Shown in pieces: positions 1-64,000 of a stretch of 64,000 bases of DNA. The position numbers and the translations under genes were made by a program. The notes under the pieces are model-generated. The model did not search any database, was not told where the DNA came from, and saw only the letters and a program-made list of their open reading frames with translations. The DNA lies in the IMG/VR virus record IMGVR_UViG_3300037455_000533, positions 998 through 64,997 of that record. One strand, 5' to 3'. How positions within the stretch are numbered: position 1 is the stretch's first letter; each line of letters starts with the position of its first letter. Origin of the DNA: a virus (Duplodnaviria > Caudoviricetes).

Positions 1-845
1 GCCTTCTGCACGTTATCAACCAAAGACAAAGGTGCGAGATTGTTCGTCATCAAGAACGCTTTTATTTCGTTAATCTGGTCGGTAGAGTTAAACTTTTTCT
101 TAAGCTCAATCTCATCGTAATACTTACCCCCACCATCGACCCCAACCCAGACAAACCACGTACGCTCTTCCGACATCCTATCCCTGATCGTAAGCCTGAA
201 CAGATCCGCAGTGCGTTCTTCATTCCCAAACTTGTAATCAAGAGTAATCGTGTTATTCATCGTAAGGCCAGCCCAAGCCTCCTCCCCAAACTCAGGCATA
301 TACCTTGACTTTGACGCACTATCAATCAATTCATCAAACACAGGTGGAAACCACATCTTAATCAGACGCGTACGCACGTTATGAGACCTAGGATTTTTCA
401 CAAACGCTGGCACAGCCCCGTGATAATACGAAACTATATTCCCTTGCTCAGGCATATCAAAACACTTGAGAATGGCATCACGCGTAGGTACGTTCTGGAA
501 CAAACCCACCATATGATGAAAAATCGCATCCTTACCCTCTTGCGTAAACCTACCATCAGGATTGTCCAAGAAATCAGACGCATCCACGTTCAGAGTATTG
601 AGCACGTAATAAAACGCTTCCGAGGTATCTTCATCAATCGCATACCAAAGGCTAAACACCTTCGGATGCATATGACTACGTCCGTACGGATACTCTTTTG
701 CATCCGCAACAGAGATATAAGGCATATACACATCCACTTCCCCAGTAATATAATCATCCCTGTGTATATGCAAATCCCTGGCCGTATCAAAGATCGTATC
801 AACATTCGTAGTCTTATTCCCTTTTATAATCGGCTCTGCATTCAT
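1..845 (-). CDS. Hypothetical protein, 3'-truncated by the window edge (not in ORF track)
   Basis: Manual translation from ATG at 845 (MNAEPIIKGNKTTNVDTIFDTARDLHIHRDDY...) stays open to position 1. AAGGAAAA RBS directly after the stop of the vWA gene; same codon style as neighbours. Confidence 0.8.
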   Translation of the reverse strand, partial: MNAEPIIKGNKTTNVDTIFDTARDLHIHRDDYITGEVDVYMPYISVADAKEYPYGRSHMHPKVFSLWYAIDEDTSEAFYYVLNTLNVDASDFLDNPDGRFTQEGKDAIFHHMVGLFQNVPTRDAILKCFDMPEQGNIVSYYHGAVPAFVKNPRSHNVRTRLIKMWFPPVFDELIDSASKSRYMPEFGEEAWAGLTMNNTITLDYKFGNEERTADLFRLTIRDRMSEERTWFVWVGVDGGGKYYDEIELKKKFNSTDQINEIKAFLMTNNLAPLSLVDNVQK

Positions 846-857
846 AAACTTTTTCCT

Positions 858-2513
858 TTACTTGAGAGCTTCCGCGATGTTATCACCGAGAAAAATCTCA
901 TTCCTTTCAAAGCCCTTAGCCTCATCATATGCTTTTTCTGATACGTATGATGAGTGTTGGCATTTATCGCTTACGAGAACGTCAAACCATTTGCGTTTCG
1001 CAGCCATAAACTGGTCACAAGGATTGAACGCATCCGTATCCCTACAACAGCAGTCCTGCCCATCCCCGACATTAAGCACAACATCAACCTTGAGTTCGTT
1101 CGCTTTTCTGACCACGTTCTCAAAGTTATTCCCACCACAAGGTCTATACGTTTCCACGACCTTTTTCCATTTACGCATTGGTTCAATGTTTGATACGTAT
1201 GATTCGTGTACACATATGTATGAACCTGCCTTAGGCTTACCCAAGTCCTTGAAAATGTTCTCAATCGCACACGCAACCTGTTTCATAGTCGTGCCATTCA
1301 TCGAGCCCGAGGAATCAAGTGCAATCAAGACCTTAGGACTATACGATTTCTCATACTTAACCCCTTTCTTAATCAATCCTGTACTTGATGTTGCTCGTCT
1401 GCTTGGACGTGCGTAAGTTTTTTCCTTATTCTTGGAAATTTCCCCACGAATGAGCCCTTTCAGCTTCTTGAGCTCTTTCTTAATATTAACCTTTTGCCAT
1501 TTCCTATACACAGTCTCAAGCTGTTGTTGAGGCGTGCGTTCAGGATTATACCCAGTCACAGCACCTTCTAGACCAATTCCGTATGCATCTCCTGCTTCTT
1601 GATCTTCTTCGTACACTTGTGCCTGTGCTTTTTTCATTTTCTCAATCGCTTTCGCAATATCATCCTCGGACAGGTTAATTTCCTTATACTCAGTATCGCC
1701 CTCGGAACCTTTCTCGTTCGTTAACTCAGTTCCCAGAGTGGAACTCTTCTCATTACTTTTACTGTTATCGTCACTTTCCTGCCCAGATACTTGACCTTGA
1801 TTTTGACCACTTTCTTGCTCCTTTCCTTGTTTTTTACCTTTACCTTTACCTGAACTTTTTCCTTGCCCATTTCCAGCATCAGCCATATCCCCAGCCATCT
1901 GTGCAAGTTGTTGAATTTTCTCAAGATTATCCTTAGCCGTTCTCAAAAGTTCAGCATAAATCTCAGGAAAATACCTACACGGAATCACTTGCGGATAATC
2001 ATCCTCAGTCACAGATATGTCATACAACGCAACATCTTTCTTGACCATATGGCCACGATTGGCCTCAATCTCAGCCGTGACAATAAGACAGTTTCGTTCT
2101 AGTCTTGTGAGTTTTCCCATTGAATTGATTATACGCTTGTGCTGACATAAGATATGCGTGTACTCGTGTGCAATCATATTCTTGAGGTTGTCAATGAGAT
2201 TACACCCATAACTACTGCTAGTCCTTGCCTCGTGCTTGGCAATGGCCTCATTGATACACATAGCCGTAAGCTCGGTATCAATGTAGACATTGTTCTCATC
2301 CGCACACATACCCGTCTGGTTGTCCCTAAGATTTTGACGAGCCATTTTCGGCATCCCATCATCAAGCATATACGGATACCTGTTGATGAACGGGGCATAA
2401 TACGATTCATATTTCAATTCCTCAATCGCAATCGGAATCGCATCCTTAACATCATCCGCTGTAAAATCTCGACCGTATCTTCGGTCAAAATGCCACCTTG
2501 AGAGTGTTCCCAT
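858..2513 (-). CDS. Metallopeptidase-like (HExxH) plus C-terminal vWA domain protein (DUF2201-like), MoxR partner
   Basis: AHEYTHIL zincin motif, low-complexity G/K/Q/S linker, LIALDSSGSM MIDAS motif, GGNNF and VGDG motifs; MoxR ATPase nearby. Confidence 0.8.
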   Translation of the reverse strand: MGTLSRWHFDRRYGRDFTADDVKDAIPIAIEELKYESYYAPFINRYPYMLDDGMPKMARQNLRDNQTGMCADENNVYIDTELTAMCINEAIAKHEARTSSSYGCNLIDNLKNMIAHEYTHILCQHKRIINSMGKLTRLERNCLIVTAEIEANRGHMVKKDVALYDISVTEDDYPQVIPCRYFPEIYAELLRTAKDNLEKIQQLAQMAGDMADAGNGQGKSSGKGKGKKQGKEQESGQNQGQVSGQESDDNSKSNEKSSTLGTELTNEKGSEGDTEYKEINLSEDDIAKAIEKMKKAQAQVYEEDQEAGDAYGIGLEGAVTGYNPERTPQQQLETVYRKWQKVNIKKELKKLKGLIRGEISKNKEKTYARPSRRATSSTGLIKKGVKYEKSYSPKVLIALDSSGSMNGTTMKQVACAIENIFKDLGKPKAGSYICVHESYVSNIEPMRKWKKVVETYRPCGGNNFENVVRKANELKVDVVLNVGDGQDCCCRDTDAFNPCDQFMAAKRKWFDVLVSDKCQHSSYVSEKAYDEAKGFERNEIFLGDNIAEALK

Positions 2514-2514
2514 A

Positions 2515-3690
2515 TTAATCCTCTTTCTTATTACTATTCTTTTTCTTCTTCGTAGGAATATCTGGATACGTTTCTGGTGCGTCTACGCGTTCGTAGAATA
2601 CCCATTGATTACGCAAGTTCGTGCTCGAGAACATATTCAAGTCCTCAATCAAAAGTTCACGAGCATCCTTGATGTCAAACCCTTTCTTGACATCAGCTCT
2701 AAACCTTTTCACAGCACCAGCCATCTTCCTATGAATCTTCTTAACCCCATACGTGAAGTCAGTCCAATACTCAGAGATTTTCTCAGGATTGACCATAACC
2801 CCAATTCCAAGATAATCCATAATATCATACGCTTCATCAAACAGGAGATAATTCTTAGGCTCATAACCTCGGTTGGTCTTACGTGCTGTAGCACGCCAGA
2901 ACGTTTCCGTATAATTGTTTAAGCCCCTGCCCATTTCCGTTTGCTTTTTCAAGGCCTCTTTCGTCTTCTCAAGCAAATCCTCAGGTGCATTCGCAATCCA
3001 AGCCCATTCCCTGATAATATAATCTTTCTTCTTCGCATCCCATTCTTCTTGCGTGAGCCAATCTGGTTCTGGTGAGTAATTCGGAACGTCATTCGTGCGA
3101 TAACTTCCAAACTCAAACCACATCTTTTCCCAGACCTCATCCGAGATGATAAACTCACGTGTAGACTTGGTCAAGTTAAAGAACAGGTGCAAAGGCAACA
3201 TATTGTCCGAGCGATAGTTCTTCTTCTTAGACGCAATCGAAACCATTCCCCAAGTGCTTCCACGTGCTCGTGTTGTGTCTGTGAGAGTGTTATACGTATA
3301 ATTACGGTCATACTCATTCAAAGGATTTGTCTTGAACCCAGCACTCTTAATCTTCCTATACAAGAATGTATCTTCGAACGTGTACGTGTGCTTGTTCAAA
3401 TCATCTTGCTCTTTCTGATACAAGTCCTTTTTACGAGCCTTGGTCTTATCCCAGAACCTTTCATCATAAATATCCTTATGATAGTGGTCAAGCTGAATCT
3501 GTTTATCATAATCCATCGCAGTGTTGAGCAAGAGTTCAACCGTAAACTTTTCATCAGGAATGTGCCAAAGTGCTTCCGTAATCGAGTTATCGACCTTACC
3601 GTGGCTCTTTTCCATAGCCTCACACAAAACTTTATACTTGTGTGGGTACTTATTCTTTAACACTTCCGTGTCGTGACGTGCTTTTGCCAT
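2515..3690 (-). CDS. Hypothetical protein (391 aa) between the MoxR and vWA genes
   Basis: Long ORF, AAAGGAAAAAG RBS, tightly packed operon. Confidence 0.8.
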   Translation of the reverse strand: MAKARHDTEVLKNKYPHKYKVLCEAMEKSHGKVDNSITEALWHIPDEKFTVELLLNTAMDYDKQIQLDHYHKDIYDERFWDKTKARKKDLYQKEQDDLNKHTYTFEDTFLYRKIKSAGFKTNPLNEYDRNYTYNTLTDTTRARGSTWGMVSIASKKKNYRSDNMLPLHLFFNLTKSTREFIISDEVWEKMWFEFGSYRTNDVPNYSPEPDWLTQEEWDAKKKDYIIREWAWIANAPEDLLEKTKEALKKQTEMGRGLNNYTETFWRATARKTNRGYEPKNYLLFDEAYDIMDYLGIGVMVNPEKISEYWTDFTYGVKKIHRKMAGAVKRFRADVKKGFDIKDARELLIEDLNMFSSTNLRNQWVFYERVDAPETYPDIPTKKKKNSNKKED

Positions 3691-3720
3691 CTTAAACTTT
3701 TTCCTTTCCTTTTACTTATG

Positions 3721-4734
3721 TTAAGACTCGTTCTCGAGTTCAGCCTGTTTCTCACGAATGATTCTCTTCGCAATCATACGTGCTTCCCTAAACTTAGGAC
3801 CGACAATGTTCGGTTTGCGTAATTGTTCTTCGTATTGTTCTAGTGCTTCGAGTGTCATTGCTCGCATCTCTTCCTCAGTCGCAGCCACAGCTCCACTCTT
3901 GACCTTTTCCTCACGTCTTTCCGCAATCTTTTCCACATCATCAACCCACATCAATTTCTTGCCCAAGAACGCTTCCGCAAGTGGAGAACATAACTTACGC
4001 TTGTCCTTAACGTGTGCTAATGCTCGGCAGAATGCTGAGAATGAACGTGGGTTAATCTCGTGATAAGACTTACGGTCATCATTTTCGTTATACGTGTTCC
4101 ATTCATCTTCCGCAATCTGGTCCAAGAGAGCAAACTTCTGCTCGTTTGTGGCCTCATCAGCAGTATCGATCACATTACCGTTCAAGATGCTGTCCGTTTC
4201 AGTTTCCGTGAGATAGTCCTTATACGAGTCAATGGTGCTAATCACTTCCAAGACCATAAACCTAGACGCCATCGGGCGAATAAGTCTTTCCGTATCATTC
4301 TGGTCATTCGGGTTCATAGCCGCAACAATAACCACCTGTTCAGGAAGTTTCTTATTCAAAGTCGGAATCCTACGCTCAGCCAAAATCGTGAGAAAGGTCT
4401 TAAGCACTTGTGGGTCCGCAGTGTTGAACTCATCCAAGTTCAAGATAATCATCCCGTCTGGGTTCTCATTCGCAAACTCTTCCATTTCCTTGAACCATTT
4501 CTGTTCAATATACTCGAGAACGTTATCAACCGTGTTCACCTGTGGGATACCGTTCACATACTCTTCAATGGTGCTGGAACCAGTCATAGTAATGACCTTA
4601 CACTTAGGAGAACGCATAGCCTCAATCACTTGCGACTTACCAACCCCAGGATTACCCACAAGCAGGATGTTGGTCTTAGACTTGAACGCGAGATTGATAA
4701 AATCTGGTACGTGGTTAATTTTTACTTTCAACAT
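3721..4734 (-). CDS. MoxR-family AAA+ ATPase
   Basis: Walker A GNPGVGKS, Walker B LNLDEFN, AAMNP sensor, RPMASRF arginine finger, INPRS motif. Confidence 0.85.
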   Translation of the reverse strand: MLKVKINHVPDFINLAFKSKTNILLVGNPGVGKSQVIEAMRSPKCKVITMTGSSTIEEYVNGIPQVNTVDNVLEYIEQKWFKEMEEFANENPDGMIILNLDEFNTADPQVLKTFLTILAERRIPTLNKKLPEQVVIVAAMNPNDQNDTERLIRPMASRFMVLEVISTIDSYKDYLTETETDSILNGNVIDTADEATNEQKFALLDQIAEDEWNTYNENDDRKSYHEINPRSFSAFCRALAHVKDKRKLCSPLAEAFLGKKLMWVDDVEKIAERREEKVKSGAVAATEEEMRAMTLEALEQYEEQLRKPNIVGPKFREARMIAKRIIREKQAELENES

Positions 4735-4770
4735 AAAACATATTCCTTTTCTTAAAATTAAACTTATACT

Positions 4771-4803
4771 TAAAAATCATCCCAGACTCAACACTGGGAT
4801 GAT
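4771..4803 (-). terminator. Intrinsic terminator
   Basis: 10-bp inverted repeat ATCATCCCAG/CTGGGATGAT followed by a T run on the minus strand. Confidence 0.6.
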
Positions 4804-4825
4804 TCACATTCTTGTTATTGACCTC

Positions 4826-5593
4826 TTACAATAACTTAATCTCTTTCTCAATATCAAAAATGAAACAGTTCTTAGGAGATTTATCATTCGTATCCGCAGT
4901 AGCTTTCACGAACTTTTTCCAAAGTTCATCACCAAGTTCTTTCTTGAAGAATCTCTTGAACATAGCAGAGAACCTAGACATATTCTCGTTGTAAAGTTCT
5001 CCTGCTTCCTCCATCGTGAACTTGTGCTTGCCCTGATACGTTTCCGAAGCCTTGAGAACGCTCGCAAGAATAACCGTCTGTTCAGAAATGAACCTACACA
5101 CTTTCTCACGCTCATCCTTGTTCAATGTCTTGATGAAGATGTCTTCCGTTTTCGTGAGCCAGTCATCACCCGCTTTCGCAGCCAACATCCAGTACTCATC
5201 CTTTTCCGTAATCTCGACCTCTTCCCAGTCATCACCCGTGACTCTAATCTTGGTCTTGAACCCACCCTTTTCCGTTTCCTCAACCAATCTCTCTTCCTTG
5301 AGTTCTTTCGTCTGCTCTAACATTTCTTCATTCGCATTTTTGGTCGCATCCATAGTACTTTGTCCCTTCTTGGAGTTGTCAATAAACTTAATCAAGAACT
5401 CACACATATTTCTTAACCCATACGCTTGACCGAGCAGAACCAAATGCTCACGCTCTTCCTTAGATGCGGTCGCATCCATTTCCTTGAGTGCTTTCTTGTG
5501 TTCATCCGCATTCTCAAGAGATTTATCATACATTGCTTGGACGATTTCTAAAACTTGTTCAAGACTTTTTTCATTTACTTTACCTTGTGGCAT
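4826..5593 (-). CDS. Hypothetical acidic/helical protein
   Basis: 255-aa ORF with AAAGGAA RBS. Confidence 0.75.
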   Translation of the reverse strand: MPQGKVNEKSLEQVLEIVQAMYDKSLENADEHKKALKEMDATASKEEREHLVLLGQAYGLRNMCEFLIKFIDNSKKGQSTMDATKNANEEMLEQTKELKEERLVEETEKGGFKTKIRVTGDDWEEVEITEKDEYWMLAAKAGDDWLTKTEDIFIKTLNKDEREKVCRFISEQTVILASVLKASETYQGKHKFTMEEAGELYNENMSRFSAMFKRFFKKELGDELWKKFVKATADTNDKSPKNCFIFDIEKEIKLL

Positions 5594-5622
5594 AACATAT
5601 TCCTTTTCTTATTATTAAACTT

Positions 5623-5880
5623 TTACGCAATACTGATATGGAACTTGTTCCAAAGTGTATCCTTATAATCGAACGCATCCCAAATCGAGTTAAATTGTTT
5701 GGTCGCACCCGTGAGTTCATTCTTAACAAAGAACCTGAACTCATCCCTGTCATCTTCCCAATCCACATCCCCTTCCGTTTCAATAATCGTGACCTTGCCC
5801 GTGTAATGATTCACAGCCAAGACCTTGACCATAACATCAAACGTTTCCTTAGGTGTGTTCTCAATTTCTAACTCAAACAT
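5623..5880 (-). CDS. Hypothetical protein
   Basis: 85-aa ORF with GGAGG RBS. Confidence 0.75.
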   Translation of the reverse strand: MFELEIENTPKETFDVMVKVLAVNHYTGKVTIIETEGDVDWEDDRDEFRFFVKNELTGATKQFNSIWDAFDYKDTLWNKFHISIA

Positions 5881-5901
5881 AATTACCTCCTTATTCCTTT
5901 T

Positions 5902-6219
5902 CTAATTATTAACCTTACAATAAAACCTGACCTCGAACAGATCCCTATTCATAGCCTCTTTCGCAATCTCGAACTCAAGTTTGAGCTCGTCCTTTTCCCT
6001 ATTCAAGGACTCGAGCGTGCGATAACCACTATTCATAGTTGGGTGTTCAAGTTCATTCAATTCTCGTTCAAATGCTTGTTCGAGAACTTGTTCAATGTAT
6101 GGACGGATGAAATTCTTGTTCGGGTTCTCATCCGTGACAAACCCGATAATCTTGGTCGTGTTCTTGACCTTGTTCCCGTCTGGGAACGGCATATAAATCG
6201 TAACTGTGTACGCGTTCAT
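5902..6219 (-). CDS. Hypothetical protein (start moved to MNAYTV)
   Basis: AAGGAAAAAGG RBS precedes ATG 6219, in frame with the 5902..6270 track ORF. Confidence 0.65.
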   Translation of the reverse strand: MNAYTVTIYMPFPDGNKVKNTTKIIGFVTDENPNKNFIRPYIEQVLEQAFERELNELEHPTMNSGYRTLESLNREKDELKLEFEIAKEAMNRDLFEVRFYCKVNN

Positions 6220-6250
6220 CACCTTTTTCCTTTCCTTATTCTTAAACTTA

Positions 6251-6555
6251 TTCGTGTTCGTGGCGACCATATATTATATATACTGCCGACCGTGTTCGTG
6301 TTCGTGTTTTTATCTTTACAAGTATTCGCAACATTAAACTTATTTGTTTTCTTATGTTTATTTTCTTTCGCCTGCTTGTTAAAGTTCGCGTTAATAAGTT
6401 CGTTCCACTTCTTTTTCGCTTCCCTATCCTTAACGCTGTCCTAATCGTAAATGTGTGCTTGAACTCAAACTATAACTCCAACCTTGACTTGTGCTACTTC
6501 TTTTTCGTATCCCCGACACTAGCCTTGTTCGTGTTCCTCGTTCTTGTTCGTGTTC
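6251..6555. repeat. Dispersed GTTCGTGTTC / TTCGTG repeats
   Basis: TTCGTGTTCGTG at 6251, (CGTGTT)x3 at 6291-6308, CTTGTTCGTGTTC at 6524 and 6543. Confidence 0.7.
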
Positions 6556-6619
6556 TTAAACTCATTCCTGCCTATACTGCTGGCGAGTTTATACATATAA
6601 TATACATTGTAAAGATAGT

Positions 6620-6752
6620 TCTGTCTTGCCAACATAAGCGTAATTGGCTAAAATAAGGGCACCGATTTTCGGATCAATTTTTGAGCAAATTCGTTCATTT
6701 TGGATCTGGGGTCTAGTCGCCGCAACTGTATAAGTTTTTGGGGGGTGGGTGG
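6620..6752 (+). other. Conserved boundary element, copy A (promoter-like boxes, CTGTATAAGTTTT, G run)
   Basis: Five colinear blocks shared with 63735-63870 at near-identical spacing; TTGCCA-N17-TAAAAT at 6626-6654. Confidence 0.7.
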
Positions 6753-6757
6753 TATGC

Positions 6758-6787
6758 AAAAATTCCCGCCGCGGCGAGGCGACGGGA
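6758..6787 (-). terminator. GC-rich intrinsic terminator ending the recombination operon
   Basis: Stem TCCCGCCGC/GCGACGGGA, then ATTTTT on the minus strand just after the stop at 6794. Confidence 0.6.
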
Positions 6788-6793
6788 GAGGCT

Positions 6794-7231
6794 CTATAGC
6801 ATTGGCGTTGTTGTGGTCGTGTAGTATGTTGAATTGCTGCTACGTTGTTCTACTTCGAGCTTTTGTACTCTTGAGCACAATGTAGATACAAGTCCTTCCA
6901 ATGAAAGAACCTTAGATGTAAGATTGTTCACTTGATTCTGCAAATCATCTACACGTTTGTCGTTCTTAGCAAGTTTCAGTTTTACATCACTAATAAACCT
7001 GGCCACGAGCTTGTCGTTGGTATCATCCGTAAGTTCTTCCAACTGGAAGGACATTAACTCTTGCTCAGAGCTAAGATCGCTAATCTCCTCTTGTATCTTC
7101 TTAACTATATCCGCAAGGTCAGATAGTTGCTCTGCATTCTTGAGAGTGGCAGACATATCAGCGACGAGTGTTCCTTCTGCTGTATATATCTTACTTACTG
7201 CCTTTTTTTCTTCCTTTAGTCTTGCTGTCAT
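6794..7231 (-). CDS. Hypothetical coiled-coil protein
   Basis: 145-aa ORF with a heptad-like L/E/K/Q pattern. Confidence 0.7.
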   Translation of the reverse strand: MTARLKEEKKAVSKIYTAEGTLVADMSATLKNAEQLSDLADIVKKIQEEISDLSSEQELMSFQLEELTDDTNDKLVARFISDVKLKLAKNDKRVDDLQNQVNNLTSKVLSLEGLVSTLCSRVQKLEVEQRSSNSTYYTTTTTPML

Positions 7232-7394
7232 CTTTCTTCTCCTTGTTTATTAACTCATCAACTACGACAAATGAGATTACGAACCCACTGATCGCTATAT
7301 AGTATGTCCAAGCGTAAGCAAACAGTTCAGAGAATACGCCGAGAGATATACCAGCTAACAATGCTGTGAGTAGTGCTATATTTGATTTCTTCAT
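7191..7394 (-). CDS. Small membrane protein (two hydrophobic segments)
   Basis: GGAGG RBS; IALLTALLAGISLGVF and YYIAISGFVISFVVV. Confidence 0.65.
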   Translation of the reverse strand: MKKSNIALLTALLAGISLGVFSELFAYAWTYYIAISGFVISFVVVDELINKEKKDDSKTKGRKKGSK

Positions 7395-7404
7395 ATGCCT
7401 CCTG

Positions 7405-7482
7405 TGTGAAAGTTTTTAATGCGAAAGTTTTTTCGTAGGTGTGAAAGTTTTTTCGTTCATATTATTAATGCGAAAGTTTTTT
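7405..7482. repeat. Four direct repeats TGYGAAAGTTTTT
   Basis: Copies at 7405, 7420, 7440 and 7469. Confidence 0.85.
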
Positions 7483-8247
7483 CATTAGTCTGTCACAAAT
7501 AGTTTGGTTGCGTTTGATTTCCCAGATTTTAGTTGTAGGAGTTTTTTGGTCGAGAGGTCCGATACCTTCCAAAAGTTTTTGGTCTGAAGGCTTAGTCGAA
7601 TGTCTAAGTTTTTCGATTACTTTATCAGTTTCTTCTGCATCAGGATTACATAAGAACAAATATACACTATCTGTCTCTGTGATTAACATTGCCATATTAC
7701 ACTGTGCGATTGCCTGAGGTGGCACTGAAAGTATATCGAAGCAAGCCTTGCGATGTTTGAATGTTGGTACAATCTCATCTTCAGGTTTAGCCTCTTCAAC
7801 AGAACGAGTGTTCCCGTATTTATCTTTGTAGATAACATCGTTGTATGCCTTGAACTCTGCAAGTGATGCGATGTCATCAAGGTCTGGTTTACCATCCTTA
7901 ACTACACAAATTAAGCCATCAGGTGAATAACCAGCGTTCGGAAGTTTATCGTTCGTGATAAAACCACAGTCAACAAGAATAAGACCGTTCGACTTGAGAA
8001 CGTTATTATACCTATCCTTCATCTCGTGCTCAATCACGTGTCCACGCTCTGCGAATACATTTCCGTTTGGTGTGATACGATTTGCTGCGAGCCTGTTTGC
8101 TTCCAAAGCTGCGTTCTTACCCTTATTCAAGAGTGTGAGTGCGTTACTACACGTAACACGTCCTTCACGCACATCCAACCACTCCTGTGTGCCCTGGACG
8201 AGACCAAAATAGATATTAATGTCGCCGTACTTTTTAATCTGCGACAT
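7465..8247 (-). CDS. YqaJ/lambda-exonuclease family recombination nuclease
   Basis: QGTQEWLDVREGRVTCS, RGHVIE, GYSPDG, EFK and Q..MAM motifs. Confidence 0.85.
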   Translation of the reverse strand: MSQIKKYGDINIYFGLVQGTQEWLDVREGRVTCSNALTLLNKGKNAALEANRLAANRITPNGNVFAERGHVIEHEMKDRYNNVLKSNGLILVDCGFITNDKLPNAGYSPDGLICVVKDGKPDLDDIASLAEFKAYNDVIYKDKYGNTRSVEEAKPEDEIVPTFKHRKACFDILSVPPQAIAQCNMAMLITETDSVYLFLCNPDAEETDKVIEKLRHSTKPSDQKLLEGIGPLDQKTPTTKIWEIKRNQTICDRLMKKLSH

Positions 8248-8797
8248 CTTTCTCTAACCCCATTTCGATAGCAGGTGTAGATTCGTAACCAATACCTTTT
8301 AAGATATAACCGTACACATTTCTTACTGCACGAGAGATAGCACGAGTTTCTGCCATTCCGTACACTGCATAGTCTGGAAGGTTCTCCAAGAAGTCTTCTG
8401 ACTTATCTGCATACATATCTGACTGTGATACAAAACGACCAGTTTCCTTATCGAATAATTTACAAGTAGCCTTTACTGCCAAGCCACCCTCCATATCTCT
8501 GTATGCTTCTGTTTCAACTGAAGGGATGAGACCTTTAAGCATAGCGAGATATAACCATCCTTCGGCCTTAAGATATGTTGTGCCATCTTTCTTTTTAATT
8601 ACGAGTTCAGCACTCTCAACATAGTCCTTGAAGATAGCCCATTCTGTCTTTTCAGGGTTTGGTGCTTCAGTGATAGTTTCTTTAATCTTCTTCTCTTCTT
8701 TTTTGACAGGCTCAGAGTTAATCGTACTCTCTGCGTTTGAGAGTTTTTCTGTCAACTCTTCGTCCATCTCAATTTTTAACTGACCAATTTTACTCAT
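8234..8797 (-). CDS. Probable single-strand annealing recombinase (start at MSKIGQ)
   Basis: Adjacent to the exonuclease; MAETRAISRAVRNVYG helix typical of phage SSAPs; family not resolved. Confidence 0.55.
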   Translation of the reverse strand: MSKIGQLKIEMDEELTEKLSNAESTINSEPVKKEEKKIKETITEAPNPEKTEWAIFKDYVESAELVIKKKDGTTYLKAEGWLYLAMLKGLIPSVETEAYRDMEGGLAVKATCKLFDKETGRFVSQSDMYADKSEDFLENLPDYAVYGMAETRAISRAVRNVYGYILKGIGYESTPAIEMGLEKDVAD

Positions 8798-9281
8798 TGT
8801 CTTTGTCCTTTTTTCTTTCTTCACGCATCTTGTCCATAGCATCGTAGTCAATCTTAAGATTACCGCCATCCCCTTCTTTGAACGGGACACCGATCATAGC
8901 AAGTTCGATAGTAACGTTCTTAATCTCTTCCTTGATGCTGTCTCTGAACTCTTCGTATCCGCTTTCTTTTGTGCGTACGAAATTATATGGTTTGATGAGA
9001 CCATCCTTAACAGAACAGTGATACTCATTACAGACCAACTTAATCATATTTATAGCGTTGTCTGAGATTTCGCTTTCTGCCTGTTCCATAATATCTTCAG
9101 CATATTTAATATCATCAACGTTTTCGGTGTCGATGCCTCTGTCCTGAAGTTTTTTGACGGTAGAGATTACATTGCTTACAGAATCAGATGCTAGTCTCTT
9201 TGCTAAAAAGTAAGCAAGTTTGTAAAAGTCATCTGCGTTATCGATGATTACTGGTTCGCTGGTGTCTTTTATGTCTGCCAT
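8790..9281 (-). CDS. Hypothetical protein (start at MADIKD)
   Basis: GGAG RBS; overlaps the next gene. Confidence 0.65.
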   Translation of the reverse strand: MADIKDTSEPVIIDNADDFYKLAYFLAKRLASDSVSNVISTVKKLQDRGIDTENVDDIKYAEDIMEQAESEISDNAINMIKLVCNEYHCSVKDGLIKPYNFVRTKESGYEEFRDSIKEEIKNVTIELAMIGVPFKEGDGGNLKIDYDAMDKMREERKKDKDNE

Positions 9282-9282
9282 A

Positions 9283-9603
9283 TTAAACTCCAGTCTCACC
9301 AAACTTAACAGGCTCAATTCCTAAGTCTTTCTTAAGTTTTTCAACCTGCTCTTTAATCTTTTCACGACTTTCATCGAGAGTAGCACCTTCTTTATATGGT
9401 GCTGGTTCATATGGATCTGCTTTACCCTCTTGGGTAAGTTTTGTCATTTCGCCTGAGAAGCATTTGATGTTGTCCATCAACTGATGAACTTCCTCTGCGT
9501 GGTCCTTAATATTAATATCCATAGCAATAAACGCAGCAATCATCGCAGTAGCGAGATAATCGTGTGCTTCTTCCTTTGTATCAAATAAGTGTGTACGTGC
9601 CAT
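9283..9603 (-). CDS. Hypothetical protein
   Basis: 106-aa ORF abutting both neighbours. Confidence 0.7.
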   Translation of the reverse strand: MARTHLFDTKEEAHDYLATAMIAAFIAMDINIKDHAEEVHQLMDNIKCFSGEMTKLTQEGKADPYEPAPYKEGATLDESREKIKEQVEKLKKDLGIEPVKFGETGV

Positions 9604-10005
9604 TTATAATTCCTTCCAATTAAGTTTGTAGTAAGATTTGTCTTTGAACCCTTTAGGAGGTTCATCCATAAGTTTGTAATAGTCTTGTGCTTTCTTCTCA
9701 TTAGCCACCAACTGCATAGATTTGAAGTCGTCTGGGACTTCATCGATGTTGTCGACTTTAAGAATTACGACCTTACTTACAGAATATTTTTTAGTGCCGA
9801 CAGTGTGCATATCAAGGTCATCATCTTCGATGAGAGACGCCTTTAATTCTTCTTTTAAATCTTTGATACGCCCTTTGTCTGCTTCAAGTTTTAGAAGTTC
9901 CTTGAAAACTTCAGGGTATTTCTTCTGTAATTCTCGCTCACGAGAATCAACAGATTGTTCTAGCTCAGCAAGTTCAACTGCCAAAGCTTCACAATCTTTG
10001 CCCAT
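9604..10005 (-). CDS. Gp157-like protein
   Basis: N-terminal coiled coil plus VDNIDEVPDDF...EPPKG, resembling the Gp157 C-terminus; located in the recombination module. Confidence 0.45.
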   Translation of the reverse strand: MGKDCEALAVELAELEQSVDSRERELQKKYPEVFKELLKLEADKGRIKDLKEELKASLIEDDDLDMHTVGTKKYSVSKVVILKVDNIDEVPDDFKSMQLVANEKKAQDYYKLMDEPPKGFKDKSYYKLNWKEL

Positions 10006-10029
10006 ATATTTCCTCTCTCCTGCTTAATT

Positions 10030-10184
10030 AAGGTCTATTCTTGCCTTTGTATGCAGGTGTAGGCCCAGGGATTGAGCACCTTAAGGGTGGGATGCTCAAT
10101 CTTGTCCTAGGTCTGCACCTGAACACAAGGTTCAGGCGTCGTCCGGTACAGACGGTTTTTACCGTAGTTACAACTTGTGTAACT
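10030..10184 (-). ncRNA. Structured 5' leader or small RNA of the recombination operon
   Basis: Follows the consensus promoter TTGACA-N17-TATAAT (10219-10191); four or more hairpins; no convincing ORF. Confidence 0.55.
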
Positions 10185-10190
10185 AATAAC

Positions 10191-10219
10191 ATTATATCAA
10201 ACATAATATTATTTGTCAA
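10191..10219 (-). promoter_or_regulatory. Sigma70-type promoter
   Basis: TTGACA-N17-TATAAT, perfect consensus. Confidence 0.85.
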
Positions 10220-10406
10220 CATTTTTATTCTTTTTTGTTCCAACTGGACGTCCAGCACCTTTTGATGTAAATGTGCCGAACAAAACTTTGTCGACTACAC
10301 CTACGATGCCTCTGCCCTTATACTCCACATCTTTTGATCTACTGCTTAATTCTTCGTAAGCCATTCTACTTACTCTTATTTGGTAGTATTCTTTAGATGT
10401 TTTCAT
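10209..10406 (-). CDS. Small basic putative DNA-binding protein, leaderless
   Basis: TTGACA-N17-TATAAT-N6-ATG; IRVSRMAYEEL (ribbon-helix-like) and GRP motif. Confidence 0.6.
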   Translation of the reverse strand: MKTSKEYYQIRVSRMAYEELSSRSKDVEYKGRGIVGVVDKVLFGTFTSKGAGRPVGTKKNKNVDK

Positions 10407-10446
10407 ACCTTGATTATAACCTTTGATAGGTAAAATGTCAACTTAT

Positions 10447-11700
10447 TTACGATACTTGGTCCCAGATCTTACGCTTGCCATCTTTCAAAAGCGTGATAGC
10501 ATCCGCGTAGTATTCGTAGTTGTACTTAAACTTTTTCACTTTGCTCAACTTAATGTCTTCCACTTTGCCAAACCTGTCCACGTTACCAGACAAATCTAGG
10601 ATGTACGCAATTTTGTCAGGGTTGTCAGGGTCTAAACGGAGACAACGACCTACATACTGCATATAAAGCGAAAGTGATTTCGTCGGACGACAAAGAATAA
10701 CAGCATCAACAGAAGGAACGTCCACACCACGACCAACCATACCAACGTTAACCAAGAATTGAAACTTACCACTACGAAAGTCTGCCATCTTCTGTTCACG
10801 TGATGTCTTTGTGTCATTTTCAGAGTCCATACACTCAACTTTGCCACCAAGTGCTTTAATAACTGCTGCGAGCCTGAAGTTCATATCGATGTTCGGTGAG
10901 AAGATGATTGTCTTTAAGTTGTTCTTCATACACCAAGTGACAGCTTGAGTAAAACGAGAAGTGTTTGCCTCGATGTCCATAAACTTTGTCATCTCATTCG
11001 TATCAAAGTCAGTTCTTCCAGCGACATCACGAACGAATGACCAGTCTGCTTCTGCGATATGATAAACGGTAGGTGAGAGATACCCACCTTTTTGTAACCT
11101 TTCGATATCGCATTTGTAAATAATTCCACCTTTCCAGAACCATTCGCCGTGAGGTGTGCCTTTTCCTTCTCTTGTATGGATACGAGTGAGTGGACGACAG
11201 TACACACGAGGGTCTTCAAATTTCTTAATGAACGTCTGATTTCTCCACGGTGTAGCGGTCAAACCAACAACTCTCGCATCTGGAATATGATTTAAGAAAG
11301 CAATGTATTGGCTATCAGCCCTGTCGATAGGGCACACATCACATTCATCAATAATGACAATCTTGAAATGCTTGCAGTATTCAAAATGTTTCCAAACTGT
11401 TCCAATGGTAGCAAGTGTAATCTTGCCAATGTTCCATTTTCCAACTGATGCAGAACACACTTCGATGTCTTTTTTATTTACACCGACAGCAAGCAACTTT
11501 TCATAGTTCTGCTCGAGAATTTCTTTAGATGGCTGAAGAACTAAAACAGATTGGCCAGTTCTCTTAACAATTTCAGCAATAATCCAGCTCTTGCCACCAC
11601 CTGTCGCTAACTGTAGCACGCAAGGTGCTTTATTCTTCATCCAATAATTACCGAGAGCATTAATTGCCTCTTCCTGGTAGTCTCTTAGCATTATCAACAT
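10447..11700 (-). CDS. Superfamily 2 (DExD/H) helicase
   Basis: LRDYQ Q-motif, ATGGGKS, IIDECD, GLTATP, GRGVDVP, QYVGRCLR. Confidence 0.92.
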   Translation of the reverse strand: MLIMLRDYQEEAINALGNYWMKNKAPCVLQLATGGGKSWIIAEIVKRTGQSVLVLQPSKEILEQNYEKLLAVGVNKKDIEVCSASVGKWNIGKITLATIGTVWKHFEYCKHFKIVIIDECDVCPIDRADSQYIAFLNHIPDARVVGLTATPWRNQTFIKKFEDPRVYCRPLTRIHTREGKGTPHGEWFWKGGIIYKCDIERLQKGGYLSPTVYHIAEADWSFVRDVAGRTDFDTNEMTKFMDIEANTSRFTQAVTWCMKNNLKTIIFSPNIDMNFRLAAVIKALGGKVECMDSENDTKTSREQKMADFRSGKFQFLVNVGMVGRGVDVPSVDAVILCRPTKSLSLYMQYVGRCLRLDPDNPDKIAYILDLSGNVDRFGKVEDIKLSKVKKFKYNYEYYADAITLLKDGKRKIWDQVS

Positions 11701-11881
11701 CCTTTCTTCTATTGTACGGAGAGATTTTCCACGTACGGTTGTGACCAGTTAGATGGTACTGATTACAAAATTTACATTTATACACGTCCATCCTTATACC
11801 GTGTAGTTTGATTTTCCTTTTGTTCTCCTTATGAGCGGCGTAGTATGTTGCGTAGCATACCTTGCCAGTTATACATTTCAT
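11660..11881 (-). CDS. Small Cys/His zinc-finger-like protein
   Basis: YKCKFCNQYHLT motif; GGGAGG RBS. Confidence 0.65.
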   Translation of the reverse strand: MKCITGKVCYATYYAAHKENKRKIKLHGIRMDVYKCKFCNQYHLTGHNRTWKISPYNRRKDVDNAKRLPGRGN

Positions 11882-11894
11882 TTAGTACCTCCCT

Positions 11895-11935
11895 AAAAGA
11901 ATGGGGACAGCTCGCAGTTTTTTGCCTGTCCCCAT
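11895..11935 (-). terminator. Intrinsic terminator
   Basis: ATGGGGACAG/CTGTCCCCAT stem, then TCTTTT. Confidence 0.6.
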
Positions 11936-11939
11936 ACTT

Positions 11940-12389
11940 TTACTTGTTCTTTTTGTTGTTATCGCTCCAGATCCTATCGCGAATTTCGTCATACATTGAT
12001 GACGTTAAATCTTGAATCATATCAAGTAAATCATCACACCAATCGTCTGTATAAACAATTTTGCAGTCGATTTTCTTATCTTTATACCTACAAATGCTCC
12101 ACTTTGAAACAACTTTAAAACGTGAGCTATTGTCTTTGCCTAATTTTATAACTGTGAAGTCCTCAAGTTTGGCAGTGTACTTACCGAGGCCACGTTCTTC
12201 AATGCCCATTTCATACATAACTGGTGCGATTTCAAAACGAAACGTTTTTTCAAGACCACGAGCAGACATTTTCTTGGCAAGTTTCTTAAGTGCAGAATGG
12301 TCACATCCTAACATCTTTATAAGAGTGTCTGTCCTCTTGCTCGTAGCTTCTTCCTTTGCGGAATAATCGAACTTAATTTCTTTTGCCAT
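11940..12389 (-). CDS. Hypothetical protein (start at MAKEIK)
   Basis: GAAAGG RBS before ATG 12389. Confidence 0.65.
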   Translation of the reverse strand: MAKEIKFDYSAKEEATSKRTDTLIKMLGCDHSALKKLAKKMSARGLEKTFRFEIAPVMYEMGIEERGLGKYTAKLEDFTVIKLGKDNSSRFKVVSKWSICRYKDKKIDCKIVYTDDWCDDLLDMIQDLTSSMYDEIRDRIWSDNNKKNK

Positions 12390-12456
12390 ATCTAAATAAA
12401 CCTTTCTATATGAGAGAGGTAGTGAAAACCAACACACTACCCCTCTCGGAAACTAA

Positions 12457-13212
12457 TTAAAATGGTAGTGCGTTGAAGTCAACTGGGTTGACGTCGCTTT
12501 CTTTCTCTTTTTCTTCAACGATTTCTTGTGACTGTTCACCCTCGTATGATGATGGTGTTTGGTCTACGTCGTCTGAAGGAACGTTATTGTGAACACTCTT
12601 TAAGAATTCAGAAATTGCGTCATCAGCCTTTTGAAGAACATCTTTGTCTTCTTTTGTGTATGCTTCAGCAACAGTGTATTCAGGTGGGAAGAAGGTTACA
12701 GCACCATTCTTGGTCTCTTCGCCCTTCTTCATCGATACATAGTTTTCGTAAATACGGTTCTTTTTGCTAAATTCAATAAATGCTCCGAGTGAAGCACCTT
12801 GGCAGGTGATACATTCGATCTGTTCTGTCTCTGGGTTGTAAACATAAAGTTGTACAGCGAGACGAGCACCTTGTGGCAACTTGTCTTTAATCTCTGCGTA
12901 CTTACCTTTGATTACTTCTTCTGCAGGTTTATCACCTTCTTTACGCATAACACGAAGTTCATCGTCGTATGCTACTGCTTCATTTGAGTAAAATCTTACG
13001 CCTGTACCTTGTGGTGCGAAGCCTGAGATTCTACGAGTTTGTTCGAGAACTGCGAACTTGAATGGAAGTTTTGCTTCAACTTCTGCTCCTTGTCCACCTT
13101 CTGTGTTCTCTACTGTTCCATCCCAGTGGATGAGTTTGCCTTCTCCGCCTTTCCAACGATGGAAGACTTTTGCAGGCGATTGTGGTTTGTTGTGGTATGA
13201 GTTAAACCCCAT
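12457..13212 (-). CDS. Probable single-stranded DNA-binding protein
   Basis: Beta-rich core, acidic tail ending DFNALPF (SSB-type C-terminus), located in the replication module. Confidence 0.6.
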   Translation of the reverse strand: MGFNSYHNKPQSPAKVFHRWKGGEGKLIHWDGTVENTEGGQGAEVEAKLPFKFAVLEQTRRISGFAPQGTGVRFYSNEAVAYDDELRVMRKEGDKPAEEVIKGKYAEIKDKLPQGARLAVQLYVYNPETEQIECITCQGASLGAFIEFSKKNRIYENYVSMKKGEETKNGAVTFFPPEYTVAEAYTKEDKDVLQKADDAISEFLKSVHNNVPSDDVDQTPSSYEGEQSQEIVEEKEKESDVNPVDFNALPF

Positions 13213-13214
13213 AT

Positions 13215-13377
13215 ATCTCCTTTGATATTATTAAACTTGATATTATTTTCCAGGCTTTGGGGTAAGAAAGCGAGTGAAGAGTATCAATTATGCCTGATAC
13301 AGCTTACCCCAAAACTTGTGCGATGTCCTCTCTTTGGAGGATACTTACATTGTATCAAATATATTATAAAATGTCAA
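13215..13377 (-). promoter_or_regulatory. Promoter plus ~130-nt structured leader of the SSB-like gene
   Basis: TTGACA-N17-TACAAT (13377-13349); 11-bp stem TTTGGGGTAAG/CTTACCCCAAA enclosing GTATCA/TGATAC. Confidence 0.65.
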
Positions 13378-13383
13378 CAGTTT

Positions 13384-13665
13384 TTATCCCCATCCATTTT
13401 TATCACGATATCTCTTTATAGCCTTAAACAGTTTGAGTGCTGTTGTTGGCGTTCCGTCGAAATCAAAGAACTCTGGTTCTTGTATAAGCATTTTGAGCAT
13501 TGTCATCTTCTTGGATGAATCAACGAATGCACCGTTAGGGACATAAGTTAAGACATAATAACCAGCCTCACGCTTATCTATCCCCCATACATTGTTGTAG
13601 ACCGTGCCCTCGATCTCTTCTTTTTGCCCATCTTTTTTTAGGATAAAGTATTTTGTCTTTTTCAT
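13384..13665 (-). CDS. Hypothetical protein
   Basis: 93-aa ORF coupled to the primase stop. Confidence 0.7.
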   Translation of the reverse strand: MKKTKYFILKKDGQKEEIEGTVYNNVWGIDKREAGYYVLTYVPNGAFVDSSKKMTMLKMLIQEPEFFDFDGTPTTALKLFKAIKRYRDKNGWG

Positions 13666-14507
13666 TAAATTAACTCCTGTGATATCTGTAATGGTGCGTA
13701 GAAGGCTCTGAGAGCCTCTATACCGCGTTCTGCGAGGAAATCGCCTACATCCTTACCAACAGGACTGCGAAGGTCCGTATACGGGCTCTGAAGCGTTTTC
13801 AGAAGGCCTTCTCCAGCCTCGTCCTTATCGCAAATCGCAACCATACGAATTTTATTATCATTACAATATTTCTCAAGCCCTTTCATAATCTTGCCCGAAG
13901 ACGCAGACGGAAGAGCAACCGCAGGAACACCAAAAGAGCGTAAGATAGCCGCATCGCGTGTGCCTTCAGTGAAACATAGCTCATCCTTAACCTTAGGAAG
14001 AACATCAAACCCCCAAAGGATCGGTGTGACGTCCTTAGCAAATGTGAAACGTCTATCTCCTTCAAGGTGGCGAATCTGGAAGAACGGAACTTTCGTTCTG
14101 TCCATATTGAAGTACGGGATAAAGATACCTTTGTAGTATCCGTTTCCGCCAGGATACCATCTCCAGCCAAGTTTGTTTAAGGTTTTTCCATCGATACCTT
14201 TGACATCAAGGTCGTTAGGAAGTGGGTCGAGGTCTGCCCAGAGGTTTGTAAAATCTCCTCGTTTAATTTCTTCCTCCTTCTCGTGTTCATAATTACCATT
14301 AGAATTTTGAACATTAACCTTCCGACCAGCGATGCTGTCGATATGGAAACGTCCGCACCCAGCATAGCAGGCAATCCAACCATCTTCGAAACACTGTGCT
14401 GAATTATTCCTGTCGTCGTGTTTAGGACATTTGATTGACCACCCTTTTCCGCTTCTTCGTGGGTGTAAATCTAGTTTTTGTAAGGTGTCGTATAAATCTT
14501 CTTCCAC
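13665..14507 (-). CDS. DNA primase (zinc finger plus TOPRIM)
   Basis: CPKHDD...CYAGC zinc-binding domain; FTEGTRDA and ICDKDEAG TOPRIM motifs; KDVGD. Confidence 0.88.
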   Translation of the reverse strand: MEEDLYDTLQKLDLHPRRSGKGWSIKCPKHDDRNNSAQCFEDGWIACYAGCGRFHIDSIAGRKVNVQNSNGNYEHEKEEEIKRGDFTNLWADLDPLPNDLDVKGIDGKTLNKLGWRWYPGGNGYYKGIFIPYFNMDRTKVPFFQIRHLEGDRRFTFAKDVTPILWGFDVLPKVKDELCFTEGTRDAAILRSFGVPAVALPSASSGKIMKGLEKYCNDNKIRMVAICDKDEAGEGLLKTLQSPYTDLRSPVGKDVGDFLAERGIEALRAFYAPLQISQELI

Positions 14508-14509
14508 TG

Positions 14510-15424
14510 CTATTTCCCCTGTTTATGGTACGCACCGAACCCCTGAGGCTCTCCCCACGCTTCCCTGAACGTGATGATATCCTTGTCGTAATAATCGTAT
14601 TGTGCTGTGATACGCATATTATCCCAAATTTTAATTGGTAATCCGACTGGACGCACGCCCTTGCCAAAACGGTTTTTCCAAATACGAATTCCTGGCACGC
14701 CATCTTTACGATTAATCTCAATGACCTTAGTAGTACCCTGAGCAAGGCCAGATGAACCAATAATTCTGTCTAAACCTTCTTCTTGCCCTTTAGAATTACC
14801 GCTCCTCTTTCTTGTATGTGACACGAGAATGATGGTCTTGCTTTTCTTTTCTGTAATTAATTCAAGTTTACGCATAAACAAACGTTGTCTGTTGTATTCT
14901 GCTTCACCAGATTCAACAACAGATGCCTCAAACGCGAACTGGATAGGGTCAAGTACGACAATGTCATATTTGTCATACAACTGGTCAATGAATTCGATAA
15001 GATCTGACAACACGTAGCCAGAACAATCTGCTGTGAAGTCTATATTTTTTCTGACTTGCTCATAAAAGTTGCCAGCCTGATGTCGAATTCTAACGCCAAC
15101 ATCTGCTTTATGGTCCTCCAATGAGAAGTAAGCAATCTTCTTTCCTTGTTTTGCTGGCTCAATAATCAACGAACTTGCTAAAGTAGATTTGTTCATACCA
15201 GTATCACCAAAGATAAGGACGAGTTCATAGCCTTCTTCACAACCATAACCACCTGGGTAACTGCCACCAAGGTATTCATCCATAACTTTATCGCCAGTTG
15301 AATACAATTCAGTACGACCAAAGTGTTTTTCTCTCTTGTCCATTTCTTCCTCGAGCGACCATAGAGGGGTTAATGCCCTGCTATATCGTTCTACGTTCTT
15401 GCTGTTTGAATTGTTACCAGACAT
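14510..15424 (-). CDS. DnaB/SF4-like replicative helicase
   Basis: GDTGMNKS Walker A, FSLED, VVLDPIQ, LVSHTRK, GSSGLAQ, KNRFG. Confidence 0.85.
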   Translation of the reverse strand: MSGNNSNSKNVERYSRALTPLWSLEEEMDKREKHFGRTELYSTGDKVMDEYLGGSYPGGYGCEEGYELVLIFGDTGMNKSTLASSLIIEPAKQGKKIAYFSLEDHKADVGVRIRHQAGNFYEQVRKNIDFTADCSGYVLSDLIEFIDQLYDKYDIVVLDPIQFAFEASVVESGEAEYNRQRLFMRKLELITEKKSKTIILVSHTRKRSGNSKGQEEGLDRIIGSSGLAQGTTKVIEINRKDGVPGIRIWKNRFGKGVRPVGLPIKIWDNMRITAQYDYYDKDIITFREAWGEPQGFGAYHKQGK

Positions 15425-16382
15425 ATTTGTTCTCCACTTTCTTATTCATTAATGCTTGTGCTACAGTATCTTTCTTAATCATCTGAGCCAGTGTTTTATC
15501 ACTCCAGAATTCTTGTGTTTTACACCAGTTAGCCATATGTAAGACCTCTTCCTCTGAATACTCTGTGAGCACGCCACGCATATTTTTAACTACAACATCA
15601 GTAACTTGACGCTTGTCCCTTCCAAGGACGTCAGCAACCTTGTTTGCGATGGCAGCAGCCCGACGCGTTTCCTTCTTTTTATCATCAATGGCTTTGACGT
15701 TCACTACGTTCACGTCTTCATCAAAAGGAAGTTCAAATACTTTCTTGATGTCGTCCGAGTCTGCGTCAGCAGACGAGGACTGTGTAGCGAACGCTGAACC
15801 TGCGTCAGCAGGTGAAGCGTAAGCGGAACACATATTTCTATTATTATTTATATTATTATTTCCGCTCTCTGTCGTAACAGGGGTGGCGTCTACACCTCCA
15901 GGTGTAGTTTCTACACTTCCAGGTGTAGTTTCTACACTTCCAGGTGTAGTTTCTACACTTCCAGGTGTAGTTTCTGATAATTTCACAATGCTGTTTGGTG
16001 TACTGTTGTGTGCTCCAATTCTAGCATTTATGTAGTCAATTTCACGTCTTCTTAAACAGATTGTTGTTGCCCAAAGGTCAGTCTTTTTACGGTACCAACG
16101 CTTGTCGGTAAGAATATGTTGTACGATTCCACGTTCTCTTAGTTTATCCATTGCAACAGTAACTTCTTCTTCTGTGAGATTCACATATGTCCCGATTGTT
16201 GCAAAGTTAGCAACGTTCCATCCGTATTTGCCTTCTTCCTCAAACCACCTTAATTGATGATAAACTCTAAACATATTCGAGCCGAATTTAAGGCCCTGTT
16301 TTAATGCTTCTTCTACGAATCTTGCTCTATAAACGATATCATTTGTAAAAGACATTGGTCGATTATTTGAAAAATCTTCCAT
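15414..16382 (-). CDS. Replication initiator (lambda O-like architecture)
   Basis: N-terminal wHTH-like region, internal TTPGSVE repeats (iterons), C-terminal helical domain; directly upstream of helicase and primase. Confidence 0.65.
   Translation of the reverse strand: MEDFSNNRPMSFTNDIVYRARFVEEALKQGLKFGSNMFRVYHQLRWFEEEGKYGWNVANFATIGTYVNLTEEEVTVAMDKLRERGIVQHILTDKRWYRKKTDLWATTICLRRREIDYINARIGAHNSTPNSIVKLSETTPGSVETTPGSVETTPGSVETTPGGVDATPVTTESGNNNINNNRNMCSAYASPADAGSAFATQSSSADADSDDIKKVFELPFDEDVNVVNVKAIDDKKKETRRAAAIANKVADVLGRDKRQVTDVVVKNMRGVLTEYSEEEVLHMANWCKTQEFWSDKTLAQMIKKDTVAQALMNKKVENKYVW
15889..15975. repeat. 21-bp tandem repeat CCAGGTGTAGTTTCTACACTT (about 4 copies), probable origin iterons
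   Basis: Units start at 15898, 15919, 15940 and 15961 (partial); AT-rich tract at 15832-15861. Confidence 0.85.
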
Positions 16383-16403
16383 TTTCCTCCTTATTGATTA
16401 ATA

Positions 16404-16682
16404 TTATTTTAATGACTTTCTTACTTGTTGCTCTTCTTCACGTCGAGCCTTAGCGACTTCTTCGCTTACTTTAATCTCACCTTCTTCGGCAAGTTTTGCT
16501 CTTGTTCGTCTGATTGTTTCTGGTGAGCTTACTGATTTTAAATGTTCGTACAGGTTTGGGTCTTCCCAACCTTCTAAGTACCAGATTGTTGCGATGAGAC
16601 GTTTGTCGTCATTCGCCAACTCTGGTCTATGTTTACAGAGAACTTTAATAAGATCTCTCATCTTGACGTCGTTTACTTTCAA
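16404..16682 (-). CDS. Hypothetical protein, possible HTH
   Basis: GGAGG RBS with TTG start; SPETIRRTRAKL helix. Confidence 0.65.
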   Translation of the reverse strand: MKVNDVKMRDLIKVLCKHRPELANDDKRLIATIWYLEGWEDPNLYEHLKSVSSPETIRRTRAKLAEEGEIKVSEEVAKARREEEQQVRKSLK

Positions 16683-16739
16683 GACATTACCTCCTGTGAT
16701 GTTAAGTTAATGTTTTTATGTTGACTCAAGAATGTTTAT

Positions 16740-16871
16740 AAAAAGAAAGAGGCTACCTCTTTCGGGGTAGCCTTGGACTTTCAACTCATCTACCCTTATT
16801 TTACCAAACAAACTATAAAAGGTCAACATTTTTTCGCTGAACTTTTATAAATGAGTTGAAAGTCCAGCGAT
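16740..16871 (-). ncRNA. Structured RNA or attenuator upstream of the replication operon
   Basis: Promoter TTGCCA-N17-TAAAAT (16906-16878); 16-bp perfect stem 16774-16789/16851-16866; terminator GGCTACCCC-GAAA-GAGGTAGCC plus U tract. Confidence 0.7.
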
Positions 16872-16944
16872 GGTTTCATTTTAGCACATAGAAAATTAAA
16901 TGGCAAGTATTGACATTTATGCTTATCTATGGTAATATGTAGGT

Positions 16945-17139
16945 ATGGAAAAAGATTGTAAAATGATTTTCAGTAATGGACAACCAGTATACGAGTTCAG
17001 ATCTCGTGACCTTGATATTGCTTTAAAGTGGGCAAAAGAAAACAATGCCCCAGTTCAAGCAATCAAAACACCTTGGGGTGTCCTATCTCTTCTCGACGAA
17101 GAGACCTTTGAAACTGTTAACAGCATCTTTAATGATTAA
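16945..17139 (+). CDS. Hypothetical protein, leaderless
   Basis: TTGACA-N17-TAATAT-N6-ATG. Confidence 0.7.
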   Translation: MEKDCKMIFSNGQPVYEFRSRDLDIALKWAKENNAPVQAIKTPWGVLSLLDEETFETVNSIFND

Positions 17140-17176
17140 ACAGTTGACAAATAAAATAAACTGTAGTAAAATAGAC

Positions 17177-17460
17177 ACATAAGAACATTAACAGTTTCAC
17201 ACAACGGACCACCTTGGACATTGAGGTGGCTCCTTTCAAACGGTAGTCTAGACAGCCATCGTACGACTTTCGAAAACCTTTTCATATTCGAAACACCTTT
17301 TCATAAAAACGGTGGTTGGTAGAGGAAATACGTATTTTGTCACTTTGTACCAATACCTCACAGTACCGTTCTTTCCGTTGTAGAGAGTCTCTTCTTGTTG
17401 TTTTTGACTCCGTGAAAATGGTGAAGCCTTTTACCTCCACTTCTTTATAGTGTTCTTAGG
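17177..17460 (+). ncRNA. Candidate ~280-nt structured ncRNA
   Basis: Promoter TTGACA-N17-TAAAAT (17144-17172); nested helices 17180-90/17448-58, 17195-200/17412-17, 17202-08/17374-80; no ORF in track. Confidence 0.6.
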
Positions 17461-17595
17461 TAAAAACACATTCCTTCCTGCCCCCGCCGCACCCGAGATA
17501 ATTGTCATTCGTTATCTGGAGGGGCAGAGATACACCCGAACCGATTATCCCCCACACTCTAATCTCGGGTGTATTTTTTATGTTATACTGAGGTT

Positions 17596-18051
17596 ATGGT
17601 AACAAGCATCCCAACTGAAGACTCAGAACAAATGGCTTTCGTAAGATGGCTAGACACTCAAGGTATCCCTTACTGGCATACCAACAACGAAATGTGGACA
17701 AAATCTTGGAAGCAAAAGAACAGGTCTAAAGCTATGGGAACTAAGTCAGGTATTCCTGACCTCTTTTTATGCTTTGATGGTAAGTTAATCGGCGTAGAGA
17801 TGAAGAGACAGAAGGGTGGAGTGGTATCACCAACACAGAAATACTGGGCAGCAATTCTAGGTGCGTCTGGAGTAGAAGTGTTTGTTTGTCGTGGTTGTCA
17901 GCACGCTATCGAGACAGTCACGGAACTTCTCAACTCTGTTGAGTATAATAAACTACCTCGAAGTGCGATTGAAAATGCTGAAAAATTACAGAAAATCGCA
18001 GAAAAACCACAAAAAACACTCAAAAAACCAAAAAATGACTGCCCGTTTTAA
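17596..18051 (+). CDS. VRR-NUC domain endonuclease (resolvase-like); start at MVTSIP
   Basis: SGIPDL and VEMKRQKGGVVSPTQKYW PD-(D/E)xK motifs; TGTTATACT-N6-ATG. Confidence 0.85.
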   Translation: MVTSIPTEDSEQMAFVRWLDTQGIPYWHTNNEMWTKSWKQKNRSKAMGTKSGIPDLFLCFDGKLIGVEMKRQKGGVVSPTQKYWAAILGASGVEVFVCRGCQHAIETVTELLNSVEYNKLPRSAIENAEKLQKIAEKPQKTLKKPKNDCPF

Positions 18052-18066
18052 TGCTACAATGGGGGT

Positions 18067-19623
18067 ATGGAAAATAATGTTGTTAACTTAGACGAGCAGA
18101 AGGAGAACAAAGAAGAGTTCTCAAACGCTTCTATGATTGGCGAGGCACACAAACAGCCAGACTATCATCCTGATGCTGACATCTTAATGGAAATGATAAT
18201 GGCAGACGCTTGTGGTGGTGACAACTGTTCTAAATCATTTAAGATCTTGGGTAAGGACCAGATTGCGTATGGCGTTCAGTATCTTGCTGATAACCTACCT
18301 GCAGTTCAGTTCGTTTCTCAGTTTTATCTTGAACTTATTGTCCACGGTGGGCTCGTAGCGAAGGACGCTTCAAACCAGAAGAAACTCGATACTTGGTTGA
18401 AGTCAAAGAACTACACAGGTGAGACTAACGGTAACGTTATCCGTGAAGCACTACACCACTCAATTATTTATGGCTACTCTGGCCTTCGTAAGATTGGTGA
18501 CACCGTTTCGTTTGTCCCATCAAACCACTTCCGTATTTGGAATATGCCAGCAACTATGAAGGGCAAAAATGGCGAGACCAGACCAATCCCTGGTATCCAA
18601 GCACCTATCGTATATGAGATTAAACTTAAAACTGATATGGGTATTGAGAAGAAGGAAGAAGAACGTCCGAACGAATTCTTACCAGACAATGAGAAGTATA
18701 CGCTTAAGTCACTCATCAAAGACAGAGAGTGGATTGAAGGTGTGGACGGTTCATTCTTTGCTGATGACGATAAAGACGGTGCAACCACAGACGATGTCTT
18801 TGTATTTAAGGACGACTTCTGTCACCTCCGTCATTCAGACGATGGTGAATATGGTCGTTCTCCTCTTACAAAGGACCGTCTCAGAACCACTTTGATTGTT
18901 GATTATATTAAAAACGTCATTGATGAGGTCGGCAACGATGGTACAGATTATATGATGTATCTCAAGTCACGAGGTGCTGCTGGCTCATCACTTACTTCTA
19001 TGCTTTCAATTTCAACTGCAGACTCAAACATTAAAGCAGCAGTCGATGGTAAACAAGTTAAAGCTGCTAACGAAAAGCAGATGGAAATTGCAAAGAAACT
19101 CGCAGCTAAACTAAAACGTACCGCTAAAACTCGTTTTGCTATCATCTCACAAGAATGGGTTGAGAAGATTGAGAAGCTCGAAGGAACAGTACACCTTCCA
19201 GAATACCTCTCAATTCTTAATAACGCTAAAGCAACCATTGCAGATATCTATGGTATCCCAGCAATGCTCGCTGGCACAGATGGTGGTGGTTGGTCAACTG
19301 GTATGTCTGCTTTGATTCCATTTACACTTGAACGTACAATCAAGCCATTCCAGCAACGCTACGCAGAACAGCTCTCAGATATTATTGATGCTTGTGCTGG
19401 TATTAAAGGCGGTGTTAAATTCCAAGAAGTCGACTGGTCTGACGAACGTGAACGTGCTGAGATTGATAAGATCAAGGCTGAGACCGAGAAACTTCTCGCT
19501 GAAGCAAACAAAGGTAAGGCAGAAGAACTCAAAGTTGCTAAGGAAACTCGTCTTATGACTAAACAAACACAACAGCAACAAACACAGCCACAAAACAATA
19601 AAAAATCTACACAGAAAAAGTAG
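18067..19623 (+). CDS. Portal protein
   Basis: 518 aa; IREALHHSIIYGYSG, HLRHS, IADIYGIPAMLAG and TIKPFQQRYAEQLS match the portal motif order. Confidence 0.75.
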   Translation: MENNVVNLDEQKENKEEFSNASMIGEAHKQPDYHPDADILMEMIMADACGGDNCSKSFKILGKDQIAYGVQYLADNLPAVQFVSQFYLELIVHGGLVAKDASNQKKLDTWLKSKNYTGETNGNVIREALHHSIIYGYSGLRKIGDTVSFVPSNHFRIWNMPATMKGKNGETRPIPGIQAPIVYEIKLKTDMGIEKKEEERPNEFLPDNEKYTLKSLIKDREWIEGVDGSFFADDDKDGATTDDVFVFKDDFCHLRHSDDGEYGRSPLTKDRLRTTLIVDYIKNVIDEVGNDGTDYMMYLKSRGAAGSSLTSMLSISTADSNIKAAVDGKQVKAANEKQMEIAKKLAAKLKRTAKTRFAIISQEWVEKIEKLEGTVHLPEYLSILNNAKATIADIYGIPAMLAGTDGGGWSTGMSALIPFTLERTIKPFQQRYAEQLSDIIDACAGIKGGVKFQEVDWSDERERAEIDKIKAETEKLLAEANKGKAEELKVAKETRLMTKQTQQQQTQPQNNKKSTQKK

Positions 19624-19660
19624 ATATAATTAAGTTAACAATTTAAAAGAGGAACTATAT

Positions 19661-20290
19661 ATGTCTCCAGACACACAAGATATGATGGAAGCCATCAAAA
19701 ACGGTATTGAAAACAACGCTACAGAAGCACCTGCAATGAGTATCGACCCGAAGACTCAGCAAGTTTCTGTTGTTGGCGACCCAAACAAAATCGACGAAAC
19801 TAAAGGCGATTACAAGATTAAGTTTGTTTATTCAGAAGAAGATCTTTCAGAAGATGACAAAGCAAAGATGAAAAAGAATGAGAACGGTGAGTACGAAGCT
19901 GTTATGACATACACAAACAAGCGTGTTAAACCTCTCCACCGTACAAAAGTTGCTATGGTTCTTGCTAAGATCCTAGCCGCTTCAGGTGTTTTGCTTGAAG
20001 ATGGTTCATATACAACTGACACAATCTCCCGCAAGACTGAAGAGATCTTCATAAACCAAGTAGATGACCTTGCAGAGATTGCAAAGATTGTTCTTGATAT
20101 CCCTGAACCACAACTTGGATACATCGATGCTTACGGATTAATCGATTTCTTCCTTCAACTTCTTGCTAATGAGCCAAACATCGTCAAGGAGTCAGCAAGT
20201 TTTTTAGAGCCGTCGTTGATTCAGAGCTTAGCAAAGATGATGATCGAGCAAGAAAAGACAGCCAAGCCAACAAATACTCAGCAAAACTAG
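19661..20290 (+). CDS. Tail assembly chaperone (gpG-like)
   Basis: Contains the T-TTT-TTA slippery heptamer at 20200-20206, leading into an open -1 frame. Confidence 0.7.
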   Translation: MSPDTQDMMEAIKNGIENNATEAPAMSIDPKTQQVSVVGDPNKIDETKGDYKIKFVYSEEDLSEDDKAKMKKNENGEYEAVMTYTNKRVKPLHRTKVAMVLAKILAASGVLLEDGSYTTDTISRKTEEIFINQVDDLAEIAKIVLDIPEPQLGYIDAYGLIDFFLQLLANEPNIVKESASFLEPSLIQSLAKMMIEQEKTAKPTNTQQN

Positions 20291-20619
20291 ACCTATGGTC
20301 AAGTATGGCATACTTCGTAGCGAAGGAGCTTCACAAGCGTCCACTTGATATTCTTACCACGTGGAACTGTGAAGAACTCCTTGTTGCGTATGGTTTCTAT
20401 GCTAACATCCACGCTCGTGAGAGTTATGAGATGATGTCTCCAAAGGATAGAGCACAGCATAAAGATGCAGACGGACGTCCTGCACCTCTACAATGGTATG
20501 ACCGTTGGGCAGTTCTCTTTGTCACACCTGAACAGATGTCAGAACTCGCTAAGGATACTGAGAACAGGACAAACAAAGATGAACTCTCGAAAGCAGCTGA
20601 GATATTCTTTGGTAATTAA
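20200..20619 (+). CDS. -1 frameshift extension of the chaperone (gpGT-like); includes track ORF 20305..20619
   Basis: The -1 frame is open from 20173 to the stop at 20619 (FRAVVDSELSKDDDRARK...LWSSMAYFVAKEL); ATG 20305 has no RBS. Confidence 0.75.
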   Translation, partial: FFRAVVDSELSKDDDRARKDSQANKYSAKLDLWSSMAYFVAKELHKRPLDILTTWNCEELLVAYGFYANIHARESYEMMSPKDRAQHKDADGRPAPLQWYDRWAVLFVTPEQMSELAKDTENRTNKDELSKAAEIFFGN

Positions 20620-20659
20620 AAGTGTTGACATTTTATTATATATATAGTAAGATGGTTAA

Positions 20660-21014
20660 TAAGAGGCTAACAGTCTCCTTGTAATATTTATATGTTACAC
20701 CTACCCATATTGGTAATACTTCTACCAAATAAATGAAGATAGTACATCCACATCGTGTAACAGGTATTGCAAACTAAAGGTTATTTACAATTCATAAGTT
20801 CTATGATTATTATCTTCCAACTTAATAATCAGAAAGATTGAATAAATGCTTATTGCTTATTGTTTAAGAAGCGTATGATTAATCCATACATATTAATGTT
20901 TATCGTGAAAAATGACAAATTATAGTCAAGACAGTAGCACTTAATTGTATATGGTATACACAGATTATCTTTTGCATTAAATAGTCTACTCAGTGCTACT
21001 ACTGTTAGCCCCTT
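20660..21014 (+). ncRNA. Candidate ~355-nt multibranch ncRNA co-transcribed with tRNA-Cys
   Basis: Promoter TTGACA-N17-TAAGAT (20625-20653); closing helix 20661-74/21001-14; at least seven internal helices; no ORF in track. Confidence 0.65.
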
Positions 21015-21017
21015 GAT

Positions 21018-21091
21018 GGCCTTGTGGCAGAGAAGTTATGCAGCGGTCTGCAAAACCGTGTACTCCAGTGCGATTCTGGGCGAGGCCTCCA
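21018..21091 (+). tRNA. tRNA-Cys(GCA)
   Basis: Acceptor GGCCTTG/CGAGGCC plus T-CCA; anticodon arm GCGGT-CTGCAAA-ACCGT; T arm TCCAG-TGCGATT-CTGGG. Confidence 0.92.
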
Positions 21092-21126
21092 TAAATATAC
21101 ACTCCACATTTAATGATATTTCCATT

Positions 21127-21156
21127 AAACGACCTCCATTCCCAGGGTCGTTTTTT
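21127..21156 (+). terminator. Intrinsic terminator after the tRNA
   Basis: AAACGACC/GGTCGTTT stem plus T run. Confidence 0.7.
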
Positions 21157-21183
21157 GGTTTTTAATTATGTTACAAATTATTA

Positions 21184-21212
21184 TTGACAAATAAGCATAG
21201 GTTTGGTATAAT
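21184..21212 (+). promoter_or_regulatory. Sigma70-type promoter of the early small-gene operon
   Basis: TTGACA-N17-TATAAT. Confidence 0.85.
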
Positions 21213-21307
21213 CATTTACAAGGTAAGGCAAGGCGACCTGCGGTAATGAGCAAAGGCCAACCGTCGAAAGAGCTAAGGGAAAGTTAATAAAGAGAGGAAC
21301 GATAAGG

Positions 21308-21574
21308 ATGTTTAAATTTATGTCTAATCGTAAACGCCAGCGTAAGCTTGAGTTCCAAGACTGGTTCGATGAACTAGATGATGAATCTCAGCAAGAAACC
21401 GCTGTCAAATATCTTCGTAAACTCGATAATTTCTCTCTCAAAAGGTTATACGCAGCTGTAGATCTATACAGGAAAGGCGATAACGAATTGAGGAAGGTCA
21501 AAGAGCCAGAAGATGATAAGCCATCTGAAGAACCAGATGACGATACAAATTTCGTTGAAACAAATAATAAATAA
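21308..21574 (+). CDS. Hypothetical protein
   Basis: 88-aa ORF with purine-rich RBS. Confidence 0.7.
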   Translation: MFKFMSNRKRQRKLEFQDWFDELDDESQQETAVKYLRKLDNFSLKRLYAAVDLYRKGDNELRKVKEPEDDKPSEEPDDDTNFVETNNK

Positions 21575-21589
21575 CATAGGAGGCATATT

Positions 21590-22147
21590 TTGAGTGGAAC
21601 TATGGCTGGTGGTAAAAAAGCCGCCGACACCAATAAGTCAAGGTATGGCAAGGACTTCTATAGCAATATCGGTAAAATTGGGGGGTCGAAAGGAACTACA
21701 GGAGGCTTCGCATACGGAGATAATGGCAAGAGATTTGGAAAACTAGGTGGAGCAATGAGCCACAGGTCAAGACAAATTGATATTAACAAGCCATTGAAGC
21801 AGGGGGAAATGGATATCCTGATTAAGTTATCTTACAGGGTACTCGGTACACTTAGATTAAATGGAGTCATAGACGTTGGCGAAGAACAAAAGTATAAGTT
21901 AACGCTATGGGATCTCGCTGGACAGAATGAATGGAAACGAATCTTCACGGATCTTGGAATCGGTTCAGCAGTAGAAATAGCTTGGGTTGTAGTCATAGCA
22001 GACGAGCTACATAAATATAAGAATAAGTTTATACAAGAATATGACACAGGCATCAAGGTTTTGTCTGAAGAAGAACTTGAAGAGTTCAAAAACCTTAACA
22101 ACCTTCGCAAGGCATTCGAGCTTGTGACAGGACGTAAGATTAAATAA
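21590..22147 (+). CDS. KGG-motif (general stress protein-like) N-terminus fused to an unknown domain
   Basis: GGKKAADTNKSRYGKDFYSNIGKIGGSKG...GKLGG; GGAGG RBS. Confidence 0.7.
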   Translation: MSGTMAGGKKAADTNKSRYGKDFYSNIGKIGGSKGTTGGFAYGDNGKRFGKLGGAMSHRSRQIDINKPLKQGEMDILIKLSYRVLGTLRLNGVIDVGEEQKYKLTLWDLAGQNEWKRIFTDLGIGSAVEIAWVVVIADELHKYKNKFIQEYDTGIKVLSEEELEEFKNLNNLRKAFELVTGRKIK

Positions 22148-22156
22148 GGAGACACT

Positions 22157-23002
22157 ATGTCAGCAAGAAAGATTACTCGAGAAAACTACCAAATCATTAA
22201 GAGATATGCAGAAACTCACACTCCAGATGAGACTGTCAGGAGATTTAATATCTCACCAGCTACAGTAAGTAGCATTAAGAAAGAGCCAGACTTTGACTCT
22301 TACGTTAACCTCTTAAAGGGTTACGCACAGAATAACTATGCTAAACGCCATCGTTCATCAGCACAAAACCTTCGTGAAGATGGACCATTTGGTAAATACG
22401 CAAATCCTGTACATAAACCACAAGAACTTTCCTCACCTTTTTCCGATTTGATGAACAAGCCGTTTGGTATTGATAAAGAACAACCAGTTGCTAAGGCTAA
22501 GAGACCTTATAAGAAACATCGTAGTGACTACGTCAAAAAACTTGACAATGAACAGTTTGCTAAAGCACTTGAATTAGCACCTACAGGTCTCACTCGTACA
22601 GAAATTGCAGAGAAAATCGGCCTTTCATACACACAATTCTCACAACGTATTCGTAGAAGCAAGACACAGACAGAACGCTTTGATGAAGAGTTCGAGAAAG
22701 GTAAAAGCATCCGCAACGCTAAACGTCGTGCTTGGCTCGTAGCTGGACTTGAAGCAAAGGGTTGCAAGAGTGCTCCTATCACTTCAAAGAAGAAAGCAGA
22801 AAAGAAAGAAGAACCTGTAGTAAAGGTTGTCAAGGCTTGTGAACCTACTTGTGAAGAGAAACGCTTTACTAAAGTTCCAGAAGATGCAGAGTTGATTTAT
22901 GCTAAAGGTTTGGTATTCTTAGAGAAAGCAGTAGGTGTATCTACTCTTATCGCAACATTGGCTGTATCAGCGGCTATCGTAGCACAAACATTTTTTAAAT
23001 AG
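22157..23002 (+). CDS. Double-HTH protein with C-terminal hydrophobic anchor
   Basis: ETVRRFNISPATVSSI and TRTEIAEKIGLSYTQFS; terminal AVGVSTLIATLAVSAAIVAQ. Confidence 0.6.
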   Translation: MSARKITRENYQIIKRYAETHTPDETVRRFNISPATVSSIKKEPDFDSYVNLLKGYAQNNYAKRHRSSAQNLREDGPFGKYANPVHKPQELSSPFSDLMNKPFGIDKEQPVAKAKRPYKKHRSDYVKKLDNEQFAKALELAPTGLTRTEIAEKIGLSYTQFSQRIRRSKTQTERFDEEFEKGKSIRNAKRRAWLVAGLEAKGCKSAPITSKKKAEKKEEPVVKVVKACEPTCEEKRFTKVPEDAELIYAKGLVFLEKAVGVSTLIATLAVSAAIVAQTFFK

Positions 23003-23012
23003 AAGGAGGCAT

Positions 23013-23255
23013 ATGGTTTTAACAGGTTGGTCAGCATTCTGGCTATCACTTGGAGCTGTAATCATTATCGTATCACTTATTGACGCTATAAAAGGTGCGT
23101 ATGTTATGCATACAATCTTCAAATGTATTGATAAGATCTGCAATGCCACAGCTAACACCAAAGAAAAAAGAAAAGCTCTGGAGAAGCTGAACACTATTCT
23201 TAAAGAAACAGAGATGGCGTTCGAATTAGAGGACGAAGATGACTATAACGATTAA
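23013..23255 (+). CDS. Small membrane protein
   Basis: GGAGG RBS; N-terminal hydrophobic helix. Confidence 0.65.
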   Translation: MVLTGWSAFWLSLGAVIIIVSLIDAIKGAYVMHTIFKCIDKICNATANTKEKRKALEKLNTILKETEMAFELEDEDDYND

Positions 23256-23406
23256 ACTAACTGAAGACCAGTTGGATACCGTTATATATGAACTCAATCA
23301 GGGGTTGTTGGGTGACAATGACCCCTATGAGCGAAAACTTAAAACAATAATTAAGAAACTCGAGGAGGCTAAAGAAAATGGCAAAGGAATTAACAAAAAG
23401 GGATAA
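23239..23406 (+). CDS. Hypothetical 55-aa protein (not in ORF track)
   Basis: MTITIKLTEDQLDTVIYELNQG...; fills the gap and overlaps both neighbours. Confidence 0.55.
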   Translation: MTITIKLTEDQLDTVIYELNQGLLGDNDPYERKLKTIIKKLEEAKENGKGINKKG

Positions 23407-23635
23407 GATAGCTAAACAACTTCTCATCGAATATCTTGAACAAGATACGGATGAACGTTTGTGGCAAGCCGTTAATAATTTTGGTAAGCTATATGGTTTA
23501 ACAAGCCACTTCCTTATGACTTCGCACACTATTCCAGCTGACGCAAAGGACTTGTGGTTCCAAGAATCAGACAGAATCCTTGAAGATAACAGGCGTAGAA
23601 ACGAAGCTAAGGAAAAAAATGAAAGTAAAAAATAA
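23378..23635 (+). CDS. Hypothetical protein
   Basis: GGAGG RBS, 85 aa. Confidence 0.7.
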   Translation: MAKELTKRDKIAKQLLIEYLEQDTDERLWQAVNNFGKLYGLTSHFLMTSHTIPADAKDLWFQESDRILEDNRRRNEAKEKNESKK

Positions 23636-23867
23636 CGATAAAATTAAGTACACTAAAGAACCAGATAACCGTTTATTGGAAGACGCTATCGCAGAAAGTG
23701 TAGATGAACATCTTATGAGTATCTACAATCTATATGCAGAAGCACACCCTGAATGGGTTGCTACAACTATGGCAATCTTCGTCAATGAAGATGGCAGCGT
23801 CACTACTGGTTTCCGTGTTCTAGAGACAAAAGGAGATAAGGATGGCAAAGAAGAAGAAGGACGTTAA
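23619..23867 (+). CDS. Hypothetical protein (start at MKVKNN)
   Basis: AAGGA RBS; overlaps neighbours. Confidence 0.6.
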   Translation: MKVKNNDKIKYTKEPDNRLLEDAIAESVDEHLMSIYNLYAEAHPEWVATTMAIFVNEDGSVTTGFRVLETKGDKDGKEEEGR

Positions 23868-24423
23868 TATCCACATTGTATGTGTAGATATGGACGGAGT
23901 ATTGGCAGACTGCACTCATCGCCTCAAGTATGCAGAGAAGAAAGACTACGAGAAGTTCTACTCGGAAGAAGAGATGATGAAAGATGAGCCAATCGCTGCC
24001 AACATTAACACAATTAACGCTATGACGTCAGCTATGCAACGTGTATCAGGTGAAGGCAAAGGTTTAGACGCCTGTCTCGTTGTAGCACTCAGCGGACGTC
24101 CACAGCGTACTGTGTCGACCACCAAGAAATGGATGAAGAAATATAATTCTGGATTTGAAAATGCCATAGATATCTGGGCATTCCGTAGAGACCACGACTT
24201 TAGACCATCTGAAGTCGTTAAAGCAGAAGGCGTTATGAACGTCCTTGCTACTATCGATAAGTACTACAGCGACGATAATGACGCAAATGTACACGCTTCA
24301 TTCACCATCATTGATGACGATCCAAAGAATGTTAAAGCTATCAAAGAAGAGGTGAAGAAGAATGTTCCTTCACTTACAGACAACGCATTCTGTTGTCTTA
24401 CTGTAGGTACAAACAGACTTTAA
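23842..24423 (+). CDS. HAD-superfamily phosphatase (polynucleotide kinase-phosphatase / nucleotidase-like)
   Basis: VDMDGVLAD motif I, LSGRP motif II, K in SEVVK, IIDDD motif IV. Confidence 0.8.
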   Translation: MAKKKKDVNIHIVCVDMDGVLADCTHRLKYAEKKDYEKFYSEEEMMKDEPIAANINTINAMTSAMQRVSGEGKGLDACLVVALSGRPQRTVSTTKKWMKKYNSGFENAIDIWAFRRDHDFRPSEVVKAEGVMNVLATIDKYYSDDNDANVHASFTIIDDDPKNVKAIKEEVKKNVPSLTDNAFCCLTVGTNRL

Positions 24424-24701
24424 TGGTTACGAGCAGAATATTTACTGCGTAAGATTACACGCATAGTAAAGCTGCTGCCAGACGGATTAACAACTGTTAA
24501 TTCGTGCACACCACCATAAGATCCTGAGGCGTTGAAGAAGTTTTCCTTCAACGTCTCATTTTCGTCTATACAAGAAAGAAGATTATACCATTTACCAGTT
24601 TCACGGCTTGGAAAGATACCGTCTCCTGCTGAGTCTGGGAGCGGATATTGTCTGTTCAAACTATCTGAGATATCTTGTCCGTCTAAATATACTCTTATCA
24701 T
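24420..24701 (-). CDS. Hypothetical, probably virion, protein (start at MIRVYL), leaderless
   Basis: TATAAT-N6-ATG at 24713-24701; in frame with the 24420..24821 track ORF. Confidence 0.6.
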   Translation of the reverse strand: MIRVYLDGQDISDSLNRQYPLPDSAGDGIFPSRETGKWYNLLSCIDENETLKENFFNASGSYGGVHELTVVNPSGSSFTMRVILRSKYSARNH

Positions 24702-24752
24702 ACCTTCATTATAATAAAAAACACAGATGATTTTTTTACTTATAATGATGTT

Positions 24753-26420
24753 ATGGAAAAGAGAAAGACGATTTATTACGAGTTCTGGAAGATTAAAGGC
24801 TACACTGACAGCCTTGTCCACACAGGCACTCGCACTGTAGGCTCAAACAACACCATCACAACAGGGGTAGACACTGTGCCAACTGCTACTATTACCATTC
24901 CTATGGAAGACTTACCAGCAGAGGAGATTAAGGACGGCAAGGAGCCTAACCTCTCTCTGTACAAGATTAAAATCTTCTACCAAGCAGATGGTATTCAGAA
25001 GTATGTGTTCGTTGGCACAGTCGACAGTTTAAGTCTTGATTATGCTCACTACACTTGTACAATCAATCTTTCTCACAACGTCTCCCGTATGCGTGAATGG
25101 GTTATGCCTACAGGTTACACAGTTAAGGAGACAACTCTTTCACACGTTGTTGGTGCTAACGGGGCAGATCTTGGATATTCTTCAACGATGGGCGATGACA
25201 CACAGACATACGAAGCACGTGTTAACTTTACCTATAGAGATGGCGTTGAGAACACGCCGATCGAGATGTCTTTCTCTTCACAGAACAAACTCGCAGCTCT
25301 TACTGAGGTGCTCAACAACACTGAGTCAGTCCACTTTGTTGTTGATTTGTCAAAAGAAGACACGATTATTCTTGGAAAGTTTGGCGATTTGACCCCTGTA
25401 CTTATATCACCAAATGCATATTATGAGGAAGAATGTGTCAACCGTGACCAGTCTAACTTCGTGACTATGCTTACTGAGCCAGTATATAACGTAGATTATA
25501 CTAACCACTTCAACCGTGCAGTTGTTTTCTGTGGTGATGTCGCTGAAGACATTATGCATATGACTCTTAAAGAAGTGTACAATGACCCATCGTTACAGAT
25601 TGAAGGGTTCCCCGTAGGTATGTACGACAACGAGATTAACCTTCAGCCTGAGGCACAGTGGAAGCAGAGTGATAGTTCAGACAGGGTTCATAACACTTCT
25701 AAGATTAATAATGAGAAGATCTATAAGAACTACGAAGTCGTTGCATACGCAAATAATGATAACCGTGAGTACTACGTTACAGACCAACAGCAACTCGATG
25801 AAGACGGAGTAATATATCACACGGTGTTTAATTTCACTGACCTTTATCCTATCCCTGAACTTGAACGCAAAGAGAACGAAGATGACGAAGACTCGGAAAC
25901 GATTGAGTACGCTATCACAGACGACGACAGAAAAGCAATCGTACAGAGAGCATACTGGCGTGCTATCCGTAAATTAAAGGCACAACGTCCAGAACACGTC
26001 TGGCAGTTTAACTCTACACCTTTGCCTTACAACTTCCAAGATGGTCAGAAAGTATCATTTTACTTCGTCAAAAAAGTCTCGTCACGTGACGGAGACTGTG
26101 AACAAGGAGAGAAAACTATCGTACGTATTCAGAAAGACTTGTATCTTACTAAGCGTACAATCACGTTCGATGAAGAGTTAAATGAGATTAACACAATCAC
26201 TCTTGACATAGAGATTCGTCCAAGAGATATTTCTGATGCTGAGTGGATTCTTAGGACTAAAGCACAGTCTAACAGCAGTAATACAACAACAGAACCTACA
26301 ACTATCCCTCTCAACGATAGCAACAGGTTCAATTATAACTTCAACGAATCTACCCGTGATGACGTTAGAAATAGTGCTGGTGACTATAACTATAGTTTGA
26401 ACACCAGCACTCGTGACTAA
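24753..26420 (+). CDS. Tail hub / Tal-like baseplate protein
   Basis: 555 aa, beta-rich; SFSSQNKLAALTEVL and YTNHFNRAVVFCG resemble gp27-type hub motifs; next to the tape measure gene. Confidence 0.55.
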   Translation: MEKRKTIYYEFWKIKGYTDSLVHTGTRTVGSNNTITTGVDTVPTATITIPMEDLPAEEIKDGKEPNLSLYKIKIFYQADGIQKYVFVGTVDSLSLDYAHYTCTINLSHNVSRMREWVMPTGYTVKETTLSHVVGANGADLGYSSTMGDDTQTYEARVNFTYRDGVENTPIEMSFSSQNKLAALTEVLNNTESVHFVVDLSKEDTIILGKFGDLTPVLISPNAYYEEECVNRDQSNFVTMLTEPVYNVDYTNHFNRAVVFCGDVAEDIMHMTLKEVYNDPSLQIEGFPVGMYDNEINLQPEAQWKQSDSSDRVHNTSKINNEKIYKNYEVVAYANNDNREYYVTDQQQLDEDGVIYHTVFNFTDLYPIPELERKENEDDEDSETIEYAITDDDRKAIVQRAYWRAIRKLKAQRPEHVWQFNSTPLPYNFQDGQKVSFYFVKKVSSRDGDCEQGEKTIVRIQKDLYLTKRTITFDEELNEINTITLDIEIRPRDISDAEWILRTKAQSNSSNTTTEPTTIPLNDSNRFNYNFNESTRDDVRNSAGDYNYSLNTSTRD

Positions 26421-29400
26421 GCTAACGCAATTCTGTTTGCGAGGCTCACGTATGAGCTTGCTGTTTGCGATGCGTTTCTGTTGTAGATGTTGATTTGGTT
26501 TCTTGAGCTTCTTTGGTTGTTGTTGACAGTGTTGCTCCAGTTTCGTGAGTTGTTCCAGCTGTTTGCAACTTTGCCACCGAGAGCACGGTATGCATATCTG
26601 AGGTCACCACGGTTAAGAGCAGCTAACACGTTGTTGCCAACTTTAGCGACACTCGACCTTCTCATTACGAACTCACCAGGTTGCAACATTGCTGGCACTA
26701 CATCTACGCCTCTTGTTCCACCACCAGCAGCACGATAGATTGGACGGATAAAGCCACCTCTTGCAAGGCCACCAGCGAGTGGGCTTGTATTCATTATCGT
26801 ACTCTGAGTTGTGAGTGGGTTTGTACTTGGAAGTGTTTTACCAGTCTTACCATCTTTATAGTAGAGATTGATATACCAATCTGCTTGCCATTTGCCGTCA
26901 ATGAACGAGAAGCCGTTAACGTCTTCCATCCATTTCTTAAACGTTTCATCGTTGAGGTCTGCGTATTTTTTATACTGACCGTCTTCTTCGACAAGAAGGT
27001 CAATCTTGAGCTCTTTGTGTGCCCATTTATCATACTCTTTGGTAAGGTCATTGAGTGTTTGGTTGAAGTTATTAAGTGTTTCTTGTGAGCCAAAGTCCCA
27101 ACCACCGTTAGCCTTGAGCCATCCTTGCCACGATTCAACGTTGTTGCCAAGCTCTTTCATAGTATCTTCATCGATTGTTAAGAGACCAGCTTTAACAAGA
27201 TTATTGACAATATTCTTGTATGTACCGAGGTCACTGCTTGTTATACCAGTTGTACCAGTGAGGCCTTGGTCTTTCCAGTCCATAAGGCCCATACCAACTT
27301 TAGACTTACCAATACGCTTGTAGTACACATTAACTGCCTCTTCCATATACTTAGCAGGGTTTTGTGCGAGCTCATTATCATTGATGCTATCGAGGTATTT
27401 AGCCATCTCTTCGTAAGCGTCTTCACTGTAGTCCTCGTATGGTTTGTAATCACCAGACTTTCTCAGGTTTTCCATAACGTTGAAGAGAAGGTCATTTTTG
27501 AGTTGGCTACGGTTAGCTTCTTGTGCTTGTTTGCGTGCTTCCTCTTCGGCTTTGCGTAGTTTGTCTGTTTCAGTAGCAAGGTCTTTGAATGCTTGTACAA
27601 GTCCACCAGCAAGAGCACCTAACGGTCCGAATGTCATAGCACCAGCTGCGACTGCCGAACCATATTCACCTAACTTAGATGTTGTGTCACCAAGTTTCTG
27701 ACCAAAGATCTTAGCCTCAGGTGCGATTGTGTTAATGAATGTTCCAGCAAGATTAGCCACACCTGAGCCGATGGTGTATATTGCTGCAGCGTTTCCAAGT
27801 TTGCCTACGATTGAACCAATCTTAGACACTACAGGTTGGAGTGTTGCTTTTACGGTGTTGCCCAGACCAACGTTCTTTACCTTCTCGCCAAATGTTAGAC
27901 CTTTCCAGTTTGAGAATTGTCCAGCAGAGTTGCGGAACGTATTTGCCTGTCCGTTCATATAGAACGTTGTGCCTTTTGCTCTGTTGAATACAGCATTGCC
28001 GTACATATTGTAGCCACTCATCGCTGGGTCTGAAGGGCTAATTCCAGCACTTCCTACGATGTTTTGGAATTTAGTAGCTTTCGCGTTCATTCTCTTTGTA
28101 GCAATACCGCTTAAAATACCGCTACCAGAGTTAATCATACCGAACAAACGACCTACGCCAGCGAGAGCATCACGTACGATTGAACCTAAGATCAACCAAA
28201 TCTTTCCCATAGGAGAGAGCATATAACCGAGAACTGATGCTGCCTTCTTCAAGAAGTCTGCATCAACATTCTTAAGGATAAACTTGATTGTGCCGACAAG
28301 GTCCTTCATACCAGCAGCAAAGCCATTGATGAATTCCTTTATGATATCCCAGAATTGTTGCCAGACTCCTCTGTTTTGCAAGAACCCGTTTACAAGGTCA
28401 GTGATACTCTTTCCAGTCGTATCTACACCAAGGGATTCAAATACAGTCTTAGCAGCTCCTTTGAGCGTTGCAATAATCTGTGTCATTCCCTCGCTGAGAC
28501 GTTTTCCAAGAGACTTCCAATCGATTGCTTTGAGCTTATCAAGTACGTTGCGGATAAATTTAGAGATGGCAGTGGTAAATTTATCCCATACTTCTGTATT
28601 ACTTGCCATCTTGTAGAATTGTTTGACAAGGTCAGCAAGGCCAGATTCAGTATAGATTGTCTCAAATGCGTTCGTACGAATCTCTTGGAAGAGCTGTTTC
28701 ATACCAGCAGTGGTATTGAGCATACGCTCAGAGATATTCCTTACAGGGCTATTTGGGTTCGTGTTAAGGTCAGCGAACATCTTGAGAATACTCTTTGCAT
28801 TCTGTGGAGTAATCTTAAGCTCGCCATCCTTCAAGAATTCTGATTCGCCCATAGCTTCGAGGGCTTTAGTCATTGCTGGGAGAGCACGGTTGAACTGGCG
28901 GACATCGATTGCTGTTGCCTTACCCTTAGCAATAACATCACGGATGTTCTTAACGACGTATTCCATCTCTGACGTATCGTTACCAGAGTATTGGATTGCT
29001 TTGAGGGCACCAAGTGTTGCATTGATTGCCAAGTTAGCATCACCACCAGACACAGGAGCAAGTTGTGAGACATAGTCTGCCAAGTCACCAGCAGTTACGA
29101 TTGGTGTCTTAAGAGCCTCAGAACGAACAGTCTTAAGCACCTGGTTTGCTTGGCCGCCGTAGAATGATTCAAAACCAATCTTAGCTTTTTCAAGTTTATC
29201 AAACTGTTCTGTACCTGCAGAGATAGCAGAAGTAAGCTGGTTTCTTAATTGACCAGTTAATTGCCTAATTCCATTTCTGAGATAGCCGAACAGGTTTTGT
29301 GCCTGAGAGCGGATTGTAGATGCGATACTTGTTACAGAGCCAACAAAGGCAGAGGTACGCTGGAAGACCTGCTGTAACACTTGTGTGAGTTTGCTAATCT

Positions 29401-31405
29401 TCTTTAAGTGTTCGATTGACTTTTGGTATCCAGAGTTCTGCTTATAGATAAGACCGTTAATCTCACGCTGTGTGTCTTGGATCTTACGCAAGGTACGGAG
29501 ATGTGCATCTTCGTTACCTTTGTTATTCATAGCTTGGCGATATTCACGCTCATACTCTTCGTTTAACTCTTGAAGAGTAATCATCTTCTTATCAAGCTCT
29601 GTCTTTTCCTTGCCATCATATTGAGCAAGCATATCACGGAAGCGTTTTTCATCTTTGAACCAACGTTCACGCTGTGCACGTCTCTCATCGTCTGCCTGTT
29701 TTGCTTTCTCGAGGGCTTGTTGGTATTGGTAAGCAGCAAGGTCAGCTTCAGATTTCTCCTTAGCACTCATAGAGCTAAGAAGGTTCATATATTCTTCAGC
29801 GTTATCTCTCTTTAACCTATCGAGTTTAGCCTCAATATCTGCACGCTTACGTACAGTTTTTTGTTCTTCCTTAATCTTGACTTCTTCAACTTTGGCTTTC
29901 TGCTTCTGTACTTCGTTAGGGTCAGCAATGCCAGTAGCCATACGGAGAGCTGCTTCACCGTATTTACGACGCTCAGCAGAGATGTTAGAGAACATATCTC
30001 CACCAAGAACTTCATCAGAGAATTGCTTAAGAGATGATGTATCTGTTTTAGCCTTAGCAAGACCGTTTTTGATACCTTCAGAGACACCGTCAGACACAGC
30101 ATTTCTGAACGTTTCTTTGACATCTTCTACGTAGATGCGTTCGCCGTTCTTACCATTCTTGTATTTCTTACCAGGCACGATGTTGCCATCTTTATCAAAG
30201 TTAAGCTCTTGATAGATATCGTCCTTCTTGCCACGCATAAAGTTGACGAAATCGACGCCAAGGTTATGTAGGTTATCGTTCGTACGACGGCTGTAAGCAT
30301 TATCACCACTCTTTTGTATGGTCTCAACAAACTTGCCGATGTTTCCAAAGAGCTGGTCGGCACCATTATTGGTAATCTCTACCTTGTAGGTGTTTGCGTT
30401 ATTCTTTATATTGTCTGCAATAGACGTAAGAGCACGGGCTATCTCTACGCTCGTAGCATTGTCACTGACCGCAAGTGCGTCTTTTCTCTCAAGGTTACGA
30501 GCGATACGTTTTCTTGAGTTGTAATCGTCTGCGACTTCATTATAGTCTGCTGCAGTGTAATTCTTTTTGATGTAAGCACGGCGGACAGAAGGGAGAATCG
30601 CTTTTGCGTTAGGGTTAGATGCGACGATCTCGTTCCATACATCATTTGCGAACTCGCCTTGTTTGTGTGCCGTGAGAACACTAACTTTGCCAAGCTGTAC
30701 AAAGTCAGCAATGACAGCTTTGAGTTTTGTATCGAGTTTATCCCACTGTCCAAAAGCAGTAGGGTCATTTTTCTTCAACCATTTACCGATTGAGTTAGCA
30801 TCAGCTTTGTCGGCGTTGAAGCCTTTGGCAATCTTTGCACTTTCACGGTAAGGATTTGCGTTTGAGATTTGTTTCTTTGCGTCGCCAATGGCAGCGTTGA
30901 TGATTTGTTGACGTTGAGCGTATGTACCGAGAAGGATATCGGTGAAGAAGTTATGAGACTTTTTATTTATTTTGTTAATGTCACCACCGACATTACGATA
31001 AGATGTAATGGCTTGGTTAAGCTCACCCATAATCTTAGCAATACCCTGGTTACGGATTTTGCCAAGTTTATCTGTAGTTATACCAAGAGCATCATTGAGG
31101 TTGCTAACATTTTTAGCGATATCACCAATCTGTGAGCTTATACCTCTAAGTCCGTCTTTCTTGTTACCATTAAAAATCTTATCAAGGAGATTCTTGATAT
31201 CAGTTATCTCAGTTTTAATAGTCTTAAGAGATACACTCTCAGTTGCTTTCTTAGCCTTTTTACCAGCTTTTTCTACGGTATTGCTAAGTTGCTCAGTAGA
31301 CTCATCAATCTCTTCAACATTATCTTTAGCTTCTTTGGCTTTTCTGATAAGATTGTCAAAAGCATCATTAACCATCTTGCCAGCAGCATCCGACATTTTA
31401 CTCAT
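26417..31405 (-). CDS. Tape measure protein
   Basis: 1662 aa, helical; core tape-measure domain (SEALKTPI...IRDVIAKGKATAIDVRQF); C-terminal ARGG...VPAMLQPGEFVMRRSSV motif. Confidence 0.92.
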   Translation of the reverse strand: MSKMSDAAGKMVNDAFDNLIRKAKEAKDNVEEIDESTEQLSNTVEKAGKKAKKATESVSLKTIKTEITDIKNLLDKIFNGNKKDGLRGISSQIGDIAKNVSNLNDALGITTDKLGKIRNQGIAKIMGELNQAITSYRNVGGDINKINKKSHNFFTDILLGTYAQRQQIINAAIGDAKKQISNANPYRESAKIAKGFNADKADANSIGKWLKKNDPTAFGQWDKLDTKLKAVIADFVQLGKVSVLTAHKQGEFANDVWNEIVASNPNAKAILPSVRRAYIKKNYTAADYNEVADDYNSRKRIARNLERKDALAVSDNATSVEIARALTSIADNIKNNANTYKVEITNNGADQLFGNIGKFVETIQKSGDNAYSRRTNDNLHNLGVDFVNFMRGKKDDIYQELNFDKDGNIVPGKKYKNGKNGERIYVEDVKETFRNAVSDGVSEGIKNGLAKAKTDTSSLKQFSDEVLGGDMFSNISAERRKYGEAALRMATGIADPNEVQKQKAKVEEVKIKEEQKTVRKRADIEAKLDRLKRDNAEEYMNLLSSMSAKEKSEADLAAYQYQQALEKAKQADDERRAQRERWFKDEKRFRDMLAQYDGKEKTELDKKMITLQELNEEYEREYRQAMNNKGNEDAHLRTLRKIQDTQREINGLIYKQNSGYQKSIEHLKKISKLTQVLQQVFQRTSAFVGSVTSIASTIRSQAQNLFGYLRNGIRQLTGQLRNQLTSAISAGTEQFDKLEKAKIGFESFYGGQANQVLKTVRSEALKTPIVTAGDLADYVSQLAPVSGGDANLAINATLGALKAIQYSGNDTSEMEYVVKNIRDVIAKGKATAIDVRQFNRALPAMTKALEAMGESEFLKDGELKITPQNAKSILKMFADLNTNPNSPVRNISERMLNTTAGMKQLFQEIRTNAFETIYTESGLADLVKQFYKMASNTEVWDKFTTAISKFIRNVLDKLKAIDWKSLGKRLSEGMTQIIATLKGAAKTVFESLGVDTTGKSITDLVNGFLQNRGVWQQFWDIIKEFINGFAAGMKDLVGTIKFILKNVDADFLKKAASVLGYMLSPMGKIWLILGSIVRDALAGVGRLFGMINSGSGILSGIATKRMNAKATKFQNIVGSAGISPSDPAMSGYNMYGNAVFNRAKGTTFYMNGQANTFRNSAGQFSNWKGLTFGEKVKNVGLGNTVKATLQPVVSKIGSIVGKLGNAAAIYTIGSGVANLAGTFINTIAPEAKIFGQKLGDTTSKLGEYGSAVAAGAMTFGPLGALAGGLVQAFKDLATETDKLRKAEEEARKQAQEANRSQLKNDLLFNVMENLRKSGDYKPYEDYSEDAYEEMAKYLDSINDNELAQNPAKYMEEAVNVYYKRIGKSKVGMGLMDWKDQGLTGTTGITSSDLGTYKNIVNNLVKAGLLTIDEDTMKELGNNVESWQGWLKANGGWDFGSQETLNNFNQTLNDLTKEYDKWAHKELKIDLLVEEDGQYKKYADLNDETFKKWMEDVNGFSFIDGKWQADWYINLYYKDGKTGKTLPSTNPLTTQSTIMNTSPLAGGLARGGFIRPIYRAAGGGTRGVDVVPAMLQPGEFVMRRSSVAKVGNNVLAALNRGDLRYAYRALGGKVANSWNNSRNWSNTVNNNQRSSRNQINIYNRNASQTASSYVSLANRIALA

Positions 31406-31407
31406 AT

Positions 31408-31992
31408 TTAATAGCCTTTCCTTTTCATAACGCTATCCATATATTCTTCAACATACGCTTCGTTGAATATACTTCCTTCTGGGGTCCTTACATCTTTATT
31501 CTTGCGGTAGTCATATTCGTCAACGAGTGGCTCCCAATCGTACCCTCTTGGGAATCTGATTGGTCGGCCTTTCTTGTTAAGCACTGGGTTTCCAGCACTA
31601 TCGAGTGCCATTTTCCTCTTGGTAAGTGGCATAGACTCATTGCTTTCCCAAATCTCGTTGCTAAATACAACCTCGTGGAATAATGGGGATTCTTCGCCAT
31701 ATGTATCTACAACGATTGAACTCTGAATGTGGCCAGAGTTGTATGGGGTTTGCCCTCTTAATTCGACATAACCCTCTTCGTTTATCTCTTTAGCATCTTT
31801 TTCCATTTGACTAAGCCCATCTTCAATGTCATCGATTGTAGCTTCGAATAGAGCTTCTCCAACTTTAATTCCAGCGATGTCCATAACTAAGAGTTTTGCT
31901 TCTGTGATTTTTTGATTGCTCACAAATTTACGGAGTAATTTTTCTCCTCCGATGCACTTCTCTGTCGTCATACTGCCATCTGCGGTTTCCAT
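31408..31992 (-). CDS. HK97 gp10-like neck / tail completion protein
   Basis: TPYNSGHIQSSI resembles the TPVDTGxLRxSI signature. Confidence 0.55.
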   Translation of the reverse strand: METADGSMTTEKCIGGEKLLRKFVSNQKITEAKLLVMDIAGIKVGEALFEATIDDIEDGLSQMEKDAKEINEEGYVELRGQTPYNSGHIQSSIVVDTYGEESPLFHEVVFSNEIWESNESMPLTKRKMALDSAGNPVLNKKGRPIRFPRGYDWEPLVDEYDYRKNKDVRTPEGSIFNEAYVEEYMDSVMKRKGY

Positions 31993-32085
31993 ACCTTAAT
32001 CATAGTCTGTACTTACATTTGTTTTTTTATTTTTTCTTGATTTTGTTTTTAGCGTGATATAATAAAAGCATAAGAGGAGCTTTTT

Positions 32086-32397
32086 ATGAAACATTGTTAC
32101 AGGAACATAGTGGCTTACAATCCTAACGATAATGTTGTAACATCTTGCATCAAGATATCTGAAGATGCTCTATTCGATTCAAAGGCTTCTGATGAAGCCT
32201 TTTATGATGTCTATATGACGGTGGATAGGGTGACAGATATCATTATTGGTGTGAGTTTAACAGGGGATATGTACCAGTTATCCCCAGCAGCGTATGGCAC
32301 TTACATCAAGGAAGACTCGAAATCGATGTGCTTCCTTAACAAGTCCAGAATACTGGTAGCAATAGCAGATTATAAGAAGAAGCATAGGATGTTCTGA
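32086..32397 (+). CDS. Hypothetical protein (inserted two-gene unit)
   Basis: Extended -10 TGATATAAT and GAGGAG RBS. Confidence 0.7.
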   Translation: MKHCYRNIVAYNPNDNVVTSCIKISEDALFDSKASDEAFYDVYMTVDRVTDIIIGVSLTGDMYQLSPAAYGTYIKEDSKSMCFLNKSRILVAIADYKKKHRMF

Positions 32398-32705
32398 TGG
32401 TAAGAGATGATATTGGAAGAAAGGTAAATGACGGCCCTTGGGGTGAAGTGATTGACGAAGAGATGGAGAGGCGTAAGTACGATAAAATTAACTTGCCAGA
32501 GCTCGGTATAACTGGCTATCAGAACAGAGAGTGGCGTAAGGATTTCATATCTGAAAACGCAGCTAGCCACTGGATAGCAATCCGCCACGACAACTTTAAC
32601 GACGGCTTCGATGCTGGCCTTGAATGGTGTATGATGCAACTCCGTGCCCACAAGTACAAGGGTGATGCGATGAAAAGAATACAAGAAGAATTGGATATGG
32701 GGTAA
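32397..32705 (+). CDS. Hypothetical protein
   Basis: Stop/start overlap with the previous gene. Confidence 0.7.
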   Translation: MVRDDIGRKVNDGPWGEVIDEEMERRKYDKINLPELGITGYQNREWRKDFISENAASHWIAIRHDNFNDGFDAGLEWCMMQLRAHKYKGDAMKRIQEELDMG

Positions 32706-32775
32706 AATATGTGTTACGAAGAAGAAACTAAATCTTGTTAAAAAAACAAATGCAAAACCATACTATATTTAAGGT

Positions 32776-34095
32776 ATGGCAAGTAATGATAATAAAATAA
32801 GAGTCCAAAAGAGGTTGCTACAGTTCAACCAGATTCCTTTTGCGTTCGGAGAAGTGAATAATCCTTCTTATACTGCTACGTTCAAAGGTGAGGTCCAGAA
32901 CTACACTAACGCAGCCCACGGAGGTTATTATCCATCTTTGAATGACTGGGGTAAACTCCAGACATCTTCCTTTAGTGCTGATTTATCTTTTGATTTTACT
33001 GATATCGAATGCGAAGACAAGATACGCTACTTCCGCTTCATAAAAAGACAACTCTCAAAGTCTGGTAAACTATTCGCTACTCAAGGTGGTACAGAGATTA
33101 TCTGGACCAACGCTCGTGTCGTATCTATAAATGAGATTGTTGATGCTCCAAATGAGAAAGATATGTTCCGTCTTAACGTTACATTCGAACTTATTGATGG
33201 TTACTGGCGTATTGCTACCCGCACAAGAGCTTTCCTTTGTGAATATTGTCCAGCTCGCTTCAAGGATTTTGACCCTACATACTGCTTTGACGCTACTGAT
33301 TTCGTAGGTGCGTGTGACGAGACTGGTACATCTAAGTGTATCCCTTGTGAGATGAACTTGTATGAACCACCCACATACGAAGGTTGTGACTGGAAACCAC
33401 TCTGTAATTTCTCAAAGAAAGAGATTGAGTCTATGTTTGGTGTGAACTGTGCTAACAGATGGGCTATCAATTATTCTTGTGAACTTGAGAACAACTTCTT
33501 CTGTTTTGATGTGCCTTGGGGTAAAAAGTTTAGGCTCCGTGCTGATTCCAACTACAACACTACACACATCTCTCTCTGTTCTAAGACTGATTTTCCAACA
33601 GAGTTTGTACGTATCCGTCTATCTGGTGAGTTCTATAATCCTAAGATTTACTTTGTTAAGGATTATTCACTCTACAGCCCTGTTATCCCTGAAGGTAGCC
33701 CAGTGGCTCTTGGGTTATACGAGAAGACTAACGCTGGTGCTTACATCAAAACAACCGACAAGTGGCGTAACAAAGGAAAAACTTACTACGAATACACCCC
33801 AAATGATCCTACTTATGAAGTAATCGACTATGTTGTGCCAAAGGAAGATGCTCGTGTGAACATCAACGGTGTTATGACTATTGGATTTGGCCCTGAGATT
33901 TATTCTACTGATAACCCTCGTAGTGGAGAGAAGAACCAAGACGGTTCAGAAGCTACAGAGATTTCAACAATGTTCTCACGCTCGAACACACCTTACTTCC
34001 AGGTTATGCCTGGTATGAACGATATTGTTGTCGTAGGCAATCAAAAAGGCTCTGACGCATTTATTTACGTAGAGCCAGTTGAAGTCACTTGGTAA
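32776..34095 (+). CDS. Distal tail (Dit-like) protein with Cys-rich insertion
   Basis: Dit-like N-terminus (FRLNVTFELIDGYW) and C-terminus (YFQVMPGMNDIVV); about 13 Cys. Confidence 0.55.
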   Translation: MASNDNKIRVQKRLLQFNQIPFAFGEVNNPSYTATFKGEVQNYTNAAHGGYYPSLNDWGKLQTSSFSADLSFDFTDIECEDKIRYFRFIKRQLSKSGKLFATQGGTEIIWTNARVVSINEIVDAPNEKDMFRLNVTFELIDGYWRIATRTRAFLCEYCPARFKDFDPTYCFDATDFVGACDETGTSKCIPCEMNLYEPPTYEGCDWKPLCNFSKKEIESMFGVNCANRWAINYSCELENNFFCFDVPWGKKFRLRADSNYNTTHISLCSKTDFPTEFVRIRLSGEFYNPKIYFVKDYSLYSPVIPEGSPVALGLYEKTNAGAYIKTTDKWRNKGKTYYEYTPNDPTYEVIDYVVPKEDARVNINGVMTIGFGPEIYSTDNPRSGEKNQDGSEATEISTMFSRSNTPYFQVMPGMNDIVVVGNQKGSDAFIYVEPVEVTW

Positions 34096-34779
34096 TTAAC
34101 AACCACAATCTACGCCATCGCCGTAGAGACGGTTGAGATCCATCTTGTAGACGATATGGAAGACCGCAATCGCAGATGAGCGGTCTTCTCTTTTGAGCTG
34201 TGTAACCTCAGAGATAGTACACTCATCATCTACTGCACCAGTCATATTGTATTTCCACTCTCTTGTATCTGTAGGGTCGACAGGGTTAGGAATTGTCTGT
34301 CCTCTTAATCTGTCGAAGAAAGCAGCGTCAACAGGGTCAGTAGCGATATCATCTAAAGCACCGTGGAATATCTTATCAAGTCCGTTAGCAATGTTTGCTC
34401 TGAATGATGCTACGGCTTCAGATGAGTTACCTACGTACTGGATAGACTGTGTTTTATCTGGACGTGGAGAGTCTGTAGTGAATGCGATATCAAAGCCGAT
34501 TACAACACGTGTATTACAAGATGTAAGAGGGATGGCAGCGATATTCATCGTAACAAATGGCAAATCCGAGAACTGTTCAGCTTGGTTAACAACATATGAG
34601 CCGAGTTGGATATGTTTGTCGAGCTGGTCGATAAAGTCTTCGTAACGGTCAATCGGAAGCGTTGCAGTATCATCTTTGACCTTTAAGATATTATCGAGGA
34701 AACAAGTAGGGTACTGCATAAGATACATCTTGAAATTGTTCCAGATGAATTTTTCTGCGTTATTTACTATAGCACTCAT
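34096..34779 (-). CDS. Probable tail terminator / neck protein
   Basis: Position in the neck cluster, beta-strand pattern; no diagnostic motif. Confidence 0.4.
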   Translation of the reverse strand: MSAIVNNAEKFIWNNFKMYLMQYPTCFLDNILKVKDDTATLPIDRYEDFIDQLDKHIQLGSYVVNQAEQFSDLPFVTMNIAAIPLTSCNTRVVIGFDIAFTTDSPRPDKTQSIQYVGNSSEAVASFRANIANGLDKIFHGALDDIATDPVDAAFFDRLRGQTIPNPVDPTDTREWKYNMTGAVDDECTISEVTQLKREDRSSAIAVFHIVYKMDLNRLYGDGVDCGC

Positions 34780-35261
34780 TATTTTTCTCCAATCGGTAGG
34801 CTACCGTCGTTAATATCTTCGTCAGACAATTTACGTAATACGCCACATTCAAGAAGATACTCAGCCTCTTTTGGCTGTGTTACGTTACAGACAATCTGTA
34901 CAACACAGCAGTTGTGGAAGATCTGAGTGATGTTTGCCTTTACGATACGGTACAAGAACTTTGTATCGCCTTGCCAGAACCCGACATAGTCACCTGGCTT
35001 AATATCGTAAGGTGGTTGTATCTCTTGGCGTACTGACTCAAAATTAAATTCGATATAAGATGTGTCATCCTGGTTTAAGTTTCGCTCATTATGCTCGAGT
35101 TCATACACTTTAGCGGTTTGACCAGGTGCAGTTTCGACACACTCATAATCAGCTAAACGAATCCACGTGTTTTGTGGGTTACCAGTCTCATCATCAAAGA
35201 ACCCTGGGATGTTCCCTACGGTTTGCTTTCTTAATACTGTTATCTCGTTTGACTGTTTCAT
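34779..35261 (-). CDS. Probable head closure / neck protein
   Basis: Position in the neck cluster; DIKPGDYV motif. Confidence 0.4.
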   Translation of the reverse strand: MKQSNEITVLRKQTVGNIPGFFDDETGNPQNTWIRLADYECVETAPGQTAKVYELEHNERNLNQDDTSYIEFNFESVRQEIQPPYDIKPGDYVGFWQGDTKFLYRIVKANITQIFHNCCVVQIVCNVTQPKEAEYLLECGVLRKLSDEDINDGSLPIGEK

Positions 35262-35290
35262 ACCTTAATTATAAGGCACAAAATCTTATG

Positions 35291-35806
35291 TTATTTTTGA
35301 GATTGTAATGCTTCGTCTAAACAACGAAGGCATTGCATTGGCTCAAAACCAAATGCTAAACTACAGGTTAATGCGAGGCTCTTGCCAGCTGCTATAAGGC
35401 TTTTCTCAGCTTCAGGAGAACAGTCTCGAGCGTGGAAGTTCTCGCCTGCTATTACGTAAGCCATAGCCCTGTGTTTGCATTGGCAGTAGTAATGACGATT
35501 ACTCCCAGGTACACTATCAAAGATAGAGTTAAGAGCATCAACACGATTTCTGTAATCAATTCGAACAATTTCATAATTAACGTTGAGCTCGTCTGCTATT
35601 TTCTCAAGCTCTTCAGGCGTTTCAGCACCTTCCATATCTGAGTATAAGTTGCAGATTTGCTCGTCATTGTGCCCCATAGCGGCTTCAAGTTGGCCTACCT
35701 TGACTAACTCGTCAAAGATCCACCCTCGCTTCTTCTTGAATGATTGGAATTCTTGCTCTTGGCTGTCATCCAACGACACAACCTTTTGTTCCTCTTTTTT
35801 AGCCAT
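35291..35806 (-). CDS. Hypothetical protein with CxCxH and CxxC motifs
   Basis: YCQCKH and QCLRC; GGAG RBS. Confidence 0.7.
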   Translation of the reverse strand: MAKKEEQKVVSLDDSQEQEFQSFKKKRGWIFDELVKVGQLEAAMGHNDEQICNLYSDMEGAETPEELEKIADELNVNYEIVRIDYRNRVDALNSIFDSVPGSNRHYYCQCKHRAMAYVIAGENFHARDCSPEAEKSLIAAGKSLALTCSLAFGFEPMQCLRCLDEALQSQK

Positions 35807-35814
35807 AAAACTCC

Positions 35815-36198
35815 TTATTCGGCTTTCTTAAATTTATGGACGACCTGTCCAGCTCTGTTAGTGTACGTCAAAGCCAGCAAATATTCTGCCTGCTTCTCAG
35901 TAACATAATAGTCGTGTCCAATGCTGAACGTACCTTTATAGAGTCCGTTTGGAGCATCCTCAGACACAAACTGGATAGTTTCGCTGGTTGTAACAACGTA
36001 TCCGCCTTTTTTACCTCTGCAGGTACTACAACCAGTACCAACAGCTTTCTTAGAACCACCACCGTAATATCTGATATGCACGAGAGCTTTGCCTTCCTCT
36101 GTCTTACCAGCGATTGTTGCTACAGTCTCTTTAGCACGGTTATCAGATACTACACGCTTAGTAGTACTATTCTTCTTAGCACAAGATGCACACCCCAT
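35815..36198 (-). CDS. Hypothetical CxxC protein, probably virion
   Basis: MGCASCAKK and GCSTCRG. Confidence 0.7.
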   Translation of the reverse strand: MGCASCAKKNSTTKRVVSDNRAKETVATIAGKTEEGKALVHIRYYGGGSKKAVGTGCSTCRGKKGGYVVTTSETIQFVSEDAPNGLYKGTFSIGHDYYVTEKQAEYLLALTYTNRAGQVVHKFKKAE

Positions 36199-37097
36199 TA
36201 GATCACATCTCCCATTTCTTCTGGCGTTTCGGCAATGAGACAGCGTGACATTGCGTAAATCTCATCAACTGTTGCCAAATTAAATAGTTCAGTGTAAAGG
36301 GTTTGTGTTTTCATAGATGAAGTCTCGACATCAGACCACTGGTACTGGATGTTGCCGACCTTCTTAAATCTGAGTGCACCAGATACTTCTGTCATAGCGT
36401 TAGCACACTCACCAAGGTTAAGGTTGCTTAACTTAGCAATGAGTGGGCAAATCATAGGTAAGAGGCCTACAGGGATGAGGTCATATCCTGCGTTGTATTT
36501 AAGTGTGACAGTAGCCTTCCTACGGCATAGACAGCAACATTTGCCTTTGTATAGTAGTGTTTCTGGGAAGTCTGTGCGGATAAGAATTAACTTGTTTGTA
36601 CCAGCATCGAAGTGTTTTTCGAGATATTCTTTGCTGATTTCTTCTGTGGTTGGCACGCCGTTAATAAATACTGTGATCTTTCCAGAGATAAAAGCATCGT
36701 CCTTAGCGATTGGGAAGAACTCAAGAGGGATCTCAATCTCGTCTTCGTTACAGTGGCAGCAACCTGGACGGCATCCACATACCTGTTCAATGCTGAAATT
36801 CTGGATTCTTGTCTGCATAATAAAGGTGTCGTCTGCTTGCTCAGTCCAACAGGTAATATTTGAGATGAATCTGATGATTTGCCAGAGTTTAACCCAGTAG
36901 GCCTTCTTCTCTTCGAGAGCTTTTTCAGGGTCCTCATCAAATTTGACACCACAATATCCTGCGACCTGCTCGAGGAGATTAACAACCTGAGCGTCCGTAG
37001 CATCATAAACGTACGGTAACGCTTGGATTGTACCGTCTCCGCTTGGTGTTAAACTTTCATTACTATTCATAATTTCATTATACCTTTTTGAGGTCAA
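36198..37097 (-). CDS. Head-tail adaptor-like protein, Cys-rich
   Basis: LKYNAGYDLIP and KKVGNIQYQW resemble gp15/gp6-type adaptor motifs; about 14 Cys. Confidence 0.5.
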   Translation of the reverse strand: MTSKRYNEIMNSNESLTPSGDGTIQALPYVYDATDAQVVNLLEQVAGYCGVKFDEDPEKALEEKKAYWVKLWQIIRFISNITCWTEQADDTFIMQTRIQNFSIEQVCGCRPGCCHCNEDEIEIPLEFFPIAKDDAFISGKITVFINGVPTTEEISKEYLEKHFDAGTNKLILIRTDFPETLLYKGKCCCLCRRKATVTLKYNAGYDLIPVGLLPMICPLIAKLSNLNLGECANAMTEVSGALRFKKVGNIQYQWSDVETSSMKTQTLYTELFNLATVDEIYAMSRCLIAETPEEMGDVI

Positions 37098-37104
37098 TTA
37101 TTTT

Positions 37105-37818
37105 TTAAGCGACGATAGGGTTAGAGGTATCCCAGTTGGTAAACCTGAAAGCACCCAAGAAGCCAGTGTTTGTCATCTGGTCTTGAGATAAGACACGTCC
37201 TCCTGATGGCCAGACGTAGCCAGAAACGTTTTGGTTCCAAACTGTTATGGTATTACCTGTAGGTGTTGATACAGCCATAGCAATATGACCGTAATCGCCA
37301 CTTCCCCAGACAATCCAGTCACCTGGCTTTAGGTCAGCCCAGTTGTTGACTAAAGTGAATTCAGACCCTTTATTAGAATCGCGGCCAAGAGTCCAAACGC
37401 CACGAGCATTATCACCACCATTTACAAGTCCTCTATTTACCTGTCCGAGCCAGAAAGCGTTAGCATAATCATAACATTGACAACCAAAGGCACCGTCGGC
37501 GTCAATGGCCGAACCGAGTGGGTACTCTGTCTGGAATGCTCTGATTGTAGGCCAGCTATTCGTGCCACGTCTTACATTTCTTGCTACAGGTGTCCATTGG
37601 CTACCACTGCCAGAACCGTTACCAAAAACGAGTTTAAACTTATAATCCGATATGAAACACATATCGTTATCGTGACAGAGATATACAGTAGCACTGGCAC
37701 CAGATGAAGGAGCGTAATGTTCTTCACCACAGACACGCACTACAGATGCACCGATCTTGTTGTAATCGGTGTCTAGTCTTTTTGCATTCTCTGCTGATAA
37801 ACCTGCTACTGTTGTCAT
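37105..37818 (-). CDS. CHAP-domain peptidoglycan hydrolase, probably virion-associated (start at MTTVAG)
   Basis: GCQCYDYANAFW (catalytic Cys), YGHIAMA (His), VWNQN; leaderless promoter. Confidence 0.8.
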   Translation of the reverse strand: MTTVAGLSAENAKRLDTDYNKIGASVVRVCGEEHYAPSSGASATVYLCHDNDMCFISDYKFKLVFGNGSGSGSQWTPVARNVRRGTNSWPTIRAFQTEYPLGSAIDADGAFGCQCYDYANAFWLGQVNRGLVNGGDNARGVWTLGRDSNKGSEFTLVNNWADLKPGDWIVWGSGDYGHIAMAVSTPTGNTITVWNQNVSGYVWPSGGRVLSQDQMTNTGFLGAFRFTNWDTSNPIVA

Positions 37819-37854
37819 ACCTTCATTATGGCACAACAGTTTATTTGTTTTTTT

Positions 37855-37992
37855 CACAAAAAATATCATCCGTCAGTGGATAACGGATGATATAGACACT
37901 AAACAAGCATCAATAAACAAAAATGGTTTTGAACAGTTTTCTTTGGTTATTAATGTTGTCGAACGAGCAGCTACAGCAAGACAGCTTCCCGT
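37855..37992 (-). ncRNA. Candidate ~140-nt small RNA
   Basis: TTGTAG-N17-TATAAT promoter; 11-bp terminator ATATCATCCGT/ACGGATGATAT plus U tract. Confidence 0.4.
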
Positions 37993-38015
37993 ACACCAAT
38001 TATACCAAAGAAAAA

Positions 38016-38036
38016 GGGCAGCTACAAGTGCTGCCC
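38016..38036 (-). terminator. Intrinsic terminator
   Basis: GGGCAGC/GCTGCCC plus TTTTT. Confidence 0.7.
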
Positions 38037-38049
38037 AACAGGGGTGTGG

Positions 38050-38256
38050 TTAATAAACTTCGTTAGTTACGTTAAGACCGTAAGTGAATGCGTGGAGCTC
38101 TTCTGCAAGTTCACCTACTTTATTCGGGTATGTGTTGAAGTAAACTATGTAGTTGTTCTCGTCGAGTTTTGCTCCTTCGTATGCGTTGACGATTTCTTTG
38201 ACTGCATTCATATCACAGTCTTGCTTCAGAAAGAGTTTGAGATGGGATATTGTCAT
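38050..38256 (-). CDS. Hypothetical protein
   Basis: AAGGGG RBS, 68 aa. Confidence 0.65.
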   Translation of the reverse strand: MTISHLKLFLKQDCDMNAVKEIVNAYEGAKLDENNYIVYFNTYPNKVGELAEELHAFTYGLNVTNEVY

Positions 38257-38476
38257 TTTGTTTCCCCCTTTCTAACTCAAGTTCGAACCCGAATCTCTTA
38301 GCTTCTTCAAACAGAGTTTCGATGTTCTCATCCGACGTGTTACCGTATATGTATGACGCTTTGTCCCAGACCAAGAAGTTAACCTTGTAGAAGGCTATAT
38401 CCTTCCAAAATTGGTTTGCTTCTTCTACGGGTGGAACTCCATTTATAGTTATAGTGAAATTCTTCACTTTAACCAC
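38213..38476 (-). CDS. Hypothetical protein
   Basis: AGGAGG RBS, 87 aa. Confidence 0.65.
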   Translation of the reverse strand: MVKVKNFTITINGVPPVEEANQFWKDIAFYKVNFLVWDKASYIYGNTSDENIETLFEEAKRFGFELELERGKQNDNIPSQTLSEARL

Positions 38477-38522
38477 CTCCTTTTAATGTGCAAACCCCCT
38501 TGAACATATCATACAATAAAAA

Positions 38523-38544
38523 CCACCCCAAATCAATGGGGTGG
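38523..38544 (-). terminator. Terminator after the lysis genes
   Basis: CCACCCCA/TGGGGTGG stem plus T run. Confidence 0.65.
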
Positions 38545-38563
38545 CGGAAAAAGGATGGTTACC

Positions 38564-39475
38564 TTAGTTATACTGCTTAAACAAAGAAGTGTCAATAACG
38601 ATTGTGGTATTTGGGTAAATGAGACCACGCCACTTAATATTGTTTTCGTCAGCAACTCTCTGTGCTAATCCTGTGTCACCAAAGAGACGTGAACCAGTGT
38701 AACCAGTATCACGAATGATACCTCCAAGTGTTTCTCCTCTCACTACAGTGTGTGAGACCTTACCAGAAGGTGTAGGAGTTGGAGTTGGTGTAGGGGTAGG
38801 TGTAGGCTGAGGATTGTAATTACCTGGTACAACCCATTTCCAGCCAGAGATGTTCATATTGTGTGTAGACACTTTGAGTGGTGTCCAGTTTGCATCATTT
38901 ACCATAGCAGTGTTTGAGCCAGTTGAGTAGAGATACATTACTGTATGGCCATATTGAGTGTTAAACATACCAGAACCGATAGCACCCGCGACAGGCTGGT
39001 CGATATACTTGAACCCGTAATTCTTTACGAGCCAAGCAGCGACGTCTTTACCATTTACTGGGCCATAGTCTGGATGAGCAGTTGAGTATTCACGCTTACC
39101 TGTTGCAAGGTATGCGGTATACTTAGAGCATTGCCAGCCTTTACCATTGTCGTTGTCACCATCTGGTAATCTACGAGCAATAATTTGGTCAATAGTTGTG
39201 TAGAAGCCAAGTCCTACTTCATCTTGTTCATAAAGTTTGGTGGTTTCTTCGTCAGTTGGCTTATCTTGCTCTGTGATACGTTTCATCGCAGCCTGAGCAT
39301 CTTCGTTGAATTGCTTAGTTGCTTCAGGGATTTGTGCGTCTGAGCCGTCTAAGGTGCGATATTTACCATTCTCAGACCAATGTCCGAAGATGATGAATAA
39401 TGCACAAAGAAGTGCTACGCCAAGAACGATGAACCAATGTACATTCTTCTTGAAAAAATTACTTATTGCCTTCAT
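38564..39475 (-). CDS. Endolysin: N-terminal TM/signal, CHAP domain, Pro-Thr linker, LysM
   Basis: GWQCSKY, YGHTVMY, PTPTPTPTPTP, HTVVRGETLGGI. Confidence 0.85.
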   Translation of the reverse strand: MKAISNFFKKNVHWFIVLGVALLCALFIIFGHWSENGKYRTLDGSDAQIPEATKQFNEDAQAAMKRITEQDKPTDEETTKLYEQDEVGLGFYTTIDQIIARRLPDGDNDNGKGWQCSKYTAYLATGKREYSTAHPDYGPVNGKDVAAWLVKNYGFKYIDQPVAGAIGSGMFNTQYGHTVMYLYSTGSNTAMVNDANWTPLKVSTHNMNISGWKWVVPGNYNPQPTPTPTPTPTPTPSGKVSHTVVRGETLGGIIRDTGYTGSRLFGDTGLAQRVADENNIKWRGLIYPNTTIVIDTSLFKQYN

Positions 39476-39698
39476 CTTTTTTATCCTCTGTAATCTTCTG
39501 GCCAGTTGAGCCTAAGAAGTAAAGGTTGATTACGGTGTTAGCAGCGAGGAAGGTAGTGACGATTTGGTCACCTACACCGTCAAAGCCCCAAGTGCCCTTA
39601 ATAAGAGACACGAAGGTAGCGATGGCAGATAATATACCTGCTGCGAGAGACAACTTCCTCTGCATAGAGATGGTCGTCTTGATTGGTTGTACAGCCAT
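39459..39698 (-). CDS. Holin
   Basis: 79 aa, two TM segments, charged C-terminus, overlaps the endolysin start. Confidence 0.7.
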   Translation of the reverse strand: MAVQPIKTTISMQRKLSLAAGILSAIATFVSLIKGTWGFDGVGDQIVTTFLAANTVINLYFLGSTGQKITEDKKDEGNK

Positions 39699-39756
39699 AT
39701 GAGCTCCTTTTATTATATTGTAACTTCAATATATCACGGAAGGTACCATAGGTTTT

Positions 39757-40656
39757 TTATGATGCATTCACGAGAGGATAAAACTTGTGGGTTCCATTAT
39801 GGGCATAACCTTGCACGGTAGAACCGCCTTTCTTCCTTTGATAACAGTCAAACCCGATGGATGCTGTGCTAACACCACCGATAGTTCCCTTGAATGGGAG
39901 CCAATGGGATGGAGCACCTTCACACCAACCAATACAGAAGTTTTTGTTGGTTGTGTTTTGTGTAATCTGGAATACTGAATGCCAGTTACCAGATGATGCC
40001 GAATCTGTCCAAGTCTGTAAGAAGTGGTCGCTACCACTTAACTTCAACCTGAACCAAGACCTCTCGTTCTGTTTTACGGCTATTAAAGCACCCTGGTCCC
40101 AGTTCATATTGCTAGTATTGTTACCAAGAGAAGCACTCCATTTTTTGCTTGGGTTTTTAACAAGAATAACTGCTGGTGTACCATAAAAACCGAACACGAC
40201 ACGCTCTGTTGAATCTGTTGCTGCTGTACAATAACAAGGGTACACCCTCAAGTCCATATCTGAACGGTTAACTTTAATATCTGTCGGTACATAATGGCTA
40301 CCATCAAACGAAACAATATCAATGGCACTATAAACTGCTTCATAGAGAGTTAAATCAGATGTAACGGCAGTGTTAAAATCAAATACTGTTCCATCGGATT
40401 TATACCAAGTCTTGTTGTCCTTCTTGGTAGCGTGTGAGTGTTTAGCAATACGTTCGGTTGAGGACACAGTCGTGTTGTTAGTGTAGCCGTTATCGTTAAC
40501 ATAAGATACAACAACAGTATCATACGCAATTTTAGCCTTACCACCTACAGAAACATAGACACGTTTAACTGGCTTTGCTTTACCACCAACAGATACGTAC
40601 ATCTTTCTCGTGAGTTTAGCCTTGCCGCCCACAGATACATATGTTTTATTTGCCAT
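39757..40656 (-). CDS. Tail fibre / receptor-binding protein
   Basis: N-terminal YVSVGGKAK x3, followed by a beta-sandwich-like domain. Confidence 0.55.
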   Translation of the reverse strand: MANKTYVSVGGKAKLTRKMYVSVGGKAKPVKRVYVSVGGKAKIAYDTVVVSYVNDNGYTNNTTVSSTERIAKHSHATKKDNKTWYKSDGTVFDFNTAVTSDLTLYEAVYSAIDIVSFDGSHYVPTDIKVNRSDMDLRVYPCYCTAATDSTERVVFGFYGTPAVILVKNPSKKWSASLGNNTSNMNWDQGALIAVKQNERSWFRLKLSGSDHFLQTWTDSASSGNWHSVFQITQNTTNKNFCIGWCEGAPSHWLPFKGTIGGVSTASIGFDCYQRKKGGSTVQGYAHNGTHKFYPLVNAS

Positions 40657-40658
40657 AG

Positions 40659-41306
40659 TTATGCCTCATAAACATACACAATTCTGTTTGCACCAAGGTT
40701 AGAGTCCTTACCTGGGTCGGTAGTTGTAATATTTCTATCTCCAGAATCGGTTATTTTACGCCAAGAACCATACGTAAACACGCCTGCAGTGCCACTTGTA
40801 TAAACATACTGAACCCAGAGGTTGGCATTCAAATCATTAAGGATGCGGATACGGTAACACCATTGGTTAGTGGATTCATCGTCATACGTAACTCCGATCG
40901 AGTTAAATACTGACATAGTGAATGCACCACCACAAGGGTTATTGGTTATTGTCTGACCAGTAGCACTTGATGGGCAATAATAAGTCCCAATTCTGAGATA
41001 GTTGGTAGTATTAAGGTCTACATTTCCTGGTACCTGAGTATCGTAGTTATTGTCTTTAACGAGAGGCAGTGCGAACCTTCTCATAAGATTAGCTCTTGCA
41101 GCACTGTAGACTTGTTCTGTAGAGCTGGAATAACTGTCTGTACCATCTACACGAAGTGTGCCATCTGTTGCGTTGATTGCCAAGTTTTGTCCAACCCTTA
41201 TCATACCAAGCACGGTATCAGATGCTATAGGTGCACCAGGGTTAGCTGCAATCGGGAAGCACTTGTTCCCGTTCTTATCCTTCATTTGTACAATTCTATC
41301 TGCCAT
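40659..41306 (-). CDS. Tail fibre-associated protein
   Basis: ASDTVLGMIRVGQNLAINATDG fibre repeat; WVQYVY...YGSWRKI pyocin-knob-like motif. Confidence 0.55.
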   Translation of the reverse strand: MADRIVQMKDKNGNKCFPIAANPGAPIASDTVLGMIRVGQNLAINATDGTLRVDGTDSYSSSTEQVYSAARANLMRRFALPLVKDNNYDTQVPGNVDLNTTNYLRIGTYYCPSSATGQTITNNPCGGAFTMSVFNSIGVTYDDESTNQWCYRIRILNDLNANLWVQYVYTSGTAGVFTYGSWRKITDSGDRNITTTDPGKDSNLGANRIVYVYEA

Positions 41307-41316
41307 TTTTTACTCC

Positions 41317-43467
41317 TTAAGCTGTTCTTTTCCACATATAAACGGTTAAGTATGGAGGCATATTGTTATGAGCTTGGTCATTACCAAACGACATTAGATA
41401 GCGAGCGTTATTTGACGTAGATGAGTAAGCACCCTCGTAATTTGATGCTCCCCCATAGTCTAGCGAGAATACCCCAGTTAGTTTATGCTCGCCGTGAGAT
41501 ACGTGTGGCAATGTGCCTTGTATTTTAGGCAACTCGTTTGCAACGAGTTTATGAGTTGCTTCACCTCCAGTACTACCTGCCGTATAAGTTGAACCAGCAG
41601 CAAGCAAGAATCTGTCTTCAATCGCTTGCCAGGTGCCACCGAGGAAGGATTGCGGCGAAACGTTATTAACACTCATATAGATTGAGCCAACTGGATAAAT
41701 AATATCAATGATAGAAGCTTTATTTAACTTAGCTGCAGTCACAGAACCATCAGCAACCTCAACCACATCATTTTCTACATTAATGTTTGGACCAGCTAAA
41801 AATGTGCCTGTTCCAGTACTCGTATAAAATGTGTCTGATACGGTGTCGTATAATCCTACGGCACTATCATTAAGCCTGATACAAGGTAATAACTTCATAA
41901 CATACGTATTACCACGTTCAACAGTAAACGAGTATAATTTTCCGTACCCAAAATTGGCTATATTATTACCATTCTCATTACTTGCCATAATTGTAAGAAC
42001 GTCTGGCGTAGTAAATGTCTCAGTCGAGCGTGTAGCCTTTTGCGTGCCATCTATAAAGAAGTTGCCAGCACTTGCACGATAAGTGCGTGAGACATTCTTT
42101 GTACCAGTAACCGAAACTGTTGTCTGGGTGTTGTTGTAATCAGTACGAACGCTCGTATTGTCGTTGACGTTGATAAATACTGTGTTCGTGGTCTGGATTG
42201 TACTAACACGGCTACACCAAGCAGTAACCCATCCTGTAGCTGCACCTTCTGGCATAATATCACAGGTGATAATATCGTCACCCGTCAAATGAAATCCATT
42301 AATTCTGAAATATGTGTTGGTAGAGTTTTGGATATACTTAACTCTTTGATACTCAGCTGGGACTTCTGCATTACCACTGATAATGTCTATACCATCGCCA
42401 GCAAGATATTTAGCATTCGGTGCTAACTTTTCAAGAGTTACAGCTTCGTTAGCGATTCTGTTTGTAGTAACAGGCGGAATTGGCTGTGGGTCGTCAGGTT
42501 CGTCATACAAAGCAACGTGAACGTCAGTTTCAAGCACGCCGTTAGCATCAATTTCGAGATGCTCACCCACTTTAACGCCGCCAAGAGTTGATGTAGTAGC
42601 AGCAGGAAGGACATAATTGTTAGCGTTTGCTTCGATACCAGCCAGTTTGCTAATGTCTGAAGCTGTAGTGAACTTATGTGTGGTAGATGTGTCGTCTACA
42701 AGATCTGCAGATAGTTTATTCGAACTCGTAATCTCTGGTTGAAGGCCACTTACGAGGTCGGCAACAGAGAAACGGATCTCTGAACCACTCTCGAGCACAA
42801 GGACAACTTCTTTTGTAGCAGAGTCATAACTACCACTGACAACAACAGACTCAATAGGAAGGTCAACTGCTTGAGCTGTGCCAAGCGTGTTGCCATCTTG
42901 GTCCTTGAGTGTTGTAGTAAGCACGTACGTGCTTGAATCAAGGCTAACTGTAATCGAAGCACCATACTTTGTGCTATCTGGAAGTGCATTCACATCTGCA
43001 GCAGTGGTAGGGACTGTGATATTGATTGTTTTATCTTGTGCAGAGTTAGCAGTGAACGTCCCTACATCAGTACCGTTCTTCTGGACTGTAAGTGTCTTAT
43101 CATTAACTGTAGGGATGAGAGCATCTGTCTCTGCTTTTGTATATACCTGGCTCTTCGTGTAGTAATTAGTGAGAGCGTTAGTAATGTATTGCACAAGGTC
43201 AGTCTGGTCGGTAAGAGTACCTGTGATCGCACCCCACGTGCCAGCTCCGTGTGCGTTAATATACTGAATAAGGTCTGTCTGGTCTGTGATTGTACCAGTG
43301 ATAGTACCCCACGTACCTCCACCTCCTCCACCTCCTTGCGAAATAGCCTCTTTAAGAACCCAGTTAGCTACTGGGTTAGAAGAATTTTCATCAAGATGTT
43401 CGTCGACGACTACACGATAGCCGCCTTCTTGCCATTTCATCTTGATTGGGAATCTATTATCTGCCAT
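41317..43467 (-). CDS. Tail fibre / baseplate protein (start at MADNRF)
   Basis: WGTITGTITDQTDL repeats, lectin-like insert, C-terminal YPVGSIYMS...GGEATH.L...HNNMPPYLTVYMWKRTA. Confidence 0.75.
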   Translation of the reverse strand: MADNRFPIKMKWQEGGYRVVVDEHLDENSSNPVANWVLKEAISQGGGGGGGTWGTITGTITDQTDLIQYINAHGAGTWGAITGTLTDQTDLVQYITNALTNYYTKSQVYTKAETDALIPTVNDKTLTVQKNGTDVGTFTANSAQDKTINITVPTTAADVNALPDSTKYGASITVSLDSSTYVLTTTLKDQDGNTLGTAQAVDLPIESVVVSGSYDSATKEVVLVLESGSEIRFSVADLVSGLQPEITSSNKLSADLVDDTSTTHKFTTASDISKLAGIEANANNYVLPAATTSTLGGVKVGEHLEIDANGVLETDVHVALYDEPDDPQPIPPVTTNRIANEAVTLEKLAPNAKYLAGDGIDIISGNAEVPAEYQRVKYIQNSTNTYFRINGFHLTGDDIITCDIMPEGAATGWVTAWCSRVSTIQTTNTVFINVNDNTSVRTDYNNTQTTVSVTGTKNVSRTYRASAGNFFIDGTQKATRSTETFTTPDVLTIMASNENGNNIANFGYGKLYSFTVERGNTYVMKLLPCIRLNDSAVGLYDTVSDTFYTSTGTGTFLAGPNINVENDVVEVADGSVTAAKLNKASIIDIIYPVGSIYMSVNNVSPQSFLGGTWQAIEDRFLLAAGSTYTAGSTGGEATHKLVANELPKIQGTLPHVSHGEHKLTGVFSLDYGGASNYEGAYSSTSNNARYLMSFGNDQAHNNMPPYLTVYMWKRTA

Positions 43468-43519
43468 AACTACACTATATATCAAAACGTGACTCGTTTT
43501 TTTCAGTTATACTGATAGT

Positions 43520-44221
43520 ATGAAAGATTTGAAAGACTGCGATATTGTTTACTTTGTTAAAGAGTCAGAAGAGAACGAGGAGCTAAAGTACTCGCTCAGG
43601 ACTGTTGAACTCAACTTCCCACACAGAAATGTATGGTTTATCGGTGGATGTCCAAAAGGCATCAAGCCAGATAAACATCTCAAAGTCGTGCAAGACAAAG
43701 AAACTAAGTGGGAGAACACAAACGAACTTATGCGTGCTGCGTGTGAGTGTAAAGATATCTCAGATGATTTCATCTTGTTTAATGACGATTTCTTCGTGCT
43801 TAATCCTATAACTGAGCTGCCATACTATTATGATGGCACTCTCTCTGAACGTATCTACTCTTTATCTGGCTATTCACACTCAGAATACAAGCAGAAGCTC
43901 GTAGGCTGTAGAAATATGCTCCTCGCAAGAAATTACACCGAGCTCAACTATGCAGTTCACGTTCCAATTCGAATCAATAAGGTATACCAGCTGAAATGTA
44001 TGGAACGCTTTCCACAAGGTTTGATGTGGCGTTCTCTGTACGGGAACTATGTAAACCCACAAAATCCCGTTCCAATTAAAGATCCAAAGATTGCAGACTC
44101 GTATAGCGGAGTGAAAGACTCAGACTACGTGTCTACAAACGATTACTCATTCAAATATGGTTTTATCGGCAGGCTCATAAAAAAGAACTTCCCGAACCCT
44201 TCCAGATTCGAGAAGCCTTAA
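43520..44221 (+). CDS. Stealth-family-like (phospho)glycosyltransferase
   Basis: EELKYSLR, ISDDFILFNDDFF, HVP and RSLYGN follow the Stealth CR1-CR4 order. Confidence 0.55.
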   Translation: MKDLKDCDIVYFVKESEENEELKYSLRTVELNFPHRNVWFIGGCPKGIKPDKHLKVVQDKETKWENTNELMRAACECKDISDDFILFNDDFFVLNPITELPYYYDGTLSERIYSLSGYSHSEYKQKLVGCRNMLLARNYTELNYAVHVPIRINKVYQLKCMERFPQGLMWRSLYGNYVNPQNPVPIKDPKIADSYSGVKDSDYVSTNDYSFKYGFIGRLIKKNFPNPSRFEKP

Positions 44222-44223
44222 TA

Positions 44224-44748
44224 TTATTGTTTGTGTTCGTATTCTCGCTTTGACATAATGTTATTCATCAAAGCAGGTGGCATATGGACTGGTCGTCCAG
44301 CCTCTTTCTCTGCTTCTGCCCAAGCGAAGAATGCATCTGTTTGTACCCAGTCGCCACCTAGTTCGATGAAGTAGCGTTCAGCATACTTCAGAATCGTATC
44401 GTGGTTCTCTGGATTTCTCTTAATAACGTTGCCCATTTCGGTTCGCAAAGACGATAACTGGTTCTCTTTGCAAATGTCAATGATTGTAGCAAGTTGTCCG
44501 TCATAACCAGCCATTTTACCTTCCATTTCTTTCTCGTGAGCCTTCAATCTAGCCTCCTGTCTCTTTTCTGATTGTTGGATTAACCAAGCCATATAGAGAA
44601 TGAGAAGGGCGAATAAGGCAACACCAGCAAGCGTTGGCTCGGTCTTTAAGTGTAATACTTGTGTCAAGAACGCACCAACGGCAGTTGCAAAGGCTAACAC
44701 CCCTAGGATGTAGCCTTTGCTTGTCTTTACATCGTCTAATACTGCCAT
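44224..44748 (-). CDS. Membrane protein with two N-terminal TM helices (start at MAVLDD)
   Basis: GYILGVLAFATAVGAFL and LAGVALFALLILYMAWLI, then a coiled coil. Confidence 0.65.
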   Translation of the reverse strand: MAVLDDVKTSKGYILGVLAFATAVGAFLTQVLHLKTEPTLAGVALFALLILYMAWLIQQSEKRQEARLKAHEKEMEGKMAGYDGQLATIIDICKENQLSSLRTEMGNVIKRNPENHDTILKYAERYFIELGGDWVQTDAFFAWAEAEKEAGRPVHMPPALMNNIMSKREYEHKQ

Positions 44749-44759
44749 CAGACGACCCC

Positions 44760-47700
44760 TTATGCCTTGGTGTAAGTGAACCAAATATCGTACTGGATGT
44801 TTCCAGAGGTGATACCTTGGTTGTTAGCACAATAGAAACGGAGGGTTTGGCCAGTGTTGGTTGCAAGTGGTCTGAACCAATCGTTACCGCTCCAAACACC
44901 GTTGATGTCATACCAGTTAGTGCCAGCAGTGCCAGACATATCAACCATACCACCTTTGTTGAAGACTTTAGCAGTCTTGGCAACACCTGAACAGATGATG
45001 ATATTACCACCAAGGAGGTTAGTGCCAGTCGTAGTACCTTTCAACCTTTTACCATACAACCCACCACCGAAGTCATACTCAACACCAGCAGTCCATAAGT
45101 CAGGACGGGTGAGGAGTAGGCTGTTCTTGTTAGGTGCGGAGTTAGCAGCGTCGGTGGTCTTGGTATAGTAACAAGTAACCTTTGCAGTCTGACCAGATAG
45201 GTAGCTACCATAACTAAACCATAATGCGTTTGCTGGATTAAATCCACCGACGATAGTGAAGTATTGTTCGACCAAACCAGTTTGTGGCTGCGTACCAGCA
45301 ACAATAGTCCAACCTTGTGTATCGATACAAGTACCTTCGATTTTAACGAATTTATCGATAGTGCTTGGGAGATCGTTAATCGTCCTCTTACCAGTAGCGT
45401 TAAGGACTACATCGAATGACTTCTTATAGAGTGGTTTACCGAGGTATCCGCCGACTAATTGTTCATCAGTAGAATATACATCGTCAGCTGCGATAATGTT
45501 AGCACCAGACCTTGCTACTTCTACGAGTGTAATTTGCGAAGTGATTGCGTAAATCTTACAAGCCTGTTGGACGCTGATACATTCAGCATAAATAACCTTG
45601 TCAGTACTGCTAGTATTTGTATAAATACCAGATGCAGTGCCGTTCAAAGCCCAACCGCCACTGCCACTATGGTCATACGGGTCGACTCTTAAGATGTAGT
45701 TAGACGATCCAACTTCACGGACTCCCCATTCACCATTGGAAATACCACTACCCATCAACCCAATACTCATAATAACTTGGACAGTCATACCAGCAGGAAT
45801 TGTCCATTGACCGTTTGCAGGTTGTGCAAGTGTTGAACCCGTTTTGTTAACGAATGGAATTGTACCAGCTGAAGCTGTCCAGTCGGATGCTAATTTACCA
45901 TCTGCCCAATTAACACCAGCTTTTATGCCGCCACCAGCAACAGTAACAACTGTACCAGTAATAGTGGTGCCAGTGATATCGGTAATAACAGCAACGGATC
46001 CGAATTTATCGCTTACGAGAGTCTTTCCGACAATCAAATCTGCGAGTGCAGGTACGCTACCGTCATCAGACCTTCCGAGTGCAGTACGAGTAAGTGTCTG
46101 TGTTGATCCTACAACGCTAGGCAATGTTTCTGTAGTGTTGTAAACGAATGATGAAGCATCTCCACTTCCACTGATAGTCATAGTAGATACAGTTAATGTA
46201 GTTGACGTATGTGAAGTTACGACGCCAACAGTGCCAGCACCATCATAGATAAGTGTCTCACCGTCGATAATATCAGCTACGGTAAGTCCGCTTACAGTGC
46301 TTGCTAAGACTGATGATGTACCAGTAATTGTTGTGTTGAGAGTATCAGATGTGAGATATGAACCATCTGAAACGTCGCTACGGTCATTGTATGTGAATAA
46401 TACAGTACCAGTATCGTGGTCTTTGACTCTCCAACCAACGATTTCACCGCCAACTGTGACTGATTCAAAGTCATAGGTTGTGTCACCAACATCAGTGTGT
46501 GTAAATAATACAACACCTGTACCGTGGTCTTTGACACGCCATCCGATAGTCTTGCCACCAGATGTGACATCTTCAAAGTCATATTCTGTGTTATCGTTAT
46601 GATCTTGGTCGGTATATGTATAAATTACAACACCTGTATCGTGGTCTTTAACACGCCAACCAGTAACTACATCACCGAGAGTTGTGGTTTCAAAGTCATA
46701 AGTAGTATCTTGGTCTTTTGGAAGTGTTACTGAGCCATCTGCATTCTTAGGGATAGGGTTGCCTGATGGATATTGACCATATTCATAGATATCTGATACA
46801 TAGTTACCAGCATTGAGAGTGTGTGAATATGTCCAAGTGATGTTACCGCTGTTGTCGATTGACTGAATGACCCATTCAGTAAGATGGTCATCGTGGGTTT
46901 CGTCTTCACGGATATATGCATAGTCACCTTGAATTGGTGTTTGCCAACCAAGAGCTGTAGCAGCAGCAGTAGTTGCAGGTAAGTCTGCGTGAGTATCAAC
47001 AGCACCGAGACGTACGCCACGACGCTCACCAGGAGCAGTAGTGACTGTTTCTACGGTCAAGTTGTTTCCATTTACAGCTGTTACTCTACCGAGAGAACCG
47101 AACTCATCGTAGATAAGTGTCTCATTCAATACTACATCAGCAACAACTAAGCCAGTGACAGCAGCTGCAGCGATGGTTGTTGTGCCACCAATAACTGTGG
47201 TAAGAGTACCAGATGTAAAATAAGTACCATCTGATTTGGAAGCTGTAGGTTCAGTGTATGTAAATTTGACTACACCATTTTCCTTGAAGTTCCATCCATT
47301 TGCGGTACTTTCAATAATGTATTCATCGTTTTTGTCTACATAAGTAAAGATAGCTACGCCATCTTTCTTTAACACCCAACCAGTAGAGGTATTCTCTGCG
47401 GTGTATTCTGGCAAACTGCCTGCACCGCCTTTATCTTTGTGGGTGAAAATAACTGAACCACCACGAACGATTTGGAAACCGTCAGCGGTGTCTTCATATC
47501 CGTCGATAGTATCTTTATCGACATAAGTGAAAATTACAGTGTTATTACGTTTTGCACGCCAACCTGTAGAAGTGTTTTCAAACGTATAGCGTTCAATAGT
47601 TCCGCCACCGCCACTTCCAGAGGTCTCGACAAAAGTACCACACTTAGAGTTCCAAACGTAAGTACCTTGGTATGTGCTACAGTCTGAAATATCTTCCATC

Positions 47701-47849
47701 AACACATACTCAACGCCTTCTGAACCTTTATCTGGTAAGGTAGTAACGAACTCGTGACCGCCATCACCATTACTTGGTAAAGAAGGGACTACGATAGGGC
47801 TCTCATATGTAGGGTCGCCACTGCATTCTCCTGGCTTACAATTTGCCAT
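44760..47849 (-). CDS. Large modular virion fibre protein (start at MANCKP)
   Basis: Repeated GWRVKDHDTG and TL..D..G.(L/V)..VT modules; GAAAGGA RBS. Confidence 0.7.
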   Translation of the reverse strand: MANCKPGECSGDPTYESPIVVPSLPSNGDGGHEFVTTLPDKGSEGVEYVLMEDISDCSTYQGTYVWNSKCGTFVETSGSGGGGTIERYTFENTSTGWRAKRNNTVIFTYVDKDTIDGYEDTADGFQIVRGGSVIFTHKDKGGAGSLPEYTAENTSTGWVLKKDGVAIFTYVDKNDEYIIESTANGWNFKENGVVKFTYTEPTASKSDGTYFTSGTLTTVIGGTTTIAAAAVTGLVVADVVLNETLIYDEFGSLGRVTAVNGNNLTVETVTTAPGERRGVRLGAVDTHADLPATTAAATALGWQTPIQGDYAYIREDETHDDHLTEWVIQSIDNSGNITWTYSHTLNAGNYVSDIYEYGQYPSGNPIPKNADGSVTLPKDQDTTYDFETTTLGDVVTGWRVKDHDTGVVIYTYTDQDHNDNTEYDFEDVTSGGKTIGWRVKDHGTGVVLFTHTDVGDTTYDFESVTVGGEIVGWRVKDHDTGTVLFTYNDRSDVSDGSYLTSDTLNTTITGTSSVLASTVSGLTVADIIDGETLIYDGAGTVGVVTSHTSTTLTVSTMTISGSGDASSFVYNTTETLPSVVGSTQTLTRTALGRSDDGSVPALADLIVGKTLVSDKFGSVAVITDITGTTITGTVVTVAGGGIKAGVNWADGKLASDWTASAGTIPFVNKTGSTLAQPANGQWTIPAGMTVQVIMSIGLMGSGISNGEWGVREVGSSNYILRVDPYDHSGSGGWALNGTASGIYTNTSSTDKVIYAECISVQQACKIYAITSQITLVEVARSGANIIAADDVYSTDEQLVGGYLGKPLYKKSFDVVLNATGKRTINDLPSTIDKFVKIEGTCIDTQGWTIVAGTQPQTGLVEQYFTIVGGFNPANALWFSYGSYLSGQTAKVTCYYTKTTDAANSAPNKNSLLLTRPDLWTAGVEYDFGGGLYGKRLKGTTTGTNLLGGNIIICSGVAKTAKVFNKGGMVDMSGTAGTNWYDINGVWSGNDWFRPLATNTGQTLRFYCANNQGITSGNIQYDIWFTYTKA

Positions 47850-47880
47850 ATCTTTCCTTTCTGAAAATAACATATTTAAA

Positions 47881-47916
47881 ATGGGGGAGGGGAGAGGAAC
47901 TCAGACCCTCCCCCAT
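47881..47916 (-). terminator. Hairpin after the major tail gene
   Basis: ATGGGGGAGGG/CCCTCCCCCAT 11-bp stem. Confidence 0.55.
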
Positions 47917-47935
47917 ACAAAGATTGTATTATAAA

Positions 47936-49324
47936 TTAGCCTTCGGTAATTTTTGCAATCTTTTTGCGGACACCATTTTCGTCAGCAGCGATAGTGAACT
48001 CGAGTTCAACAGTAGTTTCGTCTGAGCGAGAAATGTTGTTTGCGTGGGTGGTCATAAATGCATTCTCATAGAGATGCCATTCGACTGAACCATCTTTCTT
48101 GCGGAGAGGAGCAAGGATGTTTACGTGGAAGTCACGGAATTCATTCGTGATGCTGTAAACTTCTGCAGTTCTCTTCTGGCGATAGATGATGTTAAGCTCT
48201 TGACCAATCCAGTCTTTACCGACAATGATTTGACCCATTGAAGCGTCACCATTGTAATCAGTAGTGAGAACTTGGAATTTGTCGCCATCTGCTTCACCGT
48301 CGATTACTGGAACTGGTGCAGAGACACGAGTGAGCTCTGATGAGTTACCAGCACAACCTGGAGTTTGGATGTAGACGAAGCCACAGTCGCCTTCAATCAT
48401 ATCTGAAAGTTGGATGTAGCCATATCCAGCAAGTTCGCCTTCACCAGCGATGACGGTACGAGTAACGACGTGGAGAACGCCGAACTCTTCTTCATCAGTC
48501 TTGTGGAGAGCTGGGTTAGCATATTTGAGGTTTTCTGACCATTTGTTTGCAGTGATGGTTGCAGTCATTGAACCTGAGTTTGGATCAAACTCTGAGGTTG
48601 AACAAGCACCTTCAACAACGTCAAATGATTGGTTATCACCCCAAGTGTCGATACAAGAAACGAGAACGGTCTTGTTAAGTTCGAGATCTTCAAGAGATTC
48701 ATAGAATGCGATTGAAGATACACCGACCATATCGTCAGCACTAAGGTTAGTTGCATCGATTGAGAAGCGGAGGATAGCACCGATAGTTGATGGTGTCCAA
48801 CCGTTTCCTTCTGAAATTGCATCAGTCAAATCGAATTTAACTGGGTAGAGAGCAGAACCATCACCAGATTTGGTTGCGTGAACCTTAGTAGTGATTTTGT
48901 CTGAATCTGTGAAATCAGCTGCAGTGTAGTCAGCGATTTCGAGAGTGACATCGTGGTCACCTTCTGGAAGAAGGATGTAAGCAGTTACGATACCAGTTGC
49001 GTAAAGAGTTGCATCCATAGTCTTCTTGAAGTTACCGATGACAGGAGCAACAACTGTACCTTCTTCTTCAGTAACTTTACCCTGGTAAGTACCAGTGTTG
49101 TAACATTTGTTCTTGCTACAGCCGAAAGCATCTTCAGGAGTGTTTGCAGCGTTGTAGTAAGCACCTACGAGGCCAGAAACACCTGTGTTAAGAATGGTAC
49201 GAGTATCAATCTTTGCACAAGATGCGAGGTCATCGAGGATTGAAATAGCGATGAGATCATCGTTTTTGAGTTTTCCAACTTGGTCGAGACGTACGACGAA
49301 GCCTTTTGAATCACATTTAGCCAT
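47936..49324 (-). CDS. Major tail tube protein (with extra N-terminal domain)
   Basis: 462 aa with strong high-expression codon bias; C-terminal LYENAFMTT...SRSDETTVELEFTI typical of tube proteins. Confidence 0.55.
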   Translation of the reverse strand: MAKCDSKGFVVRLDQVGKLKNDDLIAISILDDLASCAKIDTRTILNTGVSGLVGAYYNAANTPEDAFGCSKNKCYNTGTYQGKVTEEEGTVVAPVIGNFKKTMDATLYATGIVTAYILLPEGDHDVTLEIADYTAADFTDSDKITTKVHATKSGDGSALYPVKFDLTDAISEGNGWTPSTIGAILRFSIDATNLSADDMVGVSSIAFYESLEDLELNKTVLVSCIDTWGDNQSFDVVEGACSTSEFDPNSGSMTATITANKWSENLKYANPALHKTDEEEFGVLHVVTRTVIAGEGELAGYGYIQLSDMIEGDCGFVYIQTPGCAGNSSELTRVSAPVPVIDGEADGDKFQVLTTDYNGDASMGQIIVGKDWIGQELNIIYRQKRTAEVYSITNEFRDFHVNILAPLRKKDGSVEWHLYENAFMTTHANNISRSDETTVELEFTIAADENGVRKKIAKITEG

Positions 49325-49339
49325 AATTCAGTTTACCTC

Positions 49340-49519
49340 TTATTTATTGATTTTAGCTGCCATACGGTCAAAACCGCGTTGCATCTTAGGGGTCATATTG
49401 CCAGCTTCTTCAACCGCTTTCATACGGTTAGCAAGAGCTTGAGCTTTAGAAATAGATTTTTTAGCGAAGACAGCCTTCTGAGCTGGAGCCTCACCTTCGG
49501 CCTTAAGTTCTTTAGCCAT
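49340..49519 (-). CDS. 59-aa basic Ala/Lys protein (not in ORF track)
   Basis: MAKELKAEGEAPAQKAVFAKKS...AAKINK; GAAAGGA RBS; first gene upstream of the major tail gene. Confidence 0.7.
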   Translation of the reverse strand: MAKELKAEGEAPAQKAVFAKKSISKAQALANRMKAVEEAGNMTPKMQRGFDRMAAKINK

Positions 49520-49620
49520 AAGTTTCCTTTCTAATGTAACCTTCTGGGTTTACAAAGGTGTCGTATAACCTTATAGTAGCACAAAAACTAGAAAAATTTT
49601 TTAGAGGTATAATAAAAGTA

Positions 49621-51285
49621 ATGATTACAAACACTCGAGAAAGTATGCTGTCACACGAGAGTCAAGAATATATTGACTCACGTCCTGACTGGGTATTTGG
49701 TAAGATACCTGATTTATCTGATTACCGTAAATTATCTGTAGACTCTTTTGATGAAGCCTTTACACTTGCTCGTCTTGGACAGGAGATGGCATCTGGAGTT
49801 CTACCAACCGTACACGGAAAACCTCTTCGTTTAACATTCACACAAGCACTTATCGTAGGGGCAGCTGTTATTGACCGTCCACACGCAGAGCAACTCGGCC
49901 TAGACTTTGAAAAGTACCGTTCTGTCTTGATGGTTACGCCTTCACGCTATGGTAAGTCGTTCCTAAATGCTATTGCCTGTATTATTATGGCAGGTGGTGC
50001 TGGTAAAGAGATTAACATTGGTGGTGCAACAAAAGACAAGGCTGGCATTATCCAGAATAAAATAGTTCAGTTGTTACCTGATACCATCCCAGCTATTCAA
50101 AACGGGCTCGTTGTATCAGACGAAGATGGCTCAGTTAACAAAAAGATTCAACGTCTTGCTACTCAGACATCTAAGGAAAGCCTTATGTGGCAGAATGGCG
50201 GCTCAATTAAGTCATTTTCAACAAACGAAGGTCAGAAGACATCGGACGTCCAATCTGCAGGTGCTATCGGTATTGGTGGTGATTACTGTGTATTCGACGA
50301 GATTCAGCTTATGTCACCTGTTGGTTTTCGTACAGCATCAAGGTTTATGATGGAAGGGCCAGATACTAAACGTTTTTGTGTTGGCAACCCACAGATTAAT
50401 GGTCACTTCAAAGACCTATATGATGATCCTGGTACATTCGTAATCCACATCAACGACATCACAGCAATCGTTGAAGGTCGTATGACACGCAAAGGATTCG
50501 AGCTCACAGATATTCCTACATATTCCAACGAGTACCGTGCATTTATTGAGGTTGAATTCCCTGATGAGAAGTCTGGTACAAGGTTTTTCTCAACTATGCC
50601 AGATGTATACGACGAAGCACATCACGAGAAAGCATACTCAAAGATGTACTTTATGGGCATCGACTCTGCTTATAAAGGTGCAGATGGTATCATCGTCACT
50701 CTTCTCAGCCTCAATCAAAATGGTTCCGAGCGTTGGGTAGTAGTTGAAAAGCAAATTGATATGAAAAAAGGTATCACGAACTGGGAGGAAGGCACTACAT
50801 TCGACATTTCTCTACAGATTCTTAAACTCTGGGAAGAATATGGTGTAGTTGCAGGATGTATCGATATCGGCTTTGGTATCCATATTTATGAGCAAATGCT
50901 ACAAATCCACCCAGATTTGCCTCTTGAGCCTATCAACTTCTCGGAAAAGCCTACAGAAAGCCGTGTAGAGACAGATTACAACGCAAAATATGCATTTAAC
51001 AAGCGTGCAGAGATGCACCTTGATATGAAAGATCTCTGTGAAAACCATATTTTAGAGGTTAAGAATGAATGTTACGAGGATATGATTCGCCAAATGCGTG
51101 AAGTTGGTAACACTCCAGAGATGAACAAGACTAAGATTGAACCTAAGAAGAAAATCAAAGAACGTCTCGGACGCTCTCCAGATAACCTTGACTCTGCTTG
51201 TCTTGCTGTGCACGCTATGGTTCTGTCTGGAGCTGTTGCTGGAGTTGGAGAAGTGGATGACGAGACTCTTATGGAGTTCTTGTAA
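49621..51285 (+). CDS. terL: Terminase large subunit
   Basis: PSRYGKS Walker A, VFDEIQ Walker B, VGNP motif III, nuclease MGIDSA and GRSPDNLDS. Start placed at ATG 49621 after TATAAT (track start 49558). Confidence 0.9.
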   Translation: MITNTRESMLSHESQEYIDSRPDWVFGKIPDLSDYRKLSVDSFDEAFTLARLGQEMASGVLPTVHGKPLRLTFTQALIVGAAVIDRPHAEQLGLDFEKYRSVLMVTPSRYGKSFLNAIACIIMAGGAGKEINIGGATKDKAGIIQNKIVQLLPDTIPAIQNGLVVSDEDGSVNKKIQRLATQTSKESLMWQNGGSIKSFSTNEGQKTSDVQSAGAIGIGGDYCVFDEIQLMSPVGFRTASRFMMEGPDTKRFCVGNPQINGHFKDLYDDPGTFVIHINDITAIVEGRMTRKGFELTDIPTYSNEYRAFIEVEFPDEKSGTRFFSTMPDVYDEAHHEKAYSKMYFMGIDSAYKGADGIIVTLLSLNQNGSERWVVVEKQIDMKKGITNWEEGTTFDISLQILKLWEEYGVVAGCIDIGFGIHIYEQMLQIHPDLPLEPINFSEKPTESRVETDYNAKYAFNKRAEMHLDMKDLCENHILEVKNECYEDMIRQMREVGNTPEMNKTKIEPKKKIKERLGRSPDNLDSACLAVHAMVLSGAVAGVGEVDDETLMEFL

Positions 51286-51617
51286 TGAAATATGAAATGA
51301 AGAATGAGACGCATAAGCAGCGTAGCAAACGTTTCAAGCAGTATTATGAACAAAACAAAGAAAAGATGATTGAGACGCATAGGCAGAATGTGTACAAGAA
51401 AATCACAGAATTTCAAGCTAGAGCTAATAATATGCGTAAAAAGGGTGGTGATGAGAGCAGGAAGAGGTTTGTACAGAAGCGTAAAGACCTTAAAGAGCTC
51501 GCAGAGCTTAACGGATTCTCTATCCAGGGGAAAGACTCTCTTAGCGAGAAAGATTTGGATAAATCAATCGAGTTTTTCTCACGATTGGCAAAAGAACGTG
51601 GTAAAATGAAAAAGTAA
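51285..51617 (+). CDS. Basic hypothetical protein
   Basis: 110 aa, coupled to the terL stop. Confidence 0.65.
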   Translation: MKYEMKNETHKQRSKRFKQYYEQNKEKMIETHRQNVYKKITEFQARANNMRKKGGDESRKRFVQKRKDLKELAELNGFSIQGKDSLSEKDLDKSIEFFSRLAKERGKMKK

Positions 51618-51669
51618 TAATATTTAACAGTTCCCACTCTTAAATTAATATTACAACCTCGAGTCACAA

Positions 51670-51697
51670 AAAATACCCCAGTGAGGAGGTATTTTTT
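51670..51697. terminator. Bidirectional terminator between convergent genes
   Basis: AATACCCC/GAGGTATT stem flanked by A and T runs. Confidence 0.6.
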
Positions 51698-51710
51698 GAT
51701 TCTAGGTGGA

Positions 51711-52865
51711 TTACATACCTGGGTTTGCGGTAACCTTTGGATAGCGTTGACCGATAACACCTGCGTTGACGAATCCATCGAGACCGCTGAGGGCGAGGCT
51801 GTCACAGATAGAGCCGAGCTTGACGTTGTTGATGAGAACGAGACCGTTCCAGTTAGTAACAACAGTCGTACCAGCGTTGTGCATTGTGATACAGTGGCCA
51901 CCACAGTCTTCTTGGCTGTCGATGCGTTTAACGTATGGGTTTGTAATATCACGGATGAACTTGATACCAACTTTGCTTGGATCGATGAGCCAGATTGAAG
52001 TTGTGTTATCTTCAAGGTCGACATCGACATAGCGAGAAGTGATGATGTTCATACCACGGTAAGAAACACCGTTAGCAGTGAGTTTCCATTCAGTGAATGG
52101 ATCGCTCTTGAGGTATGTACGAACTTCGTTCTTAAGGGTTGGCATAAGGATTGGGTTAATAGCGATGATGTAGTTACCAACGCTTTGACCCATAGCTGAA
52201 AGACGGCAATCAAGAGCCATAATGCTTGAAAGTACGCCTGCTGAGCCATCCATCTTCAATACACGGTCGTCGAGGAGACGTGAAAGAAGACCGTTGAATG
52301 GACGCATACCGTCACCAGAGAATTCTGGAGTACCGAGGATAGCGTTGCGTTCAAAGATGAACTTAGCATATTCAGCGACGAATTTAGCACGCTTTGCAGC
52401 GATTGATTTACCAGTTTCGCTCCAAGGCATACGGATATCAGAACCGTGTTGTTTGACTTCTTGTTCCATCATCTCATCGAGTGATGTAGCGACACAGTCT
52501 TTAACACAGAGCTCGTCGATTCCGAGTTTGTAGCGACAAGCGGTTACTGATGGGGTTCCAACACAACAACCTTGACCATCATCGTCGATTCCGACTGGAG
52601 TGTCAGTGATTGTGTATGGGGTCTGGATATAATATTTGTCCTTGCCAGACTTACAAGGATCAATGTAGATCTCTGCTGAACGAGCGACTCCGTTGTTGAC
52701 GAGAGCACGTACAAGACCATCAGGTTGTGCAGCAGTGCGGTTGATGGTTGCGTCGTGTTGGTCATCACGAATGCCAATAACGACAGTGTCGATGGCATTT
52801 GTGCCGAAGGAGTTCATAATCTCATTAAGCTCGATAGGGTTTTTACCTTCAAATTGGAAAGCCAT
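51711..52865 (-). CDS. Major capsid protein
   Basis: 384 aa, downstream of the protease/scaffold gene; FERNAILGT...PFNGLL and IIAINP match HK97-fold motifs; high-expression codons. Confidence 0.8.
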   Translation of the reverse strand: MAFQFEGKNPIELNEIMNSFGTNAIDTVVIGIRDDQHDATINRTAAQPDGLVRALVNNGVARSAEIYIDPCKSGKDKYYIQTPYTITDTPVGIDDDGQGCCVGTPSVTACRYKLGIDELCVKDCVATSLDEMMEQEVKQHGSDIRMPWSETGKSIAAKRAKFVAEYAKFIFERNAILGTPEFSGDGMRPFNGLLSRLLDDRVLKMDGSAGVLSSIMALDCRLSAMGQSVGNYIIAINPILMPTLKNEVRTYLKSDPFTEWKLTANGVSYRGMNIITSRYVDVDLEDNTTSIWLIDPSKVGIKFIRDITNPYVKRIDSQEDCGGHCITMHNAGTTVVTNWNGLVLINNVKLGSICDSLALSGLDGFVNAGVIGQRYPKVTANPGM

Positions 52866-52880
52866 AATTAGTCCTTCTTA

Positions 52881-54080
52881 TTATTTAAGGTTTGCGAACG
52901 CAGCACTGTATTCGTCTACGATTTCGTCACCTTCAGATTTTTCAGGGGTCGTCTTAGCATCACCTTCATCATTAGCAGGTTCAGCAGCAGTTGTGAACTC
53001 AAGCATTGATTCAAGCTTGTTCATAAATGCGTTCTTTGCTTCTGCTTTAGCGGAAAGTTTAGCTTCTAATTCAGCAATCTTTGCGTCTTTTTCAGCAATT
53101 TTTGCACGAAGTTCGTTGATTGCAGTTTCGAACTTCTCTGCTAATTCTGCTTCTCCATCGTCTGCAGAGACTTCTTCGGCAGGAGCCTCTTCAGGTTCGT
53201 CAGACGATTCAGCCTCTTCAACCTCTTCAGGTTCTTCGACTTCGTCTGCAGAAGCGTCGATTTGCTCTTCAGCTGGTTCATCAGCAACTTCCTCTTCTGG
53301 GGCTTCAACTGCTGGTTCTTCAGCAACTTCAACCTCAGCTTCAGGAGCAGCTACGACTTCAGCTTCTTGCTGGTCTTTTAACTCTTCTGGGTCCATAATT
53401 TCCTTTTCCGTCGAGGCTTTGTTTAAAAGTCCCTCGTCGTATGAGTTAGCATTCTTTGGGGAGTCAACCACAGCATAACCTGTGATTTGAATCTCGTCAA
53501 TGAGTGGAACTAGATAGTCAAAGTCTTGTTTGATACCAGTAATAGTACTCTGTTTGACGAATTCGTTTTCCTCGCTCCAGAACTCGGAGGAGATAGCTTT
53601 TCGATTACCCATACGCTTTAAGTCACGCACGGCGTAAAGTTCGTCGTCTAGCTTCACATTGACGTCGACACCGTATCTTCCGTCTTCTAATTTGACTAAT
53701 CTGAGGTCAGATTTAGTAAAAGTACCAAGATCAATAGAACGGTTGTGGTCTTTATCAATATTTCCAACGAAGTCGTCAGGTAATGAATTGTACCATTTCT
53801 TGATAACACCTTTACGAATTACAGCGTAAAGGCTACCATCGCCTTCAACTACAACACCTTCATCCAGAAGACGAACAAAATTATCATTTGTGCCATCCTC
53901 AAAGTCAACGGCTTTACCTGTGAATTCGAGCTGTCCAGAGACTCCTCCTTCGGCTTCGTATGCACAGCGTCTATCCCATTTCTTCTTGATAGCTTGGCGT
54001 TGGTTCACATTCTGACGAATCATACGTGAAAGTGCAGCATTGCTACGGTCTTTAAGTTTGTAATCGTTTTGTCCAAACAT
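52881..54080 (-). CDS. Prohead protease fused to acidic scaffold
   Basis: IDKDH, AISSEF and GYAVVDSPKN in HK97-protease order; Glu/Ala/Pro-rich linker and coiled coil. Confidence 0.7.
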   Translation of the reverse strand: MFGQNDYKLKDRSNAALSRMIRQNVNQRQAIKKKWDRRCAYEAEGGVSGQLEFTGKAVDFEDGTNDNFVRLLDEGVVVEGDGSLYAVIRKGVIKKWYNSLPDDFVGNIDKDHNRSIDLGTFTKSDLRLVKLEDGRYGVDVNVKLDDELYAVRDLKRMGNRKAISSEFWSEENEFVKQSTITGIKQDFDYLVPLIDEIQITGYAVVDSPKNANSYDEGLLNKASTEKEIMDPEELKDQQEAEVVAAPEAEVEVAEEPAVEAPEEEVADEPAEEQIDASADEVEEPEEVEEAESSDEPEEAPAEEVSADDGEAELAEKFETAINELRAKIAEKDAKIAELEAKLSAKAEAKNAFMNKLESMLEFTTAAEPANDEGDAKTTPEKSEGDEIVDEYSAAFANLK

Positions 54081-54397
54081 TAGTCGTCCTCCAATATCAC
54101 AAACGGACTGAAGAAAGCCTTAGGTTTAGCTGACGTACAAGTTCCACATTTTTTGACTTCGTATTCGATGCCAGCTGATTCGAGCTGAGCTTTGAGGTCA
54201 GCTGTGAGAACCATCTTTTCACGCACGTCGCCAATTTCACCTTTAATATACTGGACAGCGACAGGGTCGGTAAGAGAATAAATAGTATTCGGGAGAAACG
54301 TCATTCTCTTGTTTGTCTCAATGCCCGGTTTGTCGCCAGAACACATTACGATTCTGTCGATTGCCCCTACAAAGATGTCGTTTAACTTGAACTTCAT
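54080..54397 (-). CDS. Hypothetical head-module protein (CxxC)
   Basis: KKCGTCTS; coupled to the protease gene. Confidence 0.7.
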   Translation of the reverse strand: MKFKLNDIFVGAIDRIVMCSGDKPGIETNKRMTFLPNTIYSLTDPVAVQYIKGEIGDVREKMVLTADLKAQLESAGIEYEVKKCGTCTSAKPKAFFSPFVILEDD

Positions 54398-54403
54398 AAA
54401 CCT

Positions 54404-54604
54404 TTAGCCTCTTTTTGTAGCTTGTTTAATTTTTTCACGCATAAATGCTTGGATTCCAGTGCCAGAGATTGTTTCAATCTCAGCGAGCTTCTTGTCCATA
54501 TCTACAACTTCGGTTTCAACTGCTTTAGCAGCTTTAGCCTTCCTGAAGATAGGTTTTTTCTCTTTTACTGGAGCTTCTTTCTTAGCGTTCTTCTTGCGAG
54601 CCAT
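54404..54604 (-). CDS. Small basic hypothetical protein
   Basis: AAGGAG RBS. Confidence 0.65.
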   Translation of the reverse strand: MARKKNAKKEAPVKEKKPIFRKAKAAKAVETEVVDMDKKLAEIETISGTGIQAFMREKIKQATKRG

Positions 54605-54615
54605 ATCTAAACTCC

Positions 54616-54906
54616 TTAGCTTTCGTCACCAGGACAGTTTGGAATAGGGTCTTCACAAGCAGGAGCCTCTGCTTCTGCTTTACCAGAAGTGAGAGTTGCG
54701 ACAAGGCAGAATCCACAAGCAGCAGAATTCATATCGTAGTATTTAGTCTCTTTACGAGTAGCGTCATAAAGACTTACGAAACGAGGATTGTCCTCAAGAT
54801 TCTGTTGCATAGTACGAGCTGCATTGCCTGTTAAAGTGACCTGACCATCGCTCGTTTCGAGAACGAGTTGCTTGGTGTACTTTACTGGGTCATCGTATCG
54901 TGCCAT
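54616..54906 (-). CDS. Hypothetical protein (CxxC)
   Basis: AACGFCL; AAAGGA RBS. Confidence 0.7.
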   Translation of the reverse strand: MARYDDPVKYTKQLVLETSDGQVTLTGNAARTMQQNLEDNPRFVSLYDATRKETKYYDMNSAACGFCLVATLTSGKAEAEAPACEDPIPNCPGDES

Positions 54907-54982
54907 ACTTGAAATCCTTTCAATGCATTTGGCAATTTAAGATGGTGTCGTTTAACTATAGAGTAGCACAATTTCCAAGAAA

Positions 54983-55423
54983 TTATTTTTTATCGTGGAA
55001 ATTAACCCAAATACGGTAATCCTTGTCTCTCTTAAGGTCTGCATATTGCTTGAGATTGCGTCCCAAGTCCCATACATTTACCTTAATGTTGAGATGGCCT
55101 TTATCATCGTATTGGGTTCGTACTAAATAGCTTGTGCGGCATCGTCCACACTCAATTAATTCTGTTTGGTCACCAGTGCCACCACCAATAATAGTCTTAA
55201 CAAGAGAATTACAGCGGTGGATCGTATCAGGACGCTTAACGAAAAGTGATTGGCACTTTAACTGTAAAGCATCTACTGGCTTCTTCCCATCATATTCAAA
55301 CTTATATTCTTGCACAGTTGGCTTTTTTATCTCAAAAACGCCACCTACACAATCTTTTGATACCTCTTCACTGAGCGTAGGGATGAGATATTCTGGCTTC
55401 TTGTCTGATTTATTGGATGTCAT
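54983..55423 (-). CDS. Hypothetical zinc-ribbon-like protein (start at MTSNKS)
   Basis: C...C and CGRC; GGAGA RBS. Confidence 0.6.
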   Translation of the reverse strand: MTSNKSDKKPEYLIPTLSEEVSKDCVGGVFEIKKPTVQEYKFEYDGKKPVDALQLKCQSLFVKRPDTIHRCNSLVKTIIGGGTGDQTELIECGRCRTSYLVRTQYDDKGHLNIKVNVWDLGRNLKQYADLKRDKDYRIWVNFHDKK

Positions 55424-56135
55424 CGAGACTATCTCCATAAACATTGTCAGAAACACGTGGGTTTGGATTGTCATCAATTTGAGCACGGAGCTTCAAAACT
55501 GATTCTGGGTCGAGTTGGTTAACCATTTTATATGCTACTTCATCTTTGATAAACTCAGCACCACAATACTTCCACTCGACTACAGTCTTTTTTACAACAT
55601 TTCCAGCTTGTTCTTCGATAGCTTCAGCATTGTTCTCAATATCATCAAGAGAAACTGCGACTGGAGCAGCCTTTTCGCCTTCTGCGTTAACAAAGACTTC
55701 CTTTTCAACACGAACAAAGCGATATGCTTTGACTGTTGGGGGGAGTTCTTGTGTGTTATTAATAGCGGTAACGATAGCATTTCCGAGAACCATAACGATA
55801 TATGTTCCAGCTTCTTTACCAGCTTTCTTAGCATTCATAGGTGCAATCTTCTCAACCATATAACGGTTAGCAGTGTAAGCGTTAAGGTCGAGCATCTTTG
55901 GCTCATTACGACCAATCTTCTTGAGGTTGTGGTTCGCATCGAACTCAACTGAACCTGGTTTAATATGTGACTCGAGATATTCAGTATCTCCTACAAGTCC
56001 CATAGCACGGTTCTTTGCGGCAATCTTATTATACTCTTCTGGAGAGTAAATGTTAGCTTTGCCTTCGATTGGTTTTGCAGACTGAGCATCTTGAATGATC
56101 TCAGCTAAGACTTCGGCTTTAATGTTTCCAGCCAT
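55410..56135 (-). CDS. Hypothetical protein
   Basis: 241 aa; GAGGAGG RBS. Confidence 0.75.
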   Translation of the reverse strand: MAGNIKAEVLAEIIQDAQSAKPIEGKANIYSPEEYNKIAAKNRAMGLVGDTEYLESHIKPGSVEFDANHNLKKIGRNEPKMLDLNAYTANRYMVEKIAPMNAKKAGKEAGTYIVMVLGNAIVTAINNTQELPPTVKAYRFVRVEKEVFVNAEGEKAAPVAVSLDDIENNAEAIEEQAGNVVKKTVVEWKYCGAEFIKDEVAYKMVNQLDPESVLKLRAQIDDNPNPRVSDNVYGDSLDDIQ

Positions 56136-56198
56136 AGTTGTCAGTTCCTCCTCGGATTTTAAAGTGATATATTTATTTTATATCACAAAATTAACTGA

Positions 56199-58088
56199 CT
56201 AATTTTTTACAATTCTTCTACCGTTCTGCCAAGCAGGGGTGACAGTTTGGTCTTCGTGTTTTACAAAATGCGTAGCCCGTGAAGCAGCTTCTACTTGTAT
56301 TCCAATAACAACATTGTTAAAAGTTTGTCCAGAAGACACGCTCATACAAGCAAAGCCAGTTTCAGTAGATGCACACGTCCAGGTGTTTGATTCTGTCTGC
56401 CCAGCTATGATATTCATAAGGGGTTGATTTATACCTCTCGTCCTGAACATAACATTATTTGATGGTATAGGAGTTTTTAGACTCATAATGTATGTTGTGC
56501 CAGAATTAACTGCCATACCAGATTGCGTTGCGTCTGCAGAATAGCCGTTAATTGCAAAATCAATCCAAAATGATGATGATGCGGTACCGTTGGCAGTTAT
56601 AGTCCCATCTCCGTTGTTTGTAAAGATAACATCATTTTTATTTAAAGTAGCAACGCCACCAGATAATGCATTTTTGTATAGGTTTCTACTCCATTTTTTC
56701 TCACGAATATCAACAATATACTTCTGAGTTCCATCTGCTTTTCTGCTTACGCCGAGAATTGGGTTTGGAGAGTCACACTGGAATGTGTCGCTATATAACC
56801 AGGTGCCATCTGTAGTTAAGAGACGTGCTTTGACATAAATCTTCTGGTTACTACCGTGGTTAGGGTATTGGATAGATCCAGATAGAGTTGTAGCACCAGC
56901 TGCACTCTGTGCAAGAGCAGTTGAAGCAGTAGAATCATAACCCCAGTTAATCTCCATACGGTTATGTGCAGTACTTATAGACGAAGCTGTGATACTAAGA
57001 GTGTCTCTGGTAGCGTTCCAAGTGCAAGTCAATGTAGGTTTAGGCATAGCAGACTTAAACGAGAACTGCTTAGCTTCAGAATCGTGTACTGTACCAGAAG
57101 TTGTGTTGCCTTCAAAATACCTATCTTTAATCTCAACAATGATGTTTGCGTTCTGGGCAACGTTGAATGTACCAGATTGTGCAGTTCCAGCGTCAACCAG
57201 AGCCATATTTGCAAGATAAGCCCAGCTGCCCCAAGTACCATTTGTAGAAACGCGATATATACGAGTAACCTTAGCACCAGATGCGTTGTTTGCGGTTGTA
57301 CCAACTGCTTGGATCGTTACTGAGTTTTGAGTTGCATTTATAGGGGTCTCAGCAGTTTTGGTGATTGTAGTAACTGGTGCAGGAGGGGTCCAATACACTG
57401 TAGTCGGGTTTGAATCACTTGTGCCAACAGAAGTTTCAGCCTGGCCGCCAATCTTAAAGCTAGTACAGCCAACGATATCGAGACCACCATCTGCATTCCA
57501 CTTGTTTGAGTTTGTGAGTGCAATAGAATGGCTAGTTGTTGAATCTGTGTATGTATATCCAGCACGAGGAGAGCCCGCCCAACCAGTATAGTTAGAGTTA
57601 TAAGCCATAAGGTGCATTTTAGGATTACTTCCACCACTACCAAATGACGTAACAGTACCAGTAAGGTTGATTGTGTTCCAAGTAATAGTTCCAGCCGAGA
57701 TTGCCATACCACTAGGCGGAGATGCAATAGCAGGGAGTGACACACTTCCAGAACCAGAGCCAGACAAATATGAACCTGCATCTGATGAACCACTGATTGT
57801 GATAGTCTTCGCTGCAGAGTGAGTGACTGTTTTTGTCGTCGAACCTGCAGAAATCCAGTTATTGTTGTTGCCTGGGATAGTAAACTGGGTGTTATTACGA
57901 ACAGTAGCCGACTGGCCATCGATTGTGATTTTAGCAGTCATATTGTTGTAGGTAGAACCAGAGTACGAGTTTGTACGCCTAAAGTACATTTCTGCATAGA
58001 TAGAGTGGCCAGTAGAAGTAGCGGTTAATGTATAATCAACCTTCATCTGAATGTATGTTGAACATTGTGCTGTAAATGCTGTTGCCAT
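56199..58088 (-). CDS. Virion protein with Ig/FN3-like repeats and a carbohydrate-binding-like insert
   Basis: Thr/Ser/Gly-rich beta repeats; RNLY...NNGDGTITANGT motif. Confidence 0.6.
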   Translation of the reverse strand: MATAFTAQCSTYIQMKVDYTLTATSTGHSIYAEMYFRRTNSYSGSTYNNMTAKITIDGQSATVRNNTQFTIPGNNNNWISAGSTTKTVTHSAAKTITISGSSDAGSYLSGSGSGSVSLPAIASPPSGMAISAGTITWNTINLTGTVTSFGSGGSNPKMHLMAYNSNYTGWAGSPRAGYTYTDSTTSHSIALTNSNKWNADGGLDIVGCTSFKIGGQAETSVGTSDSNPTTVYWTPPAPVTTITKTAETPINATQNSVTIQAVGTTANNASGAKVTRIYRVSTNGTWGSWAYLANMALVDAGTAQSGTFNVAQNANIIVEIKDRYFEGNTTSGTVHDSEAKQFSFKSAMPKPTLTCTWNATRDTLSITASSISTAHNRMEINWGYDSTASTALAQSAAGATTLSGSIQYPNHGSNQKIYVKARLLTTDGTWLYSDTFQCDSPNPILGVSRKADGTQKYIVDIREKKWSRNLYKNALSGGVATLNKNDVIFTNNGDGTITANGTASSSFWIDFAINGYSADATQSGMAVNSGTTYIMSLKTPIPSNNVMFRTRGINQPLMNIIAGQTESNTWTCASTETGFACMSVSSGQTFNNVVIGIQVEAASRATHFVKHEDQTVTPAWQNGRRIVKN

Positions 58089-58114
58089 TTCTTATATTTC
58101 TCCGTTTTACCTTA

Positions 58115-60412
58115 TTATATATCTTCCTCGATAATGAAAATTACACGCTGGTTACTATTCATAATCTGTTGGTTCAAGGTAGATGATGTATCGTCGACAA
58201 ACCATTTGTTACAACGGATGATGGTAATATCTTCCTCTCCATCAGATTGCTTGAGCACAACTGGAGCATTCTCCATAGCTGTAACAACGCTTTCTATCCT
58301 TCTTGTGTCAGCATCAAGGTCGTTCCAAGTGCCTTCAAAGTAGTACCAAGCAGATCCAGCCTGTACATATCCAGCTGATGTGTTGCTTTCATTAATAATA
58401 TGGAACACAGCAAAGTTTACAGTTTCAAAGTTCGTGTCTTCTACCCAAGTTGAACCGTTATATTCATATTTCTTTGAAGTTGATGTAACAATAGCAGTGT
58501 CGCCATTCTCTACTCCAGTTGTAGGCAACTCAGCGAATGTGCCAACAAGCCAATCGTCACTCTCTTGGAAGTGCCATACTTTGTTAAGCTCTTGAGCGAT
58601 ATAGTCTTTTACTGCTTTTGATGAGATAAGACCATCTGCGTCTTCCTCAACTTCTTGGAGAATTGTAGTCCAACCAATCTCACCAACATAATATTGGTCT
58701 TCGTTACCACTATTCACAAGATCTTGCTCTTTCATAGCACAGAGTACACAAGCAACAGCGTGGTCGAAGCGTAAGATGCGTGACCAAAGAGTTGCAAGTG
58801 TAGGGTTTTCTGAGTATGGGTCACAAAGCTCTTTTGAGGTTGGGTTAGCATAAATCTTCTTATTACCAGTTTTGAGAGGCTCGATTGCCTGGCAGAGAAG
58901 GTCAACAAGGTAATTAAGGTTGTCACAGATGTAGTTGTATGGATTCTCCATAAGAGGAGTCTGGAATTCCTTAATATCGCTTTGCCAAGTACCATCTTCT
59001 GTTTCAGTGATAAGGAGAAGCTCATATGTTACAAGGTTAGGGAACAAATCGTTAACATCAAAACACTTAGTGCCAGTGAGTGTAGTGAAGTCAGACTCAT
59101 CACCCAACTCCCATTCAATATCACCTTTCATACGGTAATATGCTTTAATATTTACTGGCTGGATTTCACTCTCGAAGTTATAACAGATATGTGAGGTCAC
59201 ATAATACTGGTCTTCTTGGAATGTTGATTCGATTGTAGTAAAATCTGCACTAGCGAGATGTTGGTCTGGTGTGCTGAACTGTACAACTGGGCCAACGTAA
59301 GAACCAGCAGTAGTAGTGGTTGTCGCTCTTACCTGATAACAGGTACTTGGATCGAGACCAGTAAAGTTGATAGTTGTACTTGTCTTCGTATTTGTATTGG
59401 TGCGTGTAGTCCAAGAAGATTCGTCACACTTTTTATATTCTACCCTTGTAGCAGGAGCGTAGACAGCACCACCATTCTGTATATTGAGTTTGACTTTACC
59501 AGTAGTAGCTGATAATGCCTCTTGGCTCGTAAGGGTATTCGTAGTTAACGTCACAAAATCACAGTTAGCAGTTGCAGTTTTGCTACCGTTAGACGATATA
59601 TATTTCACCCAGTAATGCGTATTTGGCTGTAGACCAGTTACGGTTGTAGATGCACTGTAGTTTCTACTGTTTCCACTGACAGATACGCTCTTAACTAACT
59701 GTGTCATACCTGAATCTTTGTAAAATTCAAATGTGACTGTACCACCAGCGTTAGGACGGGTAGCACCGAAGTCAGTAGTAATTGACATAACTGATGTACC
59801 AGCTGCACTTCCAGGAGCACAAGACGTAGATGAAATGGTCGGCTGGTCATAAATCCAGCTTCTTGTATTTCTGAATTGGACACCGAATAGTGCATTATCT
59901 GTCCAGACGTTGGTAGCACCTTCACTGCCATACCCGACAGCGTAGTTTGATACCCAGAGCATATCTTCTGTTGACGATGTTGCACCAGGGTTAACTGTAA
60001 AAGTATAGCTTGCTACGTTAAATTGGCCAGAAAGCCTGCCAGTGGTAGGGGCTGCGTGATAATCAAACTGCTTAGCGATAGAGCCATTCCTACGGTTACG
60101 GTAAATAATGTGGCGTGTGAAGTTATCAGCACCACCGCTTCCACTTACACTAGCGTCGACAGATGTGACTACGCCAGAGAGGTGAACCGTCATACGATTG
60201 TTAGCATCATACGTCAAAGTCCAAGATGGCTTGTAGTTTGTTCTAACGTCCTGACGCTTAGAAGTATTTATCTTGTTAACAAGAGTGAGAGCAACTGCAA
60301 TATTACCTGAAGTGCCAGTCTTATCAGTCCAGCCCATCACAGGGTTAATATCGAATGGTGCGATACCACCGTGAACGTTTGCAGTGTAAGTTCTAATTTG
60401 ATAATCAGCCAT
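58115..60412 (-). CDS. Virion protein with FN3-like repeats (start at MADYQI)
   Basis: TGLQPNTHYWV and TGLDPSTCYQVR FN3 signatures. Confidence 0.65.
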   Translation of the reverse strand: MADYQIRTYTANVHGGIAPFDINPVMGWTDKTGTSGNIAVALTLVNKINTSKRQDVRTNYKPSWTLTYDANNRMTVHLSGVVTSVDASVSGSGGADNFTRHIIYRNRRNGSIAKQFDYHAAPTTGRLSGQFNVASYTFTVNPGATSSTEDMLWVSNYAVGYGSEGATNVWTDNALFGVQFRNTRSWIYDQPTISSTSCAPGSAAGTSVMSITTDFGATRPNAGGTVTFEFYKDSGMTQLVKSVSVSGNSRNYSASTTVTGLQPNTHYWVKYISSNGSKTATANCDFVTLTTNTLTSQEALSATTGKVKLNIQNGGAVYAPATRVEYKKCDESSWTTRTNTNTKTSTTINFTGLDPSTCYQVRATTTTTAGSYVGPVVQFSTPDQHLASADFTTIESTFQEDQYYVTSHICYNFESEIQPVNIKAYYRMKGDIEWELGDESDFTTLTGTKCFDVNDLFPNLVTYELLLITETEDGTWQSDIKEFQTPLMENPYNYICDNLNYLVDLLCQAIEPLKTGNKKIYANPTSKELCDPYSENPTLATLWSRILRFDHAVACVLCAMKEQDLVNSGNEDQYYVGEIGWTTILQEVEEDADGLISSKAVKDYIAQELNKVWHFQESDDWLVGTFAELPTTGVENGDTAIVTSTSKKYEYNGSTWVEDTNFETVNFAVFHIINESNTSAGYVQAGSAWYYFEGTWNDLDADTRRIESVVTAMENAPVVLKQSDGEEDITIIRCNKWFVDDTSSTLNQQIMNSNQRVIFIIEEDI

Positions 60413-61559
60413 AATATCCTCTCTCTCTTGTAAAGTGTTCAACGTAGCGTCCTTGTCCCATCTTTACACAGTCTTCTTCGTCAATATCTGGGACTACCAT
60501 ACCTACAGAAGGAACAAAGATTGTCTCTGTCTCACCTTCTACCCAATCTGAATGTGCAGTGTATCCAGATGTAAGTTCATATCTTGCTCTCCATTGCATC
60601 TTCTTTTCTGGAATAACACAGGGTAATGTAATACAAGTCTCTTCGTTTTGGGTAGCAGTTGTCGATTCAGACTCAGCAACAGACCAATCTTGGCCTTCGT
60701 ATTTATATTCAACTGTAAGGTTAACTGTAGGCTGTCCACCGAGCTCGCTTGGTTTGAAACACAAAGTTACATCATCACAGTTCTCACAGACGTTTTCGAT
60801 CTGTTCTTCACGGTCGAATTCAGGAGGACAGAGTTTAAGCACAGGGATATCGAATGACAAGCCAGCAACATAAGATTTACCAGCCATACCAATATTACAG
60901 TTCAAATTATATCCGACGCCTTGCTGCCAGTGAGCGATTACCCAGATCTTAGCTGTGTTGCCATCTGTAGGTGCAACGTGACCTAAGTTCCAACTCTGGT
61001 CAGGTATATTACGTGCAAATGTCTGCCCGTCGCTTTTGCTAAACGCTGAGCCACTTCCGCCATACCAGTCAGCCCAGAGGCCTCTAGTGCCTCCTGGCTT
61101 GTTGCCGTATCTATCTACGACACAAGATGACCCACAACTTACACCAGCTGCATACCATCCCCCAAGACATTTGTGCCATTTGCTATCATTATCAGAAGGA
61201 ACGCTCTTGCTCGTTGTAACAGCGAGAGCAATCGCACGATATGCAGGGGTAGCATTGCTAATACTTCCGTACCACGGAGCAGTATATGCTCTTGTCGAGC
61301 CATACCTATCGCCCGTACCAGATGGGATAATCCTCAAGTTACGAATAGTTACGATAACTTCACCGTTGCTGTTGACGTCAGATGTAACTGTACCAACAAT
61401 ATTAGCCCTGAATGGGTAGAATTCGCCACTACGATAGACATTTCCGCCATCCCAACACACACCATATTGGTGGGTACCGAGTAATGGTGCTTTTTCGTTT
61501 ATCATCCTCAGTGGGTAGGATTCATTGCTTCCTATGAGTACGTCACAATCTTGAGCCAT
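60405..61559 (-). CDS. Cys-rich virion protein with FN3-like C-terminus
   Basis: VCENCDD; VEYKYEGQDW...QWRARY. Confidence 0.55.
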   Translation of the reverse strand: MAQDCDVLIGSNESYPLRMINEKAPLLGTHQYGVCWDGGNVYRSGEFYPFRANIVGTVTSDVNSNGEVIVTIRNLRIIPSGTGDRYGSTRAYTAPWYGSISNATPAYRAIALAVTTSKSVPSDNDSKWHKCLGGWYAAGVSCGSSCVVDRYGNKPGGTRGLWADWYGGSGSAFSKSDGQTFARNIPDQSWNLGHVAPTDGNTAKIWVIAHWQQGVGYNLNCNIGMAGKSYVAGLSFDIPVLKLCPPEFDREEQIENVCENCDDVTLCFKPSELGGQPTVNLTVEYKYEGQDWSVAESESTTATQNEETCITLPCVIPEKKMQWRARYELTSGYTAHSDWVEGETETIFVPSVGMVVPDIDEEDCVKMGQGRYVEHFTRERGYYG

Positions 61560-61563
61560 AATC

Positions 61564-62661
61564 TTATCCTGTAATGAATGTTAGTGTTATTTTGCCAGTT
61601 GTCGCAGGAACAGCCAAAGCGTCTGCTAAAGTTGCCCTTGTAGTGATAAGATATTCTTCATTCGTCTGTGCAACAGATTGAACTGCTTTGGCATAAATTG
61701 CTTCCAGTGCTTCTACTCTGTTTTCAAGATCCGTAAGAGACGCATCTAGCACCTGCCAGGTAGGAATATTGTTTGGAACTGCAGTTTCCTCGAAGTAGTA
61801 TAGAGCTTCTCCACTGTAGTAGCCGCTGTCAATATGGGTAGTTGAGAAGTTAGGAATCTCCCCAACGCCAATTACCTCTGTTTTCTTCCACTCAGCGTCT
61901 ACAGAATCATAAGTATAGATAACATTGAATTCGTGAGCATCGTTTTCTTTAACAAGACAAGTATCGCCATCAGCCATACCAGTAATGCTGTCCAGAGGGT
62001 AGTCGCCAGTACTCTCATTCTCAGCGTAATATGTGAATGAAGGGTGTTCCTCCCATAAGTGCCATACAGAGAGGACAGCGTCACGGACAGCTTTATACAC
62101 ACCATCACTCGTAATCGGACGGCGTGAGCTTTCTGTTGGGTATGTATCAGGGTTTACCCATACTGGGTAGCCAGTCTTCTGACAACAGTTCTCAGAAGGA
62201 GTCTCGCTAGGGTCGCTCGAAGGAGCACCCATCAAGACTTGAGGGTAAGTTCCACTTCTGAGCAACGCACTCAAGAAGGAGTCATAAGTACATAGGATAC
62301 AGGTTACAGCCTGTGCATACCTGTAAATTCTACTCCACATAGATGCGAGAGTAGGGTTATCATCAGTTTCAGAACATTTTGAGAAGTCATTTGCGAAGAT
62401 TGTAATCGCATTGTTTACAAGTACCGCTTCAAGGTCTTGTCTGATATCACATAGCAGACCTTGCAAGTCTTCGCAGTTGGTATGCCCATCATTGTCGAGA
62501 CCGACGTTCTCAGCCAAGTTCGTACACTGCGTACTTGTTAACGCAGGCACCAAATCAGCAGGAGCGATTTGCTCACTTCGCTCGAGACAGTCGTTATAAT
62601 CCCCGTCAAGTACTTGCGGAGCGACCTTCGGACAATTATTTGAATTATTGTTATCTGCCAT
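61564..62661 (-). CDS. Cys-rich virion protein, paralogous to the C-terminus of 58115..60412
   Basis: NPTLASMWSRIYRYAQAVTCILC versus NPTLATLWSRILRFDHAVACVLC. Confidence 0.65.
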   Translation of the reverse strand: MADNNNSNNCPKVAPQVLDGDYNDCLERSEQIAPADLVPALTSTQCTNLAENVGLDNDGHTNCEDLQGLLCDIRQDLEAVLVNNAITIFANDFSKCSETDDNPTLASMWSRIYRYAQAVTCILCTYDSFLSALLRSGTYPQVLMGAPSSDPSETPSENCCQKTGYPVWVNPDTYPTESSRRPITSDGVYKAVRDAVLSVWHLWEEHPSFTYYAENESTGDYPLDSITGMADGDTCLVKENDAHEFNVIYTYDSVDAEWKKTEVIGVGEIPNFSTTHIDSGYYSGEALYYFEETAVPNNIPTWQVLDASLTDLENRVEALEAIYAKAVQSVAQTNEEYLITTRATLADALAVPATTGKITLTFITG

Positions 62662-62709
62662 ACCTTTACTATAGTACGGCTAATCATTTGTTTTTTTATT
62701 TTTTAATTT

Positions 62710-62928
62710 TTAATTTCCGCCAGCAAGCCAAGATAAGATTCCGAATCCCGCGAAGACCCAGAATAAGAACTGGAATAATCCGACTCCCATCCAAGCGATA
62801 AGACCCCAGATGACAAGTAGCATCAATGCGATGAGTACAATATGAACGATTGCAAGAGCTACGAGAGCACGTTGTCCGAGTCCTTTGATATCCTTTTCAC
62901 TGAATTTGAATGATCCGAACCACCACAT
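62710..62928 (-). CDS. Small integral membrane protein
   Basis: Promoter TTGACA-N17-TATAAT, AAGGAAAAAGG RBS, very hydrophobic. Confidence 0.7.
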   Translation of the reverse strand: MWWFGSFKFSEKDIKGLGQRALVALAIVHIVLIALMLLVIWGLIAWMGVGLFQFLFWVFAGFGILSWLAGGN

Positions 62929-63312
62929 TTCCTTTTTCCTTTCTTATTTATTATTACTTACATTATACTCCGTTTTATATAATTTGTCAACACTTTTTAT
63001 CGAATCTCCCAAGATATCTTCGATATGGGAGTAATTTAAGGTGATTTTTTTATTTTTTCGTCCAAATTTAGAGCCAAAAGGCCCATTAGTTTCGATATAA
63101 TAACATATACTGCTATGTTAAGCAAGGTGCCATTTCCGAACAGAATGGACCGAAATGCGACTTTTGGGCGTGTTTGTTCGGGTTTTTATGTTTGACAAGT
63201 AGTATCACAACATTTTATAATATAGATCTCTGAAAAAAAGCTGTTGGAGAATTTAGGACGAGCTGCATCCATTTACTCGGTCGGGGTGGTGGTATTAGTT
63301 ATGAGTTAATGT

Positions 63313-63633
63313 TTAAGCAAGTTTGATTGAAAAGGTGTTATCTTGTCCCTTTACAGGTTCAAGTGTTTTAATCGTGTTTGGTTCAAGGTCAAGTTTTAAG
63401 CCGTTTAATCTTACCTTGTCGCCGTTAATGGTTGAGTGCTTGCCTGTTGCCTTGCCTTTACCTAGTTTAATATAGAGTGTGTCGCCAGATACAGCATAGC
63501 ACATATAATCAAAGCCGTTCAAGTCGTCAAGGTTGAAGTGTGCCATTGTGTTTGATAATTCACAGGTGCCAGCCTTTACGGTGCGAGCGTTTGTGCGAGT
63601 GTTGAAAAGTGTTGAAAAATTGATGTTATCCAT
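63313..63633 (-). CDS. Hypothetical protein (start at MDNINF)
   Basis: GAAAGGA RBS. Confidence 0.65.
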   Translation of the reverse strand: MDNINFSTLFNTRTNARTVKAGTCELSNTMAHFNLDDLNGFDYMCYAVSGDTLYIKLGKGKATGKHSTINGDKVRLNGLKLDLEPNTIKTLEPVKGQDNTFSIKLA

Positions 63634-63734
63634 AAGAAAAAATCCTTTCATATACCACCACCGAGCCGAGTTTTTAATGTTGCGATATAACTTGCGTTAT
63701 ATCTTGAATATATCTTATAACGGAAACATAGACT

Positions 63735-63870
63735 ATACTTGCCATCATTCGTATGCTATCCCTGAAATAAGCCCCATTTTTATACCCGTTTTTTTACGCA
63801 AATCTGAACGTGGGCAAATCCTGGGTCTCGCCCGTGAACCTGTATAAGTTTTGGGGGGTGGGGGTGGGTG
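63735..63870 (+). other. Conserved boundary element, copy B
   Basis: Colinear with 6620-6752; ends in G6-T-G5-T-G3. Confidence 0.7.
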
Positions 63871-63889
63871 CGTTCGTCGGCGGGGCCGC

Positions 63890-64000
63890 CTACTTGCCCT
63901 TAATCTTGTCCGCAATCTCATCAAGAAGCGTAGACACAACCGCATCTGGCTTACTGATACTGACATTGACCTGGTTAATAACATTGGTCTTATTCAAGAG
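63890..64000 (-). CDS. 3' end of a gene entering from the right edge; possible terminase small subunit
   Basis: Open frame LLNKTNVINQVNVSISKPDAVVSTLLDEIADKIKGK ending at TAG 63892-63890. Confidence 0.5.
   Translation of the reverse strand, partial: LLNKTNVINQVNVSISKPDAVVSTLLDEIADKIKGK

Follow-up and report, generated by a model that had tools for sequence, protein, structure and literature searches.

The DNA analysed here (the window, 64,000 bp) comprises bases 998–64997 of a 64,997-bp record. The ends of this record share an exact overlap of 127 bp, so that the record closes into a circle of 64,870 bp; an end-to-end comparison places the overlap at positions 63874–64000 of the window, as an exact repeat of bases 1–127 of the record. 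The phage encodes a tape measure protein and belongs to the siphoviruses. A profile search of the genome revealed no integrase (PF00589 had no match), and PF00239 reached 13.5 bits only, in a region with internal stops. The initial annotation had described two diverged copies of a non-coding element as bracketing exactly a 57-kb core of replication and virion genes. This exact bracketing turned out to be an effect of the window ends: on the circular map the copies are 57.1 kb apart one way and 7.76 kb apart the other way, and, because the record closes into a circle, the two copies enclose a 7.76-kb block no less than the longer arc. The two flanks of the window, whose joining had been left to the sequence beyond it, do join via the 127-bp terminal overlap.

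The short arc of the circle is a one-strand block encoding a MoxR-type ATPase and a VWA-like protein; in the part of it that lies within the window (positions 1–6270) all ORFs are on the minus strand and have a G-ending codon usage. The ORFs of this part encode proteins of 122, 85, 255, 337 (MoxR AAA_5 ATPase), 391, 551 (DUF2201/VWA-like) and 316 aa. The frequency of G in the third codon position rises from 0.07–0.23 outside the block to 0.27–0.35 inside it, and the shift falls exactly between the elements, independently of the strand. No replication, packaging, integrase or resolvase gene was found in the block, nor were the last two found in the genome, and the block is syntenic in all relatives found; the earlier suggestion of packaging sites of two co-joined replicons, such as a phage and a satellite, is thus not supported. 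Att- or res-like sites around an excisable segment are not supported either, as no tyrosine or serine recombinase was found in the element or the genome.

Copy A (6620–6752) and copy B (63735–63870), in their originally described limits, are non-coding, share sequence and lie in direct orientation. Block positions and alignments bear out the five colinear blocks reported, CTTGCCA, AAATAAG, GCAAAT, GGGTCT and CTGTATAAGTTTT, which start at 6625, 6651, 6685, 6709 and 6726 in copy A (spacings 26/34/24/17) and at 63738, 63765, 63798, 63823 and 63840 in copy B (spacings 27/33/25/17). On the minus strand, the core of copy A (6702–6760; nhmmer, record 7757–7699, E 6.5e-12) consists of a C-tract, AAAAACTTATA, 13 nt and TAGACCC, and that of copy B (63815–63872; nhmmer, record 64869–64812, E 6.4e-13) consists of a C5AC6 tract, AAAACTTATA, 13 nt and GAGACCCAGG. 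Copies A and B are the only sites in the genome that an HMM built from the two of them detects, and the window has two occurrences of the 19-mer core where 0.00 would be expected. The local alignment of the 27-nt core scores 42, compared with 17.5 ± 2.4 in dinucleotide shuffles (z = 10), and the global alignment of the ~105 bp upstream of the core scores 15, compared with −17 ± 5.5, a score reached by none of 1000 shuffles; the similarity thus exceeds shuffled sequence in both parts, a comparison on which the initial annotation had staked its claim. As had been noted, each copy follows the stop of a minus-strand gene, starting 0–45 nt past it: copy A follows a 145-aa coiled-coil ORF (6794–7231, minus strand), which is not conserved in the related contig L010, and copy B follows a 180-aa ORF, the 3′ part of which occupies 63890–64000 on the minus strand (stop at 63890; the whole ORF corresponds to record 17–559, running into the record start) and which has a homologue in L010 (16084–16656, 46%).

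An array of GAAAAAACTTTCRC repeats is located ~700 bp upstream of each copy. On the side of copy A, four GAAAAAACTTTC(G/A)C repeats (7407–7482, minus strand) directly follow the exonuclease gene, ~700 bp upstream of core A in the sense direction; the partner array of copy B (record 640–745, L002:640-745) lies outside the window and precedes both the 180-aa gene and core B. The array motif AAAACTT..AC is echoed in the core. Immediately before core A, an intrinsic terminator of the upstream unit is predicted (6764–6787, minus strand; 9-bp stem with seven GC pairs, ATTTTTG tail); a GC-rich hairpin is found upstream of all four copies of the window and L010, forming a strong, clear terminator in copy A only and being weak in the other three. 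Some 130 nt beyond the core, the next unit has a −10-like or extended −10 sequence. At this distance downstream of core A, the promoter scan called two overlapping sense promoter candidates, AAGACA-17-TATATT and TTTACA-16-TAAACT (6586–6627, minus strand), whose −35 region, read on the opposite strand, is the CTTGCCA block mentioned above; both L010 copies have TGGTATAAT at the position aligned to these promoters, and the scan called no sense promoter after copy B. The core-to-−10 distance is about 129 nt in copy A and 136 nt in copy B, so core and promoter have no fixed helical phasing. The plus-strand promoter-like site TTGCCA-N17-TAAAAT (6626–6654, 10/12) passes the sigma-70 scan in copy A, as had been proposed, but the counterpart in copy B, where TGAAAT lacks the −11 A, was not called, and the site is not conserved in L010 either. 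Similarly, the G-quadruplex competence attributed to copy B holds if a 13-nt loop is allowed, but a canonical motif (four G3+ tracts, loops of 1–7 nt) is found in none of the four copies, and copy L010a lacks even a two-tetrad motif.

The phage represented by contig L010, the ATPase of which is 72% identical, carries two copies of the element at the same two block edges; the HMM made from the copies of the window alone detects both of them (E 6e-5 and 0.039). The four copies, coming from two genomes only, align on the gene-sense strand without gaps over 62 nt, with ~30 invariant positions, and share a layout with fixed internal spacing (C-tract, AAAACTTATA, 13 variable nt, (G/T)AGACCC), the 13-nt spacer and the flanks being free to vary. 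The copies are mutually 53–68% identical, and the identity is concentrated in fixed sub-motifs at fixed spacing. A comparison of the two genomes indicates that the genes beside the cores are non-homologous, while the helicase, exonuclease, ATPase, VWA-like protein and a 365-aa protein are 50–80% identical. The block is 8.8 kb long in L010, and array repeats occur on both block flanks in every relative examined (L010, L007, L016, L009 and L022). In the more distant relatives, with 45–48% identity in the ATPase, a pair of non-coding, repeat-rich regions of ~1.2 kb each occupies the same places; in L022, a TTGACA/TATAAT promoter that follows GAAAAAACTTTCRC repeats is found on both block flanks, with 90% identity over 51 nt, and in L009 the equivalent of the copy B side is a repeat-rich region with six DnaA boxes. 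No DnaA-box cluster was found in the window genome or in L010.

The presence of the pair at matching places in a related phage shows that the element is a real functional site, and its role would most likely be that of marking or regulating the block boundaries; the L010 pair, located at the same two edges, bears out the general idea of the initial annotation that paired cis-sites delimit a genome module. In the favoured, though tentative, reading, the element is a conserved, strand-specific DNA site that a protein would bind and that marks the operon or module boundaries of the MoxR/VWA block. A sequence-specific factor of the phage or the host would bind the core on the double helix, where the centres of the two sub-motifs are ~two helical turns apart, and would link the termination of each unit with the beginning of the unit after it; the block operon and the following operon could be co-regulated through that coupling. 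Perhaps the core is also a place of cassette exchange between phages, because the site is conserved and the neighbouring genes are not. An RNA helix seems a poorer match for the ungapped core with its free spacer than a protein-binding site of two spaced parts, and core A, which a strong terminator separates from the upstream gene, would be mostly untranscribed from upstream and is conserved nevertheless. The reading also draws on the sense promoter candidates after core A with the aligned TGGTATAAT of L010, on the promoter shared by the block flanks of L022, on the pairing of repeat arrays with both copies, on the non-homologous genes beside the cores and on the shift in third-position G. Several observations speak against such a site at the boundary: copy B has no promoter called by the scan and a clear terminator accompanies one of the four copies, the 12–16-nt C-tract has no explanation under a regulator, and the ~1.2-kb paired non-coding regions of the distant relatives exceed the needs of a simple promoter.

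In T4-type phages the PeSL cassettes, which join an early promoter to a stem-loop, and in lambdoid phages the “boundary sequences” at module junctions are short conserved intergenic units that flank variable cassettes and mark points of modular exchange. The element may resemble them: its flanking ORFs are variable and a hairpin lies upstream of every copy, strong only in copy A, while a promoter prediction exists for copy A and for the two copies of L010, not for copy B. It differs from the PeSL in occurring as two copies per genome instead of dozens, in having a tripartite core (C-tract, AAAACTTATA, GAGACCC) with fixed spacing, upstream of the promoter and separate from it, and in bounding one conserved 7.8-kb operon, not single ORFans.

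That the two sites serve as origins of replication or for priming, like the pair of origins in SPP1 or the multiple ones in T4, would be an improbable explanation, including its R-loop/G-quadruplex variant, although repeat arrays lie near both copies, copy A closes the operon of replication genes and the DnaA-box cluster of L009 is at the equivalent of the copy B side. The arrays are ~700 bp from the core, not inside it, the cluster has no counterpart in the window genome or L010, no initiator gene was recognised in the genome, and the cumulative GC skew has no turning point at copy A; it peaks beside copy B, at record position 12, but the steep skew of the G3-rich block accounts for this peak. 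In copy A the 10/12 promoter points into the G-run, recalling ColE1 RNA II, mitochondrial CSBII and T4 ori(uvsY)/ori(34), where a promoter-like site likewise precedes a non-template G-run. Unlike in those systems, promoter and G-quadruplex potential are not conserved in the other three copies, and the earlier model of a promoter-primed R-loop or G-quadruplex origin is unsupported, because the inward promoter is present in copy A only, being uncalled in copy B and absent from both L010 copies, and no copy has a canonical quadruplex. The oriL and oriR of SPP1 are two origins sharing initiator boxes; the pair described here similarly consists of two diverged non-coding sites with the same boxes in the same order in one Firmicute siphovirus, but neither an initiator gene nor an AT-rich unwinding element was identified. 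An action of the element as RNA on the sense transcript, as a cis-acting signal of the nutL/nutR or putL/putR kind in two early units under operator control or as a C-rich site of Rho loading or termination, looks quite improbable. Homologous repeat-array promoters precede both copies by one or two genes, the upstream hairpins of three of the four copies are weak, which makes read-through likely, and in the minimum free energy folds of copy B and both L010 copies the C-tract is paired with G-rich sequence lying ~100 nt further downstream. In the window copies, however, this pairing is weak, and any C-run and G-run would be expected to pair in this way, a strong terminator precedes copy A, and the ungapped core has a non-pairing 13-nt spacer and no convincing covariation among the four sequences; RNAalifold gives −4 to −11 kcal/mol on two sequences only. 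In a search of Rfam 15, a tRNA was the sole match at the gathering score, and both regions together gave only two chance-level matches at E ≤ 1. Like the nut sites of lambda and the put sites of HK022, the element has two diverged copies, each about a gene downstream of an operator-array promoter, but it has no conserved hairpin and no boxA/boxB-like pattern, copy A follows a terminator, the copies lie in direct and not divergent units, and no N-like or Q-like gene was recognised.

Passive recombination linkers, kept by homologous exchange of neighbouring cassettes and devoid of sequence-specific function, would account for the non-homologous cassettes on either side of the cores and for the shift of codon usage at the elements; yet 53–68% identity held in fixed sub-motifs at fixed spacing points to purifying selection, not recent exchange, and homologous recombination would work poorly on a stretch of 62 nt with about 60% identity, so this explanation is very improbable. 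An assembly or library artefact, made of poly-G dark-cycle tails and a remnant of the Nextera mosaic end, might be suspected from copy B abutting the contig end and from an 8-nt match to the mosaic end (CTGTCTCTTATACACATCT and the core have CTTATACA in common), but its probability is negligible: copy A is internal to the contig, and an artefact is refuted in practice by the independent assembly L010, which has both copies, internal, syntenic and diverged.

Compared with the boundary-marking DNA site favoured above, a further reading concerns packaging: the cores may be the edges of a long direct terminal repeat, the same core being recognised at both by the terminase or a partner nuclease, much as one model of the initial annotation had it with paired terminase sites. 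We consider this fairly unlikely. If it were true, the virion would contain linear DNA of ~72.6 kb in which each end carries the 7.76-kb block, an arrangement of the T5, SPO1 or Twort type, and the circle would be its collapse by short-read assembly. In favour of it, a block on one strand, measuring 7.8 kb here and 8.8 kb in L010, lies between the two direct copies in a siphovirus that has a tape measure protein and no integrase. Only 5 nt separate the G/T tract of copy B from the contig start and the 127-bp overlap, which a regulatory site does not predict, and the chance that a random break would come that close to either element is estimated at below about 1e-3; however, G6TG5TG3 is the most error-prone sequence of the genome, and sequencing errors in the G-run could by themselves create an assembly-graph vertex there. 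The contigs of L010 and of the IMG/VR records G002 and G003 end away from their elements. In other assemblies, contigs of 5.2–8.3 kb with the ATPase occur in 13 of the 35 closest clusters versus 5 of 35 for the capsid protein, but strain variation in the core-adjacent cassettes would break assemblies there too, and the block resembles one long operon of large proteins, not a host-takeover region with many promoters. The ~1.2-kb repeat-rich borders of the distant relatives, with six DnaA boxes in L009, recall T5, where the terminal repeat contains the untranslated regions IRCspacerIRD and IRD'spacerIRC' of 131 bp, which have DnaA boxes and are conserved, while its ORFs are poorly conserved (10.1101/866236). 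Both siphoviruses have a paired non-coding element of ~130 bp whose conservation greatly exceeds that of the ORFs around it and which accompanies an 8–10-kb block transcribed one way, and L009 shares the DnaA-box cluster; on the other hand, the T5 pair is inverted and located inside the terminal repeat, while the window pair is direct, has no DnaA boxes and flanks its block, the repeat itself being only hypothesised here.

In its most specific form, which is distinctly unlikely, this proposal would mean that an uncultivated family of ~60–65-kb Clostridia-type siphoviruses packages linear DNA with a terminal repeat of 7.8–8.8 kb, and that the core with its three parts (C-tract, AAAACTTATA, N13, GAGACCC) specifies the two edges of this repeat. 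Packaging would in that case begin and end at copies of a single conserved recognition sequence, and the MoxR/VWA operon would correspond to a “first-entering” module like that of T5.

The five blocks attributed to a paired non-coding element by the initial annotation were found in both copies, starting at positions 6625, 6651, 6685, 6709 and 6726 in copy A (window 6620-6752) and at 63738, 63765, 63798, 63823 and 63840 in copy B (window 63735-63870), and the spacings claimed for them (26/34/24/17 and 27/33/25/17 bp, respectively) proved correct. The 19-nt core sequence CTGTATAAGTTTTGGGGGG occurs twice in the window when up to three mismatches are allowed, compared with 0.00 expected occurrences. 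Formal alignment of the copies against dinucleotide shuffles yielded a best local score of 42 versus 17.5 ± 2.4 (z = 10), and the approximately 105 bp upstream of the core, aligned alone, had a global score of 15 versus −17 ± 5.5, with 0 of 1000 shuffles scoring as high. An HMM search of the whole record with a model of both copies matched precisely copies A and B. The block positions, the shuffle statistics and the HMM matches together indicate that the element pair is real and did not arise by chance. An artefact of library preparation and assembly, combining poly-G tails with a remnant of the Nextera mosaic end (this adapter sequence and the core have CTTATACA in common), is excluded, since an independent assembly has copies that lie inside the contig at syntenic positions and have diverged in sequence. 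When IMG/VR was scanned for exact occurrences of CTGTATAAGTTTTKGGGG, three matches were found, all within coding sequence of unrelated contigs and attributable to chance, and a scan with a stricter bipartite pattern gave zero matches.

The first 127 bases of the record are identical to its last 127 bases. Such an exact 127-base overlap is what an assembler run with k = 127 leaves when the path is circular; the map is therefore a circle of 64,870 bp, on which the two flanks do join, a point that the initial annotation had left to be checked. The copies are separated on this circle by 57.1 kb in one direction and by 7.76 kb in the other. The earlier statement that they bracket exactly the 57-kb replication and virion core reflects where the window ends, and they equally bracket a 7.8-kb MoxR/VWA block formed by record 1-997 and window 1-6620, the genes of which are all located on the minus strand and encode products of 122, 85, 255, 337, 391, 551, 316 and 180 aa. 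Of these products, the 337-aa one is a MoxR-type AAA_5 ATPase, and the 551-aa one is similar to the DUF2201/VWA 'metallopeptidase' proteins that usually accompany ATPases of this type. The contig starts 5 nt past the G/T tract of copy B. The block carries no replication, packaging or recombinase gene and is syntenic in every relative found, and the suggestion of two co-joined replicons, such as a phage and a satellite, is not supported.

Protein searches of public assemblies revealed many relatives with ATPases 64–99% identical to that of the window genome, several of them on contigs of 53–68 kb; no close relatives turned up in IMG/VR when the ATPase, the helicase and the 365-aa protein served as queries. 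Loci of relatives were taken by alignment of ATPase homologues from IMG/VR, JGI/NCBI metagenomes and GTDB genomes. The closest locus retrieved, L010 (ATPase 72% identical), was matched twice by the HMM built from the window's copies alone, at 16631-16680 (E 6e-5) and 7861-7941 (E 0.039). These two sites are separated by 8.8 kb, enclose the corresponding block and have the orientation to the genes that is seen in the window. In the synteny comparison, the window genome and L010 share the helicase (78% identity), the exonuclease (68–80%), the ATPase (79%), the VWA-like protein (74%, in parts), the 180-aa/190-aa pair (46%) and the 365-aa protein (52–78%). The ORFs adjoining the cores gave no tblastx match between the two, comprising the 145-aa ORF versus the 193-aa ORF of L010, the 122/85/255-aa set versus the 182/237/78/75-aa set, and the 112-aa ORF versus its L010 counterpart. 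The pair is a genuine, selected, strand-specific non-coding site, and at least two members of an uncultivated phage family carry it at the two ends of the MoxR/VWA block.

On the gene-sense strand, which is the minus strand of the window, the four copies (A and B of the window, L010a and L010b of the relative) align over 62 nt with zero gaps. The core contains, in order, a C-tract of 12–16 nt (e.g., CACCCCCACCCCCC), AAAACTTATA, exactly 13 variable nt and (G/T)AGACCC(A/C)(A/G)G; AAAACTTATA and GAGACCC are spaced by about 21 nt from centre to centre, corresponding to two helical turns. This alignment, taken with pairwise identities of 33–42/62, indicates that conservation is confined to fixed sub-motifs. 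A closer likeness between genomes (A to L010a, B to L010b) than within them was found for B and L010b alone (42/62), the other pairs having 33–38/62. Each copy begins 0–45 nt past a stop codon, with a GC-rich hairpin ahead, and a convincing intrinsic terminator (a 9-bp stem and a T-run) is present in copy A only. About 130 nt downstream of the core, copy A contains two overlapping sense-promoter candidates, the −35 region of which had been listed, as seen on the other strand, as the CTTGCCA block; at the position aligned with these promoters, the extended −10 sequence TGGTATAAT is present in each of the L010 copies. Downstream of the core in copy B only −10-like hexamers are present, and the promoter scan called none. 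The blocks AAATAAG, GCAAAT and CTTGCCA are common to copies A and B and absent from the L010 copies, which have private blocks of their own in common (TCGGAGGGGGGT, GGGGTCAAAA(A/T)TGAGG and TATGGTATAAT). The ORFs upstream of copies A and B show no detectable relationship, such as a duplication of a gene together with its site would leave.

A second paired feature lies about 700 bp upstream, in the sense direction, of each core, where arrays of GAAAAAACTTTC(G/A)C repeats (the GAAAAAACTTTCRC array) are found; within the window genome, these repeats are confined to the two arrays. The array near copy A (window 7407-7482, minus strand) has four repeats and that near copy B (record 640-745, outside the window) about seven, some of them variants, and each array precedes a short transcription unit ending at one core. 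Some of the repeats show GAAA-N-TTTC dyad character. The L010 arrays are located at 7136-7185 and 15886-15957, and AAAAACTTTC repeats flank the ATPase block on its two sides in the loci L007, L016, L009 and L022, whose ATPases are 45–48% identical. The arrays resemble an operator or iteron system that would have a putative binding protein. The likeness of the repeat's AAAACTT..AC to the core's AAAACTTATAC, with 9/11 positions matching and the probability of chance estimated at a few percent, is only suggestive. Directly past the repeat array, a 51-aa ORF for a hydrophobic product (MKKSNIALLTALLAG...) is located at window 7241-7394 on the minus strand; it has AGGAGG as its ribosome-binding site and is below the cut-off of the ORF list.

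Codon usage also changes at the elements. The frequency of G at third positions is 0.27–0.35 in the block genes (window 1-6270 and record 17-1842, including those for the 316-aa and 180-aa proteins; GC3 0.42–0.58) and 0.07–0.23 in the other genes tested on either strand, with the single exception of a 110-aa plus-strand ORF at 51285-51617 (0.32). Just outside the elements, the values are 0.23 for the 145-aa ORF on the copy A side and 0.10 for the 112-aa ORF on the copy B side, which places the step at the two elements. L010 is rich in third-position G throughout; the step and this uniformity imply that the block of the window genome has a compositional history different from that of the rest of the genome, with the change-over at the elements.

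The replication genes (exonuclease, helicases and primase) occupy about 7.4–16.7 kb on the minus strand, and the virion and packaging genes encode a portal protein, a large terminase, a 462-aa capsid-type protein and a 1662-aa tape measure protein. The genome has one tRNA gene (tRNA-Cys), and no integrase or resolvase was found in it. A search for a T7-type RNA polymerase gave no match but, having had no positive control, is uninformative. A blastn comparison of the window's first 8 kb with cultured phages was negative, and none of the cultured phages is close. About seven virion-gene upstream sequences, located directly before start codons and composed in gene sense of AAAAAAACAAAT, ~14 nt and TATAGTAAAGGTATGG (24696-24737, 31987-32028, 32739-32793, 35256-35297, 37813-37854, 43462-43503 and 62656-62697), constitute a phage-specific class of predicted late promoters or leaders. 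In-frame protein repeats are encoded by 21-nt tandem repeats within a 322-aa ORF (window 15878-15982) and by three diverged ~108-nt repeats in a 1037-aa ORF (window 46384-46708). The AGGAGG ribosome-binding sites, the TTGACA-N17-TATAAT promoters and the binning of a distant relative's contig into an Acutalibacteraceae MAG suggest a Clostridia host.

In the relatives with 45–48% ATPase identity, neither the element HMM nor the core HMM detected a homologous core; analogous paired regions are present that cannot be aligned to it, and repeat-rich non-coding regions of ~1.2 kb border the block in distant relatives. The flanks of L022 (1690-1760 and 10100-10215) share a 51-nt, 90% identical TTGACA/TATAAT promoter, and on this contig, binned into the Acutalibacteraceae MAG, TTAAAG-type repeats also abound in ~1 kb of non-coding DNA. 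Downstream of the block, at L007:17137-17335 and L009:10429-10617, a C8...G7 hairpin precedes an exact tandem duplication, in L007 of 85 bp present twice and in L009 of a 46-nt unit with the copies 114 bp apart; this may represent a packaging or terminus region or have arisen in assembly. The large-terminase homologues in the IMG/VR records behind L007, L008 and L009 (G001-G003) lie in open frames of 837–1145 aa, compared with 575 aa in the window genome; their matched segments are ~1 kb apart, which suggests that these genes hold an intein or other in-frame insertions.

Among the readings of the element's function, a protein-bound operon or module boundary site with a regulatory role is tentatively ranked first, given the gap-free spaced core, its location after one unit ends and before the promoter of the next, the pairing with operator-like arrays, the replaced neighbouring cassettes and the codon usage step. 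Somewhat less probable is the proposal that the copies are terminase sites marking the edges of a long terminal repeat, which would fit two direct sites with a common core on either side of a block transcribed in one direction and a contig start adjoining copy B. [quoted passage not shown] ATPase contigs elsewhere are often block-sized (5.2–8.3 kb), as in 13 of the 35 closest clusters, compared with 5/35 for the capsid protein, and the two elements may be points where assemblies are prone to break. However, G6TG5TG3 is the most error-prone run of the genome and could alone create a graph vertex at the contig start, related contigs end elsewhere than at their elements, and strain variation in the core-adjacent cassettes would likewise fragment assemblies there. 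The large terminase does not allow the packaging type to be inferred, since its best tblastn matches, in Lactococcus P087-like phages, are too distant (only ~30% identity over 40% of the protein).

A role as replication origins is unlikely. Six DnaA boxes, of which three are the perfect TTATCCACA, are clustered in 125 bp at L009:9653-9777 on the downstream side of the ATPase block, inside 39-nt repeats of a non-coding region; such a cluster was seen in L009 alone, with none in the window genome or L010. The particular form of origin first proposed, a transcription-primed R-loop with a G-quadruplex, is not supported; its TTGCCA-N17-TAAAAT promoter was called in copy A only, neither in copy B nor near the L010 copies, and a canonical G4 motif is present in 0/4 copies, copy B needing a 13-nt loop and L010a being without a two-tetrad motif. 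A signal acting in the sense RNA appears slightly less probable still; in folds of single sequences, the C-tract of three copies pairs with a G-rich stretch ~100 nt off, as any C-run and G-run would, the two-copy consensus folds of the window copies are shallow, and an Rfam search gave no relevant match for the element. The least probable of these readings is that the elements are passive recombination linkers.

The element pair is moderately interesting and less exotic than first proposed, and the G4/R-loop reading is unnecessary whether the element is a boundary or regulatory site or the edge of a terminal repeat. Conserved non-coding sites of uncultivated phages are seldom defined, and here a compact strand-specific 62-nt site has persisted through the replacement of neighbouring genes, exactly at a change in codon usage. 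Should it prove to be a boundary or regulatory site, it would offer a handle on the control and exchange of a widespread phage MoxR/VWA module; if it marks the edges of a terminal repeat, it would provide the packaging signal and the true genome ends for a whole family known from metagenomes only.

Follow-up and report, generated by a model that had tools for sequence, protein, structure and literature searches.

The tRNA-Cys gene of this phage is preceded by a non-coding stretch that is probably expressed as a real, lineage-specific leader RNA and freed from the tRNA precursor. The window (the whole stretch of DNA that was analysed, 64,000 nucleotides in length) takes in nearly the whole of a 64,997-bp IMG/VR virus record in which direct terminal repeats are present, and DNA of this phage is recurrent in bovine gut metagenomes (17 studies). 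The leader lies between a conserved three-gene block, made up of portal, p209 and p104, and a strong promoter at 21184, from which the following genes are transcribed. The gap from the p104 stop to tRNA-Cys is 398 nt in the window, and the leader has a GC content of 29.5% against ~41% for the genome. The unit has a promoter, an ORF-free stretch, a tRNA and a terminator-like hairpin, the leader has no coding capacity, and a contig from an RNA library matches the leader alone.

In the explanation that we favour, a sigma-70-type promoter belonging to the leader would give one transcript of ~495 nt comprising the leader, tRNA-Cys and the terminator. A cut by RNase P between U21017 and G21018 would then free a leader of ~360 nt, both ends of which would be locked by a helix of 14-15 bp with overhangs of ~3-6 nt, and such an end-locked RNA would resist end-dependent nucleases and accumulate. 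We give about an even chance to this explanation taken whole, that is, to an accessory, lineage-specific, non-coding leader RNA freed by RNase P and locked at its ends.

Parts of the transcription unit

The features of the unit and of the block upstream of it are as follows.

18067-19623: portal gene (phrog_16496), first of the conserved three-gene block upstream of the leader
After the portal gene, in the same conserved block: p209 (209-aa ORF) and p104 (104-aa ORF)
20625-20653, + strand: sigma-70-like promoter, TTGACA-17-TAAGAT, 10/12 consensus matches
20655-21017, + strand: leader RNA without ORF, ~360 nt, 29.5% GC
20660-20674 (5′) and 21001-21015 (3′), + strand: strands of the closing helix (minimum-energy fold, inverted-repeat listing, shuffle test)
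20679-20772, + strand: 5′ domain, an 18-bp interrupted stem with three G-U pairs that bears the TTGGTA/TACCAA hairpin
20775-20902, + strand: central variable region with small helices
20933-21000, + strand: 3′ domain, a 9-bp stem bearing two hairpins
Between 21017 and 21018: expected RNase P site
21018-21091, + strand: tRNA-Cys (GCA) with encoded CCA (ARAGORN; Rfam, 49 bits)
21128-21158, + strand: terminator-like hairpin and T run, non-canonical, with a large loop (read from sequence)

This order of parts fits the favoured explanation. Transcription of the leader would be expected to start at ~20658-20661, and the promoter ahead of it is identical in the DNA variant X6. The longest stop-free frame within 20655-21017 amounts to 27 aa. 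It was claimed in the initial annotation that the tRNA-Cys lies 3 nt downstream of the RNA, and this is borne out by a linker of 3 nt (GAT) between the closing helix and the tRNA, with U at -1. The U at -1 and the unpaired state of the linker agree with the substrates of bacterial RNase P, which would be the releasing enzyme. A further claim, that one promoter and one terminator enclose the RNA and the tRNA, stands for the promoter. The terminator is weaker than had been claimed, with a stem of 6 bp (21128-21133 with 21146-21151), and the terminator scan did not call the hairpin because its loop measures 11-12 nt.

Some other readings of the stretch were considered and rejected. The leader does not originate from a decayed gene, as stops crowd every frame. 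An internal promoter at 20784-20813 was dropped on finding that promoter-like sites are no commoner than in shuffles, and in place of iterons or tandem repeats just two-copy repeats of 9-11 nt were found. It may also be noted that a DNA contig of X6 matches from 20624 onward and has unrelated sequence before that point, which suggests that the promoter-RNA unit can occupy another upstream context, here in a different genome of the same sample.

Predicted fold

In the minimum-energy fold the leader is closed by a helix of AAGAGGCTAACAGT (20661-20674) with ACTGTTAGCCCCTT (21001-21014), in which 13 of 14 pairs are Watson-Crick and which brings the predicted start of the transcript together with the final bases ahead of the tRNA. 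It abuts a second helix formed by AGTAGCACT (20933-20941) and AGTGCTACT (20992-21000). Also included in the fold are TGTTACAC/GTGTAACA, TTGGTA/TACCAA, GATTATTA/TAATAATC, GTATG/CATAC, TGAC/GTCA and TGTATA/TATACA. Coordinates and helices are therefore those named in the initial annotation, except that TTGTAA pairs with GGTATTGCAA instead of with TTACAA. The closing helix is far beyond chance (on shuffling the 3′ 30 nt, a single shuffle out of 20,000 attained 13 of 14 pairs), and it would be expected to confer stability on the freed RNA.

Folding of the whole leader gave an MFE of -77.7 kcal/mol and z = -3.28, with 0 of 100 shuffles equally good, and the reverse complement folds equally well (z = -3.42). 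When set against the genome background (363-nt windows, GC-regressed), the leader is at -1.7 SD on the + strand and at -2.4 SD on the - strand. The z values per domain favour the + strand for the 5′ domain (-2.6 vs +0.2 on the - strand) and for the central region (-1.3 vs +0.2), not for the 3′ domain (-1.9 vs -2.2).

Equal folding of both strands would be natural for an element that works at the DNA level. Here a small non-autonomous mobile element would have landed between the promoter and the tRNA, with the closing helix as its terminal inverted repeats, or recombination would have left a scar at this place. The extra DNA, AT-rich and without coding capacity, is bounded precisely by the 14-bp inverted repeats, and the X6 contig joins 20624 onward to different upstream DNA, all of which would agree with such an origin. 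Yet the repeat has no other copy in the phage, there are 0 full-length matches in 301 Acutalibacteraceae genomes or in genome G004, nothing longer than AT can be made out as a target-site duplication, and the contig seen in RNA only would be left unexplained. We therefore consider a DNA-level element improbable. The narrower assignment to a miniature inverted-repeat mobile element was rejected. The repeats are present, but there is no clear duplication, and further copies were found neither in the phage nor in the 301 genomes of the family, which is a candidate host family.

Natural variants of the leader

In its coding flanks the variant X6 is 2-3% divergent from the window, and within 20723-20995 it has only TGA>GAG at 20876-20878 plus one small insertion after each of 20818, 20907 and 20920. 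In X11 there are six substitutions and three insertions, all of them in 20842-20878. X12 has 0 differences over 190 nt (20959-21148), with coding flanks that differ by 4.3% and 2.2%. The substitutions and indels of X6 and X11 are concentrated at 20818-20878, where they break ATTCA/TGAAT, GCTT/AAGC and GTATG/CATAC with no compensatory change. The small central helices are therefore unsupported, and GATTATTA/TAATAATC is the sole solid helix of the central region.

Wherever they are covered, the closing helix, the 5′ stem, GATTATTA/TAATAATC and the 3′ stem are untouched by the variants. The 5′ domain is invariant over its covered parts (20679-20711 and 20723-20772), and so is the 3′ domain (20933-21000) where covered in X6, X11 and X12. 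Judged from these few variants, the long helices appear to be neither supported nor contradicted, and the outer parts of the leader appear to be conserved no less than the genes beside it.

Evidence from RNA libraries

A contig of 342 nt that is 100% identical to exactly 20671-21012 was obtained from the cattle gut metatranscriptome run X5 at a depth of 10.6; the contig gives neither strand, ends nor level. It begins ~11 nt past the expected start and stops 5 nt short of the RNase P site. X5 held no other phage contig on 20000-21700, the flanks 20000-20670 and 21090-21700 being uncovered, which is to be taken as a hint and no proof of absence; a contig bridging the leader into the tRNA was not found in this run either. 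The share of sampled words in X5 was 0.59, equal to the leader's share of the query, and two further RNA runs from a second study had shares of 0.43 and 0.20. Part of the stretch was thus present in 3 metatranscriptome runs from 2 studies, the contig placement coming from X5 alone. In the DNA runs X6 and X12 the flanks are covered at a depth like that of the leader (2-4), and therefore the X5 pattern is unlike contaminating DNA.

The X5 contig gives a hint of a discrete RNA with one end close to the promoter and the other close to the RNase P site. A polymorphism is present at this end, a T being inserted after 21015 in both X6 and X11, and it could alternatively have ended the contig or broken the assembly there. 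On balance, we find it fairly likely that a discrete RNA ending near the tRNA is transcribed. As to the earlier proposal that RNase P would release the RNA with a defined 3′ end, the contig is consistent with release at or near the site, and the defined end goes beyond what a contig can show.

The closeness of the helix to the cleavage site also bears on a reading in which the leader acts in cis and controls the maturation or level of tRNA-Cys, for example by placing a helix 3 nt from the cleavage or through alternative base-pairing between the acceptor strand and the 5′ end, either of which could modulate the access of RNase P. The helix does end 3 nt from +1, pairing of the inverted repeat could continue into the GGCC of the tRNA (16/21), and the linker varies by one T in X6 and X11. 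However, the same tRNA is expressed in relatives whose leaders measure 10-20 nt, Rfam shows no ligand-binding or T-box-like motif, and the RNA contig suggests efficient processing. We regard control in cis as very improbable.

The spacer in syntenic relatives

The order portal-p209-p104-tRNA-Cys is conserved among relatives. In 12 loci with a portal identity of 45-49%, tRNA-Cys starts 10-14 nt past the p104 stop, and the gap is ~20 nt in locus L020 (portal 48%). In L007 (portal 78%) it is ~115 nt and holds a TGTTATAAT element, that is, a -10 of its own, with a leader of ~85 nt that is unrelated to the window leader and folds weakly (z = -1.7). The leader RNA is absent from 14 of the 14 syntenic relatives found, a comparison that covers portal identities of 45-78%; the portal itself has many relatives, P0001-P0020 (61-92% identical) being the closer ones. 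With spacers of 10-20, ~115 and 398 nt, the tRNA position would therefore be ancestral and the 360-nt RNA a recent lineage-specific gain, so that the leader does not appear to be an old partner of tRNA-Cys.

The tRNA-Cys(GCA) of the relatives scored ~49 bits by Infernal in L002, L003, L005 and L006 (e.g. L006 7487-7558), and the same gene was found by blastn in L004 and L008-L013. ARAGORN reported no tRNA in L002-L006, and a joint gathering scan of ten loci listed just two tRNA-Cys loci. The genes that come after the tRNA, p88 and p185, were matched in none of the relatives fetched, and therefore this region is variable. Past the tRNA-Cys of L020, which comes from an Acutalibacteraceae MAG, ~90 nt free of ORFs are enclosed by a consensus promoter and a terminator (6620-6760), possibly a small RNA at the variable site.

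The spread of spacer lengths points to a plastic site, and it is an argument for the view that the leader is a functionless spacer. The extra DNA would then be an AT-rich, promoter-bearing insert and its transcript a mere long tRNA leader that becomes visible in RNA through its tight folding, only the promoter and the tRNA being of consequence to the phage. Agreeing with this are L007, where a -10 element of its own and a leader of unrelated sequence likewise precede the tRNA, the gathering of indels and uncompensated changes at 20818-20920, the lack of a leader homologue in the searches described below and the low GC content. But a terminal helix that brackets the extra sequence exactly is very unlikely to arise by chance, and the outer parts are conserved at least like the coding flanks. 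Also, 65-kb phages rarely retain 360 nt of idle DNA. We consider a spacer of this kind less likely than not.

Search for known families and homologues

A gathering-score scan of the whole window with Rfam 15 matched the tRNA alone. A permissive scan of 20400-21400 (E <= 10) gave, besides the tRNA, only matches of 15-19 bits with E of 3-6, which is far below gathering. The Infernal check against Rfam that had been suggested thus places the leader in no Rfam family, GOLLD (RF01998) and ROOL (RF03087) included, and T-box, ribozymes, 6S, tmRNA and introns likewise gave no match to the leader among the Rfam 15 covariance models.

Homologues of the leader were not found in GenBank phages, whether by DNA or by portal protein, nor in IMG/VR with the portal protein alone, the junction pattern or the downstream p185 protein. 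Patterns based on the tRNA returned only unrelated tRNA arrays from IMG/VR, and a search with the 5′ motif gave 117 chance matches, 0 of them behind a promoter. A relative's contig had a link to just one bacterial family, Acutalibacteraceae; here the 301 genomes and G004 had just chance matches of 19-35 nt to the leader. Using blastn and nhmmer, no leader homologue was found in any of the loci fetched. The suggestion that this is a new class of RNA finds no support here, as a second member is absent from the searches and the syntenic relatives have 10-115 nt at that place.

GOLLD and ROOL are located near tRNAs in phages and, as stated in the initial annotation, they are longer (ROOL has an average of 581 nt and many GOLLD exceed 800 nt, against ~360 nt for the leader). 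Like the leader they are phage-borne, non-coding, multi-branched and often beside tRNA genes, and ROOL was first discovered in data from cow rumen, the habitat of the present phage. The leader differs in being upstream of, and fused to, a single tRNA, and those families span phyla whereas the leader has no known relatives. Going by the covariance models, GOLLD and ROOL are excluded as families, and the parallel is one of genomic habit only.

RNAC and RNAD of phage T4 are likewise phage-encoded small RNAs whose function is still unknown. They lie within a tRNA gene cluster, are excised from tRNA precursors and are much shorter than the ~360-nt leader. They belong to an unrelated phage and host, the leader has no Rfam match, and they are likened to it by description only. 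In E. coli, sponges of the 3′ETS-leuZ type are by-products of tRNA processing that persist and are active in trans, but these come from host operons, as short spacers in a 3′ or internal position, and the leader has 360 nt and lies 5′ of a phage tRNA. By analogy, T4 RNAC/RNAD and the tRNA-spacer sponges may be the closest parallels.

Neighbouring units

Another unit that lacks an ORF and has a promoter and a terminator of its own is present at 17144-17590 (~410 nt, z = -3.85). The promoter at 17144 and the first bases after it resemble those of the leader (TAGTAARAT, then ATAAGA-N3/4-TAACAGT). The 5′ end of this unit pairs with 17448-17461, where the signal is weaker (7 of 300 shuffles). At the same place in L007 there is an ORF-free promoter-terminator unit (4118-4470, z = -5.2) that has no sequence similarity to it. 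In 21184-21307, directly past the tRNA terminator, TTGACA-17-TATAAT forms a perfect promoter that has a TG upstream; between it and an 88-aa ORF (p88) lies a leader of ~95 nt that is fairly rich in GC.

Discussion

Once freed, the leader RNA may have a trans-acting role, for instance by serving as a sponge or decoy to some protein or RNA of the host, and the leader may be a dispensable gene of the moron type; both of these are guesses. A dispensable, trans-acting accessory RNA is weakly favoured over a functionless leader, and that the leader has a function of its own is in itself doubtful. A wider reading would make it the first member of a new kind of phage RNA, closed at its ends, multibranched and ~300-400 nt long, with paralogous promoters and a 5′ motif shared between the leader and the unit at 17177-17590, one of the two being released by RNase P from a tRNA precursor, and serving host takeover or counter-defence in phages of rumen Firmicutes. 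We think this unlikely.

Non-coding RNAs of phages that lie beside tRNA genes (GOLLD, ROOL, T4 RNAC/RNAD) are a standing puzzle. If the present leader is stable, cut by RNase P and has a role of its own, it would be a small and tractable case of tRNA processing that yields a second product, and the gain of the RNA would then be datable inside one phage lineage from the spacers of ~10, 115 and 398 nt. If it is merely a leader, it would show promoter-bearing inserts accumulating ahead of phage tRNAs.

Follow-up and report, generated by a model that had tools for sequence, protein, structure and literature searches.

The window, i.e. the whole stretch of 64,000 nt analysed here, belongs to the 64,997-bp genome of an uncultured gut or rumen phage and carries the following features:

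18067..20619, plus strand: portal protein (4 Cys/518 aa) and two tail-assembly-chaperone homologs (phrog_16496, Phage_portal)
21018..21091, plus strand: tRNA-Cys with anticodon GCA, discriminator U and encoded CCA (ARAGORN; Rfam RF00005, 49 bits)
26417..31405, minus strand: tape measure protein of 1662 aa, 0 Cys (weak TMP_3 match; similar to P087 gp73)
32776..34095, plus strand: Dit-like distal tail protein with 13 Cys (P087 gp74 homolog, E 6e-15)
34096-34779, 34779-35261, 35291-35806 and 35815-36198, minus strand: four small neck/tail-completion proteins with 5, 5, 7 and 4 Cys
36198..37097, minus strand: head-to-tail adaptor, 14 Cys (phrog_16343 head-tail adaptor, E 2e-15)
37105..37869, minus strand: CHAP-domain lysin, 6 Cys (Pfam CHAP and PHROGs endolysin families)
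47936..49324, minus strand: major tail (tube) protein, 8 Cys (phrog_14985, E 1e-55; tube position in P087, L032 and L034)
51711..52865, minus strand: major capsid protein of HK97 fold, 10 Cys (AlphaFold2 model and Foldseek)
52881..54080, minus strand: scaffold-like protein, 1 Cys/399 aa (position upstream of the capsid gene)
54080-54397, 54616-54906 and 54983-55486, minus strand: three small head-block proteins with confirmed CxxC motifs
58115..62661, minus strand: three larger Cys-rich late proteins of 775 aa (12 Cys, FN3), 384 aa (13 Cys) and 365 aa (11 Cys)

PHROGs families matched by proteins of the window were 14985, 18907 and 16343, and the CHAP lysin hints at a Gram-positive host. Blastn and capsid tblastn searches of 50,697 phage records revealed no close cultured relatives, TerL was the sole query reaching P087-like phages, and a scan of reference genomes with the close capsid alignment found no prophages. 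Relatives were found in Holdemanella and Ructibacterium genome bins (tighter remote capsid set), and the relatives L032, L033 and L034 were retrieved with a peptide pattern that contained no cysteine at all. In blastp with proteins of phage P087 (Teubervirus P087, NC_012663) eight proteins of the window, including the adaptor, matched at E-values from 2e-24 to 5e-4 and made up a P087-like module. Homologous are TerL (24% identity, E 4e-24), tube (23%, E 2e-24), Dit-like (27%) and capsid (18%, E 2e-8) proteins, as well as portal, tape measure and Tal-like proteins. Since blastn and capsid tblastn gave no match at default thresholds and protein identities are limited to 18–27%, the window phage lies outside the genus Teubervirus, for which ICTV practice implies about 70% nucleotide similarity across the genome. 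The family as a whole ranges from Lactococcus phage P087 to uncultured phages of rumen, gut and oral samples. P087 has the gene order usual for such phages, whereas in the window phage the order is scrambled.

Cysteines of the virion proteins had been counted by eye in the earlier note on this DNA, and all its counts turned out to be exact: 10/384 in the capsid, 8/462 in the tail tube, 13/439 in the Dit-like protein, 14/299 in the adaptor and 0/1662 in the tape measure protein. CxxC motifs are likewise present in all eight further ORFs that it named (35291, 35815 with two of them, 54080, 54616, 54983, 58115, 60405 and 61564). Its remark that phage structural proteins are usually poor in cysteine agrees with phages lambda, HK97 and SPP1, where capsid, tube and adaptor/neck proteins contain 0–4 Cys (1, 1 and 0 in the capsids; 0, 4 and 0 in the tubes; 1–2 in adaptors or neck proteins). 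The median cysteine content of capsid proteins is 0.21% in reference phages and 0.51% in gut phages (preprint 10.64898/2026.07.03.736451), compared to 2.6% in the window capsid. The raw enrichment of the virion block over the rest of the genome is modest: 1.75% with the tape measure protein set aside, as against 1.36% for the replication block and a genome-wide 1.39%. The virion block contains 13 copies of the CxxC motif versus 3.7 expected from within-protein shuffles, and none of 2000 shuffles reached this number. In comparison with one diverged IMG/VR lineage the shell proteins kept 74 of 93 Cys (80%) with other residues 44% identical, while non-shell proteins kept 10 of 23 (43%) at the same 44% identity of other residues. 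The few cysteines of the portal and the chaperone homologs are not conserved in this lineage.

The AlphaFold2 model of the capsid protein (pLDDT 79, pTM 0.77) gave 343 Foldseek matches in PDB at E ≤ 0.001, and all of the matches listed are HK97-fold capsids or encapsulins (E 1e-9). The model and these matches assign the protein to the HK97-fold capsids, whose fold is defined by N-arm, E-loop, P and A domains and a spine helix; sequence profiles of the capsid and the adaptor gave no PDB match up to E 10. All ten capsid cysteines (71, 100, 101, 110, 120, 124, 220, 321, 325 and 354) recur in 93 homologs, the most distant at 42% identity, and cysteine is the top-conserved residue class (0.99). Nine of them persist in remote homologs with only 17–25% identity, and in an alignment of 37 sequences with a mean identity of 27% no column is invariant except C100, C101, C120 and C321. 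Thus, the entire family is marked by its cysteines. L033 and L034 possess all nine core cysteines, L032 lacks only C220 and C354, which are missing together, and P087 shares six capsid cysteines but, unlike the window capsid, has neither the C124/C325 pair, lost together, nor C110.

Such joint losses proved to be the rule for two pairs of positions. In the capsid set both C124 and C325 were present in 46 sequences, one of them in 1 and neither in 6 (Fisher p 3e-7), and the corresponding numbers for C220/C354 were 42, 3 and 8 (Fisher p 4e-7), though these statistics ignore phylogeny. Three apparent singletons of C220/C354 are probably alignment slips, because the cysteine sits one or two columns off. 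Losses of the two pairs are independent of each other and the replacements varied, C220/C354 being substituted by Arg/Asp twice. Pairwise loss together with Arg/Asp replacement suggests residues in contact, and the data fit C124/C325 and C220/C354 as contacting pairs, for which disulfides would be the best explanation. Such a co-loss pattern offers a coordinate-free way to candidate disulfide pairs in proteins of uncultured phages. C110 was lost singly nine times among the homologs; since the core set is odd (nine) and C110 disappears alone, some cysteines have no partner within the subunit. There is also a homolog that lacks C100 and C120 with C101 and C321 retained.

The eight cysteines of the tail tube (4, 36, 69, 74, 224, 241, 314 and 324) show a conservation of 99% or more among 118 homologs and again form the top-conserved residue class (1.00). 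The tubes of P087 (gp70), L032 and L034 match all eight columns at 23–29% identity. Along the sequence these residues make four adjacent pairs with no CxxC among them. In the protein atlas the tube protein has no more than leads to tube families; no Pfam family matched it in the Pfam scan, and a sequence search of PDB gave 0 matches even at E 10. In the adaptor, cysteine conservation amounts to 94% over 48 homologs with identities as low as 40%, second only to that of Trp. Thus the outcome that the earlier note had named as fatal for its idea, i.e. unconserved cysteines, did not occur in any of these three proteins. The adaptor contains the clusters CGCRPGCCHC and CCCLC (contexts VCGCRPGCCHCN and KGKCCCLCRRK); CC, CCC and CxC elements of these clusters sit in loops of the predicted model with pLDDT 57–78. 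Positions C98 and C178 vary together (Fisher p 0.0013). The model has weak fold matches to neck/adaptor chains, including neck chains of phage Milano at E 0.016–0.027. In databases the adaptor gene is called at 290 aa, about 36198-37070.

In the Dit-like protein 12 of 13 cysteines fall within residues 155–268, including two CxxC 30 residues apart, and its relatives retain 11–13 of 13. The gp74-type gene directly follows the tape measure gene in P087, L032 and L034. The four small neck proteins, in the order of their coordinates, kept 4/5, 5/5, 3/7 and 4/4 Cys in the IMG/VR lineage at 25–55% identity. In the last of them (35815) 51 residues separate two CxxC pairs, a spacing suggestive of a zinc-ribbon-type site. 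Cysteines of the small CxxC head-block proteins are mostly retained in relatives, and searches with these proteins gave no hits to Pfam families, thioredoxin or Erv. For the larger late proteins partial homologs retain 5/6 and 4/7 Cys; the homolog search found none for the protein at 60405.

An opposite trend is seen in proteins that are expected to leave the particle or to move. The product of 52881..54080, a putative scaffold judging from its position, has a single cysteine, compared with 1 and 0 in the L032 and L033 homologs and 0 in P087 gp62 (scaffold/protease, same position). The chaperone homologs at 19661 and 20305, similar to P087 gp71 and gp72, contain 0 and 1. The probability to have 0 Cys in 1662 residues of the tape measure protein by chance, at the 1.39% of this genome, is 8e-11, and in relatives tape measures of 1176–1617 aa also have 0, with one exception (6 in 1527). 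The absence noticed in the earlier note is real but nothing unusual: cysteine is also missing from lambda H (0/853), HK97 gp16 (0/1089), SPP1 gp18 (0/1032) and P087 gp73 (0/1309). Since this property is generic to siphophages, taken alone it is no evidence for a cross-linked particle, and as such evidence it was rejected.

The tRNA gene has a cloverleaf with the GCA anticodon and U73 as discriminator. That it is the sole tRNA, as the earlier note stated, was confirmed by ARAGORN on both the window and the 64,997-bp genome and by Rfam at the gathering threshold. The presence of tRNA-Cys in relatives, suggested there as a check, was also observed. In the IMG/VR lineage it occupies the same position, has the same CUGCAAA anticodon loop and differs in 10 stem pairs, where both partners have been exchanged and base-pairing is preserved; ARAGORN reports none there, and it is detected by Infernal and alignment. 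Two near-complete IMG/VR genomes and a third, 89%-complete one carry no tRNA besides it, and it persists between lineages with an adaptor identity of 38%. In P087 tRNA-Cys (GCA) is one of five tRNAs and is accompanied by cysK and a thioredoxin-domain gene, whereas the window phage has tRNA-Cys only. Tblastn with the P087 thioredoxin-domain protein and cysK found no counterpart in the window phage. The earlier note had seen no thiol oxidoreductase either, and Pfam scanning of 50 proteins gave no match to Erv, thioredoxin, glutaredoxin or Dsb, though small fast-evolving proteins could escape such a scan. The tRNA-Cys genes of the window, the IMG/VR lineage and P087 are too different for a shared ancestry to be shown. 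Retention of tRNA-Cys counts only as about two independent events, one in the window clade and one in P087.

Based on these data one can assume, with a probability of about 0.6, that an ancient and selected framework of cysteines cross-links the virion, most likely by disulfides, and that tRNA-Cys aids the supply. The interpretation of the earlier note, a disulfide-stitched or metal-stapled particle with tRNA-Cys serving late demand, is strengthened by conservation, by paired capsid losses and by tRNA-Cys in relatives, and loses the cysteine-free tape measure as an argument. The framework would comprise proteins of the mature particle (capsid, adaptor, neck, tail tube and Dit-like), with 0 or 1 Cys in those that leave or move (scaffold, tail chaperones and tape measure). 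In the capsid and the tube disulfides are the most likely chemistry, within and possibly between subunits, and because particles are put together in a reducing cytoplasm, bond formation would accompany or follow assembly or release. For the CxxC...CxxC modules of the 35815 protein and of the Dit-like insert zinc is more probable. Against disulfides speak the reducing cytoplasm, the anoxic rumen or gut and the search for an oxidase that found none, as well as predicted capsomeres of gut phages, where conserved capsid cysteines are mostly buried and isolated, favouring hydrophobic packing (10.64898/2026.07.03.736451). It should also be kept in mind that profile searches reward cysteine matches, so that retention of Cys in all homologs is partly a detection bias, which the cysteine-free search pattern and P087 offset only in part.

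Translation of late messages would be the step assisted by the phage tRNA-Cys, as virion proteins contain about 2.15% Cys by an estimate weighted with copy numbers. If it is so, tRNA-Cys and cysK would serve the supply of an amino acid abundant in the particle but rare in the host. Such a link between virion composition and “auxiliary” genes is absent from the literature searched, and it would change how these genes are read in viromes. A quite tenable, though in our opinion not the leading, alternative is that tRNA-Cys has nothing to do with the Cys-rich virion and replaces a cleaved or depleted host tRNA or serves general codon matching. Single tRNAs without a matching amino-acid excess occur in many phages. 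The same alternative is favoured by the dissimilarity of the three tRNA-Cys genes, by the genome-wide cysteine content of just 1.39% and by the codon usage, with 80% of cysteines encoded by TGT, a codon that GCA reads through wobble. It does not readily explain why this tRNA alone is kept at a constant position with compensatory stem changes, why distant P087 has tRNA-Cys together with cysK, and the estimated cysteine content of late proteins.

Returning to the proposed disulfides, two other states of the thiols were considered and found unlikely. The cysteines may mainly bind zinc, another metal or an iron–sulfur cluster within or between subunits. The 3.5-fold enrichment of CxxC in the virion block, the clean CxxC...CxxC with all four cysteines retained in the 35815 protein, two CxxC in the Dit-like insert and dense CxCxxxCCxC and CCCxC clusters of the adaptor are in line with such stapling; the invariant capsid cysteines are exactly four, and a reducing cytoplasm and an anoxic gut favour metal sites and hinder disulfides. 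Yet sites with three or four ligands are difficult to reconcile with capsid pairs that disappear two at once and independently, with Arg/Asp found twice in place of C220/C354, with the homolog preserving C101 and C321 after the loss of C100 and C120 and with the adjacent pairs of the tube, and scans for metal-binding families gave 0 matches. Improbable to a similar degree is a role of reduced cysteines in packing, as suggested for gut-phage capsids at large, their small, apolar and buried side chains being conserved because they stabilise the fold. In gut phages 83% of conserved capsid cysteines are buried, with only one thiol in disulfide range in 12 predicted capsomeres (10.64898/2026.07.03.736451), several cysteines of the window capsid lie in core beta strands or a helix of the AlphaFold2 model, and the habitat is anoxic. 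But packing predicts single losses to Ala, Ser or Val rather than the joint losses, twice to Arg/Asp; invariance above Trp and Gly at 17–25% identity is unusual for it, and loop clusters CC, CCC and CxC of the adaptor do not resemble core packing. Finally, a mere reflection of amino-acid usage in an anaerobic host, with no specific function, might account for the modest enrichment and conform to generally higher Cys in gut-phage capsids (10.64898/2026.07.03.736451), but it is ruled out by positional conservation, as 80–100% of shell cysteines are kept in place versus 43% elsewhere in the same genomes, and the framework is retained in dairy phage P087 too.

A bolder version of the disulfide reading, to which we give rather low credence, is a family-wide thiol/disulfide “chainmail”, where cysteine pairs act similarly to the isopeptide bonds of HK97, the particle hardens upon oxidation outside the host habitat, reduction or rearrangement at the host surface is needed to fire, and supply genes are recruited, tRNA-Cys in all members and cysK with a thioredoxin-like gene in P087. 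The cysK gene of P087 is expressed and sulfide raised the phage yield (10.1101/2021.01.05.425418), with no rise upon addition of cysteine (organosulfur study). In the case of “chainmail” this gene, so far tied to sulfide, would gain a structural purpose. P087 is cultured and easily grown on Lactococcus lactis C10, so that both the chemistry and the role of cysteines can be tested directly. Its host is an aerotolerant dairy bacterium, and its own adaptor has 11 Cys/240 aa. No link of P087 to disulfides was found in the literature searched, and the family uniting it with the window phage, as well as the connection of this family with cysteine supply, appear undescribed.

As a kind the idea is not new, although covalent stabilisation of tailed phages by cysteines has been shown in only a few phages since 2023. 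In phage Milano cysteine makes up 1.4% of all residues and 2.1% of those in structural proteins, and its disulfides were seen by cryo-EM (PMC10811340); the levels in the window phage are alike (1.39% and, by the copy-number estimate, about 2.15%). In the Agrobacterium phages Milano and 7-7-1 (PMC10811340, PMC10491603) cysteines are conserved in the clade and capsid, neck and tail are cross-linked, but neither phage has any sequence relation to the window family. Milano, a myovirus, infects an aerobic Gram-negative bacterium; the disulfides of its sheath and baseplate were resolved by cryo-EM, and its contraction needed DTT plus guanidine. For PD491P1, a Parabacteroides gut siphophage, a disulfide network stabilising nearly the whole virion is reported (Cai et al., Structure 2026;34:942, as cited in PMC13576161). 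It represents the candidate family Paboviridae with 43–46 kb genomes and Bacteroidales hosts (PMC10773633) and has no detectable sequence similarity to proteins of the window. Features of this kind of phages, i.e. cysteine enrichment in structural proteins and clade-wide cysteine conservation, are both present in the window phage. Stable cross-linked capsids and tubes may be of interest for gut phage therapy and protein nanomaterials.

The gut-phage capsid survey (10.64898/2026.07.03.736451) described conserved cysteines in A and P domains of the HK97 fold; with a median of 0.5% Cys, capsids with at least 6 Cys were no commoner in gut than in reference phages. The window family differs from this background in its 2.6% of cysteine, in paired losses, in the extension of the feature to the whole particle and in reaching a dairy phage. 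In the siphophage tail tube of the gp39 type (PF08813) inter-ring disulfides are present and conserved cysteine pairs add stability (PMC13576161). Two cysteines are found there in one branch of the family (about 14%), whereas the tube family of the window phage has eight invariant ones.

Judged from the alignments, the main result is conservation of the cysteines in the virion shell of this phage, whose parts were assigned by means of PHROGs, Pfam and folding. The window, which has a G+C content of about 41%, covers 64,000 bases of a single-contig virus record 64,997 bases long, and neither a nucleotide nor a capsid-protein match to it was found among 50,697 deposited phage genomes. The parts assigned are:

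18067-19623, + strand, portal
26417-31405, - strand, tape measure
36198-37097, - strand, head-to-tail adaptor
37105-37869, - strand, CHAP-domain lysin
47936-49324, - strand, 462-aa virion protein in the tail-tube position
49558-51285, + strand, large terminase (TerL)
51711-52865, - strand, HK97-fold major capsid protein

The cysteine counts made by eye in the earlier note were exact: 10 in the 384 aa of the capsid protein, 8/462 in the tail tube, 13/439 in the Dit-like protein, 14/299 in the adaptor and 0/1662 in the tape measure; a CxxC motif is present in every reading frame for which it was claimed. In the virion block 13 such motifs were observed versus 3.7 in within-protein shuffles, and none of 2000 shuffles reached 13. 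Raw cysteine enrichment of this block is modest (1.75% without the tape measure, 1.36% in the replication block, 1.39% overall). For the counterparts in lambda, HK97 and SPP1 the counts are 0-1 (capsid protein), 0-4 (tube) and 1-2 (adaptor or neck proteins). According to a recent preprint, the median cysteine content of capsid proteins is 0.21% in reference phages and 0.51% in gut phages, while those with at least six cysteines are no commoner among the latter (10.64898/2026.07.03.736451). The tape measure without cysteines, to which the earlier note had also given weight, was counted correctly but loses its value as evidence, since it is equally cysteine-free in lambda, HK97, SPP1 and the cultured distant relative Lactococcus phage P087, as well as in nearly all other relatives; as a general rule for siphophages, this absence alone proves nothing. 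What is notable is the contrast within one particle between a cysteine-rich fixed shell and the components that leave or move (scaffold, chaperones and tape measure), which have no cysteines.

The shell cysteines are conserved, as the idea of a stitched particle requires. All ten capsid columns are 96–100% cysteine across 93 homologs (100–42% identity), which makes it the top-conserved residue class (0.99 versus 0.86 for Trp). Each of the eight tail-tube cysteines is at least 99% conserved in 118 homologs with 98–53% identity (class value 1.00 versus 0.69 for Trp), and the 14 of the adaptor have a mean conservation of 0.94 in 48 homologs down to 40% identity. When 1.8 billion representative proteins were searched with a profile, this gave 53 near-full-length capsid relatives with only 17–32% identity, in which nine of the ten cysteines persist; in a 37-sequence capsid alignment with mean column identity of 27%, C100, C101, C120 and C321 are the sole invariant columns. 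Because profile searches favour cysteine matches, relatives were also sought by a cysteine-independent route. A peptide pattern devoid of this residue led to three loci, located in genome bins of Holdemanella and Ructibacterium: two of their capsid proteins have all nine core cysteines and in the third only C220 and C354 are missing, lost together, while both tail tubes found inside these loci keep 8/8. One diverged IMG/VR lineage served as an internal control. Compared with it, 74 of 93 cysteines (80%) are retained in the shell set at 44% identity of other residues, and 10 of 23 (43%) in the rest, such as TerL, portal and chaperones, again at 44%.

P087 was reached through TerL, and its proteins match the TerL, portal, capsid, adaptor, tail tube, tape measure, Dit-like, Tal-like and tail-chaperone proteins of the window. 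Its capsid protein has seven cysteines, six of them in window columns, and its tail tube has 8/8 in window columns at 23% identity; the adaptor contains 11/240 and the Dit-like protein nine, while the scaffold (0/346), chaperones and tape measure (0/1309) contain none. The two genome-bin loci extending past the capsid gene have 11 cysteines in the capsid protein, 16-17 in the adaptor (6.8–6.9%), 8-9 in the tail tube, 21 in the Dit-like protein (5.8–5.9%), 0-1 in the scaffold-like protein and 0 or 6 in the tape measure. Since P087 and these loci repeat the same picture, the framework is old and family-wide, and it occurs beyond gut habitats too. A 3-kb contig from a human oral metagenome encodes an adaptor homolog (33% identity) and a CxxC...CxxC neck protein with 4/4 cysteines kept; because of its oral origin the clade extends beyond rumen and gut. 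All known or binned hosts of the family are Bacillota, and the CHAP lysin of this phage fits a Gram-positive host. The remote members (L032 in the Holdemanella bin, L033 and L034 in the Ructibacterium bin) are found in bins of gut Bacillota; L032 lies on a 156-kb contig and may be a prophage. Its tape measure is the sole one with cysteines, 6 in 1527 aa.

In the remote capsid homologs C124 and C325 are both present in 46, both absent in 6 and split in 1 (Fisher p 3e-7, phylogeny ignored), and for C220 and C354 the numbers are 42, 8 and 3 (p 4e-7, likewise ignoring phylogeny), the three splits being probably alignment slips, as a cysteine stands one or two columns off. The two losses are independent of each other. 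C124/C325 are both missing in P087, C220/C354 in L032. Replacements vary (T/T, H/S, Q/T, S/T; I/I, Y/A, L/A, F/T, M/L), and Arg/Asp takes the place of C220/C354 twice. Such co-loss is classically seen where two residues touch each other directly, though it is not proof, given that C110 was lost singly nine times and the core capsid set is odd in number. Co-variation is also found between C98 and C178 of the adaptor (p 0.0013), and the tail-tube cysteines form four sequence-adjacent pairs, 4/36, 69/74, 224/241 and 314/324. Based on this data we favour, with a probability of roughly 0.6, the view that disulfides cross-link the capsid and tail-tube proteins and that the CxxC...CxxC modules probably hold zinc. 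Metal stapling is unlikely: these modules are of the kind it would use, but independent two-cysteine units suit the co-loss better than a four-ligand metal site. Buried free thiols seem just as improbable in view of the paired losses. The main difficulty for disulfides is redox, namely a reducing cytoplasm at assembly, an anoxic gut or rumen and no oxidase found in the proteins scanned, which agrees with the absence of a thiol oxidoreductase reported earlier. Disulfide bonds may form on air exposure between hosts; alternatively, assembly itself may drive their formation.

Phage Milano (PMC10811340, PMC10491603) and some tail tubes (PMC13576161) are established cases of disulfide networks, another is reported for gut phage PD491P1, as cited in PMC13576161, and cysteine enrichment of gut capsids has already been surveyed (10.64898/2026.07.03.736451). 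No sequence relation of the window family to the solved examples was detectable, and nothing in the papers searched connects P087 with disulfides or tRNA-Cys with cysteine-rich virions. Therefore, within an already known kind, this is a family of its own, marked out by the cysteine framework; one of its members is cultured, and a supply link is possible.

This link concerns tRNA-Cys(GCA) at 21018-21091; ARAGORN, run on the full genome, and Rfam both confirm that there is no other tRNA. The co-occurrence of tRNA-Cys in relatives, which had been proposed as a check, was found in three IMG/VR genomes and P087. Of four related IMG/VR genomes, one is an 80% fragment; the other three each have a single tRNA, placed as in the window behind the chaperone homologs and close to the Tal-like gene. 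ARAGORN misses it (L022:1501-1575, L023, L024), while Infernal with the Rfam tRNA model scores 49 bits. It has the same CUGCAAA anticodon loop, U discriminator and encoded CCA, and aligns as a clean tRNA-Cys cloverleaf in which both bases of ten stem pairs have changed and still pair. One of five tRNAs in P087 is tRNA-Cys GCA, and P087 also encodes, at 1897-2133 and 6185-7120 in its genome, a 78-aa thioredoxin-domain protein with CxxC at residues 10-13 and a cysteine synthase. Its cysK is transcribed and translated, and phage yield is raised by sulfide, its substrate, not by added cysteine; the published discussion concerns sulfide rather than virion composition (10.1101/2021.01.05.425418). 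With P087 proteins as queries, no cysK or thioredoxin homolog was found in the phage of the window. Its particle is estimated to contain about 7,600 cysteines, or 2.15% of residues, assuming 415 capsid and about 370 tube copies. For tRNA-Cys, a role in cysteine supply would be plausible. The three tRNA-Cys genes (window, IMG/VR lineage, P087) are too dissimilar to show common origin.

Gene order in the window (17569-26420, +) is scrambled versus the canonical order of P087, L032 and L034. The portal, the Tal-like protein and the two homologs of tail chaperones (gp71 and gp72 in P087) lie on the opposite strand beside tRNA-Cys, far from the tape measure. The CHAP-domain lysin gene (37105-37869, -) is directly upstream of the adaptor gene within the virion block, an unusual location for an endolysin, and its product could be virion-associated. 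Inside the tail module, on the opposite strand, 43520-44221 (+) encodes a 233-aa protein with a strong phrog_7999 and a weak Stealth_CR2 match, which may be an inserted gene of sugar-phosphotransferase type; its cysteines are not conserved (1/6 kept). TerL reading frames of six relatives (L003, L006, L007, L008, L016, L019) have 1145-1214 aa, about twice the 575 aa of the window TerL, and that of L033:1607-4108 has 833 aa. They align with it in parts only, which suggests an intein-like or other insertion.
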